This document shows, piece by piece, positions 1-64,000 of a stretch of DNA of 64,000 nucleotides. Numbering within the stretch: position 1 is the stretch's first letter; every line of letters starts with the position of its first letter. The stretch is from NCBI GenBank assembly GCA_964247055.1, contig OZ176053.1, forward strand, positions 3,348,001 to 3,412,000. The letters run 5' to 3'. Made by a program: the position numbers and the translations under genes. The notes under the pieces were generated by a model. The model had not been told where the DNA came from and ran no database searches. It saw only the letters and a program-made list of their open reading frames with translations. The stretch comes from Paragordius varius (lineage: Eukaryota; Animalia; Nematomorpha).

Positions 1-412
1 ATACATTGCTAGAAAGTTATTGATTGCCAAATATAGTATATAAAATTAAGGGAAGTATTATTGGCTTATAGTTATTTTTTTCTTTACTATTATTAGCCAA
101 TAATAATTTTCTTTAACAGTTGTTAAATCCGTAAAATAATGATAAACGAAAATTGTTGCATATGCTATTTGGCAATAAATAATAACCTAGCAATATATAC
201 TTACTAATAGTGTAAAACGATATTCAATAAAACAGATAACATACCTTCTAAATCTATCTTATAAAACACGCTTCAATTATTTATCATATGCTGTTAACAA
301 ACATAACAATTAAAGATTTAGTTTGATATCAGGCTAAACAAAGTAACTGCCCTTGTATTAGTAGTAATGATACAAATAACTGTCCAAAAATTCATTAAAA
401 TATAATAGAAAC

Positions 413-1302
413 CTAATATGCCAAATTTAGGGTCGGCAATGTTTACCAACTTTCAGAATTCAAAACAGTTTGGACGTCCGTTTTTGTGGAAAGTAAACTT
501 TCAGGTGCTTTATGAGAATTTTAGTAGAGCGTCTAAAATGCAAGCAGATTTTAATAGCATCAAAAGCTCTTCATATAATGTTTATGGGGGTTTTAAAATT
601 TGAAAAATTATGCATCACTTTTGTCTAAAAACGCCTAGTTTTTACACATTAAAAGAAATAAATAAATTAACTTTTAGTAAACATGTGATTGCCCGTAAGG
701 TACGTAAAGAATTGTTTGATCAATTAAAAAAACTTAGTTTTTATGATTTATAAAGTCTTATTTATACATGTAAAGTCTGAATTCTTATATTCAGGTCTCA
801 AATGGATTAGTCACATGTTTACAATAAAAAAAGGCTGAGCCAGTGCATAACGGTTTTAGACATAACTGATACTTTTGGTAAATACAGTCATGTATCCTTT
901 GTTTTATCAAAAATTTATTTTTTTTTCGTTAAATGGGTATAAATATTTGTTAAAGAATGGAAACAAGAGTTCTTTGCCAAATATTTATACCCATTTTACG
1001 AAAAAAAATAAATTTTTGATAAAATAAAGGATACATGACTGTAAAGCGCCAGTAAACATGTCTTTAAGAAATTTTAACACTTTGTATTGGTTTTTTCTAA
1101 AATCTGATTTTATTAAAAAACTTTCCTTAAAATTATTTTAAATAAAAATTTTATCACGAAGTTTTTATAAAAACCTGCGAAGAATCAGATAATAATTATC
1201 AAGTAACTCGCAAAATTTTTAGATTATAAAAGTTGATGACTTTCCCTATTCAAAAGTATTTATTATATAAATTACATTTTTGACCCTAAATTCGGCACAC
1301 TA
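413..1302. mobile_element. Possible degenerate DNA-transposon relic bounded by imperfect ~21-bp inverted repeats; hosts a nested MITE
   Basis: TAATATGCCAAATTTAGGGTC near 414-434 versus the reverse complement of 1281-1302, TAGTGTGCCGAATTTAGGGTC. No TSD identified. Confidence 0.3.
885..1041. mobile_element. Tc1/mariner-type palindromic MITE (157 bp)
   Basis: TA|CAGTCATGTATCCTTT ... AAAGGATACATGACTG|TA; ~65-bp near-perfect arms and a TA target duplication. Confidence 0.8.
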
Positions 1303-1634
1303 TGAAACATACTAATTAATTTGAGGTATTTTAGGCCATCGCAAGCGCTTTTGTATCTGAGTTTAATGTTATATTGAAGAAACTAAATAAATCATTTTTT
1401 ATAAGGGCCACTTTTCATGTATTTGAATTTTTAAAAATAGCAGTGTTAAAAGGCCGACTCAATTTTTGGCTTTGGTTACAATTCCGTTCTACAGATTTTA
1501 AAAAACTGTTCCTGACAAATTGTTCTCCATTTCCATTATTTTTTGGGCAAATGCTTCTGATCTGTTTTAAATTTTTTAAGGACTTCCTAATTAGTTAATT
1601 AATTAAAAGCCAAATATAAGTCTAGTTATTTAAA

Positions 1635-1800
1635 AGACATGATTAGAAAGGATGAAGGGGAAAGAAAACGATACCGACGACAGATGAGGTGGCTGGTAAA
1701 GAAGATGACATTCAATAGGAAGAAATAGACAACAATGCACGCTATATCAAAAAATCGCTTTCGACTTGGGAAATCCAACCAGCTAACCAACTGCACAATT
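1635..1800 (+). mobile_element. Degenerate 3' fragment of an RTE-clade non-LTR retrotransposon
   Basis: One frame reads KDMIRKDEGERKRYRRQMRWL, resembling the GKIEGxRxRGRxRxRWxD motif near the C-terminus of RTE ORFs. Confidence 0.45.
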
Positions 1801-2324
1801 CTCTTGTCTGCTACTTTCTGAAACTTTAAAATACTATCTATAATATATATATATGTAAATTAAATAATCAAATTATGATTTTCTGACTGTTTAAAACCGC
1901 TTTTTTTGGTTTTAAAAACGGTTTAGGAACCATTTTTTGATTTTTTCTAAAAACCCTTTCAAAAAGTAATATATCGATTCCAATATTGGTTCCGATTTCA
2001 TCTCTGTTTTAACGTCAATTTTAGCCATGCAGCATCCCTAAGGAAATCATACTAATTTTAAACTTAGCTAAATTAAACCTGCTAATATTTGACCTAAAAC
2101 TAGAAAGATAATCAATTCCGATGGTTTTTGTACGATGCTCCTTATAAATAAACGGTTCTTGTGCAGACTACCTTTTATTGAATAAAGAAGCCTTTATGGT
2201 TTTCAAAATAACAATGATCTCATTATCAGTTTTTTCTTATTAGCTTTATTAAATTTGAATGGCGTTTAATACTAAAATTTGCGTAATTATATTTTATCAA
2301 CTGTTTAAAATTTGTATATTAAAG

Positions 2325-5300
2325 CTGTCTCGATGCCCCGAATCAAATAAAAATCTATGATGGGACGACTGATCTGGACCCATTGATAGGTAATGTTTGT
2401 GCCTCCCATAATATTAAATATCAACAAACGAGGGATTATTTATCAAGCGGACCTCAATTACTCCTCCTATACTATCATATATTAATACCTTTATCAAAAA
2501 ATAGTAATGATAAATTAGATGTTTCTAAAAGATCTGATGATAATCAAAATTCCAAAGACTATTTTGAATCTGACCTACTATTTAACCGACCAAATGATGA
2601 ATGGAGAAATCGTAAACCGAAATCTGATATCGGATGCGAAGGATCCAAATATTGCGGTTATCAATTTTCTTATCGGTTTGTACCCATCACCGCTTTTCAT
2701 GCTCCATTAGGTACATTATTTTTTTAGTAAAAGATATTTGTCCAAGATTTGTAAGAAATGTATTATACGTTTTAATTTTTAAAATTAAAATAATATCAAT
2801 AATTTTTACCAATAAAAAATAAAGGGTTGTTTTTTATGACACACAAATTCGATATGGACATGCTGAAAATAAGATTAAAACATAAGGCAGCTAACTACAG
2901 TAATTTGTCTCAAAATCATAATTTTTATGTATAATCTAATTATAAATGCTATTAGACAGTAATTATCATGTTGTCTAATATTTTAATTGTATTTACGAAA
3001 TATCTAAATGATATGCCAAAAAAGTCTTCAACGTACTTATGACTTGAAAATAGTTAGGACCATTTTCCCCGAAAAAAAGGTATCGACAAGGAAAACGTTG
3101 CATAGATGTTTAAGTTTATTCCGCTCAGTTAATGTAAAACAATGAACGCCATAGCTAGCAAAATTCTAAAATTATTTTATTAGCGCTTAATACTGTGTCT
3201 TAATGAAATGATAAAGTTATACAATCTATTAATAAATTTTCTGATTGAGTTTTTCTTAAATTTTGGTGACTAACTAAAAAAATTGTTGAAACAAATAGTA
3301 GTAATATTATTAATATTGTCAACGAGCACGAATATTTTATGTTAAAATAATATTTGATTCCTCGTAAAATTTATTAAATTAAACTGTATCCAAAAAAGTT
3401 TTCAAATTTTGTTTTAATTATATCTATTATTATTTTCTTTTGTTTTAGTTAATCCATTGTAAAAGATACTACCATGTATCGAAAATTTTGGATATAGTTT
3501 AATTTAATAAATATTAAGTAGTAATATTTTTCTAAAATTTGTTAACAGTTTTATGGTTAAAATTAATCAAATATTTATTAATGTCCATACGTTTTTTGAA
3601 TGGTACCTGCTGATTTTGTGAGTCTAAAATACAGGTAAAGCCATTTGTCTTGGACACCCCTGATATAAACATTATTCTATATAAGTTTGATCTTTAAAAC
3701 AATATTTTATTCCAAAATTATGCTTTGAACAAAATTGTAAAGTTGCATTTTGTTAATTTTGCTAATTTGAAAACTGAAAAAATTAATAGTAGCATTAGCA
3801 ATAAAAATAACTGACGTATAAAAGGCCAGTGATAATATACCATATACACTTCCACTCCACCCTCGAACAATTTAAATTCACCCTAATATAAATTATGTGT
3901 TTTTTAAGATTAAAAATTATTTCTATTTTATTATATTTTTAAAAAAAAATTGTTTAAAAATAAATAATATTGAAAAAATAAATGCCATAAAGATATATTT
4001 CATATTAATGATAAGTTATTTTAGCCCACATAATTTATTTTTAGGGTGAATTCGAATTGTTAGAGGGTAAATCTGAATTGATCAAGGGTGAGTCTGAATT
4101 GAAAATGGTATAATTTAATATGCTTGTTCTAGCTCCAGAACCAAATATGGAGGTTAAAATCTAAAAGAATCGCTATTATTTCCAAAATTGCAATATTTGA
4201 TAATTATTCAAATTTAAAACCTCCAATAAATCATAAAATATATGATCAGGCTAAGTTAGGTGAAAAAGAAATTGTTATGGCCATTTTTCAAATATAATTA
4301 ACGCAGTATGAGTACTGTAATTTAATAAATTCTAAAGTTATTATCTGCAACTAGAGACTTTTCACATATTTTTGACAAAAAATATTTGATTTTGAACATT
4401 AAGATAAGTATAAAAAACTACGGTTTTATAATTTTATTTTTTTATTAAATTAATACATAGCTGAGAAACCCAAATTATATAGATTACATAAAATAAACAA
4501 TTTTATCAATAAATTTTTGTCAAGTATGTTTAGTGTCTTTTATACTATATATTTTTAAGTATTATAGGGATTATAAAGTTTTTCAATCCATATATCATTG
4601 GGGACATAAGAGTAAGATATCATCCACATAAATCGATGAAGTCAGACATACATTTTGTTTTTAATCTTAGTATATATATGTTTTAAGAAATAAAATTCTT
4701 AATGTCGCAAATTATCTGCGTATCCAATTTGTAAAAGCGTCTAATTTAGTACTACTTTGCGATATTCTATATTTCAAATATTTCCCACTTGCATAAAAAT
4801 ATTAAAAATGAGATAAGAAAAAATTTTTTTCCAATAGAATAGCGTATAGTATATAACAAAGTTTGTCCATAATTATATATACAAAATGTCAAAAGAAGGG
4901 AAAACATGTTTCAACCATTTGTTGTTTTTTACCATACGCTACTGTATATTGGACTAATTAATTCACGCATACTCAATTACATACACATGTTAACGCCAGA
5001 AATGGTGTACCATTTGTCCATGTTTTTTCACTCTATTCTATATTCTAAAAAAATCCCTCATGAACACTAAGGGTTTATTTATCAAAATATTATTATCATA
5101 AATTACATTTTATTCTGTAACTTCACATTGTTGGTATTCCTTAAAATTAAAAGTTTTATCATAATAAACACTACAAATTATTCATGTCTTTTATTTGTAT
5201 CAAGAATAGTCAAGCAAAAAATTAGAGAGTTTTGCTAATTTAAGTTCATTAACTTTGTAAATACGTAAGTAATATATTGAAACGGTCAAATTGTAAACAT

Positions 5301-5992
5301 TGCGTCGTGCTTTATTTTATTTATAAATTTATTCTGTGGTTTTACGAAAAAATACAGTAACAGTATTATTTTTGCATCCTTTCGCCGTTAGTTAGATATT
5401 AAATTAATAAAAAGCACACACTATAAAATATAATTAAATATATAATGTATATACGAAGAAGAATTTATCATTTTGTATTGTGTTCATTATATATATAGGT
5501 TCCCCTTTCCTATTTTTTATCATCTATCTCTATGAAATGTTTATGCGCGTGTAGATATTACATCATTTATAGTATTTTTAAACTATTTTACGGAGCTCTT
5601 TTTTAGTAAAAATTCAATACTTTTTGATTGAAAAATAATTTCACTGCATAAATGATCTTAATATACCACACATCGTTATGATATTTAAAGATTCCATCTA
5701 ACAAATTCTCTGAACCTTTTTAATATTATAAATATTTTTTTACTATGACGCTCGCCACAATATCAAAAAAGCATAGATATATATATATATATATATGAAT
5801 ATATTAATATATTTCCCATTTTGAATCAATTAATTTTGTTCGCATAAGGATAATATAATCCAAAAAGTTTTATCACCTATAATTTATTCAAATAAATATT
5901 CCCAAAATCCAAAATGTTATTTCATATTTTTCTTTGTATTTTGGCCGAAATTAATGGGATATTGGGAGTAGTAGGTACAATATTAATTTGTC

Positions 5993-6027
<35 letters not shown>

Positions 6028-9000
6028 ACCAAATACCAAGTATAATTTTCTATGAAAAATTCAGTTAAGGCCCATTATAGCTATTAAAGACTTGTATATT
6101 ATCCGGATGAATAAAATAATTAATAATTTCACCTTATTTCAACAAAATTACTAAAAAATATATTGCGTAAATTAAAAATATTCAAATTCATCTTACAATT
6201 ATAGCTCTTGTGAGAAATTTAAATTTTTTCTATCGTTTTTATGGCCGAAAAAAATAGCAAACTTTATCGTTTTTTAGGCTTTGGAAAACATAAATGATGG
6301 TAACAAAATACTTAGACTTCAGATGTATTCCAGAAGGATTTGCGGAAAATATTTCATCATTTCTTCAAAACTCAGAGTTTTATTGTAATACAAATTAATA
6401 ATAATTAAGAGACAAAAAGATTAAAAAAGGCTATTTTAATGCCTCTTTTGCGAGAAAGTAGTTTTAAAAGCTTAACTAGTGACACAATTTCCATCAATGT
6501 CAATTTAATATTTTGAATTGTTGTACCATGTTAATTATAATGTAATTTAATTTTATCGAAAATTTTTATGGTTTTTTACTTTCAGATTCGACATGTGATA
6601 AAACCATATTGAGTACCGTGTCACAAAATGGTACCATCACAAGTCCGAATTACCCTGCACCATATCCAGGCAAACAACAATGCATTTATCAATTTGTGGG
6701 GAGAGGCAAGGAGAGAATACAAATAACATTTCTAGATTTTAAACTGTTTCATCCACAAAATAATCCACATCAGTAAGTTATGTTTACTAATAGTATCCCA
6801 TAAGTTTCAAAAATGTTTCATTATTTAATTTTTAAAAAAGTCTAAAGATAAGAGGAACCATATTAAAGGTTATTCATTTACGAAATTTGCTATGGCCAAA
6901 GGCTAATTCTATCATGGTATCCGTGTGTACATGTGCCTGTATTAACCTTAAAATGGTTTTAGTAATTATTAGGTCAGCTATGCATCTAAAAGCGCAAATT
7001 GTTACTACTTAACTTTAAATTAATAATAAAAAAATAAATTTAATAATTAAGGTCAAAATATACATAATTAATTGAATTTACCACAGCAAAATTCATTTGT
7101 CATTTAAAAAATTATCTTAATATTAATTAACATAACTTATAAATTACATATAAACAGATCATTAACTGAAAGAAAACATATTAATTGAAACCAGTTATAA
7201 AATTTCATTATCGGATGATATTTAAGGACTTGTAATTTAAACTTTTTAACCTAATTAAAATCCGAAACTTGGAATTACTTTTATATCATGGCTTATTGTC
7301 CGTAACATGACCCTTTGAAATATTAAATACATTTTTGAAAGATTAATTTTTTTAATTGTTAATATGTTTTATAAATTCGCCAAAAAATTACATAAAATTA
7401 AATATTATTTTTTTATTGTTTTTTTTAATGATAACTCAAAACTTAGTGTTAGGGCTCTACAGAGCACAGTTTTTTATAAAAAAGTTAGTTTATAGTTTTC
7501 ATCTTATAAGAAAACCATATACTATTTAAAGTATATTTTCATTTTGGCGTAAAAGTTGTTTAGATGTGGATGTTGTTGAAATAGCCACAAAGAAAAATGA
7601 AGAAGAATCGATTATTGAAGAATTTTGCGGATCTACCCTACCTCCATCTGTTATGTCAAGCGGACATTCGTTGAATGTTGATTTCAAAGCTTACACTAGT
7701 GCGCCCAAAGTTCGGGGCTTCAAATTTCAATATTCATTCGTTAAGGGTAAATAAAATTTTATTTGTCATATCAATGATTGTACTTAGTAGTTCAATTGAT
7801 CGTGGGTTATATAATTAATTATACCATTTTATAAAAAAACATTTTTAGTGTTTACGCCAGGAGTGTCCAACACAAATGGCTTCGCGGGCCGCATTTTGAT
7901 ATATATATATAGGCATTTATAAATAATTTATTAGATTTCAAACGTAGGATCGTAATATGCCAACACATTTTAATAATTTTTACCAGTTTTTGTCAATTGA
8001 GTAGACTTATTTAGAAAAATTTGTTTATAAAATAAGTTTTTTGAAAGCATAATTTTGCAAATTATGGACTGCCTATTTTTTCGCGGGCTCCCTGGTTTAC
8101 ACCAAGCATATGTAATTTTTATATGATAATCGATATAAAAACCAATTTTGGGCAATTATCATGGTATTAATTGTTTTTAGCCAATTCACCCTTGAACAAT
8201 TCAACACCCTCGAACAATTCAAATTTACCCTAAAAATAAATTATGTTTTTTGGGCTAATTAAACTCCCCATTAATATGAAATATATCTTAATAGCAAATT
8301 ATATTATTTTTTCAGTATAATTTTAATTTTAAACAAATTATTTTTTGAAAATATAAAAAATTAGTAATTTTTAATCTTGAAAAAAAAAACTTAATTTATT
8401 TTAGGGTAAATTTGAATTGTTCGAGGGTGTTGAATTGTTCAAGGGTGAATTTGAATTCTCAATGGTATATATATATCATTTTGAACTAAGTTGGATTCGT
8501 TAATGATAACACTAGACAACAAATTTTTCTGCCACTCGAGTTTTTTGCATTTTCTGATATTTAGTATCATTTTAACAGTAAATCTGAAATAAAAATTTTA
8601 ACTCGATGGAAGAATTTTGTATAAATTGATTTTTTTGATTATGCGCCCTCTTTATCAAAATTTTACTAAAAAATGTTTTTCTTAGAAAATATACAAGTAA
8701 TGCCCATTTGTAATATATCATTCGAAAGAGTATTAAAAACTCTATAAAATGCATACTAATATGTATTACATCGACAGTTAATATTGGACACAAAGAGCGA
8801 CAAACGCGCGAAGCGAGAGCATTTTTTTTAATTATTATATTTTTAAAACTAATGGATGAAAATAGCTCAAACTTTGTTTAGATGGAGATGAATGTCCAAA
8901 AAAGATAACGCAAGAAAGTTTTTTTTGATTAAAACATTTTTTATTGCTTTTATGTCACTCAAAACAGATATTTTTAAGTTTTTTGTTTTTTAAAAATTAC

Positions 9001-12000
9001 CATCTCATCAATATTAATTTATTTTCTTTACAAGGCTGATAATTTTGAAATTTTAAAGATAAAAACAAAGTTTAAGGTATTTTTGATCTTTTATAGCCAT
9101 CATGTAATAAATTTACAGTTATAACTATGCATTTTAGTATCCACTAGGTAAAATATTTATGATAATAATAATTTTTATTAAAAAAGCAAACCCTGAGCTT
9201 TTTTAAACATTTTTTAAATTAAATACTAATATAACCCTAATAATTATATTAAAATAATTTATATGATTTTCAAATTAGTTTGTCTGTGAAAATTCTTGAT
9301 TTATTTAAGGATTGAAAATTTCGACCATTTAAATCCAAATAACTTTTACATCCCATTGATTTAAATGACTTACTACCATTTAAAAGATTCAGTTTTTTGC
9401 GCTCTTTCGAATGATATAAAATACATGGCTTCATATCTAAAACTTTAAATTTTCGAAATTTCGAGTTTAATGTTAAATCGGGGCCAAAAATTATCGATAA
9501 ACTCTAATATAAAAAAAATTCTTCCATGCTAGACCAATTTTCTTTTCAGATATACTAATTATGTACTTTAATGAAATAAATTTTAAATTTACAAGAATGG
9601 CAGTTAAAAAAAGTTAAAATTTGTTGTCTAGTGTAATAGATGTTTTAATGGCACACGCCTAATAAACTTTATTGCATAAAATTTAAAAATACTCCAATTT
9701 CTTATGATTAAAGGTAAACTGTTAGCCAAATTTTTTGATAGAAAAACACCATCTTATATAGAAAAATGATAATAAAAGCGCAATTGCTAGTTTTATAGAA
9801 TAAGATTTGATATGGCTAAAGAGAGGATTTTTTTAAATTGTATATAAAATATCATTGACAATTAATTTATATATATGAATTTGAATTGTTATATATATAA
9901 ATTCTCATTTTTAGAATATTTTTAGCATCGGATGCATTAAAATTCCAAATTCGAAAATTTATTTTATTTAACTACTTGTTGTTTCAAGTAAATACTTAAT
10001 TTGAATGTAATTTAACCAGGATTGTCTAATAACGGCCTCTCGGGTCACATTTTCAACCCAAAAAATCCGGGCAATCAAAAAATATGTAATGCTATACATA
10101 ATACATAAGTTTGTCCCTAAAATTCTATACTGTTTAAATTATATTAAAATCAATCTAAATTTAAAAATATTAAATTATGTAATAAGATAAATTGGCCCAA
10201 AATGTGTTTTATCTCACATTTTTTGAAAAATAATCTGGCCAGTTATAAGCGACTTAAAAAATAATCGCTTTTGAGGGTCAAAATCATATAAGGAAAATAA
10301 ATTTGAAATGAATATAAGCAGTCAGCTGTTTTAAAAATTTCATTGTTGATTTTTATTTTTAATCAAAATGACGAAACTTTGATAATCAACATACAATTAT
10401 AATTAAATGCATAAATTAAAAACTTTTCAGCTTCAATTTTAAAATGAAGCATCTTTATGCAAAAATTCGGTTTTTGAAAAAATCAATATGTCTGGGTTTT
10501 GAATTTTCCAAAACTAAATTTAATAACGCTTAGTTTTTATACACTAATTTAACCTTTTAAGCCAAACCATGTGATTAACCAGATCGGTACTTGAGATCAA
10601 TGAAAAACGGGTTTTTTTTGAAAACAGAAGTCCACAAAAATCGTGTCTTTGAGACAATTTTCCGGAGAACGTGTTGGGCCATTCAATTTTAAATATGATT
10701 TTTGTTTACTTATTTTCGATTGCGCTGAACATAGCCGAGCCACTTTTTTGATTTAGGCCCTCTTTTTACCCGCTCCCCCCGTGAAATGCCACCTTTTTCA
10801 AAAAACAAAGTCCACAAAAATATTTTTTTGATTGTATTTTTTTGCCCACGGTATGAGACTGTAAAAATTCGAGAAAGATTTTTCGTATTGCCTGTTAAAA
10901 GGCAAAATTTTAGTCAGGCGTTTTTTTTGATGATAGATGCTGAGTAAGGAGTATCTATCATATGTATAGCATGTTAAAAGATATATGGATATTAATACAT
11001 TATTTATGGTAATCTATATATTTATAAAAATGGAAAATGCTGGCTTTGTGATCTGGTACAGGAAAACCGGTAGACCCAATCAAATCCAAATGTCGAAAAA
11101 ATTTAATCATTAATGAATGCCCCGACAATAGCTTCGCCCTTTTTTGGAATTAGGTCCCCAGTTCGGGCCCACCCCGTGTGAAAAATGGGTTAAGTCAATT
11201 TTTTGGAGAACGTGTTGGACCATTCAATTTCAAATATGATTTTGTTTACTTATTTTCGATTGCGCCGAACATAGTCGAGTCACTTTTTTGATTTAGGCCC
11301 TCTTTTTACCCGCTCCCCCCGTAAAATGCCACCTTTTTCAAAAAACAAAGTCCACAAAAATATTTTTTTGATTGTATTTTTTTGCCCACGGTATGAGACT
11401 GTAAAAATTCGAGAAAGATTTTTCGTATTGCCTGTTAAAAGGCAAAATTTTAGTCAGGCGTTTTTTTTGATGATAGATGCTGAGTAAGGAGTATCTATCA
11501 TATGTATAGCATGTTAAAAGATATATGGATATTAATACATTATTTATGGTAATCTATATATTTATAAAAATGGAAAATGCTGGCTTTGTGATCTGGTACA
11601 GGAAAACCGGTAGACCCAATCAAATCCAAATATCGAAAAAATATAATCATTAATGAATGCCCCGACAATAGCTTCGCCCTTTTTTTGAAATAGGCCCCCA
11701 GTTCGGGCCCACCCCGTATGAAAAACGGGTTTTTTTGAAAACAGAAGTCCACAAAAATAATTTTTTATATCGATTTTTCGCCCTAGGTATGAGACAGTAA
11801 AAATTCAATAAAGATTCCACGTATTCCCTGTTAAAAGGCAAAAATTTTAGTCAACCGTTTATTTGATGATAGCTGCTGGGTAAGGAGCTACCCGCTAAAA
11901 ACTGATTTTTCATATAACTTTGTGATCTGTTTCCGGAAAACCGGTAGACCCAATCAAATCCAAATGTCGAAAAAATTTAATCATTAATGAATTCCCCGAC

Positions 12001-15000
12001 AATAGCTTCGCCCTTTTTTGGAATTAGGTCCCCAGTTTGGGCCCACCCCGTGTGAAAAATGGGTTAAGTCAATTTTTTGGAGAACGTGTTGGACCATTCA
12101 ATTTCAAATATGATTTCGTTTACTTATTTTCGATTGCGCCGAACATAGTCGAGTCACTTTTTTGATTTAGGCCCTCTTTTTACCCGCTCCCCCCGTAAAA
12201 TGCCACCTTTTTCAAAAAACAAAGTCCACAAAAATATTTTTTTGATTGTATTTTTTTGCCCACGGTATGAGACTGTAAAAATTCGAGAAAGATTTTTCGT
12301 ATTGCCTGTTAAAAGGCAAAATTTTAGTCAGGCGTTTTTTTGATGATAGCTGCTGAGTAAGGAGTATCTATCATATGTATAGCATGTTAAAAGATATATG
12401 GATATTAAAACCTTATTTATGGTAATCTATATATTTATAAAAATGGAAAATGCTGGCTTTGTGATCTGGTACAGGAAAACCGATAGACCCATTAAAATCC
12501 AAACTTCGAACCCCCCCTCTTCCCCCCCCCCCCAGAAGTCCGAAGGACTTCCTCGGGCTGCGTAGCAGCACGAGATTCACGCTAGTAATTTAATAAATAG
12601 TAAAATGGGTATTTTATTATTTATGATTCATAATTAAATTCAGTAATTACTATTTTTCAACATGATAAATACCTGTATTAATCGATATTGGTATTATTTT
12701 ATATAGTTGTTATTAGTAATTAAAATACAGGTTATATATTTGTTAAAATTTAAGTAGATTTTGGATTGTTTTTGTTTTTATGTTATTCATTGTCAATTTT
12801 TATGTATTGACATTTTAATCAGGTGAAAATTGCGGTTTTTAAATTTAGTCAAATTTAATTTTTTTGTTTTTTATTTAACATTGTTAATTGTAATTAATTA
12901 CATATTGTGATTTCAATAATTACAGGTGAAAATTGTGGTTTTTAATAAATTTAGTTAAATTGAATTTTTTCGTTTTTTAGGATTTGCATTGTTAATTGTA
13001 ATTAATTACTACATATTGGAAATTTAAAAAAAAACAGGTAAAAATGGCGGTTTCAAATTTTTTTTTATTGATAATTGTAATTAATTACATATTGTGGACA
13101 TTTTAATAATTACAGGAATTGCAGTTTTTAATAAATTTACTAAAAATTGAGTTTTTATTTTTTAGGATTTGCATTGTTAATTGTTTTATTTGGTCATTTT
13201 AATAAATACAGGTAAAAATAAAAACCGCAATTTTCACATGTTTATAAAATGTCGAAAATATATGATAATTAATAACAAATAACAATGATACAAAAATTAA
13301 ATTTGAAATTTGTTAAAAACCGCCATTTTTACCTGTGTTTTTTAAAATTTCCAAATATATAGTAATTAATTACAATTAACAATGTTATGTAAAAAACAAA
13401 AAAATTAAATTTGACCTAATTTAAAAACCGCAATTTTTACCTGATTAAAATGTCAATACATAAAAATTGACAATGAATAACATAAAAACAAAAACAATCC
13501 AAAATCTACTTAAATTTTAACAAATATATAACCTGTATTTTAATTACTAATAACAACTATATAAATAATACCAATATCGATTAATACAGTTATTTATCAT
13601 GTTGAAAAATAGTAATTATTGAATTTAATTATGAATCATAAATAGTAAAATTACCCATTTTACTATTTATTAAATTATTAAAGATAAAAACCCACAAAAT
13701 TCCGCATCTAAATACGTAACAACAATATTTCAAATGTTAACATAAATTGCTATAATATTCTCAAAATTTAACATTACAAAATATCCATCAAATTTAAGTG
13801 AAGGGTTAGTAGTTAGTGTATTTTCATTTTTTTATCAAAGATTTTCGACGCCCTTCCCCCACACTTCTTTTACTTTTTTAAAGAATATGATATGGTAATA
13901 CCATATTGCTCTTGTTTTTATATTCTTTACCAAATATTAATACCCAATTAACGAAAAAAAGTAAATCTTTAACAATATAAAGTCTACATGACTGTATAAT
14001 AATATGTGTTTTAAATAATATTAATATATTAAAGAACATAGACTCAAGGACTTTATCTTTTAACGTTCCATATTGTTGTATCTATATTTTTAGCTGTACC
14101 ATAGCCTCAAATATTTTACTCGATTAGCACATTGCACACTTTTGTTTAAATATCGCGTTTTCTAAATAAGCAAAAATATAACCTGCAAATATACTATCCC
14201 TATAAGTGATTCTCGCAAAATTCAAAATGGGCCAAATACTCGACTAAAGGACCTGGCCGAAAAAGCATAAAAGAGCCAGAACTTACTAATACACTTTTTT
14301 TAATTTTTGACTCTAAGCGTAATTTAAAATAATTGACATTCATATAAAATATAGTCACAGAAAATGTATGAAATTTGTAAATTTATAAATAAAAAATAAT
14401 TTTATCTGGCCGGGTCGATGGAAAGAAAGTTGCATTTTTCTTTTGCAGTTATTAATAACATTTTATATTTTTAGATTTTGGAATTCGTACCGGAAAACAA
14501 GATAATAGTTATGGTAAGATTTTTCTTTATTATTGATGAATTTTTATATTCTGAAATTTGACATTTATTTATACCATTTGCACTTCAAGAGTGTCCTTGA
14601 ACACTAAGTTGGTCTTTGAACAAATTGATCCTTAAGCATTTCAAATTGGTCCTTAAAATTTTTAATTTTAATTTAACCATAATTTTTGCATATATTTTTT
14701 TATTTTATTATTTATGAACCTAATTTTCTTTATTTTTTTATATTTATTTATTTAAAAATTTTTTATTGAAAAACCATTTTTTTGTTTCAAACTATATTTT
14801 TTCAATCCAACAAAATTATTAACTTTTAAATGTTTTTGATAACAAATTTTAATTAATAACCCAGAAAACGTATATTTTTTTATTTCCTGTTAAAATCTTA
14901 TAAATATCCAAAAAAGTTTCAAGAAATCAATAAAGATATACGGTTTCTCAATGATTAAAAGTTGATATTGATTTAAAATATAAACTATAAAATAGATGAA

Positions 15001-16336
15001 TGATTTACGATTTGATTAAAAGTTAAAAATAAACAAAAAAGTCAAAGGACCAACTTGAACTGTTCAAGGACCAACTTGAAGTGTTCAAGGACCAACTTGA
15101 AATGTTCAAGGACCAACTTGAAGTGTTCAAGGACCAACTTGAAATGTTCAAGGACCAACTTGAAGTGTTCAAGGACACTCTTGAAGTGTAAATGGTATAT
15201 ATTGTGTCAAGAGGGTCTCTTGTTAAATTTAAATTTGGGATAAAGCAAATGATGGACTTTAATAAAAAATTGCGTTTAATAATTCCAAAATATTTAGCTG
15301 ATTTACACAACTGTTTTTTTAGCTATGAAAATAAAGACAAATTTCATTATACATTAACACTTGAATACAACACACTCATTTTAGTCCTTCGATTCAAATT
15401 GGGGTAGTTGGATACCCCAGGCCTGTTTAAAATCAAATACTTTAAAAAGTATGGAAGCAATCGAAACCATAATTTTATACTTATATAACATTAATAAACC
15501 GAAATATATAAAAAATTTTATTCAAAAATACTTGATATTACTTATGTTGAGCTAAAACGGAAACGTAAAAATTTAGTCAACGTGACATGTGTCAAATTGT
15601 AAAATTAAAAAATAATACAAAATAAACCGCTTTTTCTATTTCTATCAATGTTAGATGTAATTTATATAAAAAATCAGCTTTGGTTTTGCTCTTAAAATTA
15701 AAAGAAGGCGATATTTTGCAAAATTTTTGTAAAATAAAAATGGCGTCGAAGTAGTTTGAGATGGAACTTTTTTTAAAAAACAAAATTTTATCAAGATATT
15801 TTGGCATATTTATATAATATTTATTCGGATAGAAGCATAAATTCAAATTGGAACCGTTTCCTTCAGTAGTTTTTAAAAAATTTTTATTTAAATTTAGTCT
15901 GGGGTATTTAGATACCCCAATTTAAATCGAAGTGTTAAATTAATATTAAGGATAATATATAAACACCCAATATTACAGTCTGTATCCTTTACGTTATTAA
16001 ATAATTTTTTTTGTTAAATGGGTAAAATATTTGGTAGAATGAAAAAAACAAGAGTTCTATGGTATTAACCATATCATACATATTCAATAAAAATGTAAAA
16101 GAAGTATGGGGGAGAGCTTTGGAAATCTTTGGTAAAAAATGAAAATCTTAAAATATTGTTAAAGGGGGGGTAGTATTTTTGTTTATTTTTTTACAAAATT
16201 TTATTACTATTTTTTTCGAAAAATATTTTATTTTAAACAAAACAAATAAACCATGTAAATATTAATTTTTATATATAGGTAAAAAAATATTTAATCTATT
16301 AAACAGATATAGCAATGAAATTTAAAGATGTAATCA

Positions 16337-16399
<63 letters not shown>

Positions 16400-17926
16400 A
16401 CATATATATATATATGTATATATATGACTTTATTTTATCAAAAATTTACTTTTTTTCGTTAAATGGGTATAAATATTTGGTAAAGAATAGGAACATCAAG
16501 AGCTCTATGGTATTAATAATATCATATCAAAAAAGTATAAGAATAACCATAGAGCCTATTTTTGACCAAATATTTATACCCATTTAACGATAAAAAATAA
16601 TTTTGATAAAAAAAGATACATGACTGTAAGTTATATTTATTTTGTGCATGATCGAAACATGCAACATGGAATCTTAAAATATCAACAATTTTCACCAGGA
16701 CTCCAAAAATTTAATATTTAACAAGATAATCAGCTGTTTGCCGTTTTATTGACATTATTCACCTATATGGCGTTTGATCCAAAATTTTTCTTGGAATCCT
16801 AAAGCCCTCGTTCACTTATTTTAAAAAATTTATGACCTTAACGTTAATATAAATCGATTATTTATTATACATTTTACTCAATAAAATATTTAGACTGCGC
16901 TTTCGAATTCAACAGTATGGTAAATAATAATGGAACATTCACCAGCCCCAATTTTCCTGGGTTTTACCCACGAGACACGGAATGTTTTTACTTTTTTTAC
17001 GGAAAGCCGGAAGAAAAAATTAGAATATTTTTCCTATATTTTGATATTGAAGGGATATTTCCGTAAGTATATGATTTAAATCAGTCTTGTTATAAATAAT
17101 ACAATGATAATTTTTGCAAACAGAATTAAGAAGCAATTTGTCATAAATTATAACATTTCGCTGGAAAATCAGGACTATTACAGTAAAAAATGAAATTATA
17201 CAGACACAACGTAAAATTATAAAAAAATTTTCGAAAGACAATATAAATCTTTTTTTCTCCTAGTAAATTATTTAATTAAATTTTAAAATATATAATTGAT
17301 TGTGTTACCAATATACATCTCAAATTCACACATGGCGATTTAAAAGAATGAATTATATTTAAAAAAAAACAAGTTTAATAAAGTACATCAGTCATTTTAT
17401 AATAAATATTTGTCTTTATATTTTTACCTTTTTTCGGTGTAATTTCAATTTATACGCTATCTTTTTATATACGCATGAGATGTGTGCAATTGTTTTTAAT
17501 ACAGGATGCATTTTAATGCTAGCGCTGGTCAATTGGCAACACAGTATTGTATGGAAAAACAATAAAATGTTAAATAATATAAATAAAGTAGTAAAAATAG
17601 GACAAAATTTTATTTAACATTTTATTATTGTTTTTTCATATACTACTGTGTTGCCGATCGACCAACTATAATGTGATTAAGGTATCATTAAAATGCATAC
17701 TGATATTTAAAAAATTTGTGTTGCAGATGTATTGGTGATACAGAAAGTGATTACATAGAATTATCAAACTATCGGTCAGTAGACCGCAAATTCCCACGCT
17801 ACTGCGGAGGAACTAAACCACCTACCATTGTTTCCGACAATAATTTTTTCCGCATAACATTCAAAAGTAATGCGTTATTCGATGCCAGCGGGTTCGAAGC
17901 TCATTATCAATTCTACACACCAATAG
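2325..17926 (+). CDS. sol-1: Multi-CUB-domain protein, suppressor of lurcher 1 (SOL-1)-like; internal exons only, 5' end lies upstream of the window
   Basis: Six phase-compatible AG/GT exons: 2325-2710 (CLDAPNQIKIYDG...YLSSGPQLLLLYYH...GYQFSYRF), 6586-6772 (TCDKTI...NGTITSPNYPAPYPGKQQCIYQF), 7556-7746 (CLDVDVVEI...FCGSTLPPSVMSSG...GFKFQYSF), 14475-14513 (DFGIRTGKQDNSY), 16894-17062 (CAFEF...NGTFTSPNFPGFYPRDTECFYFF...FDIEGIFP), 17727-17926 (CIGDTESDYIELSNY...RYCG...FRITFKSN...GFEAHYQF). The CUB identity is clear. The SOL-1 assignment rests on recalled family motifs (DFGI linker, YPRDTEC, FDxEGxxPC). Confidence 0.8.
3836..4112. mobile_element. Non-autonomous DNA element with TATACCAT...ATGGTATA ends and subterminal inverted repeats
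   Basis: Ends TATACCAT / ATGGTATA; internal CACCCTCGAACAATTTAAATTCACCCTAA mirrored by TTAGGGTGAATTCGAATTGTTAGAGGGT; a related copy lies at 8183-8468. Confidence 0.6.
8183..8468. mobile_element. Second copy of the TACCAT-ended inverted-repeat element (left terminus eroded)
   Basis: CAATTCACCCTTGAACAATTCAACACCCTCGAACAATTCAAATTTACCCTAA mirrored at 8401-8455; right end AATGGTATA. Confidence 0.6.
8510..9633. mobile_element. Non-autonomous CMC-superfamily (Chapaev3/CACTA-like) DNA transposon, 1124 bp
   Basis: 18-bp perfect TIR CACTAGACAACAAATTTT / AAAATTTGTTGTCTAGTG, flanked on both sides by TAA (3-bp TSD). Confidence 0.75.
10600..12585 (+). mobile_element. Tandem cluster of non-autonomous Helitron segments
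   Basis: A|TCTATATATTTATAAAAATGG 5' ends at 11013, 11553 and 12426. One 3' end: hairpin GCTGC-GTA-GCAGC, then CTAG|T at 12582-12586. Blocks repeat with offsets of 540 and 870 bp. Confidence 0.75.
12586..13677. repeat. Foldback (long inverted repeat) element, ~1.09 kb
   Basis: 12586-~12900 is the near-perfect reverse complement of ~13360-13677; the centre holds degenerate repeats of the CAGGTGAAAATTG...GTTTT motif. Confidence 0.85.
13780..13992. mobile_element. Partial copy (one end) of the Tc1/mariner-type MITE family
   Basis: Ends in CTACATGACTG|TA and matches the reverse complement of 15976-16150. Confidence 0.55.
14570..15199. mobile_element. TACCAT-ended DNA element with a subterminal 21-bp tandem array
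   Basis: TIR TATACCATTTGCACTTCAAGAGTGTCCTTGAACAC / GTGTTCAAGGACACTCTTGAAGTGTAAATGGTATA; about 7 copies of CAAGGACCAACTTGAA(G/A/C)TGTT at 15044-15190. Confidence 0.75.
15358..15934 (+). mobile_element. piggyBac-like MITE (TTAA target), copy 1
   Basis: TTAA|CACTT...AAGTG|TTAA, with subterminal repeat TTCGATTCAAATTGGGGTA at unequal distances from the two ends; four copies in the window. Confidence 0.8.
15976..16626. mobile_element. Longer Tc1/mariner-type MITE of the 885-1041 family, containing a (TA)n microsatellite
   Basis: TA|CAGTCTGTATCCTTT ... GATACATGACTG|TA; a second left-end-like segment near 16430-16500. Confidence 0.7.
16341..16424. repeat. (TA)n microsatellite, slightly interrupted
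   Basis: About 40 TA units seen directly; shorter TA runs near 5780, 6000 and 18826-18861. Confidence 0.95.
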
Positions 17927-18823
17927 GTATTTTTATTTAATTGTTTTTTAATGGATATCCTGTTGAACATAAAATTAGATGAAATTATACAGACAAAATT
18001 TAATAAGTAAACGCAAATATTTTTTTAAATGGCAATATTTGTAAAACGTTGATATTTTTAATTATAACTTATCATGTTTCGCAAAATAAATATATATGAT
18101 TAGTACACTCATATATATAGATTTTAAAAATGTAATTCTAAATAGTTTGTTTTTGAAATATCAAGTTTAAAAAGTATAGTCTTTTTAAAAAAAATATTCT
18201 TTTAATATTTACGTTTTGTCCCTATTATTTCAATTTTTACTGTGAACGTTTTTAATTTTTCAATATCAGATTATTTATCATAGAAATAATTAATTTAAAT
18301 ATATTTAATACACCTGAGCTGATTTTAAATTATAAAAAAATCAACTTTTACCATGTTTTAAATAATCATCTCGTGGGACATTTTTGCCCTTGTAATTTAA
18401 GTAAAAAGATTATAACCACCCAGATATTAATCGATATTTTTTCAAAAAAATTTAGAAAATAAAATTCAATACAACTATCAAAATTTTGGAAGAAAAAGCT
18501 CAATTCCTCAAACACATCTCACATATCTCATTCTTATTATATTTTTAAATTATTTATATGGTTAATTTTTATATTTTATATGTAATTAGGAACCAAATAG
18601 TTCTTCCAAAAATATTAAATTTACGATGATATATATACATATTCTACATATCCACAGAGTCATAATCAATTATTTTGTATTAATTTTTTATAAATGCAAT
18701 CAGTGTATATTATTATAATAAATAAATTTTAAAAACGATAAAAGTTTAATTAAAAAAACTAAATAGCCACTATAAAATCCCAAAAGTAAGTTGATTGATT
18801 GTAATTTAAGAGATTTACACTGG

Positions 18824-18863
<40 letters not shown>

Positions 18864-19125
18864 TCTTAAATATATATATAGAATTTTCTGTGCTCAATAA
18901 ATTTCTGAGGTAGTAAATAATTTTAACTATAGTTTTAACGGTTTTCTATGGTAAATCAAAGCCTATACAACACCGAATATCAATTTTAGCTTAAAAGTAC
19001 AATTACTTATCATTCAAACAAATGTGGTTTAGGTTTTGGTGCCATGTTCACCATTGAATTATGAGTTATGATGAAAATTGCATGATTCAACTTCAAAGTT
19101 TTAAAAAAGATTTTTTATTTTACAG

Positions 19126-19238
19126 TAGCCATAGTTATAAGAATGACAAATGATATATTTAACTTTGTTTTAATATGTCGAACAATTGTTTCGTTTTTAA
19201 AATTTTCCTTAATAATAATAGCTTTGTCAGTATTTTAG
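19126..19238 (+). CDS. Candidate terminal exon of the SOL-1-like gene (hydrophobic C-terminus)
   Basis: Strong acceptor TTTTTTATTTTACAG, phase 1 matching the 17926 donor; reads VAIVIRMTNDIFNFVLICRTIVSFLKFSLIIIALSVF*. Confidence 0.5.
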
Positions 19239-20709
19239 TTTTTAAAAAACGACCTATTCATTATGATTTTGGGTTTCTAAAGATGTTTAGTAAAATAAGA
19301 AGGTAGAGTGTACATTATGTATGTATATTATCTTTAAACTGTCCTATTTCGAAACAACCACTAATCATTATACACATTACTAGTTTACCAATGTTGCCAT
19401 TGATAGGGATAGTCATTATTAACGAAAAACTTTATGTCATCATTCATCAGTAATTTCTAATGATTTTCCTGGTTTTACACTAACTCTAGTCACCTAATGT
19501 TCTTATCTAAGATTTTCTTCACCATATATCAATTTAAGTTTTTCGTTGAGAATGATGAAGATACATGTAGTAAGTTTTCATCTAAATATATAAATTCCCA
19601 AACTAATAATTCAATTATATCCCTTTTCACAGGCAAAAACTAACTTGCGGCATCATTTTTTAACATTGGTTCGAATTTTGTTTCATAATTTTTTACATAG
19701 ATTCATGAGCTAAATATGATAAAAATCAAAAATAGGAAACTCAAATACGTCATATAAACAAATTAAATAAGAATAATGCAAGAATATATCAATTTCCTTT
19801 AATATTTATATGAAAGATAATACGTTTAAATAGGGCCATGTTAATCAACCTTAAAACAGCATTTTGGGAAATGGACCTCGTTAACGTTAAGAATAACCAA
19901 ATTGAATTTCTAAATTTCTTATGGCTTAATTTTTAAAACAATTTAAACCAATTTTGTGGCTTAATTTAATGCCTTATAACTGAAAATGTAAGTGAAAAAT
20001 ATTGTTTTATAATATGTTTGAGCCTACTTCAAATGAATCATTCTTATAAAGGAATTTATGACTGCTCAACGGCTCATTACATGTCAATTTTTATGCAAAT
20101 ATACATTTTGAATTATTGCAGTGAATTTGTTATAAAAATTTTATGTTAAAAATTATTTTTGCTAAAATTCTCAAATTTTACTTTAAAAGAATTTTTGTTT
20201 TATAATTTCTAGTTTAAATTTCAAGAGTTTTATTTCATATGAATTTTTTAATATTATAATTTGCAATTTGCCGTTAAATTCTTACATACTAATAAATTAT
20301 ATTTCTTTATTTAGCTGGAATGCTTCCATTTAATACGGAAAAAATATAAAAAAAAGGTTTAAGAGGTCACGTTTTTCTAAATTTTATATTTCTAAGAAAT
20401 TTTTTTATTAAATATACGTCCTTAAAACCCCCTTATCATCAGTATTTTTAGAGTATTAAAATCTTCAATTTGGGGTAAAAACCCCTATCTTTTTTATTAT
20501 ACGTTTTTTAGACATCTTAACCAGGGATGTCGAAGATGCGGCCATCCAAAATATTTATTCAGCCCGCTAAAAATTTTAAACACAAAATTTTACGAAATCT
20601 AAGAGATTTTGTTAACCTAGTTTTTTCATTAATCTTTCCGAATTTTGGCAATGAACTAGCAAAAAATGTTAAAATAGGTTATTTTACAGTAGGTCTTAAT
20701 TCTTATATA

Positions 20710-22517
20710 TTAGCTGACCCTGTCACGCTTCGCTGTGACGTAGTCTCACCGATAATTATTCTAAGTAATTTGCAATAAATAGAGGTAATGGAGTTAAAAA
20801 AATAATAAAAAAAATATTTTATAAAAAGAATGTCTTATTCTTTTACGGGTTTTTGCATGGACTCAAATATTGCTAACTCAAAATTGACTACATTTTCACT
20901 GTCATTAAAGTAAATATTCAACTATCATTGGATTTATTTTGAGATTTTTACGAAATCATGGTTAAAAGTTTTATTTTGAAATTATGTTCAGACAGGTGGG
21001 ATCAAGGAATCATTTGTGGTCCCTTTCTAAAGGAGAGAATGAACTGTCGTATCGCTTCTTAGGTTTTTTGAAAATTAGCTTCAAAACCACGCCATTTTTG
21101 TACGTCTCAGTTTTAAACCGGTAGACCCCTACATTCATAGACCTGTATGGAAAAGCGCTGTAAAATCTTTGCCTTTATAGAGCAAATATTTGGAATCATC
21201 TTCGATATTATCGTCTCAGGGTTATTCGAAAAAATACCTCAACACTTAATAATCGTTGTGTGATGCGTATTTTAAGGGCATAAAGGCCCCAAATTAACGG
21301 CTAATAAAAAACACCTGACCTTAATTTTTACCTAGTTACGGGTATTATTTCAAGCTTTTAATGAAGTCATATGGTTTCATAAATTTGTAAATTAGCTCCA
21401 AAACAGCGCGATTTCTACATAGTGGCTCAGTTTTTGGCGGGTAGCTCGGCAGGTATAAAAAAAATGTTGAGCAAAATTTTCGCATTTATAAGGGGGGAAT
21501 ACATGGAATCATTATTCATTCCTTATGTTCTTAATAGTTTATGGAAGAATGGCTTCAAAACTAAATAATAGTTCAATGATAGTGCATTTTTTAGGGCGTA
21601 AAGGGCCTATTTAACCGCTAATTTTAAAAAACCGCTCGACTTAAATTTATGCCTTTTTACGGGAGGCCCTCATAAAACTTATATGGCCTGATAATTTTTC
21701 GGAAAATTAACGCCTAAACAACGTATTTTTGTTATGGCGCAGTTTTGGCGGGTGGCTCTATAGACAGAAGCTGATACAAAAAAAGCGCTTAATTAAATAT
21801 TTTTTACGGAGACCTGTAATCATGATTGATTCCATATCTCATTAGTTTTTGGAAAAACTGCCTCAAAATTGAAAAATCATTCTATGGCGGCGCATTTTTC
21901 AGAGCGTGAAGGGCCTAATTAACGGCTAATTTTAAAAACCTTGCCTTGTTACGGGTAATTTTAGTTTTCTGAATAGCCCCAAAGGCACGCTATTTCGATA
22001 TGACGAGTCAGTTTTTAGCGGGTATCTTTTTACCTAGCAGCTATCATCAAAAAAGACTTGACTAAAATTTTTGCCTTTTAACAGGGAATACCTGGACTCC
22101 TTATTGAATATTTACGGGCTCATACTTTGGGCGAAAAATAGATTCAAAAAATTATTTTTGTGGACCTAATTTTTTTGAAAAAAAATGTCATTTTACGGGG
22201 GGAGCGGGTAAAAAGAGGGCCTAAATTAAAAAAGCGAGCCGACTATGTTCGGCGCAATCGAAAATAAGTAAAAAAATCATATTTGAAATCAAATGGTCCA
22301 ACACGTTGTCCAGAAAATTGTCTCAAAGACACGATTTAAAACCCGTTTTTCACACGGGGTGGGCCCGAACTGGGGGCTTATTTCGAAAAAAGGGCGAAGC
22401 TATTGTCGGGGCATTCATTAATGATTATATTTTTTCGATATTTGGTTTGAATGTGTCTACCGGTTTTTCGGAAACAGATCACAAAGCCACCACTTTCCAT
22501 TTTTATAAATATATAGA
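20710..22517 (-). mobile_element. Non-autonomous Helitron, apparently complete (~1.8 kb)
   Basis: On the minus strand: 5' A|TCTATATATTTATAAAAATGG at 22517; 3' hairpin GTCAC-AGCGAAGC-GTGAC followed by CTAA|T at 20713-20709. The body is homologous to the 10.6-12.5 kb cluster. Confidence 0.75.
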
Positions 22518-22699
22518 TTTGTTAAGCCCAAATAAATTCCAAATGCGGCCCTCAAAGCCATTTGTGTTGGACACCCCTAATCTAAACTATAGTAAAAACC
22601 AAGCTATAAAAATATTAACATTCAAGCTACTTTATTTAAAAGCATTTAGGGAAATATGTCGACTTATAAAATTTTTTTGAATTAGGAATAGTTCTGATT

Positions 22700-22901
22700 A
22701 TCGCTATTTATTGTGATCAGTGGTTGTTGGAAACGTCTATTGCGTTATCGACTGTTAGCAATTTTATGGGATAACTTTCTCAACTCGGTTCTATCATGGG
22801 CTTTTCGAGATATTTTTTGCAGTGATATTTTGGAAAGTGATAAAATATCGTCCATCCAACGAATACGTCCCCCTTCCTCTCTCACCATTTATTTTTCCTA
22901 A
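22700..22901 (-). mobile_element. 5'-truncated RTE-clade LINE 3' end
   Basis: Reads LGKINGERGRG / (frameshift) RWMDDILSLSKISLQKISRKAHDRTELRKLSHKIANSR*, like the C-terminus of RTE/BovB-type ORFs. Confidence 0.7.
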
Positions 22902-23559
22902 TATTATATCATTTTCAAAGACAAAAAATATTTTACTTGCTCAAGGGCCATAATACCGATGAAATTTTCAAAGCTGTTTTATACATTTGTAGAATTTTTT
23001 ACTCCAAATAAATAAGTAAAAAATATAATGAATATTTCAGGTCATAAAAAGCTACTTTTAGGGCCACGGTTTAAGTATCGCTAATTTAGATTCTTATAAA
23101 TTTATAGGTTTACAGAATTGATCTTCCAGTAAATTAAGAAATCGAACACCTAAAAATTGGATCGCTGATTCGATTAAAAGTTTATACTAATTTATATCTT
23201 TTTTAATATTGACCCAATAATTATTAAATTAGTTGTCAGATATTAGTAATAAACGCTTTAATTATTTGATCTATAGTATAAGTGTCTATACTGGCCATAT
23301 TCCACTTAAACACATATTTGATTACCATTTTCACAGGTCTCAAACCAAAGTAATTTTTTTATAATGGGTCATATAAATGGTAAACAAAACCTACTTTAAA
23401 ACAGTTTGTTTGATTTTATACGAGAGGATTACGTTTTATCAACATATAAAATTGGCCGATTCGCCATAAAAATTATTTTCTATGCTTTAATTTATATATA
23501 ATCAATTTTAATGTTTTAATAAACATGAGAAAATTTAAAGTTTTACTTAACATATTAAA

Positions 23560-24830
23560 GATGGCTTTTTAGGTTTATATTAATGTGACCTGATAATTTG
23601 AACTTGACGCAGTACAAAATTAAAACCCTGTTTTTGCACCATCGGTGTGGTATATCACACAGTTTCCACAAAAAAATGATGAAATAATATTCTGATAGGA
23701 AAATATCAGGATTATCATGGTGCTTTGGTTTTAACCATTACGAGTTATTAAAGAAAGTTATAACACTTTTGTGGTAAATGCTCCGTATAAAATTGCAAAA
23801 GGTGCGCACTTTTTTCAAACATATTTTTTGGTGAAAGCTAAATGATTAATTTTAAAAAACATCACTAAAATATAACATAAACTACATAATGAAAAGGAAA
23901 ACAATATTTTAAAAATTTTAAATTTTTTGACGTGAGTAAAAGTCCCAATTTTTTGACTCTGTTAAAATAGACTGTTACATTAAAATAAACGCAAAATTCC
24001 GATGTGGAGTAATTTAAAATATATGATATCAGCTAAATATATTTTTAAACAAATGCAAATTTTCAAAAATATTTTTAGAAAAATTGTGTTGTTGAAGCAT
24101 ACTTCATACTATTTTGAGTATGATGGAAAGATTTAAACGGTTGAGATGTTATAAAATTTAATAAATTCGATAATGCTAAATATTTTTATCACTTAGATTT
24201 TGATTAAAAGATTCCGGTTTCAAATTAAGGTTAAATAAAAATTGTATTTTTTACAAAAATTCACCAAAATTTGCAAGCAAACAAACATTTAAATTAAAAT
24301 TTCAAATTTATTTATAAAAAAATAAGAAAACTAGTTTAGGAAATAAATTAAATAATATCATACCTCCCACCATATAGTTTTTGAAAAACGTAAAAACTTT
24401 TAATTTTTACGAAACATAAATTATTTCGAAATCATAAGCCATATATAATAAATTTTAAATAATAGTTACGGGAATAACAATTTTCTTTATATTCCACATA
24501 ATTATAACAAAAAATGTTTCTCAACTTCATCAAACATTTATGAAAATATCATAAATAAATTTTGTTAATTTTAAATTTTGAGGCACCTCTTTTTGCGGAT
24601 CCTGTGTGAAAGAGTCATTAGCCTGAATCTTACGTTGGAGTCCGAGATTTATAGTTTTACCACTGCGCGACAATTATAAGCGGTTCATATCCAAAATCCA
24701 ATTTATAATTCGAGCAGAAAATAAAAAATTAACGAATTAACAATAGACCAATCTTAGATTTTTTCCCTCAAAACGAACCATTTCATTACAAGTTACGGGC
24801 TAATTTTAACAGAGGGGTTACTATTTCAAA
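23560..24830. repeat. Diverged paralog of the 34.96-35.8 kb spacer block of the tandem array
   Basis: Shared motifs in similar order, e.g. TATCAGGATTATCAT, TTTGGTGAAAGCTAAATG, CCTCTTTTGCG, TCATTAGCC, TTATAAGCGGTT, AGCAGAAAATAAA, CCAATCTTAG. Confidence 0.7.
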
Positions 24831-25216
24831 TTCTAAAATAATTTTTTTGAATAAAAAAAGGTCTATTATATATTCGTAATCAGTTTTTTTTAATTTCAAA
24901 AGGCACTACAAAAGTGGGCGCAGTACAGTCGTAGTTTATTCTAAAAATCCAGTACTGTCTGTGAAAAACAGCCTATTTGGTCACATTAGTTTATATAGAT
25001 ATTGATTTTTGAAATAAAATTATAAATTGGAGTTAAATATCGATTCAAAGATGGGGCGTTTAAAAAATCATTGAACATAAATACATTTAAAGAGGAATAA
25101 CTGTTTATAGCTATCGCATTACAATGGTTCAAATTAATTTGTCAAGTCAAATACAGATATAAAATAATTTTATAAAAGAAAAATATTTGCCCATGGTAAA
25201 ATTTATTTATCACAAA

Positions 25217-25635
25217 TTATATATCATCATCCGAATCATCGATCCGATGTCGTTCAAACTAAAATTATATTTAATATACCTTGACTGTAGATTTCGGTTT
25301 TTGTTGTTGTTTAATTTGTTCCAAAATTTTTATAATTTGCTCTTCATTAAGCTTATATATTTTAATAAATTGTTACCTGAGATTGTATGCGGCCGTATTG
25401 TGCCATTTGAATTATCATATTTTCAAGCGATTTTCCCTTTTCAGGCTTGGCCAAAAGAATAGTACTGACTAAAATAAAATAGCAAAATATTACGTCTTGC
25501 TCTAGCCTTCTGATCTAACACAGAAGTTAATATATTATTTCGCATTTGTTCTTGTTTAGCAGCATATTCCTGAGCCTGTTCTTCTTGCTCCTTTTTATTG
25601 GAAACAGACTCTTCACCTTTTTGCTGTAAATTCAT
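25217..25635 (-). CDS. PDCD5: Programmed cell death protein 5 (115 aa, 4 exons)
   Basis: Exons 25635-25494, 25468-25377, 25351-25280, 25258-25217; GT-AG introns of 25, 25 and 21 nt. Spliced protein MNLQQKGEES...EQMRNNILTSVLDQKARARLSTILLAKPEKGKSLENMIIQMAQYGRIQSQLNEEQIIKILEQIKQQQKPKSTVKFERHRIDDSDDDI matches the PDCD5 family pattern throughout. Confidence 0.96.
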
Positions 25636-25684
25636 GTGCACGGGACTACCACCAAAATATTTGCCGTATGTTTAAATTTGATAT

Positions 25685-26301
25685 ATGAAAAATTTGAAAG
25701 TACCGACCCTAATATCTTACATTACTCGTTTACAAATTTATCATTTGCGAAGATTAGATGATATCAAATATAATACACGGTATATTATGGATACGTTTCC
25801 CATTTTGTCCGTAAACTACATCTATTATATTGATAAAAACATACTTTTAAAGTTAGATCCAATATAATCTTTAGCAATTTTCAACAAATACAAGAACACG
25901 ATAATAAAATTTTAGATAATTGGAAAAATATTAATGAGTTTCATTTAACAGCTAATGAACTGCAAAATCTTTTTTTAAAATTAGGGAATGCCAATACCAA
26001 TTCTCTTTTACCCTTTAATTTTGATGAAATCAAGAACCTTTTAATAACAAATAATATGCAAATCGTCACACCTAATTTAAATTATTTGCCACTTAAATCT
26101 AAAAAAGACAGAAAATCAACATTTTTATCATCTATTTTTTCAGAAGCCACATTAAAAAATATTTATAAAGAAAATGATAATTATTTAAAAGAAGACAAAC
26201 TAAATCTTTTACAACATTTAGATGATCATTATAAATATATGCACAAATCTCTTAAAAACATTTGGGTACAAAGATCATCAAATATACCTATAAATTTATG
26301 A
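25685..26301 (+). CDS. Uncharacterised protein (~197 aa, at least 2 exons), divergent from PDCD5
   Basis: Removing a 23-nt GT-AG intron (25852-25874, GTTAGATCCAATATAATCTTTAG) fuses the 25685 ORF in frame with an open frame running to the stop at 26301. No family recognised. Confidence 0.7.
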
Positions 26302-26800
26302 AAAATGTTAATATATTTTCAACATACTTGTAAATAAATGTTGATTATTAACTATTGCCGAATATAGATATTTTAATGTAAACTTTTATATAACTTCCAT
26401 GTGTCAAACATTGGTTTAAACCTAATATACTTGGAATGGTTTAACCTAAGAAATCCTTAAAACTGTCGTTTACCATACATCAAAAAATTTTAATCGATAA
26501 ACCATCGTTAAGTTTCTATTCGAAAACGGAAAATGTATCTTTGAGAAAAAAGGGAAGAATATAGAAGACGGACTAAGAACGGCATCTAGGGAAAAAAGAC
26601 ATGCGCACTAGCGCAAACTCAGTGAAATCGTATAAAATTGAAAGAGAGTATATAATGAGAAATGGGAAGGAAATGACCGTAACGCCGCAATTTAAAAAGA
26701 GAAATACAATAAATACAAAAAATACAAGGGTTTCAAAGCGAGTTTAATTTGGAAATTAGTAGAAGCGTTTCTTGTAATTATTGGCCGAAATCAGGTGGTT

Positions 26801-27968
26801 TGAGATAGCTTATGACTAGCGTATTCATTTGTCGCAAAAATTTTATTTGTTGACAACCTAGTTTTTGAAATATTGAGGGAAAACGAAATCGGACAAAATG
26901 TGAAAATTAAGGATAATTATATAATTAAAAAAATAATGATTAAATCTGAAATATTATCGTTTAATATTTTAAGAGATATATTCAATATATAAATAGCCTA
27001 AAATTATATAGTTAGGGTTTCTATAAAATTTCAGGTGAAAAGATGGCGTTTTTCTTTTATCACAATTAAAAGATAAAAAAATTTAATGAAATATTAAAAC
27101 AATTTTTTTAATTATTTTATACCTTAATTCACTATTAAAATCTTAACATTCATATTCAGGTAAATAAACTTCTATATCAAAATAAAACCAAAAATATTGT
27201 TTTTTATTTTTGCATTTTTTTGTCTGGTTTATGAGTATATAAAAAATTTATACTGTTTTATTTTGGATTCTTACATGATTAGGATTTATTAAGTATAAAT
27301 TTATGCAAAATAGGATTAAAAATTTGTGGAATATCAACCAACAATCCGTACGAATCCCAATACAAATATTAGTTGTCATAAACAGACTTGTTACAGGAAA
27401 TTGTAAGGATTGTTGGTTGATATTCCACTACTTTTAAATCCAATTTTGCATAAATTATATACTTAACAATTCCTAATCATGTAAAAATCCAAAATAAAAC
27501 AGTATAAATTTTTTATATACTCATAAACCAGATGACAAAAAAATACAAAAATAAAAAACAATATTTTTGGTTTTATTTTAATTTATAAGTTTATTTTACT
27601 GAATAAAATATGAATGTTAAGATTTTAATAGTGAGTTTAGGTAGTAAATAATTAAAAAAATTATTTTTATATAGTTTCATTTAATTTTTTGTCTTTTAAG
27701 TGTGATTAAAGAAAAACGCCATCTTTTGACCTGAAATTTTATAGAAACCCTAACTATATGATTTTAGGCTATTTATATATTGAAAATATCTCCTAAAATG
27801 ATAATAAACGATAATATTTCAGATTTTATTATGGTTTTTTAAATTATCTTTAATTATCCTTAATTTTCACTTTTTGCCCGATTTCGATTTTCTCTCAATA
27901 TTTCAAAAATTAGGTTAACAAATAAATATTTTAGCGGCAAATGAATACGCTGGTCACAAGCTATATCA
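26801..27968. repeat. Foldback (long inverted repeat) element, ~1.17 kb
   Basis: 26801-~27350 is the reverse complement of ~27408-27968 with scattered mismatches; inner arms TGGAATATCAACCAACAATCC / GGATTGTTGGTTGATATTCCA enclose a ~60-nt loop. Confidence 0.88.
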
Positions 27969-28033
27969 TGAAAAAAAAAATTTTCGTTAAATCAAAATGA
28001 CCCTCTTTTTAACACACACTGTAATCATATTAA

Positions 28034-28615
28034 CACTTGGATACATCACACTCATTTTAGTCCTTCGATTCAAATTGGGGTAGTTGGATACCCCAGGCCT
28101 ATTTAAAATCAAATACTTTAAAAAGTATGGAAGCAATCGAAACCATGGCAAAATTTCGCACTTATATAACATTAATAAACCAAAATATATAAAAAATTTT
28201 ATTCAAAAATACTTGATATTACTTATTTTGAGCTAACACTGAAAGGTAAAAATTTAGTCAACGTGACATGTGTCAAATTGTAAAATTAAAAAATAATACA
28301 AAATAAACCACTTTTTCTATTTCTATCAATGTTAGATGTAATTTATATAAAAAATAAGCTTTAGTTATACCCTTAAAATAAAATGAAGACGATATTTTGC
28401 AAAATTTTTGTAAAATAAAAATGGCGTCGAAGTAGTTTGAGATGGAACTTTTTTTTCAAAACAAAATTTTATCAAGATATTTTGGCATATTTATAATATA
28501 TTTTTCAGGATAGAAGCATAAATTTAAATTGGGACCGTTTTCTTCAGTTGTTTTTTAAAAATTTTAATTTAAATTTAGCTTGGGGTATTTAGATACCCCA
28601 ATTTGAATCGAAGTG
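28034..28615 (+). mobile_element. piggyBac-like MITE, copy 2
   Basis: TTAA on both flanks; near-identical to 15358-15934. Confidence 0.8.
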
Positions 28616-28731
28616 TTAATACCATCTACCCCTTTTAGTTTGTAATTTGGTCTAAAATTTACTGCATTCATATAAACGTAAGTATGCGGAATTTAAATTT
28701 AAATATATGATACGCAAAAAGAAATCAAAGA

Positions 28732-31700
28732 ATGGAATTAAATTGTAAAAATAATGTTATTCAAGTGTTTATACATGATGAAAAAACATCTAAACCTCAC
28801 ATTAATAACGATATTACTATTTATTTGTCCGAAACTCAAAATATCAAATCTCTTTTAAAGCAATTATTTGAAACCATTGGATTTAAGCCAAAGAAAAAGT
28901 TTTTCCTTAGAGAGTTTTTTATTTGGTAATGATTATTTAATATTATAGGGTACAGGATAAACATTTTTATAACCTACTCTTTATTTTTAAGATTAAAGTT
29001 ATACAAGTCCTTCAAAGCTTTTTGTTATTGCTTTTGAAGCCAGATTATTTGTTTTCAATAAGCAAAAATATAGATAATACTTTAGTAATTGATCAAAATC
29101 AAATGCAAATTACATTAGCTATAATCGTTCCATATTCTACTCGAACACTTTACATTGATAAAGAAACTCTTACACCAGAATTCGCAAATATATTTGATCC
29201 TAACCATTACAATACATATCTTACGGATCCAACATTATATTTTGATTCCCAACTTCAACCTAGTTTCAAGTTAAGCCTATGTACTTCTAGCAAAAACTAC
29301 ACCGATATATATAATATTTTGGCTAAACTTTGTTTATCACCTTTATTTGAACATCAAGGCATACGTTCCGAAACAACAGAAAATGATATAGATATTTCAA
29401 AAATGACTTTCGTGAAACACATGAAACCTGGTCATCAATTCGTTAAATTCTTAACCAATGTATCCAATATTACAAATTCTGCAGCTATAGATTGTACCAA
29501 TAAAACTAATATATTCAGATATTTGACATATTTTCACGTTAAGCGACAAGTCAATATGGCTAAACGCCAAATGGAATTAAGGATAGGATCGGAAGAAGGC
29601 GATTATACCGATTCGACAAAAAAGACGCATAATAATATTCTTAACAATTTTGATAACAGAATGACAAATTATATCTTCAACCCCCTTATAAATATCTCAT
29701 GCGGTACAAATTCGCACCAAACCGAATTGTCAAATTCCAATCAGGAAGAAAAGTTGGCAGATGACCTCGACTTATACCACCAATGTCTACAATTGGTTCG
29801 AGACACGGATGATTTCATAGGTAATTGTCAAAGTTATGTATTACAATGTATGCATTATCAATCGCCAACATCACGTCTAGAGAATTCGGTCAAAAATGCC
29901 CGTAAAAGGAAAATCGAATCAACTTCAGATTTACCCAAGCGTTCTGATAACCTTTATGAAAAAAGCAACAACCCACAAAATGGTATAGTATTGCGTGATA
30001 TTGAAATGAATAGTATCGATGAGGAAATTGTTGTCTCTAGAAAACTTCGGCATCGAAATATCATGGGTCAAGTTAAAAGTGTATTTATTACTATTTTATG
30101 AAAATATTTGTAAAATTTTGAAAAAGCTATTAATATTTAGGGCTTAAATTACTTTTTTTTATTTATAACATTATTGTATATTAAATTATACTCATTCATA
30201 GCAAATACCCAGCCACACATTGAACAAAAATGGGGATGACATCAAAAATAAACAAAATCCTTGCGGTACAGAAGAAAATTTGTTAGATCGACCCTTTACC
30301 TGTAATCCTCAAAACAAATACTCCATTGAATACAGGCGACTTATTTTTGATTGTATCCGAAGTAATTGCAAATCTTTCCAAATTTACATGGAATCATTGA
30401 TTAACAGACAAAAATACAACCGCTCCAAAAATCCAAATGATACGAAATCAGATGCCACGATTGAAAAGACCCCTGAAAAGGGTGCTAATATCATTCAAAA
30501 CTATGGTACTACTGCAAAAAACGAAAACATAGGCAAATCAGAATCTTATATTTTGGGCCTCTTGAATGCCGATGCAAGTTTTTACAAATTTCTTCATAGC
30601 AATATCCGGTTAGGGATTGAATATCAAAATGCGCTCACAGTAGCCATAAATGTTATGGCTGTCAGTATGGAGTTATTTAATGAAATTTATGCTCATTATC
30701 AATGGTACCAAAATCAAATTGATAGTATATGCCCACCACCTTATACTGATAATTCCGATTTTGAATCCAAAGCCGGTCAAATATCTGAGAATTTAACTCA
30801 ATTTCAAGCCATTTGTCAAAAATATGTGGAAAATTTTGATATTAACTCCCGATGCAGAGGTTTAAATTTTTTTGTCCATTTTAAATTGGTAGAAATATAT
30901 CATAAATACCCATTTTATACATTTGTAGATGAGCGCAAAATTGGATTATACACTCAGGTATTGCAGGGTGGAAGTAATACACTTCTACAAGATCGGAATA
31001 CAGAAATTAAAAATTTATTTGATTTTTTAAAATCCCTAAATGATCAGGAAACCGATTGCAATCAAATTAATAGGAGCTTGAAAACAATATTTTTGGATGT
31101 TTTGCTTCAAATTATTTCGAAAATACGGAATATATACAAGATTCAATGCTCACTATGTTGGAAAATTGTAGAAAAGCCATTTTTTCAAGATATCGAGTAT
31201 AGAATCAATTAATTTATTCATAGTTTTGATATATTTATCTTTTTATTAAAACAATTTTGAGTTTATTCTTTTCTTTATTTGTGCGTAGCAAAGTTTATCA
31301 AGCATTTCAGTCTCATAAAACAGACTTTAAACTATCCCCCAATGAAAAACGGGAAAATAATATTGATGAAGTTTTACAGATTTTTTTTAGCCAATCATCC
31401 AATATTGTAGAGATGCAAAATACATTACATACATTTTATCAAACTTTGGTATCGGAATACCTTGTAAGCCCAACCAAAAAATTTATATTCCATGAATTTA
31501 TTTACGGTAATGAGGTGTCCTTTTCACCCTACAACAAAAGTGACGATTTATTAAGAATGAAATCACCCTTTTCCCGAACATTTCATGAGTTTTCGCCTTA
31601 CCCGTCCATAGATATGGCTTACTCAATGATACAACTTGCCTCTATTTATCTTAAAAAATCTAATCATTTTCAGCAAGTAACATTTATTTTGGTATACTGT

Positions 31701-33542
31701 ATAAGTTAGTAATGTTTTGCATAAATTGTTTTATATTAAAAGTTTTCACACTATTTAGTATATTTTAGTATTATTAAAATTTTATTTGAAGTTATTTATT
31801 GCTTTGTTAGGAAAATAATCACACAAACTCAAATGAACTATCAAACAAAAATAATGTAATCCCATCGTATGATATGGCCATTGCGTATGTTTGTTGTATT
31901 CCTTCCGAATCAAAATCTCAGGCATTAGATTTTTCAGGTTTTGAAAGTTTTATTCAGTATATGAAAAAATCTCGAACTTATTAATATAATATTTGCTTCC
32001 ATAGAGTTAAACTGGCAAATACAGAAAATGGAAGCTGGGAAATGGTTTGATGCTTTTAAAAGCACCCTAACACAATCTTTAACAAACAACCCCAAAATAG
32101 GTTTAAATATAATTTTGATACTAATTGTTATGGACTAGGCTCATTTAATGTAATTAAAAATTAATAGAATTTATATATGTATTTTCGTTAGAAAGGGCTA
32201 TTTATGTGTCTTTTGTTTTTATATTATCTCAATAAAATTAAATAACCAATCACAACATCTGTTTTTTTCAGTCAAAGGTTAAAACCGAGGGAAACAATCA
32301 CATATTTACAAATATCGAGTATCCAATGTTTATTTAATAAAAAATGCGCATATTAGACCCTTTTTTAAATATACGCCGCGAATGTTTTTCATAATAATGA
32401 CATGGGGCGATGGATATGGATTTTATATTAATGATAATGGTTAATTAGTTTGACTTAGTGAAGAAAACATGCAATCACACTCAGCATTTCATTATATATT
32501 GTGTTTTTAAAAGCATAATTGATATTTAGTTTCATCCAAACGGTAACATTGGTTTAAATATAAAATTTAAGTGCATTCAAGTCCCTACTCCAGGCTTTTA
32601 ATCAATATCAAAGCACATTTTTCTTTATATATTATTGGTAATGTTAAACGTATATTTGAATCTATTTAGCACTTCGATTCAAATTGGGGTATCTAAATAC
32701 CCCAGACTAAATTTGATTTAGGATTTTTGAAAAAATATTGAAGGAAACGGTCCCAATTTAAAATGCTTCTATCCTAATAAAAAATACATTAATATGGCAA
32801 AATATCTAAATAGAATTTTGTTTTAAAAAAAAAGTTTTATATCAAACTACTTCGACGCCATTTTGATTTTACAAAATTTTTGCAAAATATCGTCTTCATT
32901 TAATAAGGGTAAAATTAAAGCTAATTTTTTATTTACATCTAACATTGATAGAAATAGAAAAAGCGGTTTATTTAGTCTTATTTTTCAATTTTACCATTGC
33001 ACACATGTCTCGTTGACTAAATTTTTACCTTTCGGTTTTAGCTTAAAATAAGTAATATTAACTATTTTTGAATAATTTTTTTATATATTTCGGTTTATTA
33101 ATGTTATATAAGCGCAAAATTTTGCCATGGTTTCAATTCCTTCCATATTTTTTAAAAAATTTAATTTTAAACAGGCCTGGGGTACTATTTAATTACCCCA
33201 ATTTGAATCGAAGGACTAAAATGAATGTGTTGTATCCAAGTGTTAAATTAAATAATTACTTTTATGTGCTTAGACAATTTCCGAAAATCTTTGCCAGACT
33301 CTGAAGAATTAAACTATAAAAAAAGATTTATTCAAGCATTGTGTGACCTGAAACACATGGGATTCGCACGACCAATGTCTTTCACTCTTGTTAAGGATGA
33401 ATTTAAATCTGTAAAACTATTATCGAAATCATACGAAAAAAACTCCCGCAAAACAATCAGCAGCAAAAAAAATTCACAAGACAAAGATAAAAGTTCTCAA
33501 CTGGAAAAACGTTATTGGTGGGAAGTTTATGTGCACTATTAA
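28732..33542 (+). CDS. ORC3: Origin recognition complex subunit 3-like protein, highly divergent, ~1066 aa as modelled
   Basis: Phase-compatible model: 28732-28925, 28949-30080, 30202-31196, 31289-31676, 31811-31937, 32005-32100, 33274-33542 (some boundaries have alternatives). C-terminal motifs FIFHEFIY, SYDMAIAY, KWFDAFKSTL and KRFIQALCDLKHMGFARP occur in the order of the ORC3 winged-helix region (PLHEVVY, PDICIAY, DWSEAF, RFIRAVSELELLGFIKP in vertebrates, from memory). The N-terminal two thirds were not recognisable. Confidence 0.65.
32670..33242 (-). mobile_element. piggyBac-like MITE, copy 3, in the last intron of the ORC3-like gene
   Basis: Reverse-orientation copy flanked by TTAG / TTAA. 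Confidence 0.78.
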
Positions 33543-33744
33543 GAGATAATTTAAATTAAAAAATGAAAAATTATTCCATTTGTTTCGTGCAGCGTTTTCT
33601 TATTTTTTGTTTAATACCATTATACATAGCTCTAAATATTTATTACGAATCAAACAAGGTATTAACAACAAAATAAAAGAATAAGTAATTAATATTGATA
33701 TCTAAAAAATAAAATAAATATGAAAAATTTTGTATGTTCTCCGT

Positions 33745-34916
33745 CATTCCGCCTCATTATTCCTCGGAAAAAGACAACTCCAATCCACAATTTCTTATTC
33801 ATTATACTCTTTCAATGATTCTTCCACCGTTTTTTTCTAAATAGGTCAAAAAATTAAAAACGCTTTATTAATTTTTAGATTAATTTACATGGACACAGTG
33901 CGAAAAAACGGGGATTATATTTGAATTCCATAATCATACTCGAGAGAATGTATTAGGAGTATAAAGAGCTTAAATTTAGCGTAAACCATATCTGTGCCGC
34001 TAATTATATTCATCACGTGAAATTTATGATTGTAATTCGATTTAGGTAAAATTTGATGGCAAGTATTTTTGAATCAAAAATACTAACTAAATACTATTTC
34101 ATTGATTATGATATTTGCCGTTGATACTGCAAAAACCATAAAATAGGCTTAAAATTTCGTCAAAGTATAATAGATGCAAAAAAAATTTTTTTAAATAATT
34201 AATTTCGATGCTAGTGTAGTTATATATTTTTTATCGGAAAATCCCGGTTTTTTGGGTGTTTTAAAAGCGCTTGCCCATTTTACGCGTTAAAAATGTGAGG
34301 ATTTCGATGCCTGTATGAAAAAAATAATATAATGCAAATATATTTTAATAACTGATCCAATATAATATGGGCGAAATTTGTTATTTTTAGTTTTAATTAT
34401 GAAAAAAAAAATATTTACTTGAATAACTCGTAATCCCAGCACTTTAAGCCTCAAGAAAATTTTATACATTTTTCTATTAGAATATTAACTTCAACATGAT
34501 AATTTTTTTCAATTTTTATTTATGCTATTACTGTCAAAAATTTAAAATTTTGAAATAGCTTTATTATAATATAAAAACTTTCAATTGTATTTTTTATATT
34601 TTTTTAAAATATATTATAAATCCCGAAACATTTTTTAACTCATAAAAGGTCTAATCTTTTAAGATAACCCTCTTATATGAATAAGAAATCGACTCCCTGT
34701 CGTCACCTTGGCCATTAGGGTTGGAAAGTTTTTCATAAATTTACTCCACCTCCGAAAAAGAATCTAAAAAAATAAAATTAATTCATTAAATTTAAACAAA
34801 AAGCGTTGTAAAAAATGTATTTAATTTTAGTATTTTAATGGTGAAGGGACAGAACTTACCGGAGTCCATGAATGGTATTTATTATCTTCACTGAAAGTGA
34901 AACGCTTTCCTTGGTT
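33745..34916 (-). pseudogene. Truncated, disabled paralog of the tandem gene family
   Basis: Only three exon homologs remain: the motif exon (starts 34916, +1 frameshift), an acidic exon (starts 34763, GAG TAA stop) and the last exon (starts 33836, extra A). The first two exons are missing. Confidence 0.8.
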
Positions 34917-35879
34917 CTATTTAGAATAACATTCAATATAAACATTGTCCACAATAAAATATTCCAATGAAACAAAAAAAGTATCAGGATTATCATAATG
35001 CTTGTGGTTTTGTCCCTTACGAGTGATTTAAACTTATTTACACGTTTGTGGTGAGTGATCCATATCAGAAAATGTTTCGGATATTCTTATAAATAAATTT
35101 TTTGGTGAAAGCTAAATGCTTCACTAATATATATTATAATGTGACCAGATATTTACTCTGATGGAGTACAAAATATATTTTCTTTTATGAAGAAATGCAT
35201 TTTTACAACCTCATTATAAATATTTTTAGTAGCGTGAGTGATGTGACAAAATTAAAAAAGTCTAAAATTTATACAGAAAAAAAGAAGTAAAAAACTGGAT
35301 GCAAATTGCACCTAATGAAAATATAAAAATAAGTTTTTTACTACGAAAAAAGATTATATCGAAATCATATGCCATATATGAATTTTTAAAATACTATGTT
35401 ACAGATATAACAATTTTATATATATCCGTTTGATAATTATAATAAAAAAAACTTAAATTAACTGAAACTCACTTTCCTAACTTGGTCAACATTTTACTTA
35501 CTAAAATATCATAAATTTATTTTGTGTAGATTTTGAATGTTGAAGCCTCTTTTGCGAAAGCACTGAGTAAAAGGATCATTAGCCCGAGTCTTGCGGTGAA
35601 GTCTAGGATATAGTTCTGTCACTGCTCGAATGGCTACATTTATAAGCGGTTTGACTTGTCCAAACCCCAATTTATTTAAGCAGAAAATAAAATAAATTAA
35701 AAATAGGCCAATCTTAGTTTTTACCTGCAAAATGAACGATTTTTGTTTAGCAGTAAGGTTTTGACAGAGGGTACTCTTACATAATTTTTAATAAAACACA
35801 AAAAAATATTCTGAAATAAGATAATAGATAGAAATAATTTATTTGATGCTTTGTAATCATTAACTTTATATATAAAATC

Positions 35880-37380
35880 AATATTATAAATATAACATAA
35901 ACATGGCGTTGAATAGAAGGATGGTTTGATGGTAAATGTGTGTGCATGTGTGTATGTGAGTTTGAGGGTTGAGTGTTAGAGTGTGAGATGTAACAAAAGA
36001 ATCCAAATCCATCAAATAAAAAAAGTAATCCAAATATAATAAAAAAGGAATCCAAATTTTTTTATATAAAAGCAATAATATAGATAGATAGGTGAAGTTG
36101 TTTTAAGATGAGTGCATGTATGTGAAGTGTTTGAGTAGAGGATAGATGAGGTTGAGTGTGAGGTATCAAAAATCCAAATCCAAAAATAAAAAATAATCCA
36201 AATGTCATAAAAAATGATGATCCAAAAAATGATGAAAATATAAAGAATCCAATTGTATGAAGAATAGAATATATAAATGATGAATGATATGTTGATAACA
36301 TGTGTAGGGGTTGAGAGTGTAGAGGTGAGTGTGAAGTGATATGTGGTTGAAGAAAAAGGGTTGTGTTTGAGTATCCAAAAATATCAAAAATGTCATAAAA
36401 AGTAAAGAATCCAAATCCAATATATATAAAGAATCCAAATCCAATAAAATAAAGAATCCAAACGTTATTGATGAGTGTGATATATGTTGAAAGATAAATG
36501 TGATATGTGAAGAGTGAGTAGATAGGTTTGATTTGTAAGTGTAGGTAGGTGTGGGATGTAAGTAGTATAAAGAATCCAATTGTATAAAAAATAAAATTTG
36601 AATGAGTATGAGATAAGGGTTTGAGTATGAGATGAGACAATCCAAAAATGTCATAAAAAGTAAAAAATCCAAATCCAATTATATAAAGAATCCAAAAATG
36701 TTATAAAAGATGAGTGTGTAGTGTATGTGGTTGAGAAAGGGTGGTGTTTGAGGTATCCAAAATATCAAAAAATGTCATAAAAAGTAAAGGATCCAACAAT
36801 ATAAAAATAAAGAATCCAAAAATGTTATATAATAATTGATGGTGATATAGATGTAAAAAGATAAATGTGATTGGATGTAAAGAGTGAATAGATAGGTTTG
36901 ATTTGTAAGTGTAGGTAGGTGTGGGATGTAAGTAGTTTAAAGAATCCAAATGTATAAAAAATAGAATATATAAATGATGAATAGTGTGAATATGGGTGTA
37001 ATGATGTGTAGATGAGATGTATGGTGAAGAGTTTGAATGAGTGTGAGATGAGAGGTTTGAGTATGAGATGTGACAATCCAAAAATCAAAAAAAATGTTAT
37101 AAAAAAATAATGAATATAAATCAAATATAAAAATAAAGAATCATAAATGTCAATTAAAAGATGAGTGTAACGTAATGTAAAAAGATAAATGTGGTTGATG
37201 TGAAGAGTGAGTAGATAGGTTGTTGTTTGAAGTGTAGGTAGGTGTGGAATGTAAGTTTGACAAAGATGTAAAAGAATAAAGAAGTTGAATGAATCCAAAT
37301 AAGTAAAGGAATAAAATGCATAAAAAATCCAAAATGCATAATAAAAGATAAAATGAGCAATAAAATATTGAAGAAATATT
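35880..37380. repeat. Strand-asymmetric compound repeat downstream of family copy 1
   Basis: Alternating AAAGAATCCAAA-rich and GAGTGTG/GTAGGTAGG-rich blocks, subunit about 120-130 nt. Confidence 0.85.
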
Positions 37381-37431
37381 AAAAATAAAAAAAATAATTA
37401 TAGTTCAAGATTTTTTTCATTCCCCGAATCA

Positions 37432-39336
37432 TCAATCCGCCTCATTCCTCGGGGAAAGACAACTCCAATCCACAACTTCATATTCATTATACTCTTTCAA
37501 TGGTTTCTCCACCGTTTTTTCTAAAAATGTTAATGGTAGAATTAAATAACCCTTCATAATTTATACATTAATTTAAATAAGAATACATTTATTAGTGGAA
37601 AGAGCTTAAATTTAGTTTTACATCCATCACCTCAAAATAGTATAGAATTATTTATCGCACAATACCGGCTATTTTAGAATAATTAACTGGAGAAATATTA
37701 TTAAAATTTTATGGACAAAATTTGCGATTTTCGGTTTTATATGATAAAACTTTGTACTTTATTGACTCGTATATTCCAATAAGTCTCAAAAATCTTATCC
37801 TCTATCAAGATTTTAACTACATTTTTTTCACATCTTATTTAGACTTTTTACTGTTTTTAATTTAAAAAATATTAAAATAGATTGAATTTTTATAATATAA
37901 GCTTTCAGTGGTAATTTTACTATTTATCACAAATTTATATAAATTTCGACACAATTGTTAGCTCATAACCAACGAATTCTATCGTTTAAGCAAAATCCTC
38001 TAAATATTTATATATTAAAAATAAAACAACCTGAAAATATCGACTTCCGATCATCTTCCCCTTCGTCAGCAAAAAGTTTCGCATAAATTTCCTCCACTTC
38101 GGAAAAAGAATCTAAAAAATAAAATTATATCATTTATAACCTTAAATTGGCACAATTCATATCAATTGCAAATTTAAACTTTAAGAATGATTTTAATAAA
38201 AATAATGAGCTATTTTAATAAAAATCAAGATTTTAAAAATATGACTGTCTTTTAAAAAAATATTTGTGCTCACAATCTGATAATTTTATTTTTTAAACAA
38301 ATATCAACCTGAAGATATCGACTCCCAATCATCTTCATTTTCAACTTGGTCATCAACTTTATTATTTAAAAGTTTTTCATAAATTTTCTCCACTTCGGGA
38401 AAAATATCTAAAAAAACATAAAATTAATTTATTTAAAATTATACAAAATGAGTTGTAAAAAATGTTGATTAACAATTTTGGTATTTTACTTGGAGAAGAG
38501 ACAGGACTGACCGGAGTCCATGAATGGTATTGTTTGACTTCACTGAAAGTGACACTCTTTTTTGGCTCTATTTATATATAAACATTTTTATTTTATGGTA
38601 TATAGTAATTTTGATTAAATATATTTTTCAAAATATTTAGCTTATTTTTCATATGGTAATGTATTGTTGATAATATTAGATTTTAAAATCTCACTTGGAT
38701 CCGAAGGTACCTCGGGATGACTTTCCAATCTTTCCCCTTCGTTATTTTTCTTAAAACAGCAAAAAGATATGCGGCATAGATATTTTCTCCAGCCTGTAAT
38801 ATTAATATTTATACTTTATGAATAAAAATGAAAATACCGATTCGGTTTTCGGATATTTAATATAAATAACTGAATTTCGGTCAATGTTAGTAATTAAAAT
38901 ATATATATATATAAAATGATTATTGCCATCACTTAACTTTAAACTTATATTCTGGTCAATAAATATTGTCGAGCCAAATTTTAACAAAAGAATTAAGCCA
39001 ATCAGAATCTATTTAGATCTACCAAAACTACTTAATATTAAACATAAATATAATTTTAATTTGGCAATAACATAAAATCATTAAACTTCCAATTCCAACT
39101 AATCTATGTTATAAATTATGTTTAAACATTAATCTAAGATTTTAAAATTTTGAATTTTTATTTTAGGAAAAAAGGTTAGATGTATTTAAAGAAATATCAT
39201 TGATAAATTTCATCATTAATTTGCTGTTGTGGAAAATTTTGGAAAAAAATTGATATATATGCATACCCTTTCCCTTCTCTTGGATTTCACCGCCATTCGT
39301 CGTTTTCAAATTGAATATCCTTGTAAAAAATTTCAT
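37432..39336 (-). CDS. Tandem family copy 1: uncharacterised 171-aa protein with Cys cluster, KSVTF motif and acidic repeats
   Basis: Exons 39336-39267, 38793-38695, 38567-38490, 38407-38309, 38111-38031, 37520-37432; all introns GT-AG, phase 1. Protein MKFFTRIFNLKTTNGGEIQEKGKGWRKYLCRISFCCFKKNNEGERLESHPEVPSDPKPKKSVTFSEVKQYHSWTPVSPVSSPNIFPEVEKIYEKLLNNKVDDQVENEDDWESISSDSFSEVEEIYAKLFADEGEDDRKSIFSEKTVEKPLKEYNEYEVVDWSCLSPRNEAD*. Confidence 0.88.
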
Positions 39337-39380
39337 AAATTTTGATAATAAAAGTTTTTTTTAAAAAATATTTTTGTAAA

Positions 39381-39460
39381 ATAGCAATGCGAGAGTGTTA
39401 AAAAGTGATTGTTGCTAAATAGAATATAAATATAGGCTTAGGCAGTATGATACCTTATAA
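39381..39460 (-). promoter_or_regulatory. Conserved upstream block (putative core promoter / 5' UTR) of the tandem family
   Basis: ATAGCAATGCGAGAG..AAAAAGTGATTGTTGCTAAATAGAAT..ATAGGCTTAGGCA.TATGA.AC.TTA recurs ~45-125 bp upstream of all four ATGs (also ~51440, ~57830, ~63150), while neighbouring sequence is more diverged. Confidence 0.55.
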
Positions 39461-40009
39461 GATGATTGTTGTCATATAAAATATGGGCTTATAAGTATAT
39501 ATAAAAAGTGATAAAGTTTATCTCAATTCGATTATGCATTTGCTAAAATTTAAACACTCAATTAAAAATGGATTTTGCACTTATAAGCAAAAAGGTAAAC
39601 ACATCGATATCTAAAATATAGAGTCTTCTCAATTAGGAAAATAATCAGCCTTTAAGAAAAATAAGAATTTATTTTAAATTATGCCATTTAAATATTATAA
39701 ATTTTAACATTTAATCCATATGATTTTTAAAAGGGTGCTCAAAAATATAAACCCGCTTTAACTATTTTTTATGTTTTAATATGAAAATAGATGTGCATTT
39801 TATTTAGAAAAATTGTTTAAAAATAAAAATTTTATTAAGATTTTATGAGCTTTTTGCAAATTATGGATTTCCAAACCTTTCGCGAACCGCGCGTTGGACA
39901 CCCCTCTTTTATACGAATTCGTTAACAGATACGTATTAGTTATACCTCACTATTAATTAGATGGCTCATAATTTTACGTAATATGTAAATTATTATTATC
40001 TGTCTATAT

Positions 40010-42738
40010 CAGGGGTGGCCCCACTTTTTTTGTCGCGAGCTTTTTTTTGGCTTTTTTGTTAAAAAAAGAGTTCGCGGTCACCCAGAAATATTTATCAAAA
40101 AAAACTCAATCAACACTTTAAATGATGTATATACCTGCTTTACAGATTAGAGTGACTTGTTTAAACCATTTTAAAATTGTAATTTTTTTATCTATCAACC
40201 AAATACAAAAATAATTTTAATTAAAAGACAACGGGTTATTAACTAACTTAATTTTTTAACCAACATAAAACACTTCAAAATATTTATTTATTAAATTTCT
40301 ATTATATGAAATTTTACAATATAAAAATTTAAACAATGCATTTGAAATTACAGGGGAGAATACATTATGATACAAAAAATAAAAGAAATAAAAAATAGCA
40401 TTCCAATTTAGAACCATAATTTGAACATAAATAAGAGTACATTAAAATTGTATCAGTTTTAATTCTATCCACATATTTTTTAGTAAATCGGCTTTTTCCT
40501 AAGCGAAAATACAACTTGATAAACATCCATATTTAATAAAGAAAAAAATATTTAAAACGCCCGACTGCGAAAAAATTCAGAAAGTTTATCTAAATTAGGT
40601 TCAAATGAAGTCAAAGCAATTCTCAAACATGATTCTAAATGTTTATTAGTTGATTGTGACCTCTGTTTAGTTCTGATAGCATTCATAATTGAAAAAGCCG
40701 ATTCACATAAATATGTGGATCCAAAAAAAGAATTGAATAATGCAGCGGTTTTCCAAATATGGCGGTATTTATCTTTATTTATAAATTTATATATATCTGA
40801 TCCTAATGATTTTAGATGGATATCGCATTTAACATTTATTAATTCCTCTTCCAACTCTGCTAAATTTGGTACACCAAGAAAGTGGCTGAGTTTTTGAGCA
40901 ATATATTCAACATTATTATTATTATTAAATGGGCATGATAAAAAAACGATGTCTTCAAGTTTATTTATAGATGAAAATCGTTTTTCAAAATCATTAATAA
41001 GCAGACCAATATCATCTGCATATTTTTCAAAAGAGAGATTCTCTATTTTTTCAGACACCGCTGCCAGATTAAAAAAATGTTTTAAATCTCGGTTTTTTAA
41101 TTGTGTTTCTACTACTGTTAGTTTCCTTAAAAGATTTTAAAGCACCCATCATATCCATTATTGTTTTATCTTTTCCTTGTAATTGGATGTTTAATTTATG
41201 CAATTTTTCCGTGATATCGCATAAAAATGCAAGATCAAGCAGCCAATCTTGATCTTTCAATTCAGGGTATGAAAATTTAGAATCTCTAAAAAAATTTCTA
41301 TTTGTGGTAAAAGTTGCCTAAAATTAAAAATGCGGCACGACTCAACCACCTTACATCAGTATGTAATAAAAGTTCTCCATATTCCACGCCGCACTCATTT
41401 AACAAAATTCGAAATTGGCGGCGGGACAAGCTTTTTGTTCGAATGGCGTTAACAATTTTAAAACAGGGGTTCATTACATGATGGTATTTTAAAACTTTTG
41501 AACATAAAACTTGATTATGGATTATACAATGGTAATCAATGAACTTGGGAAATGCACTGTGATTTTTACATAAAGCGATAAAGCCGTTGTTAACGCCAAT
41601 CATAGCTGGAGCTCTATCAGTAGTTATAGATGCGAGTTTTACGATGGGAAGTTTCGTATCTGTGATAAATTTATAAAAAGAATCAAAAATATCCTGCCCT
41701 CTGGTTCGTTCGTGGAGAGGTATTATAGTTAATAATTCCTCCTTTGCAGATAAATCACTAAATATCATACGAATAAAAATGCATAATTGGGCGATTCCAA
41801 CATAATCGGTGGACTCATCGAGTTGCAAGGAAAAAAAATACAGTTATTAATATTTTCATGTAAAATTTCATCAAGATTATTACTAATATCTTCAGCCCTG
41901 CGCATAACGGTATTTCTCGATAAGCTCATGCTTTTAATAGCTGTCATAATATTATTTTTGTTATCAAAATTTTCAAATAAAATATCACAAGCGCTAATAA
42001 AGGCTTCTTTAAATATTTCACCATCTTGGAATGGCTTATTGTTCCGAATGAGTATTTCCGCTACCTTGAATGAAGCAATCGTAGCATTTTTAGTCTTTGT
42101 TGTATTTAAGTATGCTACTTTGTGAGGAGGATAATTATTCTTTTAATTCCTTTACTTTAATGTTGCGTTCTTGAGTTTGTAAGGGGTAGTTTTTGGAGTA
42201 ATGTGGATGCATAGATCTATAATGTCTTTCAATATTTGACTTTTTGGGCAAAGCAACAGTACTATTGCATATTAGACAGGTGCATGTTTCATTTATCATA
42301 ATAAAAAAGTATTCATGCTCCCAATCTTTCTTGTATCTGTACAACTTTTTTTGGCTCATTCTAAAGTATAAGTTTTAAAAACCTACTTTTGGTGTATCGA
42401 ATCAAATCTAACTTCACGATTATGCTTCTGATTTATGAATAAGCTTTGCTCAAAGTTTTGATATATTCAAGGGAAATGACTGATTTTAAGTTTTAATGCA
42501 AATGCTCCAAAACATATGAATTATAATTAATAAAATAATTTTTTTACACCCTTTTCTTAGACGTTTTTTTTTAATTTAAACCGTATTTTTTTGTATTTTA
42601 AATTTAAATTCGCTCAGAAGTAGCCAACTATCCGAAAAAAATCAATAAAATTTTTAAAAAAAAAATATTTTCAAGCGGTCACTTTTTGAGTTGTCGCGGT
42701 CACGAAAGTGACAGCGGTCACCTCGTTGGCCACTCCTG
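40010..42738 (-). mobile_element. hAT transposon (Charlie/SPIN/Buster-like), full length 2729 bp, transposase disrupted
   Basis: TIRs CAGGGGTGGCCCCAC / CAGGAGTGGCCAAC (reverse complement of the right end); exact 8-bp TSD GTCTATAT on both flanks. Confidence 0.95.
40552..42359 (-). pseudogene. hAT transposase (GTF2IRD2/ZBED5-like), broken into ~5 ORFs
   Basis: Zn-finger CLIC...IERHY, then LDESTD, ITTDRAPAM, HCIIH, VRWLSR, LAFLCDIT and FGSTYLCESAFS motifs in order. Confidence 0.93.
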
Positions 42739-43085
42739 GTCTATATGGCAACATTTTTATCCAAAATTTAAGCCAATTATGTCATAAGTCTGTAGTCCCA
42801 AAAAAAGTATCATAAAAGCCTTAGATCAGGGGTCTGCAACAGGGTACTCGCGAACCGGTGGCTCATTGAAAGAGTGGCTCTTTGGAAATTTTGAAAAAAA
42901 TTTCTAATTTTTTAAAAAAAATTTTATATGTAAATTAGCAATTTTGTTTTGACATTCAAATTATTTTTAGAAACTTTTAATAAAATTCTTTATTATAAAT
43001 ATCTATCACATGCGTTTAATCATTTATAAAACACTTTTATTCTTGCATGTTATTTCTAACTTCAAGATGATAACTTTCACATTAA

Positions 43086-43654
43086 CACTTCGATTCAAAT
43101 TGGGTTATCTAAATACCCCAGACTTAATTCGAATTAGGTTTTTTAAAAGACTACTGGAGGAAACGGTCCCAATTTAAAATTATGCTTCTATCCTAATAAA
43201 AATAATATAAATAAGCTAAAACATCCAAATAAAACTTAATTTTGAAAAAAAAGTTCCATGTCAAACTACTTCGATTTTTATTTTGCAATTTTTGCAAAAT
43301 ATCGTCTTCATTTAATTTTAAGGGTAATAAAGCTAATTTTTTATTTATATTACATATAACATTGTTTTAAATAGAAAAAGCGGTTTATTTTGTAGTATTT
43401 CAATTTTACCATTGCACATATGTCGCGTTGACGAAATTTTTATTTCTCGGTTTTAGCTTAAAATAAGTAATATCAAGTATTTTTAAAAAAATTTTTTTAT
43501 ATATTTCGGTTTATTAATGTTATACAAGTGCAAAATTTTGCCATGGTTTCGATTCCGTCCATATTTTTTATTAATTTAATTTTAAACAGGCCTGGGGTAT
43601 TTAACTACCCCAATTCGAATCGGAGGACAAAAATGAATGTGTTGCATCGAAGTG
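43086..43654 (-). mobile_element. piggyBac-like MITE, copy 4, nested in the second hAT
   Basis: TTAA on both flanks; homologous to the other three copies. Confidence 0.8.
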
Positions 43655-43807
43655 TTAAATTAAAACATTAAATTACTTGCAAAAAATAGGTATTTAAAAT
43701 AATTTATTTAGCTTTCATACCAATACTGGGAATTATAATTTGGTCCATTGAAACATTAAATTACTTGCAAAAAATAGGTATTTAAAATAATTTATTTAGC
43801 TTTCAAA

Positions 43808-45490
43808 ATGCATATATCTAAAAAATAAATAGAAAATACAATCCCAACTGGGAATTAAAATATGGGTTTAATCAAATTTTCAACAAAGCGGAGTGCATTA
43901 TTTGCAAATTTACGACAAACGGATTTCACGAATATAATTTAAAAAGACATGCCAATACCATGCATTTGGATTTTATTAATATGACTACAGAAATGAAAAT
44001 AATAAAATTAGAATCTTTAAAATATTAATAATCTCCAACCAACAATTTCATTCACGCCTTATCCGATAGTAAAGGCAAGTTATATTGTTGCCAATTTACT
44101 TGCCAAAGAAATGAAGCCTTATTCTCATGGTGAGTTTGTAAAGGAATGCGTACTGAAAATTATAAAATGTCTTTTGCCTAATAAGGTTGAATTAATATCC
44201 AGTATAAGTCTTTCGCCCAATAATATGTGTAGACGATACCATCGCAGAAGAAATTCAACTTTCCCTAAAAGAAAGAATTCAAAATTTGTGGCGTTTTCCT
44301 TGTCATTTGATGAAAGCACAGATATAAACAACATATCACAATTGGTAGTCTTTATTCGAGGGATTGATGAATTTTTTAATAAACAGAAGATATGTTAGGC
44401 TTACTTTCGATGAAAAATACAACTAAGGGAGATGACATGTTTCATGCAATTTAAATATATTGAAAACAATAAATTAAATATGAGGGCGCTATCTTGTTTG
44501 ACCACAGATGGTGCCCCAGCTGTGATGGGAAAAAACAAGGGAACCGTCAAATTATTGTTAAATAAGATGGAATCCGATGGTATTAATATTGACCATATAT
44601 ATATAATGCATTGCATGATTCATCGTGAAAATCTCTGCGCACATGCTCTGACAATGGACAATGTTATGACCGTTGTTATTAAAGTAGTTAATTTTATAAA
44701 ATCTCATGCTTTGAAGTATAGGCAGTTTAAGGAGTTTTTAAAAGAAATTCATTTAGAATATGGAGATCGTATATTTTTTTCAAATGTAAGGTGGCTTAGT
44801 CGAGGGAAATGTCTAAAAAGGTATTATTATTCATTAAAAGAAATAAATATTTTTCTATTGCAGAATAATTATTTGGCAGAGGAATTAACCAATGAAGATT
44901 GGTTGTCAGATTTTTTATGCTTTTCCGTAGATATTACCGAAAAACTAAATCAATTAAATGAATCCTTGCAAAAGCAAGATAATTTAATTGTTGATGCGAA
45001 TAACCATATTAAAGCGTTTTGTAAAATTGACGTTATTTGAATGCCATTTAAAAAAATAATGCTGAACATTTTCCAGAATTTAATAGATTTAAAGCTGGTA
45101 AAACTAACATTTTTTCAAAATATGCAGATCAAATCATATTATCAAAAGCTTTTAATAAACGGGGATATGACAAAATATGAAAAAATATTTGATTTATTTT
45201 TTTGTCCATTCGTTGAAGCTATCAACGCTCCTATTAATTTAAAAATGGAATTACTAGATTTGCAATCCAATAATAAATTAAAATTATTATTTGAACAAAT
45301 AAAATTAAATTTTATAAAAAATATGTAACGTTTGATAAATATCTAATTTAAGAATTTTTGCACAAAGATTAATTTGTGCTTTTGGGTCCACTTTGTGAAA
45401 GTTTTTTTTCTGAAATAAAATATACAAAATCTCTTTAACGTTCTTTATTAACTGATGAAAACTTGGCGAATGAATTGAGATGTGCTGTAT
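43808..45490 (+). pseudogene. hAT transposase (GTF2IRD2-like), frameshifted
   Basis: RKYNPNWE...CIIC...EYNLKRH, then KPYSHGEFVKEC, FDESTD, TTDGAPAV, HCMIHRENLC, VRWLSRG and SVDITEKLN motifs. Confidence 0.9.
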
Positions 45491-46707
45491 CAAAAATTGA
45501 TGTAGATCTGAATAAATTAAACAAAAAAATTAAAACAAATATCCCATTAAAAATTTAATTATGCAATGAAAAATGTTTATATATTTTATTTTTATTAGAT
45601 AAAAAGGTTACATTTTGGCGATTAAATCATAGTCTACTCTAGTCATACTATCGAATTGCAATAAGTTTACCATATCAATCTATTTTTATCTTTTTTTACA
45701 CATTGGTATAACAATTAGCAAAGCATTATTATATTTATACTGTTTATTTTCCTTTTGATATGAAAATTAGCACATCTATACGTTAATATAATAAATTTAT
45801 GTTACCAATGTCTTGATATATATATAAATAAAAAGTGGCTTTTTGGAATTTTGAGGTCGAAAAGGTGGCTCTTCAAGCCATTTGTGTTGGACACCCCTGT
45901 GCTAAAACACATCCGCCTTTGTGCCAATTATAAAAAAATCTTTAAGTTCACGGTCAAAATTAAAAAATATTTTTGATAAATGGATATTAATGATTTTTAT
46001 ATTATTTTTTATATTCCATTTTCTTCAAATCTCAATTTTGTAAATATTTTATATACTTTAATAAAACCTGTTTGAAAATTGATAATGAATTATACTTTTT
46101 AGCAACATAATATATTTTAATTATATATAAACACCCCTGTAAGACTTATAATTCACAATGCTTCACTTCATGCAACTCAGATCGATTTTTGTAAAAAAAA
46201 TCATGTTAAATAAACACTGTTGTGGACTAAACATTTTTATCCGAGTATATATTTTTTATCTTCTAAGAAATATGTAATACTAAATAGAATAAGTGGTAAA
46301 GTAAAGTTTTTTTATGCACGCCCGCTTTCCGGGGTGAAAATACGGCCGAAGTCATTTGTGTTGGACACCCCTGGACTAATAGCTTAAAAGAACGGCTTAA
46401 TTTAATAAATTGTCTAAATTATAATCGGTGCATTCATAAATGACCAAATATTTTCCATTTTTGGATTCGATACAGGAGTAATTACTTTCAAATCAAACTT
46501 TTTTTCTAATTTCGTATCAGCTTATTAAATTAATTGGCCGACTATAAGCAGCAATTTAATAAGATATAATCCCTAAAATTGATATGAAATAAGCACCATG
46601 TTATCATTATGATTTTTAACGAGGCGGAGGAAGATGAGTCAACCAACAAGATTCGATACCAGGTAAGGAAATCTCAAAAAGACATTGAAAAAATTAACTT
46701 TCTAACG

Positions 46708-46978
46708 CAGGGGTGTCCACAAAGGGCTTTGCGGGCCGCATTTGAAAAATATATGGGCATTCATAAATATTCTATTTAGTGAAGAACTGTAATATGAAAA
46801 AAAAACAATATACTTTTATTTATTTCACCAATTTTTGCATTGGCTAATTTTAATGACATATTATATTAAGAAATTTATCTAAATTAAGACTTTATCAGCA
46901 TATTTTTGAAAATTATGAAAATCTTATGTATTTGCTAATTTTCCAAAGTTTTAGCGAGCCGCATGTTAGCCGCTCCTG
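46708..46978. mobile_element. hAT-type MITE (271 bp); family ends also at ~3640-3662, 7858, 22557-22578, 39890, 46350, 52010 and 53240
   Basis: CAGGGGTGTCCAC...GCGGGCCGC left end and GCGAGCCGC...CTCCTG right end; flanks TTCTAACG / TTCTAGCA resemble a decayed 8-bp TSD. Confidence 0.7.
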
Positions 46979-47989
46979 TTCTAGCATATTAAGTTTTTTT
47001 TTAGGTTTTAATATTATAAATGTGGATATTAAATTTTTGAATTGATGCTAAAACGTGGCGGACACAGATGCAAAATTCAGATTATTGCGCAAAAAAATTA
47101 ATATACTCGTGAATTTAATGAGCTTTTCTTGAATTTTCTAGCATATTGATTTATAATAAGAGTTAGGCTTTACTAAAAGGGACCAATTAATTAATTAGAA
47201 TAGACCATTTACAAAAGAAACGTTAATATAAATCTAAAACAACGGACCTCCTAGCATATAGCTTTAATATAACATGTAGACGTATTTTATACTCTAACCC
47301 AATTCTAATTTAAAAATGCAAATTCTAAATTAAACCTAAGAGAAATACTTATGATCATATTTTGTCATACTTTTATTAATTATTTAAAGTTTTTTTTTCC
47401 AAAACCCTATACATGGTTAGAGCTAAACCTAGAGATTTATAAAACATAAGTTGGGCTACCCGCGATGCCTTTTTTAATGAATATAAATTATCCATTTTAT
47501 TTGAATGAGCCTACTCGTTTTACAGAATTTTGACTAAAATCCAACTTTCTTTATTTTTATAAATTAAATTTCAATAGCTGTGTATAATTTAAAGCTCTCT
47601 ATAACTTCTGATGCCGTTACATTTTTCGAAATGATATAAATAATCAGTTTAGCTTGCTTTTCCTAAAGAGTAGGATTTTATATTTTTAAAGGACTTTAAG
47701 TAAGCTTTACATTTTGCCTAGGGACAGTCATTATGAAAAAAGGCGGACTTTTATCTTCAAAAGGTCAATTTAACCAGGTTAAAGATAATTTTTTTCCTTT
47801 TGCCATAGAAATTGAAGCAATCATAATGGATTTATGTAAATTTTCCCTAGTAATCTTCTCAATTAAGATTATAACATTTAGAACCGATACATGCAGAACT
47901 TAAAAAATAAATCGTTTTAAGTTAAAATAAGATAATTTATTTGTTATTTTAAAACTTTATACATAAAATTAACATTATGAATATCACAT

Positions 47990-48870
47990 AAACAATAACA
48001 CATTAGCAATTTAATATGTATGTGATGAGTTATCATATGAAGTATGGCGTTGAATAAAAGGTTGGTGTAATGGTAAATGTGTGTGCATGTGTGCATGTGA
48101 GTTTGAAGGTTGAGTGTTAGAGAGTGAGGCGTATATCGAAGAATCAAAATCCATCAAATAAAAAAATCCAAAATTCAATAAAAAATAAATCCAAAATTTT
48201 TTATATAAAAGCAATGATAATATAGATATATGAGAAGTTTGAGTAGGTAAAGTTGTAATAAAGATGAGTACACGTGAATTTGTGAAGTATTTGAGTGAAG
48301 GATAGAGAATAGATGAGGTTGAGTGTGAGGTATGAAAAATCCAAATCCAAAAAGAAAAAATAATCCAAAATCCAAATGTCATAAAAAAAGATGATCCAAA
48401 AAATGATGAAAATATAAAGAATTCAATTGTATGTAGAATAGAATATATAAATGATGAATGATATAAATAAAGGTAGTGATGTGTTGATGACATGTATAAG
48501 GGTTGAGAGTGTAGAGATGAGTGTGAAGTGATATGTGGTTGAAGAAAAAGGTTTGTGTTTGAAGTATCCAAAATATCAAAAAATGTCATAAAAAGTAAAG
48601 AATCCAAATCCAATATAAAAATAAAGAATCCAAAAGTGTTACATAAAAAGATGAGTGTGATGTAATGTAAAAAGATAGATGTGATTGGATGTAAAGATTG
48701 AGTAGATAGGTTGTTGTTTGAAGTGTAGGTAGGTGTGGAATGTAAGTTTGGCAAAGATGTAAAGGAATAAAGAAGTAGAATAAATCCAAATAAGTAAAGG
48801 AATAAAATGCATAAAAAATCCAAAATGTATAATAACGATGAAATAAATAATAAGATATTGAAGAAATATT
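47990..48870. repeat. Compound repeat downstream of family copy 2
   Basis: Same alternating blocks as 35880-37380, with fewer subunits. Confidence 0.85.
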
Positions 48871-48909
48871 AAAAATAAAAAAAATTAATTATTTATGTTC
48901 CCCGAATCA

Positions 48910-51394
48910 TCAATCCGCCTTATTCCTCGGGGAAAGACAACTCCAATCCACAACTTCATATTCATTATACTCTTTCAATGGTTTCTCCACCGTTTTTTCT
49001 AAAAAATTGAATGGTAGAATTAAATGACTTTTCATAATTTATACATTAAGTTGTATAAAAGAAAAATTATTTGAGGAGAGAGATTATCAGGGTTACACCC
49101 ATCACCTCGAAATAGTATTAAAATTATTTTTCGCATAATCCCGGCTATTTTGCAATAATTGACTGGGGAAATATTAGTGACATAATATGGGGAAAATTTG
49201 CGATTTCGGATTTAATTATGATAAAAATTTGTTAGTAAAATGAGTCAAAAATCTTATTTAAGCCTAAATTCACACTCATTCAAACTCTCCACCATACATT
49301 TCATCTACTGATCATTAAACCTATATTTACACTATTCATCATTTATATACTCTAATTTTATTCTTTACATTATTTATTACATCCCACACCTGCCTACACT
49401 TACAAACAAATCCAACCTATCTACTCACTCTTCACATCCAATCACATTTATCTTTTTACATTACATCACACTCATCTTTTAAATAACGCTTTTTTGAATT
49501 CTTTTTATTTATATTGGATTTGGATTCGTTACTTTTATGACATTTTTTGATATTTTGGATACCTCAAACACAACACTTTTGCTTCAACCACATCACATAT
49601 TCTTATTACTCTTTTTTATGTTAAATATATTAAAATTTCGAAATTTTTAATTTTATATAATATAAACTTTCATGGTAATTATTGACACATTTTGTCAACT
49701 TTTAAGCAAAATCCTCTTAATACTCAACATTAAATATAATTAGAAGATATCGACTTCCGATTATCTTCACCTTCGTCAGCAAAAAGTTTCGCATAAATTT
49801 CCTCCACTTCGGAAAAGGAATCTAAAAAAATGAAATTATATTATTTATAACCTTAAAATGAGTTTTGGCACAATTCATATCAATGGCAAATTTAAACTCT
49901 AAAAAAACTCTTAATAAAAATGATGAGCTTTTTAATTAAAATCAAGATTTTTTAAATATGATTGTCTTCTGAAAAAATATTTGAACAACCTGAAGATATC
50001 GACTCCCAATCATTTTCAACTTGGTCATCATCTTTATTATTTAAAAGTTTTTCATAAATTTCTTCTACTTCGGAAAAAGAATCTAAAAAAAATATTATAT
50101 TGTTAACATTGATGTTCGGATTATTACCGATTGCGAAAAATGTTAACTTTTCAAATGCTCTTATTAAAAATATACCGATAATGTAAAACTAAAAGACAAA
50201 TATATTTACAAATGTAACCATACTTATTTAAACCTTGATTAAAGTATATATTTAAGTGTATGAACAATTTTCTGATACCAATTTTAACCAATATAATGAG
50301 TTTTTATAGATGTTTTAAAAAATATATATTTTAATTTTCACTGTTCGTTTAATTTCATTTTAAAAATAAATGAAACCTGAAGATATCGACTCCCAATCAT
50401 CTTCATTTTCAACTTGGTCGTCCTTATTATTTAAAAACTTTTCATAAATTTCCTCCACTTCGGGAAATATATCTAAAAACATAAAATTAATTTATTTAAT
50501 ATTATACAAAAGGAGTTGTAAAAAATGTTTATTAATAATTTTGGCATTTTACTTGGAGAAGAGACAGGACTGACGGGAGTCCATGAATGATATTGATTGA
50601 CTTCACTGAAAGTGACACTCTTTTTTGGCTCTATTTACATATAACATTTGTATTTTATGGTATATAGTTAGATTGATTAAATATATTTTTTGAAATATTT
50701 AACTTATTTTTGTGTATGGTAATGTATTGTTGATAATAATAATTAAAATCTCACTTTGCTCCGAAGGTACCTCGGGATTACTTTCCAATCTTTCCCCTTT
50801 GTTCTTTTTGTTAAAACAGCAAGAAGATATGCAGCATAGATATCTTCTCCAGCCTGTAATATTAACATTAATACTTTATGGTCATAAATAAAATGAAAAT
50901 ACCGACTTGGAACTTTTAAAGTTATATAAATATCTGAATTACGATCAATGTTAGTAATTAAAATATATATATAAAATGATTAGTGCCATCAACTTATATT
51001 GTGGTCAATAAATATTGTCAAGCCAACTATTAACAAAAGAATCAAGTTAATGAGAGTTTAAATTCTAGATTTATTATAAACCAAAGCTATTTAATATTAA
51101 ACATAAATATAATTGTAAGTTGGCAATAACAGTGTAAAAGCATTATTCCAACTAATCGGTAATATAAGTACTGTTTAAAACATAAATCCAAAATTTCGCA
51201 ATTTTAAATTATCTAATATTTTTAATTTTACATTTATTTGACAAAGTTAAATGTATCTAACGAATTTTATTATAAATTTTCTGTTTTTGTGAAATATTTT
51301 TGGAAAAAAAATGTTATATGTGCATACCCTGTCCTTTCTCTTGGGTTTCGCCACCATTTGTCGTTTTCGCACCGAATATCCTTCCGAATTTCAT
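48910..51394 (-). CDS. Tandem family copy 2
   Basis: Exons 51394-51328, 50853-50755, 50630-50553, 50472-50377, 50082-49990, (49821-49741, GT donor lost), 48998-48910. The frame stays intact if the donor-less exon is skipped; motifs YLCCISSCCF, KKSVTF and two DDWESI are present. Confidence 0.8.
49268..49600. repeat. Inverted fragment of the compound repeat inside the last intron of copy 2
   Basis: Its reverse complement matches the repeat (e.g. GAGGTATCCAAAATATCAAAAAATGTCATAAAA, GTAAGTGTAGG, GAGTTTGAATGAGTGTGA). Confidence 0.85.
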
Positions 51395-54179
51395 AAGACT
51401 AAATATTGATGATGAAATTGTTTGAAAAAATATTTTTGTTAAATAGCAATGCGAGAGTTTTAAAAAGTGATTGTTGCTAAATAGAATATATCTCTATAGG
51501 CTTAGGCAATATGAGACCTTAAAAAATGATTGTTGTTATATAAAATGTGGGCTCATAATATAAAAAAGTGATAAAGTTTTTTTAATAATTTTAAACTCTC
51601 ATTAATAATTAAATTCGATCATGCATTTGCCAAAATTTAAACACTCATTTCAATTGGGTAAAAATATTGGTGTCTAATATATAAATTTTCTCTAAAAAGA
51701 AAATATTCAACCTTTATGAAAGAATTAAAATTATGCCAATGACATATTTTAATTATATCCATATTATTTTTAAAAGGGTGCTCAAAAACCTAAACTCGCT
51801 TTAACTATTTACTATGTTTTAATCAAATATATGTCCATTATTAGATAATTAGATTTCAAACATAATACTGTAAAATGCAAACACAATATAACAATGCATG
51901 CCAATTCAATGGGGTGACTGGAAAAACCGTTTAAAAAATAGAAATTTTACTAAGATTTTGTGAGCTTATATTTGCATATTATGGATTTCCAAATTTTTCA
52001 TGGGCCTCGCGTTGGACACCCATTTTTATAGAAATTCGTTAATAAATATGTAATAGTTATACGTGATTGTTACCATTAATTAGATGACCCTTAAAAAATA
52101 TAATATTCATTAAAATGTAAAAAGGCCTCTTACAACATATTGGTCAATAAATCTATAATATACTTTGCTCTAAAACTTATTTTATAAAAAAATGTATTTT
52201 GTGTATACCCTGTCTCATTTAATTCTTTTCGCCATCATTAGTCTTCTTCGCAGCGAATATCCTTTCAAAAAACTTCATTAAATTAAATTCATTTATGAAA
52301 GTTACAGAATTTTTGTTTGATACTTCAATTAATTACATTTTCATTTTTTTCTCCCTGATATATTTTGGAGTTTTTGAATTCAAAGCTCCAAAACACGATT
52401 TAAACTATCAATCGATATCGAAATCTATAAATATTACAGGTAAATTTCATTTTAAAACCTTTCAAAAGTAAATTATTTATATATTGTCTGTTCTATTCAC
52501 TATTTAAAAAATATTAAGGAAAATGGCAGCGAAAAAGTTTGAGATGATAATTTTACATCACAAAAAATTTTTTTATCATGCGCCTAAAAGGCTAAAGAAA
52601 TCTTGTTGTAAAATTTGTGCCCAATGCTAATATTCTTATTAAAGTATTTTCAATTATAAATGACTCTGGTATGTAAAACTACCCCATTTACAATTTAATT
52701 TGTTTCTAATTTTTGATAAAGTAACACTTAATTTTACTAAACTTCGATATTGAAATCAAGTATTAAATAAAAGAATAGTGCGTTGTTGAAATGTCTTTAT
52801 CGAAGTAAGCATGTATTTGTCTGCCGCCGAATTTTATTTCGGCAATCAAAATTTTTTAAAAAGAGACAACGGGCCGGGTGAACCCGGAGTATTATAATAA
52901 ATATATTTGAGGGGTCATTTTGTTAGTCTTATTATGACATTTCAATCACACTTGTTTAAAAAAGTTTTTTGCCATGGTACGAAATTCGAAAATATTTCAT
53001 AGCAATTTGAGACCGATTTTCATACTGGTCAAATCCGAATATTCGATAAATTAGTACGCAAGTTTTAAACTTCAGCTATGTTGAAAGACGCTTCGTGCGA
53101 TAATATAATTTATATTCAAAGTTTTAACCTATGTTGTTCCCTATTTAGGGCAATATAGGGGAAGATGAGTCAACTAACAAGATTTCATAGCAGATATAGG
53201 ACATCTCAAAGGGCATTGCAAAAATTAATTTTGTAACGCAGGGGAGTCCAACACAAATGGCTTTGCGGGCCGCATTTGAAAAATATATGGGCATTCATAA
53301 ATATTTATTTAGTGTATATGAAATATAAACAATATAATTTTGTTTATTTCACCAATTTTTGCATTTCCAATTTTAATGACATATTATATTGAGGAATTTG
53401 TTTAAATTTTACTGGGACCAATTTAAAAATGAAAATGTGCATTAACGTAAGAAACGTCAGTGTAAATAACTTTCCTAACTATTGGTCTCCCAAGGATATA
53501 GCTTTAATGGCACGTGTAGTATCGTACTTTAGTTGACTCTAACCCAATTTTATTCCATAAATAAGCTCAATTAAATATGAATATATTTTGTTTTAAAGTT
53601 ATTTTTCATATACATAGTTAGAAAATCTAGATTCATATAACAAGGGTTGGACCTAGCGCGATACATACATTTATTAATGAATAAATAATATCCATTTTAT
53701 TTGAATTTACAGAAAATTGACTAAAAGCCAACTTTTTTTATTTTTATATTATATTCTAATTTGAATAGATGAAGTGTTCATAACTTCTGATGCCGTTACA
53801 TTTTTCGAAATGATAAAATAAATAATGAGTTTAAAACTTGCTTTTCCTAAAGAGTAGGATCTTAACTTTTATTAAGGACTTTAAGTAAGCTTTAACACTT
53901 GTCTGACCAGGGACAGTTATAATGAGAAAAAGTGGTCGTTTTAACTTCAAAAGGCCAATTTAACCAGGTTGTGAAAAAATAATTTTTTTATCATAGAAAT
54001 TGAATCAATCCAAATGGAATTATGTGAATTTTCCCTAGTTATCTTTTCAATTAAAATTATAAATTTTTTTAGAACCGATACATGCAGAAATTAAAAAATC
54101 GTTGTAATTTAAAATAGGTATAATTTATTTGTTACTTTAAGAATCATTAACTTTATACATAAAATTAACATTCAAAATA

Positions 54180-55380
54180 ACATTAACAGTATAATATTAA
54201 GAATTTAATATGTAGTATTTGATGAGTTATGATATAAAGTATGGCGTTAAAAAGGATGGTGTAGTGGTAAATGTGTGTGCATGTGTGTATGTGCGTTTGA
54301 GGGTTGAGTGTTAGAGTGTGAGGCGTGGCATCAAAGAATTCGAATTCATCAATTAAAAAAAGTAATCCAAAATTCAATAAAAAATGAATCCAAAATTATT
54401 TATATAAAAGCAATAATAATATAGATATATGAGAAGTTTGAATAGGTAAAGTTGTAATAAAGATGAGTGCAGGTTGTTAAGTGTTTGAGTAGAGATGGGA
54501 GGTTGAGTGGAGGTTATAAAAAATCCTTATCCAAAAAAGAAAAAATAATCCAAAATCCAAATGTCATAAAAATGGTGATCCAAAAAATGATGTAAATATA
54601 AAGAATCCAATTGTATAAAAAATAGAATATGTAAATGATGAATGTTGTCAAAAAAGGTAATAAAATGTTGATGACATGTGTAAGGGTTGAGAGTGTAGAG
54701 TTGAGTGTGAAGTGATATGTGGTTGAAAAAAAAGGGTTGTGTTTGAGTATCCAAAAATCAAAAAATGTCATAAAAAGTACAGAATCCAAATCCAATTAAA
54801 TATAAAGAATCCAAATCCAATATAAATATAAAGAATCCAAATATGATATATAAAAGATGAGTGTAATATATGTAAAAATATAGTTGATTGGATGTGAAGA
54901 GTGAGTAGAGAGGTATGATTTGTAATAGGTAGTTGTGGGATAGTAGTTTAAAGAATCCAAATGTATAAATAATAGAATATATAAATGATCAGTAGTGTGA
55001 ATATGGGTGTAATGATGTGTAGATGAGATGTATTGTGGAGAGTTTGAATTGAGTATGAGATAAGGGTTTGAGTAAGAGATGTGACAATCCAAAAATCAAA
55101 TAATGTCATAAAAAGTAAAGAATCCAAATATAAAAATAAAAATAAAGAATCCAAAAGTGATTAATAAAGGTATGTGATGTAATGTAAAAAGATAAATGTA
55201 ATTGGATGTAAAGAGTGAGTAGATAGGTTTGATTTGTAAGTGTAGGTAGGTGTGGAATATAAGTTTGACAAAGATGTAGAAGTAGAAGGAATCCAAATAT
55301 GTAAAGGAATAAAATGCATAAAAAATCCAAAATATATGATAAAAGATGAAACAAGTAATAAAATGTTGAAGAAATATTAA
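54180..55380. repeat. Compound repeat downstream of family copy 3
   Basis: Same alternating blocks as the other copies. Confidence 0.85.
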
Positions 55381-55427
55381 AAATAAAATTATTATAGTTG
55401 AAGAATTTTTTTGTGTTCCCCGAATCA

Positions 55428-57778
55428 TCAATCCGCTTCATTCCTCGGGGAAAGACAATTCCAATCCACAACTTCATATTCATTATACTCTTTCAATGGT
55501 TTCTCCACCGTTTTTTCTAAAAATGTTAATGGTAGAAATAAGTAAGACCTCTAAGTTGAATAGGAGTAAATTAATAGAGGAAAGAGTTTAAATTTAGTGT
55601 TATATCCATCACCTTAAATTAGTATTAGAATTATTTATAGCACAATCCCGGTTTTTTTGTGTTTTTGAAAGCGCTAACCCATTTTACGGGTTTTAAAATG
55701 TGAGGCTGTTAAGCTTATATGTATTTAATGCACATATAAGCTTATTTATTTTACAATAAATAATTGGGGAAATATCAGTAACATAATATGGGCAAAATTT
55801 GCGATAATCGGATTTAAATATGATAAAAGTTTGTTGTTCTAAAATAACTCGTAAATTTCAACACTTTAAGTCTGAAAAATTTTATACATTTTCACATATT
55901 CTTATTTAGACTTTTTACTGTTTTTTATAATTTTAAAATTATCAAAATAGATTTAGTTTTTATAATATAAGCTTGCGGTATTTATTATTTTTATAACAAT
56001 TTAAATAAATTTAGACATATTTTGTATCAGATCAAAACGAGGGAATTCTAAGTTTTAAGCAAAATCCTCTATTCATATATTAAAAATAAAACAACCAGAA
56101 GATATCGACTTCCGATCATCTTCACCATCGTCAGCAAAAAGTTTCGCATAAATTTCCTCCACTTCGGAAAAAGAATCTAAAAAAATAATATATTATTTAT
56201 AACCTTAAGTTGGCACAAATCATATCAATTGCAAATTTAAACTTTAAGAATTTTTAATAAAAATAATGAGCTATTTTAATAATAATCAAGATTTTAAAAA
56301 TATGGCTGTCTTTTAAAAAAATATTTGTGTTCACATTATGTATGATAATTTTATTTTTTAAACAAGATCAACCTGAAGATATCGACTCCCAATCATCTTC
56401 ATTTTCAACTTGGTCATCTTTATTATTTAATAGTTTTTCATAAATTTCCTCCACTTCGGAAAAAGAATCTAAAAAATAAATTTAATATAAAATGAGGTTA
56501 GGATCCGATTACAACAAATTTTAACTTTTGAAATGCTCTTATATCATTAAAAATATAGCGAGAATGTAAAACTAAAAGATAGACATATTTTACAAATGCA
56601 ACCATACTTAGTTAAACCTTGATTTAAGTATATATTTAAGTGTATTAACAATTTTTCTCCGATACCTATTTTAACCTAAATGATGAGCTATTTTTTATAG
56701 TTATTTAAATATATATATTTCAATTTTCACCTTTTTTCCGTATAATTTTATTTTTTAAAAAAAATGCAACCTGAAGATACCGACTCCCAATCATCTTCAT
56801 TTTCAACTTGGTCGTCTTTATTATTTAAAAGTTTTTCATAAATTTCCTCCACTTCGGGAAAAATATCTAAAAAAACGTAAAATAATTTATTAAAAATTAT
56901 ACAAAATGAGTTGTAAAAAATGTTTATCAATAATTTTGGTATTTTACATGGAGAAGAGACAGGACTGACCGGAGTCCATGAATGGTATTGATTGACTTCA
57001 CTGAAAGTGACACACTTTTTTGCCTCTATTTATATATAAACATTTGTTTTTTATAAAATATTTAGCTTATTTTTATGTATGGTAATATGTTGATGATAAT
57101 ATTAGATTTTAAAATCTCACTTCGCTCCGAAGGTAAATCGCGATTACTTTCCAATCTTTCCCCTTCGTTCTTTTTCTTAAAACAGCAAGAAGATATGCAG
57201 CATAGATATCTTCTCCAGCCTGATTAACATTTATACTTTATGGTTGTATATAAAATGAAAATACTGATTCGGTTTTTGGAAATTTTAGAGTTATATTAAT
57301 AAATGAATTTTGGTCAATGTTAGCAATTAAAATATATATAAAATGATTATTGCCATCATTTAACTTTAAACTTATATTGTGGTCAATAAATATTGTCAAC
57401 CCAACTTTTAACAAAAGAATCAAGTTAATGAGAGTATAAATTTTAGATTTATTATAAACCAAAGCTATTTATATTATTAAACATAAATATAATTGTAAGT
57501 TGGCAATAACAGTGTAAAAGCATTTAAGTTTCAACTAATCAAAGTTATGTTATGTTTCAAACATTAATCTATTTTAAAATTTTGATTTATTTTATTTTCC
57601 ATTTATTTAAAAAGGTAAATGTATTTAACTAAATATCATTGATAAATTTTATCATTAATTTTCTAATCTTTGTGGAAAATTGTGGAAAAAAATGTTATAT
57701 GTGCATACCCTGACTCTTCCCTTGGGTTTGACCACCATTTGTCGGTTTCACAGTGAATATCCTTGAAAAAAATTTCAT
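55428..57778 (-). CDS. Tandem family copy 3 (7 exons)
   Basis: Exons 57778-57709, 57219-57121, 57025-56948, 56866-56771, 56468-56373, 56176-56096, 55516-55428; all GT-AG, phase 1, no internal stop seen; motif variant KKCVTF. Confidence 0.88.
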
Positions 57779-59569
57779 TAATTTTGATTTTGATAATGAA
57801 AGTTTGTTTTAAAAAATATTTTTGTGAAATAGTAATGCGAGAGTTTTAAAAAGTGATTGTTGCTAAATAGAATATATCTATAGGCTTAGGCAATATGAGA
57901 CCTTAAAAATGATTGTTGTTACATAAAATGTAGGCTTTTAAGTATATAAAACGTGATAACGTTTTTTCCATATATTTTTAAACTTTCAATAATAACCAAA
58001 TTTGATGATGCATTCGCTAAAATATAAACCCGCATTTTAAAAATTGGATTTTACACTTATAAGCTAAAGGGTAAATATTGGTGTCTAAAATATAAAACTC
58101 TATAAAGAAAATCTAAACCTTGAAAAATAAGAAATTATTTTAAATTCCATTAAAATATTATAAATTTATACATTTTAGAGGCCATGTTATATTTAAAAGG
58201 GTACTTTAATACTTAAACTCGCATTGGCTAAGTTCTATGTTTTAATCGGAAATACAACAATGAAAATATTTTAGGTCATAATAAAATTCTATATCAATAT
58301 AAACTTGGTTTTTTCCGTTTTTTACCGGAATTAAGAAATGATTGAAAGCGAACGACGACAGGGGGAACTCGCGATATAATAGGCCCTCATATTTGCAAAG
58401 CATGTTAATGAGGCGTTTTTTCGTTAGACATGAATTGGGAATTACTTACATTTGGTAAAAAAGAACATTATTTAAACATTTAATTTTTACAGTTTTGTGA
58501 CATCTAGAGTCTAAAACTGGGCCAGCTCCGAAACCCGATTGGAACGAATTGATATTAAAATAAAAATATATCAAATTTTGCTGGCAAAATGCAGTTTGAA
58601 ATCTTTTCAAAAATATAGGAAAAAATGGCGGCATTTTATACTTTTACATTTTAAAAATTCTTTTTTATATAATGCCTCAGAGGCTAAATAAAAGCTTATT
58701 TTTAGATTCCGCTTAATACCCTAAATACTTTTAAGATATTCAAATTTTGAATAGCTCTGGGATATCAAACTACCCCAAAAGGTATAGTGTTAATAATCAT
58801 AGCATATACGATATTCGGCAAATAACCTCATTAAATATATTTTTTGTTATGTGAGTGATGCAATAAAATTAAAAAAGTCTAAATTTATGCAGAAAAAGAG
58901 AAATAAGAAAACTGGATATAATTTGTTTAGGGAAGTAAAAAATTAAGGAATATCATACCTCTCACCTAATGAAAATATGAAAGGTAAAAGTTAATTTTTT
59001 ACTACAAAAAGAGATTATATTGAAATCATATGCCATATATGAATTTTAAAAATACTATGTTACAGATATAACAATTTTATATATATCCGTTTGATAATTA
59101 TAATAAAAAAACTTAAATTAACTGAAACTCACTTTCCTAACTTGGTCATCATTTTCCTTACTAAAATATCATAAATTTATTTTGTGTAGATTTTGAATGT
59201 TGAAGCCTCTTTTGCGAAAGCACTGAGTAAAAGGGTCATTAGCCCAAGTCTTGCGGTGAAGTCTAGGATATAGTTCTGCCACTGCTCGAATGGCTACATT
59301 TATAAGGGGTTTGACTTGTCCAAACCCCAATTTATTTAAGCAGAAAATAAAATAAATTAAAAATAGGCTAATCTTAGTTTTTACCCCCAAAATGAACGAT
59401 TTTTGTTTAGCAGTAAGGTTTTGATAGAGGGTACTCTTACATAAATTCTAATAAAACACAAAAAAATATTTCTGAAATAAGATAATAGATAGAAATAATT
59501 TATTTGATGCTTTGTAATCATTAACTTTATATATAAAATCAACATTATGAATATAACATAAACAATATA

Positions 59570-60740
59570 ACATTAACAATTCAAAATGTATAGTATTTGA
59601 TGAGTTATGATATAAAGTATGGCGTTGAAAAGGATGGTTTAGTTGTAAATGTGTGTGCGTGTGTGTATGTGAGTTTGAGGGTTGAGTGTTAGAGTGTGAG
59701 ATGTAACATTAAAGAATCCAAATCCATCAAATAAAAAAAGTAATCCAAATATAATAAAAAATGAATCCAAATTTTTTTATATAAAAGCAATAATATAGAT
59801 AGATAGGTGAAGTTGTTTTAAGATGAGTGCATGTATGTGAAGTGTTTGAGTAGAGGATAGATGAGGTTGAGTGTGAGGTATCAAAAATCCAAATCCAAAA
59901 ATAAAAAATAATGCAAAATCCAAATGTCATAAAAAATGATGATCCAAAAAATGATGAAAATATAAAGAATCCAATTGTATGAAGAATAGAATATATAAAT
60001 TATGAATGATATGTTGATGACATGTGTAAGGGTTGAGAGTGTAGAGGTGAGTGTGAAGTGATATGTGGTTGAAGAAAAAGGGTTGTGTTTAAGTATCCAA
60101 CAATATCAAAAATGTCATAAAAAGTAAAGAATCCAAATCCAATATATATAAAGAATCCAAATCCAATACAAAAATAAAGATTCCAAACGTTATTGATGAG
60201 TGTGATATATGTTGAAAGATAAATGTGATGTGTGAAGAGTGAGTAGAAAGGTTTGATTTGTAAGTGTAGGTAGGTGTGGGATGTAAGTAGTTTAAAGAAT
60301 CCAAATGTATAAAAAATAGAATATATAAATGATGAATAGTGTGAATATGGGTGTAATGATGTGTAGATGAGATGTATGGTGAAGAGTTTGAATGAGTGTG
60401 AGATGAGAGGTTTGAGTATGAGATGTGACAATATAAAAATCAAAAAATGTCATAAAAAGTAAAGAATCCAAATCCAATATAAAAATAAAGAATCCATAAA
60501 TGTCAATTAAAAGATGAGTGTGACGTAATGTAAAAAGATAAATGTGGTTGATGTGAAGAGTGAGTAGATAGGTTGTTGTTTGAAGTGTAGGTAGGTGTGG
60601 AATGTAAGTTTGGCAAAGATGTAGAATAAAGAAGTAAAATGAATCCAAATAAGTAAAGGAATAAAATGCATAAAAAAATGCATAATAAAAGATAAAATGA
60701 GCAATAAAATATTGAAGAAATATTAAAAATAAAAAAAATA
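59570..60740. repeat. Compound repeat downstream of family copy 4
   Basis: Same alternating blocks; closest in sequence to the copy 1 tract. Confidence 0.85.
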
Positions 60741-60776
60741 ATTATAGTTGAAGAATTTTTTGTGTTCACCGAATGA

Positions 60777-63106
60777 TCAATCCCCCTCATTCCTCGGGGA
60801 AAGACAACTCCAATCCACAACTTCATATTCATTATACTCTTTCAATGGTTTCTCTACCGTTTTTTCTAAAAATGTTAATAGTAGAATTGAATTACTCTTC
60901 TAATTTATACATTAATATGTATAAAAGAAAATTTATTAGATGAAAGAGTTTAAATTAGTTTTATTTCCATCACTTCAAAATAGTATAGAATTTTTTATTG
61001 CTACCGACTTTTTTGTTTTTTAAGCACTAACCCATTTGGGTTTTGAAATGTGAGACTGTTAAGCTTATATGTAAATAATGCACATATTATGATATATTTT
61101 AAAATAATCAAATGAAGAAATATTATTAACATAATATGGGCGAAATTTGCGATTTTCGATTTATACTTGAATGACTCGTAAATCCCAACACTTTACGTCT
61201 CAAAAATCTTATACTCTATCAAGATTTAATTACATTTTTTTCACATATTCTTATTTTGAGTTTTTACTGTTTTTTATAATTTAAATTATTATAGTATTTA
61301 ATTTTTTATAATATAAGCTTTCAACGGTAATTTTGCTTTTTATCACAAATTTATATAAATTTCAACACATTTTATATTAGCTCATAACCAGCGAATTTAA
61401 ACTTTTAAGCGAAATCCTCTTAATACTCAACATTAAAAATAAAACAACCTGAAGATATCGACTTCCGATCATCTTCGCCTTCGTCAGCAAAAAGTTTCGC
61501 ATAAATTTCCTCCACTTCGGAAAAAGAATCTAAAAAAATAAAATTATATTATTTATAACCTTAAAATGAGTTTTGGCACAATAAACATCAATTGCAAATT
61601 TAAACTTTAAGAATCTTAATAAAAATGATGAGCTATTTTAATTTAAATCAAGATTTTATAAATATAATTGCCTTTCGAAAAAATATTTGTGTTTAAGTTA
61701 ATTTTATTTATTATACTAAAAACAACCTGAAGATATTGACTCCCAATCATCTTCATTTTCAACTTGGTCATCATCTTTATTATTTGAAAGTTTTTTATAA
61801 ATTTCCTCCACTTCGGAAATAGAATCTAAAAAAATATATTATAGTTAACATAAAAATGAGGTTCGGATTTATACCGATTGCCACAAATTTTAACTTTTCA
61901 AATGAACTTATATCATTAAAAATTGGAATATACCGAGAAAATGTAAAACTTTTACAAACGTTATACTTATTTAATACTTGATTTACAGTTTTTAGTAACA
62001 TATTAAAGTGTATTAAGAATTTGTATTTAATACCTGATAAGTTATTTTTATGATTGTTTTAAAAAATATATATATTTTAATTTTCACTGTTTGTATATTT
62101 TCATTTTTAAAAATTAATGGAACCTGAGGATATCGCCTCCCAATCATCTTCATTTTCATCTTGATCGTCTTTATTATTTAAAAGTTTTTCATAAATTTCC
62201 TCCACTTCGGGAAAAATATCTAAAAAAACATAAAATTAATTTATTTAAAATTATACAAAATGAGTTGTAAAAAATGTTGATTAACAATTTTGGTATTTTA
62301 CTTGGAGAAGAGACAGGACTGACCGGAGTCCATGAATGGTATTGATTGACTTCACTGAAAGTAACACTCTTTCTTGGTTCTATTTATATATAAACATTTG
62401 TATATTTTATAAAATATTTATATTATTTTTTTGTATGGTAATATATTGTTGATAATATTAGATTTTAAAATTTCACTTGGCTCAGAAGGTACATCGGGAT
62501 GAATTTCCAATCTTTCCCCTTCGTTCTTTTTCTTAAAACAGCAAGAAGATATGCGGCACAGATATCTCCAGCCTGTGATATTAATTATACTTTATGGTTA
62601 TAAAGAAAATGAAAATACTGACTTGGAAATTTGAGTGATATAAATAACTGAATTTCGGTCAATGTTAGTAATCAAAATATATATAAAATGATGATTGCCA
62701 TCATTTACCCTAAAACTTTTATTGTGGTCAATAAATATTGTCAAGCCAACTTTAACCAAAGAACCAAGTTATTGAAAGTATAAATTTTAGATTTAGTAAA
62801 ACCAAAGCTAATTAAACATAGATATAATTGTAAGTTGGCAATAACAGTGTACATTAACAAATCTGTGTTATAAGTTATGTTTTAAACGTCAATCTAAAAT
62901 TTTATTCAATTATTTTATTTTTTATTTTCATTTATATCAAAAAGGTTAGATGTATTTAACGAAATATCATTAATATATATTATGAATTTGCTGATTTTTA
63001 TGGAAAATTATGAAAAAAAATGTTATATGTGCATACCCTGACTCTTTTCTTGGGTTTCGCCACCATTTGTCGTTTTAACAGCGAATATCCTTGAAAAAAA
63101 TTTCAT
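60777..63106 (-). CDS. Tandem family copy 4 (7 exons)
   Basis: Exons 63106-63037, 62572-62477, 62379-62302, 62219-62124, 61825-61727, 61529-61449, 60865-60777; all GT-AG, phase 1; 3-nt deletion in exon 2; motif variants RKSVTF and DDWEAI. Confidence 0.88.
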
Positions 63107-63855
63107 TAAATGATAATGAATGTTTGTTTTTAAAAAAATTTTTTTGTTAAATAGCAAAGCGAGAGTTTTACAAAGTGATTGTTGCTAAATAGAATACATC
63201 TATAGGCTTAGGCATTATGAGACTTTAAAAAGTGATTGTTGTTATATAAAATGTATTATAAGTATATAAAGTGATAAAGTTTTTTTTATAATTATAAACT
63301 CTCAATAATAACCAAATTCGATTATGCATTCGCTAAAATATAAACGCGCATTTAAATATTGGATTTTAAAGGGTAAAAATATTGGTGTCTAAAATATATT
63401 ATCTTCTCTATAAAGTTAATGAGCATTTAAGAAAAATAAAAAATTATTTTAAAATAATCCATAATAATCTTTAAAAATTTTTACATTTTATAGGCCATGT
63501 GATGTTTGAAAAGGGACTTTAACACTTAAACTTGCCTTGGCTAAGTTCTATGTTTTAATCACAAATACAACAATGAAAATATTTTAGGACATAATAAATC
63601 TATATCAAAATATACTTGGTTTTTTCCGTCGATCTTTTTATCGGAATTAAAAAATGATTAAAAGCGACCTATGACAGGCAAGTCGTGTATCATTCATCTA
63701 TTTTATCATTTTTAACCCCTTTGTATTTAATATATACTTAATATAAATATTATTTTTTAGTCATTAAGAAACCAGATAATTAATTAATATCCTAAAAATC
63801 TTACATATTTATAAGATTATAACAACACGCGATTAAAAAACATCAAAGTTTTTTG

Positions 63856-63965
63856 CAGGGCTTGAAACCGTAACCCCAACCGTGGGATTTTGACAAGAAC
63901 CGGTTCCATTGGGATGGAACCAACGCGGTTCCGGTTCCACCCCCTTAATTACTGGTTCCCATATG
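63856..63965. mobile_element. Probable left end of a hAT-type element running out of the window
   Basis: CAGGGCTTGAAACCG start followed by clustered GGTTCC/GGAACC subterminal motifs. Confidence 0.5.
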
Positions 63966-64000
63966 ATTTTTATTAAAAAAATTTATTTTATTATTTAAAT

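Follow-up and report, generated by a model that had tools for sequence, protein, structure and literature searches.

A tandemly amplified orphan gene family of Paragordius varius with a candidate PP1 docking motif in predicted disordered products

What does a repeated locus on the minus strand of the Paragordius varius genome encode, and do the short motifs in its product point to a function? The window analysed here is a stretch of 64,000 nt (GCA_964247055.1, contig OZ176053.1, positions 3,348,001–3,412,000) with a G+C content of about 25%. An initial annotation had read from it a largely disordered, lipid-anchored adaptor that carries a Cys cluster, a PP1 docking motif (RVxF) and an ATG8-binding motif (LIR), and that could bring PP1 to membranes destined for ATG8-dependent turnover. 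Each of four minus-strand gene copies (A–D) encodes all of the peptides named in that annotation, with K(S/C)VTF followed by SEV(N/K)QYHSW and then TPVSPVSSP in the third exon (E3) of each, and EYEVV in the last.

Structure of the array and constraint on its exons

Six-frame motif searches and self-BLAST of the window delineate a repeated unit of about 5–6 kb on the minus strand, the first two copies of which lie 12 kb apart. Within the window the array consists of four intact tandem copies, one pseudogene (copy E) and a stray exon 1 (Table 1); transposase-like ORFs are also found within it. Gene models were derived from a multiple alignment of the repeat units with explicit GT/AG boundaries. 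Each gene contains six or seven exons: E1, E2 (encoding the Cys cluster), E3 (KSVTF..YHSW..TPVSPVSSP), two or three E4 repeats and E5, which in the family gene model reads ..EYNEYEVVDWSCLSPRNEAD. When spliced, copies A–D yield ORFs without a stop, with GT-AG introns and with splice sites intact in all four. All internal exons are phase 1-1, so that the number of repeat exons is free to change while the frame is kept. Copies C and D have three repeat exons each; in copy B the E4c exon (approximately 49822–49745) has lost its donor site and two usable repeat exons remain.

The first exon (67–70 nt, MKFF..RIF.., ending in phase 1) joins E2 in the frame of the initial annotation, and its frame from ATG to donor is intact in 4/4 copies; copy B lacks 3 nt here without loss of frame. 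An alternative frame starting from an internal ATGG of exon 1, and open for 81–82 codons in all copies, was rejected, as its variation falls on its second codon position. Intron 3 of copy C is 81 nt long, in frame and stop-free, and gives rise to a 93-aa ORF running across E3, the intron and E4a. The interval to which the protein had originally been assigned, 38309–38793, holds exons 2 to 4a of copy A, all bounded by GT/AG, but misses exon 1 and E4c of the same gene. No exon is longer than 33 codons, so genes of this kind are easily overlooked in annotation. The two stops of the pseudogene lie in its E4c-like exon (EVE*IY) and its E5-like exon (NE*E), its E3-like exon reads KRFTF, and E1, E2 and E4a of this copy were not found.

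Table 1. Positions in the window of the gene copies, their exons and associated features
Feature	Positions	Strand	Description
Copy A	39336-37432	-	product 171 aa
Copy A upstream block	39384-39487	-	candidate promoter; conservation 0.72-0.85; 50-150 bp upstream of E1
Copy A exon 1	39267-39336	-	MKFF..RIF.., 23 codons + 1 nt, phase 1 end, donor GTATGC
Copy A exon 2	38695-38793	-	GWRKYLCRISFCCFKKN.., Cys cluster in basic context, phase 1-1, AG/GT boundaries
Copy A exon 3	38490-38567	-	KPKKSVTFSEVKQYHSWTPVSPVSSP; RVxF-like site, YH pair, three S/T-P sites, phase 1-1
Copy A exon 4a	38309-38407	-	repeat unit, predicted short helix EVEKIYEKLL, acidic tail to DDWESISS, phase 1-1
Copy A exon 4c	38031-38111	-	older repeat unit DSFSEVEEIYAKLF..DDRKSIFS, without tryptophan, phase 1-1
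Copy A last exon	37432-37520	-	EKTVEKPLKEYNEYEVVDWSCLSPRNEAD, then stop codon
Copy B	51394-48910	-	product 173 aa
Copy B E1	51394-51328	-	
Copy B E2	50853-50755	-	
Copy B E3	50630-50553	-	
Copy B E4a	50472-50377	-	
Copy B E4b	50082-49990	-	
Copy B E5	48998-48910	-	
Copy C	57778-55428	-	product 202 aa
Copy C E1	57778-57709	-	
Copy C E2	57219-57121	-	
Copy C E3	57025-56948	-	
Copy C E4a	56866-56771	-	
Copy C E4b	56468-56373	-	
Copy C E4c	56176-56096	-	
Copy C E5	55516-55428	-	
Copy D	63106-60777	-	product 202 aa
Copy D E1	63106-63037	-	
Copy D E2	62572-62477	-	
Copy D E3	62379-62302	-	
Copy D E4a	62219-62124	-	
Copy D E4b	61825-61727	-	
Copy D E4c	61529-61449	-	
Copy D E5	60865-60777	-	
Copy E, pseudogene	33747-34931	-	two in-frame stops
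Stray exon-1 remnant	52278-52207		carries a stop

Comparison of the copies shows that 72 of 597 columns vary in the exons versus 132 of 567 in introns 1–3 (Fisher p = 5e-7), and that all five exon indels are in frame (3 or 6 nt) versus 13 of 37 intron indels that are multiples of three. Variable sites are distributed 21/16/35 over codon positions 1/2/3 (p = 0.018). Pairwise dN/dS is 0.24–0.54 in five of the six copy pairs and 1.41 in the A–C pair. Conservation, taken as invariant columns among copies, peaks at the exons (E5 0.97, E3 0.93, E2 up to 0.90). The conserved block upstream of exon 1 in copy A contains two CAACAATCA words (39406–39414 and 39463–39471); this word occurs 8 times in the 64-kb window against 0.9 expected, and all eight occurrences are accounted for by two per copy upstream of exon 1. 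On the strength of the exon/intron variation, indel phase, codon-position bias, dN/dS and conservation of the upstream block, we conclude that the genes are real, that they form a family under moderate purifying selection, and that they share a promoter-like block.

No RNA-labelled runs matching the locus were found, and two small contig sets guessed to be RNA gave no match to 37300–39500 even at 80% likeness. Two runs under other organism labels proved to be DNA contigs partly identical to the window, and provide no cross-species comparison. The array could be silent, a set of recently duplicated, decaying or transposon-associated ORFs without function, and the lack of support from the RNA search would fit such a state, as would the copy E pseudogene, the lost E4c donor of copy B, the stop in the stray exon 1 and the transposase-like ORFs inside the array. 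The constraint on the exons, the in-frame exon indels, the excess of third-position variation and the splice sites kept intact in four copies all speak against silence, and make it very improbable.

An orphan family of predicted disordered proteins

The queries for the homology searches were pieces of single exons or copy C's read-through ORF, and their shortness lowers sensitivity, so that remote relatives could be missed. Pfam, queried with all exon peptides and with the 93-aa ORF, returned no family at E up to 10; a word-based protein search with the same ORF gave no candidate; and an exhaustive phmmer search against 1.84 billion representatives gave no match at E <= 0.001. A scan of metagenome contigs produced 507 pattern matches, none of which was confirmed, and a PDB sequence search with E3 and E4b returned only chance matches to designed repeat proteins. 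By these searches the gene family is an orphan, restricted to its lineage and amplified in tandem.

None of the four products contains a transmembrane segment (maximum 19-residue Kyte-Doolittle mean 0.16), and a signal peptide or transmembrane anchor was ruled out by hydropathy. The sole hydrophobic 9-mer of the protein is the Cys cluster encoded by exon 2. Charge is segregated along the chain: the net value is +5 to +8 over the first 58 aa and −15 to −29 beyond them. By the charge-hydropathy criterion, which is based on composition, each of the four products is classed as disordered, in agreement with their earlier description as largely disordered.

The Cys cluster reads YLC(C/R)IS(S/F)CCF, its second Cys being Arg in two copies, and is followed by K/N-K-K/N. 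A cluster with an adjoining basic run is therefore present in all four copies as had been described, but in copy A the run is KKN and does not follow the xKK form given for it. The pattern C.{0,4}CC arises in 0.2–0.4% of composition-matched shuffles. A Cys cluster beside basic and hydrophobic residues, in a protein with no other membrane anchor, predicts S-acylation. GAP-43 and SCG10 are N-terminally S-acylated disordered proteins with a basic head and an acidic tail. The family resembles them in having a Cys cluster beside basic and hydrophobic residues near the N-terminus, an acidic disordered tail and no transmembrane segment, and differs from them in that the cluster starts at residue 28–30 rather than at the extreme N-terminus, in the lack of homology, and in that acylation is here a prediction.

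Repeat exons and the acidic tryptophan motif

The acidic part of the protein is built from repeat exons. E4b and E4c are homologous (z = 11) and about 55–60% identical, whereas exons of different gene copies differ by only 7–8% (about 93% identical); to judge from these divergences, the duplication of the repeat exon long predates that of the gene copies. Across the split between E4a/b and E4c, the units have retained FSEVEEIYxKL, their helix segment, together with a terminal DD-x-x-SI-S-S. For E4b from copy D (33 aa), single-sequence AF2 modelling (mean pLDDT 69.5) predicts a helix at residues 3–17 (ISEVEEIYKKLSNNK) and coil over the acidic part that includes DDWESI.

The acidic part of E4a and E4b carries DDWE(S/A)(I/V), in the forms DDWESI, DDWEAI and DDWESV, which fit the acidic [WFY]-x-x-[LIV] core of an LIR. 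The chance occurrence of each motif was assessed in shuffles of each protein's own composition. The pattern [DE][DE]W..[LIV] appears in 3–4% of these. The loose LIR core and the loose RVxF consensus quoted in the initial annotation appear in 97% and 37–46% of them, respectively, and are for that reason uninformative. All of these per-motif figures overstate significance, because the motifs were chosen post hoc from hundreds of short-motif classes.

The tryptophan is replaced by Arg in E4c of every copy (DDRKSI(S/F)S in copies A, C and D, DNRKSISS in copy B), and the pseudogene has DDRESIS. The aromatic residue needed by the ATG8 pocket is thus not part of the conserved core of the repeat module, and of the LIR site originally proposed, the acidic-W-x-x-[IV] core is present, but its tryptophan is not kept throughout the repeats. 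The full model put forward for the locus is an S-acylated adaptor that would bring PP1 to ATG8-decorated membranes, with DDWESI acting as LIR, perhaps along with YEVV or WSCL of the last exon. In its favour is the resemblance of DDWE(S/A)(I/V) to the LIR of p62, DDDWTHL (PMC8786283): in both, acidic residues precede a [WFY]xx[LIV] core, which here has the form acidic-acidic-W-x-x-[IV] in a predicted disordered stretch with serines nearby. In the AF2 model the motif falls within the coil of the repeat; it occurs once or twice per protein, and the neighbouring serines could tune binding (PMC8786283). Even so, we consider the model improbable. Besides the Arg of E4c, the acidic run before the tryptophan is shortened in the second unit of copy B (ENDWESI), and the wider pattern W-x-x-[LIV]-S-[SP] also matches WTPVSP in E3, which has a proline inside the core. 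Selective-autophagy receptors differ from the family in that its tryptophan is absent from some units and that it lacks a cargo- or ubiquitin-binding domain and any link to an autophagy gene; nothing ties the locus to autophagy. A full-text literature search turned up no description of a protein that has both RVxF and LIR, which weighs against the model. A slighter chance still attaches to the more specific proposal that this tandem family without relatives consists of lipid-anchored disordered adaptors, which would combine RVxF with multivalent acidic W-x-x-I motifs to take PP1 to ATG8-positive membranes; if true, it would describe a phosphatase-recruiting autophagy adaptor of an undescribed kind.

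Acidic residues lie on either side of the same tryptophan and of tyrosines (DDWE, EEIYE, EYNEYE), as they would in ligands of the kinesin-1 light chain, for which the protein could act as a membrane cargo adaptor. The W-acidic and Y-acidic motif classes both bind the KLC TPR groove, and the solved W-acidic ligand, SKIP, has a leucine at p-2 (PMC6214655). At this position, where Leu or Met is expected, all full EDDWE units have Asp and the ENDWE of copy B has Asn. The described Y-acidic ligands are C-terminal (PMC6214655), whereas EEIY is here inside a predicted helix, and we regard a kinesin ligand as the least probable of the partners discussed here.

E3 and E5 are also weakly similar to the repeat unit (E3, z = 3.5, p = 0.007; E5, p = 0.017), and share the pattern E-[VY]-N-x-Y ... 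W-x-x-[VIL]-S-[SP]. The idea arose when MAFFT, given the copy C backbone and the exon pieces, placed E3 on the E4 repeat. On this similarity, the exon that carries the RVxF-like site may itself have diverged from the repeat exon; its FSEV would in that case be a legacy of the repeat and not a site dedicated to docking.

A candidate PP1 docking module

The PhiPhi contact of PP1 ligands lies a few residues C-terminal of RVxF. E3 encodes KSVTF in copies A, B and D and KCVTF in copy C, where the Ser before V is Cys, and in all copies a Y-H pair at +6/+7 from this site is a candidate PhiPhi. K(S/C)VTF fits both [RK]-x(0,1)-[VI]-{P}-[FW] and the strict pattern [HKR][ACHKMNQRSTV]V[CHKNQRST][FW]; the strict pattern appears in 2–3% of shuffles, and together with a hydrophobic pair 4–7 residues downstream in 0.4–0.6%. 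Read directly from the sequence, the flanks are basic on the N-terminal side (KPKK) and acidic on the C-terminal side (SE), and the site lies in a region called disordered by charge-hydropathy, that is, from composition only. The initial annotation had stressed that its motifs are conserved in four copies. They are indeed present in 4/4, but since the exons have diverged by so little, conservation across the copies is weak evidence. The one copy that has diverged further, the pseudogene, has KRFTF at this site.

RVxF is the commonest PP1 docking motif; PhiPhi, a second hydrophobic contact, is itself listed among the motifs, and phosphorylation regulates RV[S/T]F forms by switching docking off (PMC8786283). 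The Thr of K(S/C)VTF places the candidate site in the RV[S/T]F class. With the exons scanned separately, there was no Pfam match to the profiles of known PP1 regulators (Inhibitor-1/DARPP-32, Inhibitor-2, Inhibitor-3/Ypi1, GADD34 PP1c-binding, CPI-17 and CBM21 G-subunits). Spinophilin, NIPP1 and PPP1R15 exemplify PP1-interacting proteins whose docking uses RVxF and a hydrophobic pair further along the chain (class described in PMC8786283). Like them, the family has K-x-V-x-F in a stretch predicted to be disordered, with basic residues on its N-terminal side and acidic ones on its C-terminal side; an aromatic/His pair 6–7 residues downstream is a candidate for the hydrophobic pair, and Thr stands at the x position as in RV[S/T]F. 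Unlike them, it shows no homology to any family of such proteins, has no folded substrate-recruiting domain, and its docking is predicted. We describe the orphan family as a candidate member of this known, motif-defined class of disordered PP1-interacting proteins.

Our proposal, tentative but the best supported of those considered here, draws on the charge distribution and the motifs: the product may be a peripheral membrane protein with a basic and probably S-acylated head, PP1 docking through one RVxF module, and an acidic repeat tail for another partner. The net-basic N-terminal third and the Cys cluster would attach the protein to a membrane from its cytosolic side, by electrostatics and S-acylation. 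The single KSVTF-x5-YH module would dock the PP1 catalytic subunit by way of its RVxF groove, and the acidic tail, comprising two or three units of helix plus acidic motif and the related C-terminal exon, would engage a second partner or substrates, either ATG8 or another. The protein would then act as a membrane-tethered PP1-targeting subunit.

A comparable arrangement is known from LpPIP (Lpg1625) of Legionella, a small membrane-anchored protein whose sole PP1 contact is a lysine-preceded RVxF, which is enough to relocalise active PP1 (PMC12313075). The family product is likewise small and combines a membrane anchor with a single lysine-preceded RVxF, both of them predicted here. There is no homology between them. 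LpPIP, an effector from a bacterium, is anchored by a transmembrane tail at its C-terminus; the family, from an animal, lacks a transmembrane segment and has its Cys cluster in the N-terminal part, followed by a long tail of acidic repeats.

The motif matches could also be fortuitous, which we regard as a serious alternative, if on the unlikely side. The functional unit would then be the helix with its acidic tail (FSEVEEIYxKL ... DD-x-x-SI-S-S), its partner would be unrelated to PP1 or ATG8, and the product might belong, for instance, to the rapidly evolving proteins of reproduction or of a particular life stage. Such a reading accommodates the history of the repeats, in which both the old internal duplication and the pseudogene keep the helix segment and DD..SI.S and not the tryptophan, along with the weak similarity of E3 and E5 to the repeat unit and the frequency of loose RVxF and LIR matches among shuffles. 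It also agrees with the tandem copies, the duplicated exons and the failure to find a homologue, all typical of young lineage-specific genes. It sits less easily with the scarcity among shuffles of a strict RVxF with its downstream pair, and with the RVxF site having the flanks expected of it and lying in E3, the exon second only to E5 in conservation.

If the motifs are not docking sites, the genes would represent one more orphan disordered family, with their main value in annotation. If the site is real, the product would represent a PP1-targeting subunit that originated in a single animal lineage, composed almost wholly of short linear motifs and extended as exons were duplicated, and the family would be a clean example of the origin of a new phosphatase regulator.

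The duplicated unit and its remnants

The 3' side of every gene copy carries a block of degenerate repeats, of 23–26 bp and of roughly 300 bp, which belongs to the duplicated unit. These blocks display a strong strand skew, with plus-strand GC skew reaching +0.37, and contain long ORFs without stops in which H, L, T, S and F are abundant. Two further pieces of the gene lie among the intact tandem copies A–D or beside them. Copy E is a decayed fifth copy in which the E3-like exon reads KRFTF in place of KSVTF, the candidate PP1-docking site, and in which the E4c-like exon contains an in-frame stop and the E5-like exon another; exons E1, E2 and E4a were looked for within copy E and none was detectable. 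The second is a stray E1-like remnant that reads MKFFERIFAAKKTNDGEKN and then a stop, with no other exons attached. The 12 kb spacing between copies A and B is explained by the insertion of transposase-like ORFs between them, neither of which gave a Pfam match at E ≤ 0.01.

Coordinates of features in and around the gene copies (window positions)
Feature	Position	Strand	Remarks
CAACAATCA sites of copy A	39406-39414; 39463-39471		equivalent two sites upstream of B, C and D
+1 frame from internal ATGG in E1	39267-39300 onward	-	
Intron 3	copy A 38408-38489; copy C 56867-56947		
3' repeat blocks	36000-37300; 48000-48800; 54300-55430; 59700-60650		inverted partner of second block, 49270-49600
Copy E	33747-34931	-	E3-, E4c- and E5-like exons
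E1-like remnant	52207-52278	-	between copies B and C
Transposase-like ORFs	40552-41828	-	RWLSR-type motifs, by eye
	44432-45040	+	RWLSR-type motifs, by eye
Three successive long ORFs	29022-31709	+	359, 330 and 150 aa
Exon-sized ORF	26056-26298	+	

Other open reading frames

The succession of three long ORFs is unusual for a genome of 25% G+C. None of the three has a Pfam match. They could represent large exons, belonging either to an unknown gene or to a mobile element. The match of the exon-sized ORF is Vps5/sorting-nexin BAR-like but weak, with E = 0.003, and falls below the Pfam cutoff.

Within the genes, an internal ATGG in exon E1 starts a +1 frame that, in each of the four copies, stays open across E2 and E3 and into the repeat exon E4a, giving 81–82 very basic codons; the substitution pattern gives no support for this frame as coding, and it was rejected.

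Conservation of intron 3 and of the upstream region

Intron 3 matches its flanking exons in conservation, about 88–90% of the columns being invariant. The copy C intron, 81 nt long, has no stop in frame, such that E3, intron and E4a form a single 93-codon ORF. Possible explanations are gene conversion or an isoform that retains the intron.

Upstream of the genes, the word CAACAATCA occurs eight times in the 64 kb window against 0.9 expected, and every occurrence belongs to a pair, one pair per gene copy. The two sites are spaced 57 bp apart, one lying approximately 70 bp and the other approximately 127 bp ahead of the ATG. Situated in a conserved promoter-like block, they constitute a candidate transcription-factor site pair.

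What the first reader, a model, noticed from the sequence alone, without database searches (positions are those of the whole stretch)
37432..63106. Hidden tandem family of four intact multi-exon genes under apparent purifying selection
Seen: none of its exons appears as a recognisable gene in the ORF track, yet four copies (ATG at 39336, 51394, 57778, 63106) share exon order, GT-AG sites and phase-1 introns. Every exon length difference is a multiple of 3 (70/67, 99/96, 99/96/93/81), while introns and spacers vary freely. No known family recognised. Inference: an actively maintained, lineage-specific, recently amplified gene family that may continue beyond the window.
Basis: partly seen in the sequence, partly recalled or inferred. 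Interest (0 to 1): 0.85.

Follow-up and report, generated by a model that had tools for sequence, protein, structure and literature searches.

The report
Hidden orphan gene family, PP1-docking motif
A cluster of small multi-exon genes found only in this horsehair-worm genome is real and is being kept intact by selection. Its best-conserved piece looks like the classic docking site for protein phosphatase 1, but neither expression nor binding could be shown here.

Summary
Four minus-strand copies start at ATG 39336, 51394, 57778 and 63106. They share six or seven short exons, and every intron is in phase 1.

Selection on the reading frame is supported:
- Exons are 92-94% identical, introns 79-87%.
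- All 5 exon length changes are multiples of 3, against 66 of 190 in introns.
- Variable sites by codon position are 27/21/46.
- Omega is 0.37 (LRT against 1: 21.5).

- Copy 2 has lost the GT donor of its penultimate exon, so "four intact" is too strong.
- The family is not very young: whole-gene identity is 82-90% and dS is 0.07-0.22.
- It extends beyond the finding. There is a decayed relic at about 33.7-34.95 kb. Two intact 170-aa copies lie 35-46 kb past the window end, as the mirror image of the copy1-copy2 block. An intact 171-aa paralogue lies 9.3 Mb away (48% identity, dS about 1, same intron phases).

A profile of the most conserved exon finds about 19 loci in this genome. Nothing was found in Pfam, the PDB or two very large protein libraries. 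That exon reads K-S-V-T-F, five residues, Y-H, x, W-T-P, which fits the RVxF-PhiPhi docking string for PP1.

The scan noted this family before on other DNA.

The parts
37432..39336 (-). Copy 1 (c1). Intact 6-exon gene of 171 codons. Exons: 39336-39267, 38793-38695, 38567-38490, 38407-38309, 38111-38031, 37520-37432.
   Evidence: GT-AG, all introns phase 1, total 516 nt, frame closed.
48910..51394 (-). Copy 2 (c2). 7-exon copy. Exons: 51394-51328, 50853-50755, 50630-50553, 50472-50377, 50082-49990, 49821-49741, 48998-48910. The canonical donor after 49741 is lost.
   Evidence: the exon ends CTTCTA|attata; read-through stops after 4 codons; a cryptic in-phase donor lies at 49770.
55428..57778 (-). 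Copy 3 (c3). Intact 7-exon gene (609 nt CDS). Exons: 57778-57709, 57219-57121, 57025-56948, 56866-56771, 56468-56373, 56176-56096, 55516-55428.
60777..63106 (-). Copy 4 (c4). Intact 7-exon gene (609 nt CDS). Exons: 63106-63037, 62572-62477, 62379-62302, 62219-62124, 61825-61727, 61529-61449, 60865-60777.
38490..38567 (-). Exon 3 of c1, the family's most conserved exon: basic residues, K-S-V-T-F, five residues, Y-H, x, W-T-P-x-S-P. Equivalent exons: 50553-50630, 56948-57025, 62302-62379.
   Evidence: V, F, Y, W, T, P, S and P are invariant across the 11 rows aligned, which come from family A and three other locus groups (C3, C4 12.67 Mb).
38695..38793 (-). Exon 2 of c1: basic stretch with a Cys cluster (L-C-x-I-S-x-C-C-F). 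This is the fastest-evolving coding exon.
   Evidence: pN/pS 1.7. The CC..CC cluster is kept in the distant paralogue.
38031..38407 (-). Acidic repeat exons of c1 (E4 38407-38309, E5 38111-38031): E-V-E-E-I-Y-x-K-L ... D-D-W-E-S-I-S-S. There are three such exons in c2-c4.
   Evidence: alignment of 15 repeat exons; pN/pS about 0.2.
33700..34950 (-). Decayed relic copy (c0). Only E3-, E4- and E6-like pieces remain, with a frameshift in E3, a lost donor and TAA in E6. No E1 or E2.
36000..37431 (-). G-poor 3' flank of c1 (sense strand G 6%, C 21%). The same block follows every copy (about 47510-48909, 54028-55427, 59377-60776).
   Evidence: found only next to family members in the whole genome; gap lengths 20 of 80 multiples of 3, so it is non-coding.
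39363..39475 (-). Conserved upstream block of c1 (about -27 to -140 from the ATG) with two CAACAATCA boxes. It is present before all six copies and is the likely promoter or 5' UTR.
49413..49593 (+). Inverted piece of the 3' flank inside the last intron of c2. It pairs with 48533-48713, so the last exon sits in the loop.
   Evidence: The same insertion is in the sister copy c5.
40008..42743 (.). 2.7-kb insertion carrying hAT-like transposase ORFs. It is absent from the mirror copy of this spacer and helps explain the 12-kb c1-c2 spacing.
   Evidence: weak hAT dimerisation match; 40007 and 42744 abut in the mirror copy.

Best explanation
This is a genuine protein-coding gene family that appears restricted to this horsehair-worm lineage. 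It is a local subfamily of six full-length copies and one relic, within a superfamily of about 19 loci in this genome. Each gene encodes a protein of about 170-200 aa that is probably disordered. The order of parts is: a basic N-terminus with a Cys cluster, then the conserved exon (basic residues, K-S-V-T-F, five residues, Y-H, x, W-T-P-x-S-P), then one to three acidic repeat exons (EVEEIYxKL...DDWESISS), then a C-terminal exon ending in YNEYEvvDWSxL. Shown here: the gene structure; the constraint on the reading frame; growth by tandem and inverted segmental duplication, and by duplication of symmetric phase 1-1 exons; and the absence of detectable relatives elsewhere. Inferred (my odds about 0.45): the conserved exon is an RVxF-PhiPhi-aromatic docking string that binds the catalytic subunit of protein phosphatase 1, making the proteins PP1 regulatory or targeting subunits. 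More speculative: the Cys cluster is palmitoylated and holds the protein on a membrane, and the acidic Trp motifs (W-x-x-L/I) recruit a partner such as ATG8 or a substrate.
For: Structure: six copies share exon order, phase-1 introns and GT-AG at 32 of 33 introns. Constraint: exon identity 92-94% against intron 79-87%. Exon gaps are 5 of 5 multiples of 3 against 66 of 190 in introns, and there are far fewer gap events per base in exons. Variable sites by codon position are 27/21/46. GY+F3X4 gives omega 0.37, and the LRT against omega=1 is 2dlnL=21.5. The relic c0 shows what an unconstrained copy looks like. Deep conservation: paralogue cX at C4:12.67 Mb is intact (516 nt). It has the same exon order and phases and a 78-nt E3, with 48% aa identity, dS about 1.0 and dN/dS 0.38. 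A conserved upstream block precedes all copies. Docking motif: V and F of the RVxF, the first Phi residue, and W-T-P..S-P are invariant in the 11 rows aligned, from family A, the C3 cluster and C4 12.67 Mb. The profile finds 30 matches in about 19 loci. The pattern fits the published consensus [K/R]-x0-1-[V/I/L]-x(not P)-[F/W], with basic residues before it and acidic residues after it. Human PNUTS uses K-S-V-T-W followed by PhiPhi and Phe motifs (PMC10731240).
Against: No gene-model protein of this family is present in either large protein library, so expression and the exact 5' end are unproven. RVxF-type patterns are short and degenerate and occur by chance in many proteins. PP1 binding was neither modelled nor measured here. 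The pairwise c1-c3 ratio is about 1, and exon 2 has pN/pS 1.7, so constraint is uneven. Gene conversion between copies (mosaic similarities) can distort dN/dS. Copy 2 has lost a splice donor.
Confidence: 0.72

Rival explanations
1. The family is real and coding, but the RVxF-like string is a coincidence or serves another partner. For example it could be a proline-directed phosphorylation module (W-T-P-x-S-P) or another peptide-binding site. In that case the proteins have nothing to do with PP1.
For: The motif is degenerate. The profile found no PDB chain even at E up to 10, and no Pfam PP1-regulator family matched any exon. The invariant W-T-P..S-P part is not part of the classical PP1 string.
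Against: The invariant positions are exactly those that the consensus requires to be buried (V and F). The middle residue is never Pro, basic residues precede and acidic residues follow, and an aromatic pair lies 5 residues downstream in the 11 aligned rows from three locus groups (consensus from PMC10731240).
Confidence: 0.35
2. The array is a set of decaying duplicates. The apparent constraint would come from young age plus gene conversion, and no functional protein is made.
For: c0 is a wreck. c2 lost a donor. The c1-c3 ratio is about 1. Mosaic similarity suggests conversion. There is no RNA evidence.
Against: The introns of the same copies have diverged 13-21% with many frame-breaking indels, while the exons have none. 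The LRT rejects omega=1. An unlinked paralogue at dS about 1 is still intact with identical phases. Conversion cannot explain the difference between exons and introns within one unit.
Confidence: 0.07
3. The repeat unit is a transposable element or satellite, and the 'exons' are TE-derived sequence.
For: A hAT-like insertion and small dispersed repeats lie inside the array.
Against: The unit and its 3' flank occur only at this locus and its mirror. No exon matches any Pfam TE domain. Only an 80-nt intronic piece is dispersed.
Confidence: 0.03

Closest known systems
PP1 regulatory or interacting proteins that dock through an RVxF-PhiPhi(-Phe/Arg) string, for example PNUTS (PPP1R10), spinophilin and the small Leishmania PNUTS
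   Same: Basic residues, then K-S-V-T-F (human PNUTS has K-S-V-T-W), then an acidic residue, then an aromatic pair 5 residues on, then another aromatic residue two positions later. The protein is small, has no recognisable domain and has low-complexity acidic composition, like Leishmania PNUTS (264 aa, no domain other than the motif; PMC10731240).
   Different: There is no detectable sequence homology to any of them. The spacing between RVxF and PhiPhi is 5 residues, against 8 in PNUTS. The aromatic residue after PhiPhi is Trp and is followed by an invariant T-P-x-S-P. There is a Cys cluster and acidic Trp repeats. The gene is multi-copy.
PPP1R15 / GADD34 and viral ICP34.5-type PP1-binding region (Pfam PP1c_bdg); comparison recalled from memory
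   Same: An RVxF followed at short distance by an aromatic or hydrophobic pair and a Trp. Several two-module relatives read Y-F-R-W, which recalls the RVxF-PhiPhi-R-W string.
   Different: No exon of this subfamily or of three sampled relatives matched any Pfam family. There is no downstream helical eIF2alpha/actin-binding part. I do not file the family here.
Inhibitor-3 / PPP1R11 (small, acidic, RVxF plus Cys-rich stretch); comparison recalled from memory
   Same: Small size, an RVxF-type motif, a Cys cluster and acidic tracts.
   Different: The order of parts differs (here the Cys cluster comes before the RVxF). There is no Pfam match and no sequence similarity was detected.
Lineage-restricted ('orphan') tandem gene families of parasites
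   Same: Clustered, multi-copy, short exons, no relatives in databases, with birth and death of copies.
   Different: Here a specific, testable interaction motif is the conserved core, and a divergent unlinked paralogue dates the family well before the local amplification.

Membership tests
PP1-interacting proteins with RVxF docking (RIPPO/PIP class; a functional class, not a homology family) | RVxF motif [K/R]-x0-1-[V/I/L]-x(not P)-[F/W] | tested here: met
   The motif is K-S-V-T-F in five of the six copies and K-C-V-T-F in c3. Relatives have K-R-V-V-F, R-T-V-R-F and K-K-V-R-F. V and F are invariant and x is never Pro. Consensus from PMC10731240.
PP1-interacting proteins with RVxF docking | Basic residues before and acidic residues after the motif; PhiPhi pair 5-8 residues downstream | tested here: met
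   P-K-K before the motif and S-E after it. Y-H, Y-F or Y-Y sits exactly 5 residues after the F in the family A, C3 and C4 12.67 Mb rows. The 5-8 range is from my knowledge of the PP1 literature.
PP1-interacting proteins with RVxF docking | Motif lies in an intrinsically disordered, accessible region | not tested
   Composition (Ser/Pro/acidic-rich, no Pfam domain) suggests disorder. The spliced protein was not folded because joined models were not to be submitted.
PP1-interacting proteins with RVxF docking | Physical binding to the PP1 catalytic subunit that depends on the V and F residues | not testable with these tools
   Needs pull-down or co-IP, or at least a complex model of the spliced protein with the worm's PP1c.
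PPP1R15/GADD34-type PP1c-binding region and other Pfam PP1-regulator families | Match to the family profile | tested here: not met
   hmmscan of every exon peptide of c1 and cX and of three relatives' ORFs at E up to 1 found no PP1-regulator family.
Functional protein-coding gene (as opposed to pseudogene array) | Open frame, conserved splice sites and phases, omega below 1 | tested here: met
   Five of six copies are fully intact. Omega is 0.37 with LRT 21.5. Exon indels occur only in multiples of 3. The distant paralogue is intact.
Functional protein-coding gene | Spliced transcript exists | not testable with these tools
Transposable element or satellite | Dispersed copies or a TE protein domain | tested here: not met
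   The unit is confined to C4 3.38-3.46 Mb plus one fragment. There is no TE domain in the exons.

The most novel reading that the evidence does not exclude
The proteins are membrane-tethered adaptors. A palmitoylated Cys cluster holds them on a membrane, and they bring PP1 (through the RVxF-PhiPhi-W string) together with ATG8-family proteins or another partner bound by the conserved acidic Trp motifs (D-W-S-x-L, D-D-W-E-S-I). On this reading, a phosphatase-to-autophagy or phosphatase-to-membrane coupling device was invented and amplified to about 19 genes in hairworms only.
Probability: 0.1. Interest if true: 0.6.

Novelty: new member of a known kind. Interest (0 to 1): 0.38.

Why it matters
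Horsehair worms are a barely sampled parasitic phylum, and automatic ORF tracks miss genes built from 70-100-nt exons in DNA that is about 26% GC across the window. This family shows that such hidden genes can be recovered and shown to be constrained from paralogue comparison alone. If the conserved exon really docks PP1, the worm has a private, expanded set of about 19 small PP1 regulators. That would be a tractable case of how new phosphatase-targeting subunits arise from short linear motifs and spread by exon and segmental duplication. The locus itself is a mirror duplication flanking about 36 kb of unique sequence. It is also a clean record of tandem duplication, inverted duplication, exon duplication, transposon insertion and copy death.

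Tried and rejected
I did not try again, and read laying was never used. After the first decline, E3 peptides of c3 and c4 were still part of alignment A5, which I used in an own-genome search and a PDB search.

Known RNA genes: tRNA and Rfam scans of the window found nothing.

Known protein families: Pfam on each exon peptide of c1 and cX and on relatives' ORFs found nothing.

Homologues outside this genome:
- The profile of the acidic repeat exon, run against 1.84 billion representative proteins, gave one hit (P0001). It is a translated simple repeat, and I rejected it as chance.
- The 155-aa open frame of a C3 relative, run against the 5.8-billion-protein collection, gave no hit.
- The PDB profile search was blank.
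- The ESM Atlas search with the 82-aa first exon of cX gave no usable hit.

Joined spliced protein: it was never sent to any search or folding tool. Exons were searched one by one by reference. In scripts, in-frame exon codons (split codons dropped) were put side by side only for within-family codon statistics.

Coding potential of the G-poor 3' flank: the long ORFs there arise only because G is rare. I rejected coding because 20 of 80 gaps are multiples of 3.

TE origin of the unit: rejected.
Full report
WHAT IS THERE

The window (G000:C4:3348001-3412000, 110.5-Mb genome) is about 26% GC. Earlier notes of this scan call the organism a horsehair-worm relative; I did not test this.

A direct-repeat scan shows a unit of about 5.3-12 kb present four times between 36 and 64 kb. 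On the minus strand each unit carries a small gene.

- The exons are E1 (70 or 67 nt), E2 (99 or 96), E3 (78), acidic exons (99, 96, 93 or 81) and a last exon of 89 nt including TGA.
- Copy 1 has six exons (516 nt). Copies 2-4 have seven (603-609 nt), because one acidic exon is duplicated once more.
- Every intron is in phase 1, and 22 of 23 have GT-AG.
- The exception is copy 2. Its penultimate exon ends CTTCTA|attata, and read-through meets TAA after four codons. An in-phase cryptic donor (AAG|GTGAAG) lies 30 nt upstream. "Four intact" is therefore slightly too strong.

IS IT MORE THAN CHANCE, AND IS IT CONSTRAINED?

- Pairwise exon identity is 92-94% against 79-87% for the introns of the same copies.
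- Exon GC is 37-38% against 20-22% in introns.
- In a six-copy alignment, the exons (about 600 nt) hold 5 gap events, all multiples of 3. The introns (about 1700 nt) hold 190, of which 66 are multiples of 3.
- Variable sites fall 27/21/46 on codon positions 1/2/3.
- Nei-Gojobori ratios are 0.23-0.40 for five of the six pairs among the window copies, and 1.03 for c1-c3.
- A codon model (GY+F3X4) on six copies gives omega 0.37 and kappa 2.1. Fixing omega at 1 costs 2dlnL = 21.5.
- Constraint is uneven. The acidic exons, E3 and the last exon have pN/pS of 0.17-0.38. E2, with the Cys cluster, has 1.7.

EXTENT OF THE FAMILY

A DNA search of the whole genome finds more members.

- Relic c0. A decayed copy lies at about 33.7-34.95 kb of the window. 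It has only E3-, E4- and E6-like pieces, a frameshift, a lost donor and an in-frame TAA.
- Copies c5 and c6. Two further full copies lie on the plus strand at C4:3447-3449 kb and 3457-3460 kb. Both are intact six-exon genes of 513 nt.
- One fragment lies at C4:4.887 Mb.

In the whole-gene tree, c2 pairs with c5 (support 100), and c1 groups with c6 against the rest (96). A local comparison shows that the whole block c1-spacer-c2 (window 37.7-51.6 kb) is mirrored, in inverted order and orientation, at 99.1-111.5 kb on the window's scale. Spacer sequence is included.

The array is therefore a tandem series plus an inverted segmental duplication. According to earlier first-reader notes, which I did not check, the unique sequence between the arms includes housekeeping genes.

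A 2.7-kb insertion with hAT-like ORFs (40008-42743) is missing from the mirror copy, so it is younger than the duplication. Whole-gene identities of 82-90% and dS of 0.07-0.22 argue against a very recent burst.

A DEEPER COMPARATOR

Searching the genome with the E3 peptide, and then with a profile (alignment A5), gives 30 matches in about 19 loci:

- this subfamily;
- eight two-module genes on C3 at 1.61-1.94 Mb;
- two on C4 at 11.13 Mb;
- two weak ones on C5;
- one at C4:12.67 Mb.

The last of these (cX, locus L033) has the same architecture as this subfamily.

- Its first exon is a fused E1+E2 of 247 nt, with the K-F-x-x-x-F-N and CC..CC features.
- E3 is again exactly 78 nt.
- It has one acidic exon (93 nt) and a last exon (98 nt).
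- All introns are phase 1 and GT-AG, and the 516-nt frame is intact.
- Against c6 it is 48% identical over 127 codons, with dS about 1.0, dN 0.40 and a ratio of 0.38.

An unlinked copy this diverged that still keeps frame, phases and every module is the strongest single argument that these are working genes. It also suggests that one acidic exon is the older state. The extra acidic exons in the cluster would then arise by duplication of symmetric phase 1-1 exons, with a unit of about 395 nt (family D4).

WHAT THE PROTEIN LOOKS LIKE

The following is read exon by exon.

- The N-terminus has no signal-peptide-like hydrophobic core.
- A basic stretch carries a Cys cluster.
- E3 reads P-K-K-S-V-T-F-S-E-V-x-Q-Y-H-S-W-T-P-V-S-P-V-S-S-P.
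- One to three acidic repeats read E-V-E-E-I-Y-x-K-L ... D-D-W-E-S-I-S-S.
- The C-terminal exon reads ...Y-N-E-Y-E-V-V-D-W-S-C-L...

In the 11 aligned rows of A5 (family A, C3 and C4 12.67 Mb) the invariant residues of E3 are V, F, Y, W, T, P, S and P. V and F are the two residues that the RVxF consensus requires. That consensus is [K/R]-x0-1-[V/I/L]-x(not P)-[F/W], with basic residues before and acidic residues after it (PMC10731240). The aromatic pair five residues later sits where a PhiPhi motif is expected, and the Trp two positions further on sits where PNUTS has its Phe motif. Human PNUTS's own motif is K-S-V-T-W (same paper).

This is a good pattern match to a PP1 docking string. It is not evidence of homology to any PP1 regulator, and it is not evidence of binding.

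COMPARISON WITH WHAT IS KNOWN

- No exon of c1 or cX, and none of three relatives' ORFs, matches Pfam at E up to 1.
- The E3 profile finds nothing in the PDB.
- A profile of the acidic exon, run against 1.84 billion representative proteins, gives only a translated simple repeat, which I discard.
- A 155-aa open frame of a C3 relative finds nothing among 5.8 billion clusters.
- The ESM Atlas gave no usable hit.

By these measures the family has no known relatives. The limitation is that no animal genome collection was searchable, so "restricted to this lineage" means "absent from the protein libraries".

WHAT COULD NOT BE DONE

Transcription, the predicted junctions, the true 5' end and the fate of copy 2 remain untested. 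The decline did not mention human likeness; I report it as it happened. An earlier follow-up of this scan on the C4:11.13 Mb pair reached the same reading: an orphan family of about 19 genes with PP1 docking modules, and neither expression nor binding shown. My census agrees with it, but I ran it before I saw that note.

VERDICT

It needs three corrections: one copy has a broken donor, the amplification is not very recent, and there is a relic and a mirror duplicate.

- Odds that these are working protein-coding genes: about 0.85.
- Odds that the conserved exon docks PP1: about 0.45.

It is a new family of a known functional kind. Interest is moderate, and the scan has found it before on other DNA.

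Noticed in passing
window 36000-37431, 47510-48909, 54028-55427, 59377-60776: Each gene is followed by a block of about 1.4 kb. On the gene's strand this block is almost free of G (5-9%) but has about 20% C, and it is built of GGATT-containing AT-rich pieces alternating with C/A/T-only pieces. In the whole genome it occurs only next to family members. Its gap lengths show it is non-coding. It could be a long 3' UTR.
   Followed up: partly
window 48533-48713 vs 49413-49593 (c2); same in L004 about 3000-3330 (c5): An inverted piece of that 3' flank sits in the last intron of c2 and of its sister c5. The last exon would therefore lie in the loop of a long hairpin if both arms are transcribed. c2 is also the copy that lost the preceding donor.
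   Followed up: partly
window 37671-51649 vs C4:3447087-3459482: The c1-spacer-c2 block is mirrored as c6-spacer-c5, 48-60 kb to the right. This makes a large imperfect palindrome around about 36 kb of unique sequence.
   Followed up: yes
window 40008-42743: This insertion has hAT-like transposase ORFs and sharply defined edges: positions 40007 and 42744 abut in the mirror copy. A second hAT-like ORF (44432-45040, + strand) lies in spacer sequence shared by both arms.
   Followed up: partly
window 43087-43658, 32671-33246 and C4:3416805-3417369: A repeat of about 575 bp is present three times near the array (75-77% identity). One copy interrupts the spacer in the left arm only.
   Followed up: no
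window 56250-56328 (intron before E5 of c3; same place in the other copies): An 80-nt segment of this intron matches at least 40 places on many contigs (75-90% identity). It is probably a small dispersed element.
   Followed up: no
window 39363-39475 and equivalents: The upstream block is conserved better than the introns. It holds two CAACAATCA boxes about 55 nt apart and an AGCAA...TTGCT partial palindrome.
   Followed up: no
L033 (C4:12668500-12672500), minus strand 2259-1408: This is an intact single-copy paralogue with E1 and E2 in one exon (no first intron) and one acidic exon. It is probably closer to the ancestral form.
   Followed up: yes
L031, L032, L034 (C3 1.61-1.94 Mb); L037, L038 (C4 11.13 Mb): Relatives carry two docking-type exons per gene. 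One reads ...K-R-V-V-F-N-E-D-x-Q-Y-F-R-W-T-P..., followed by F-Y-P-E-P-S-W-A-E-I. The second-module exon begins E-K-T-V, like the last exon of this subfamily.
   Followed up: partly
window 29022-31709 (+): Three consecutive long open frames (359, 330 and 150 aa) lie here. The 330-aa one (30220-31212) was scanned against Pfam and had no match; the other two were not scanned. This may be an unrecognised gene or element just upstream of the relic copy.
   Followed up: no
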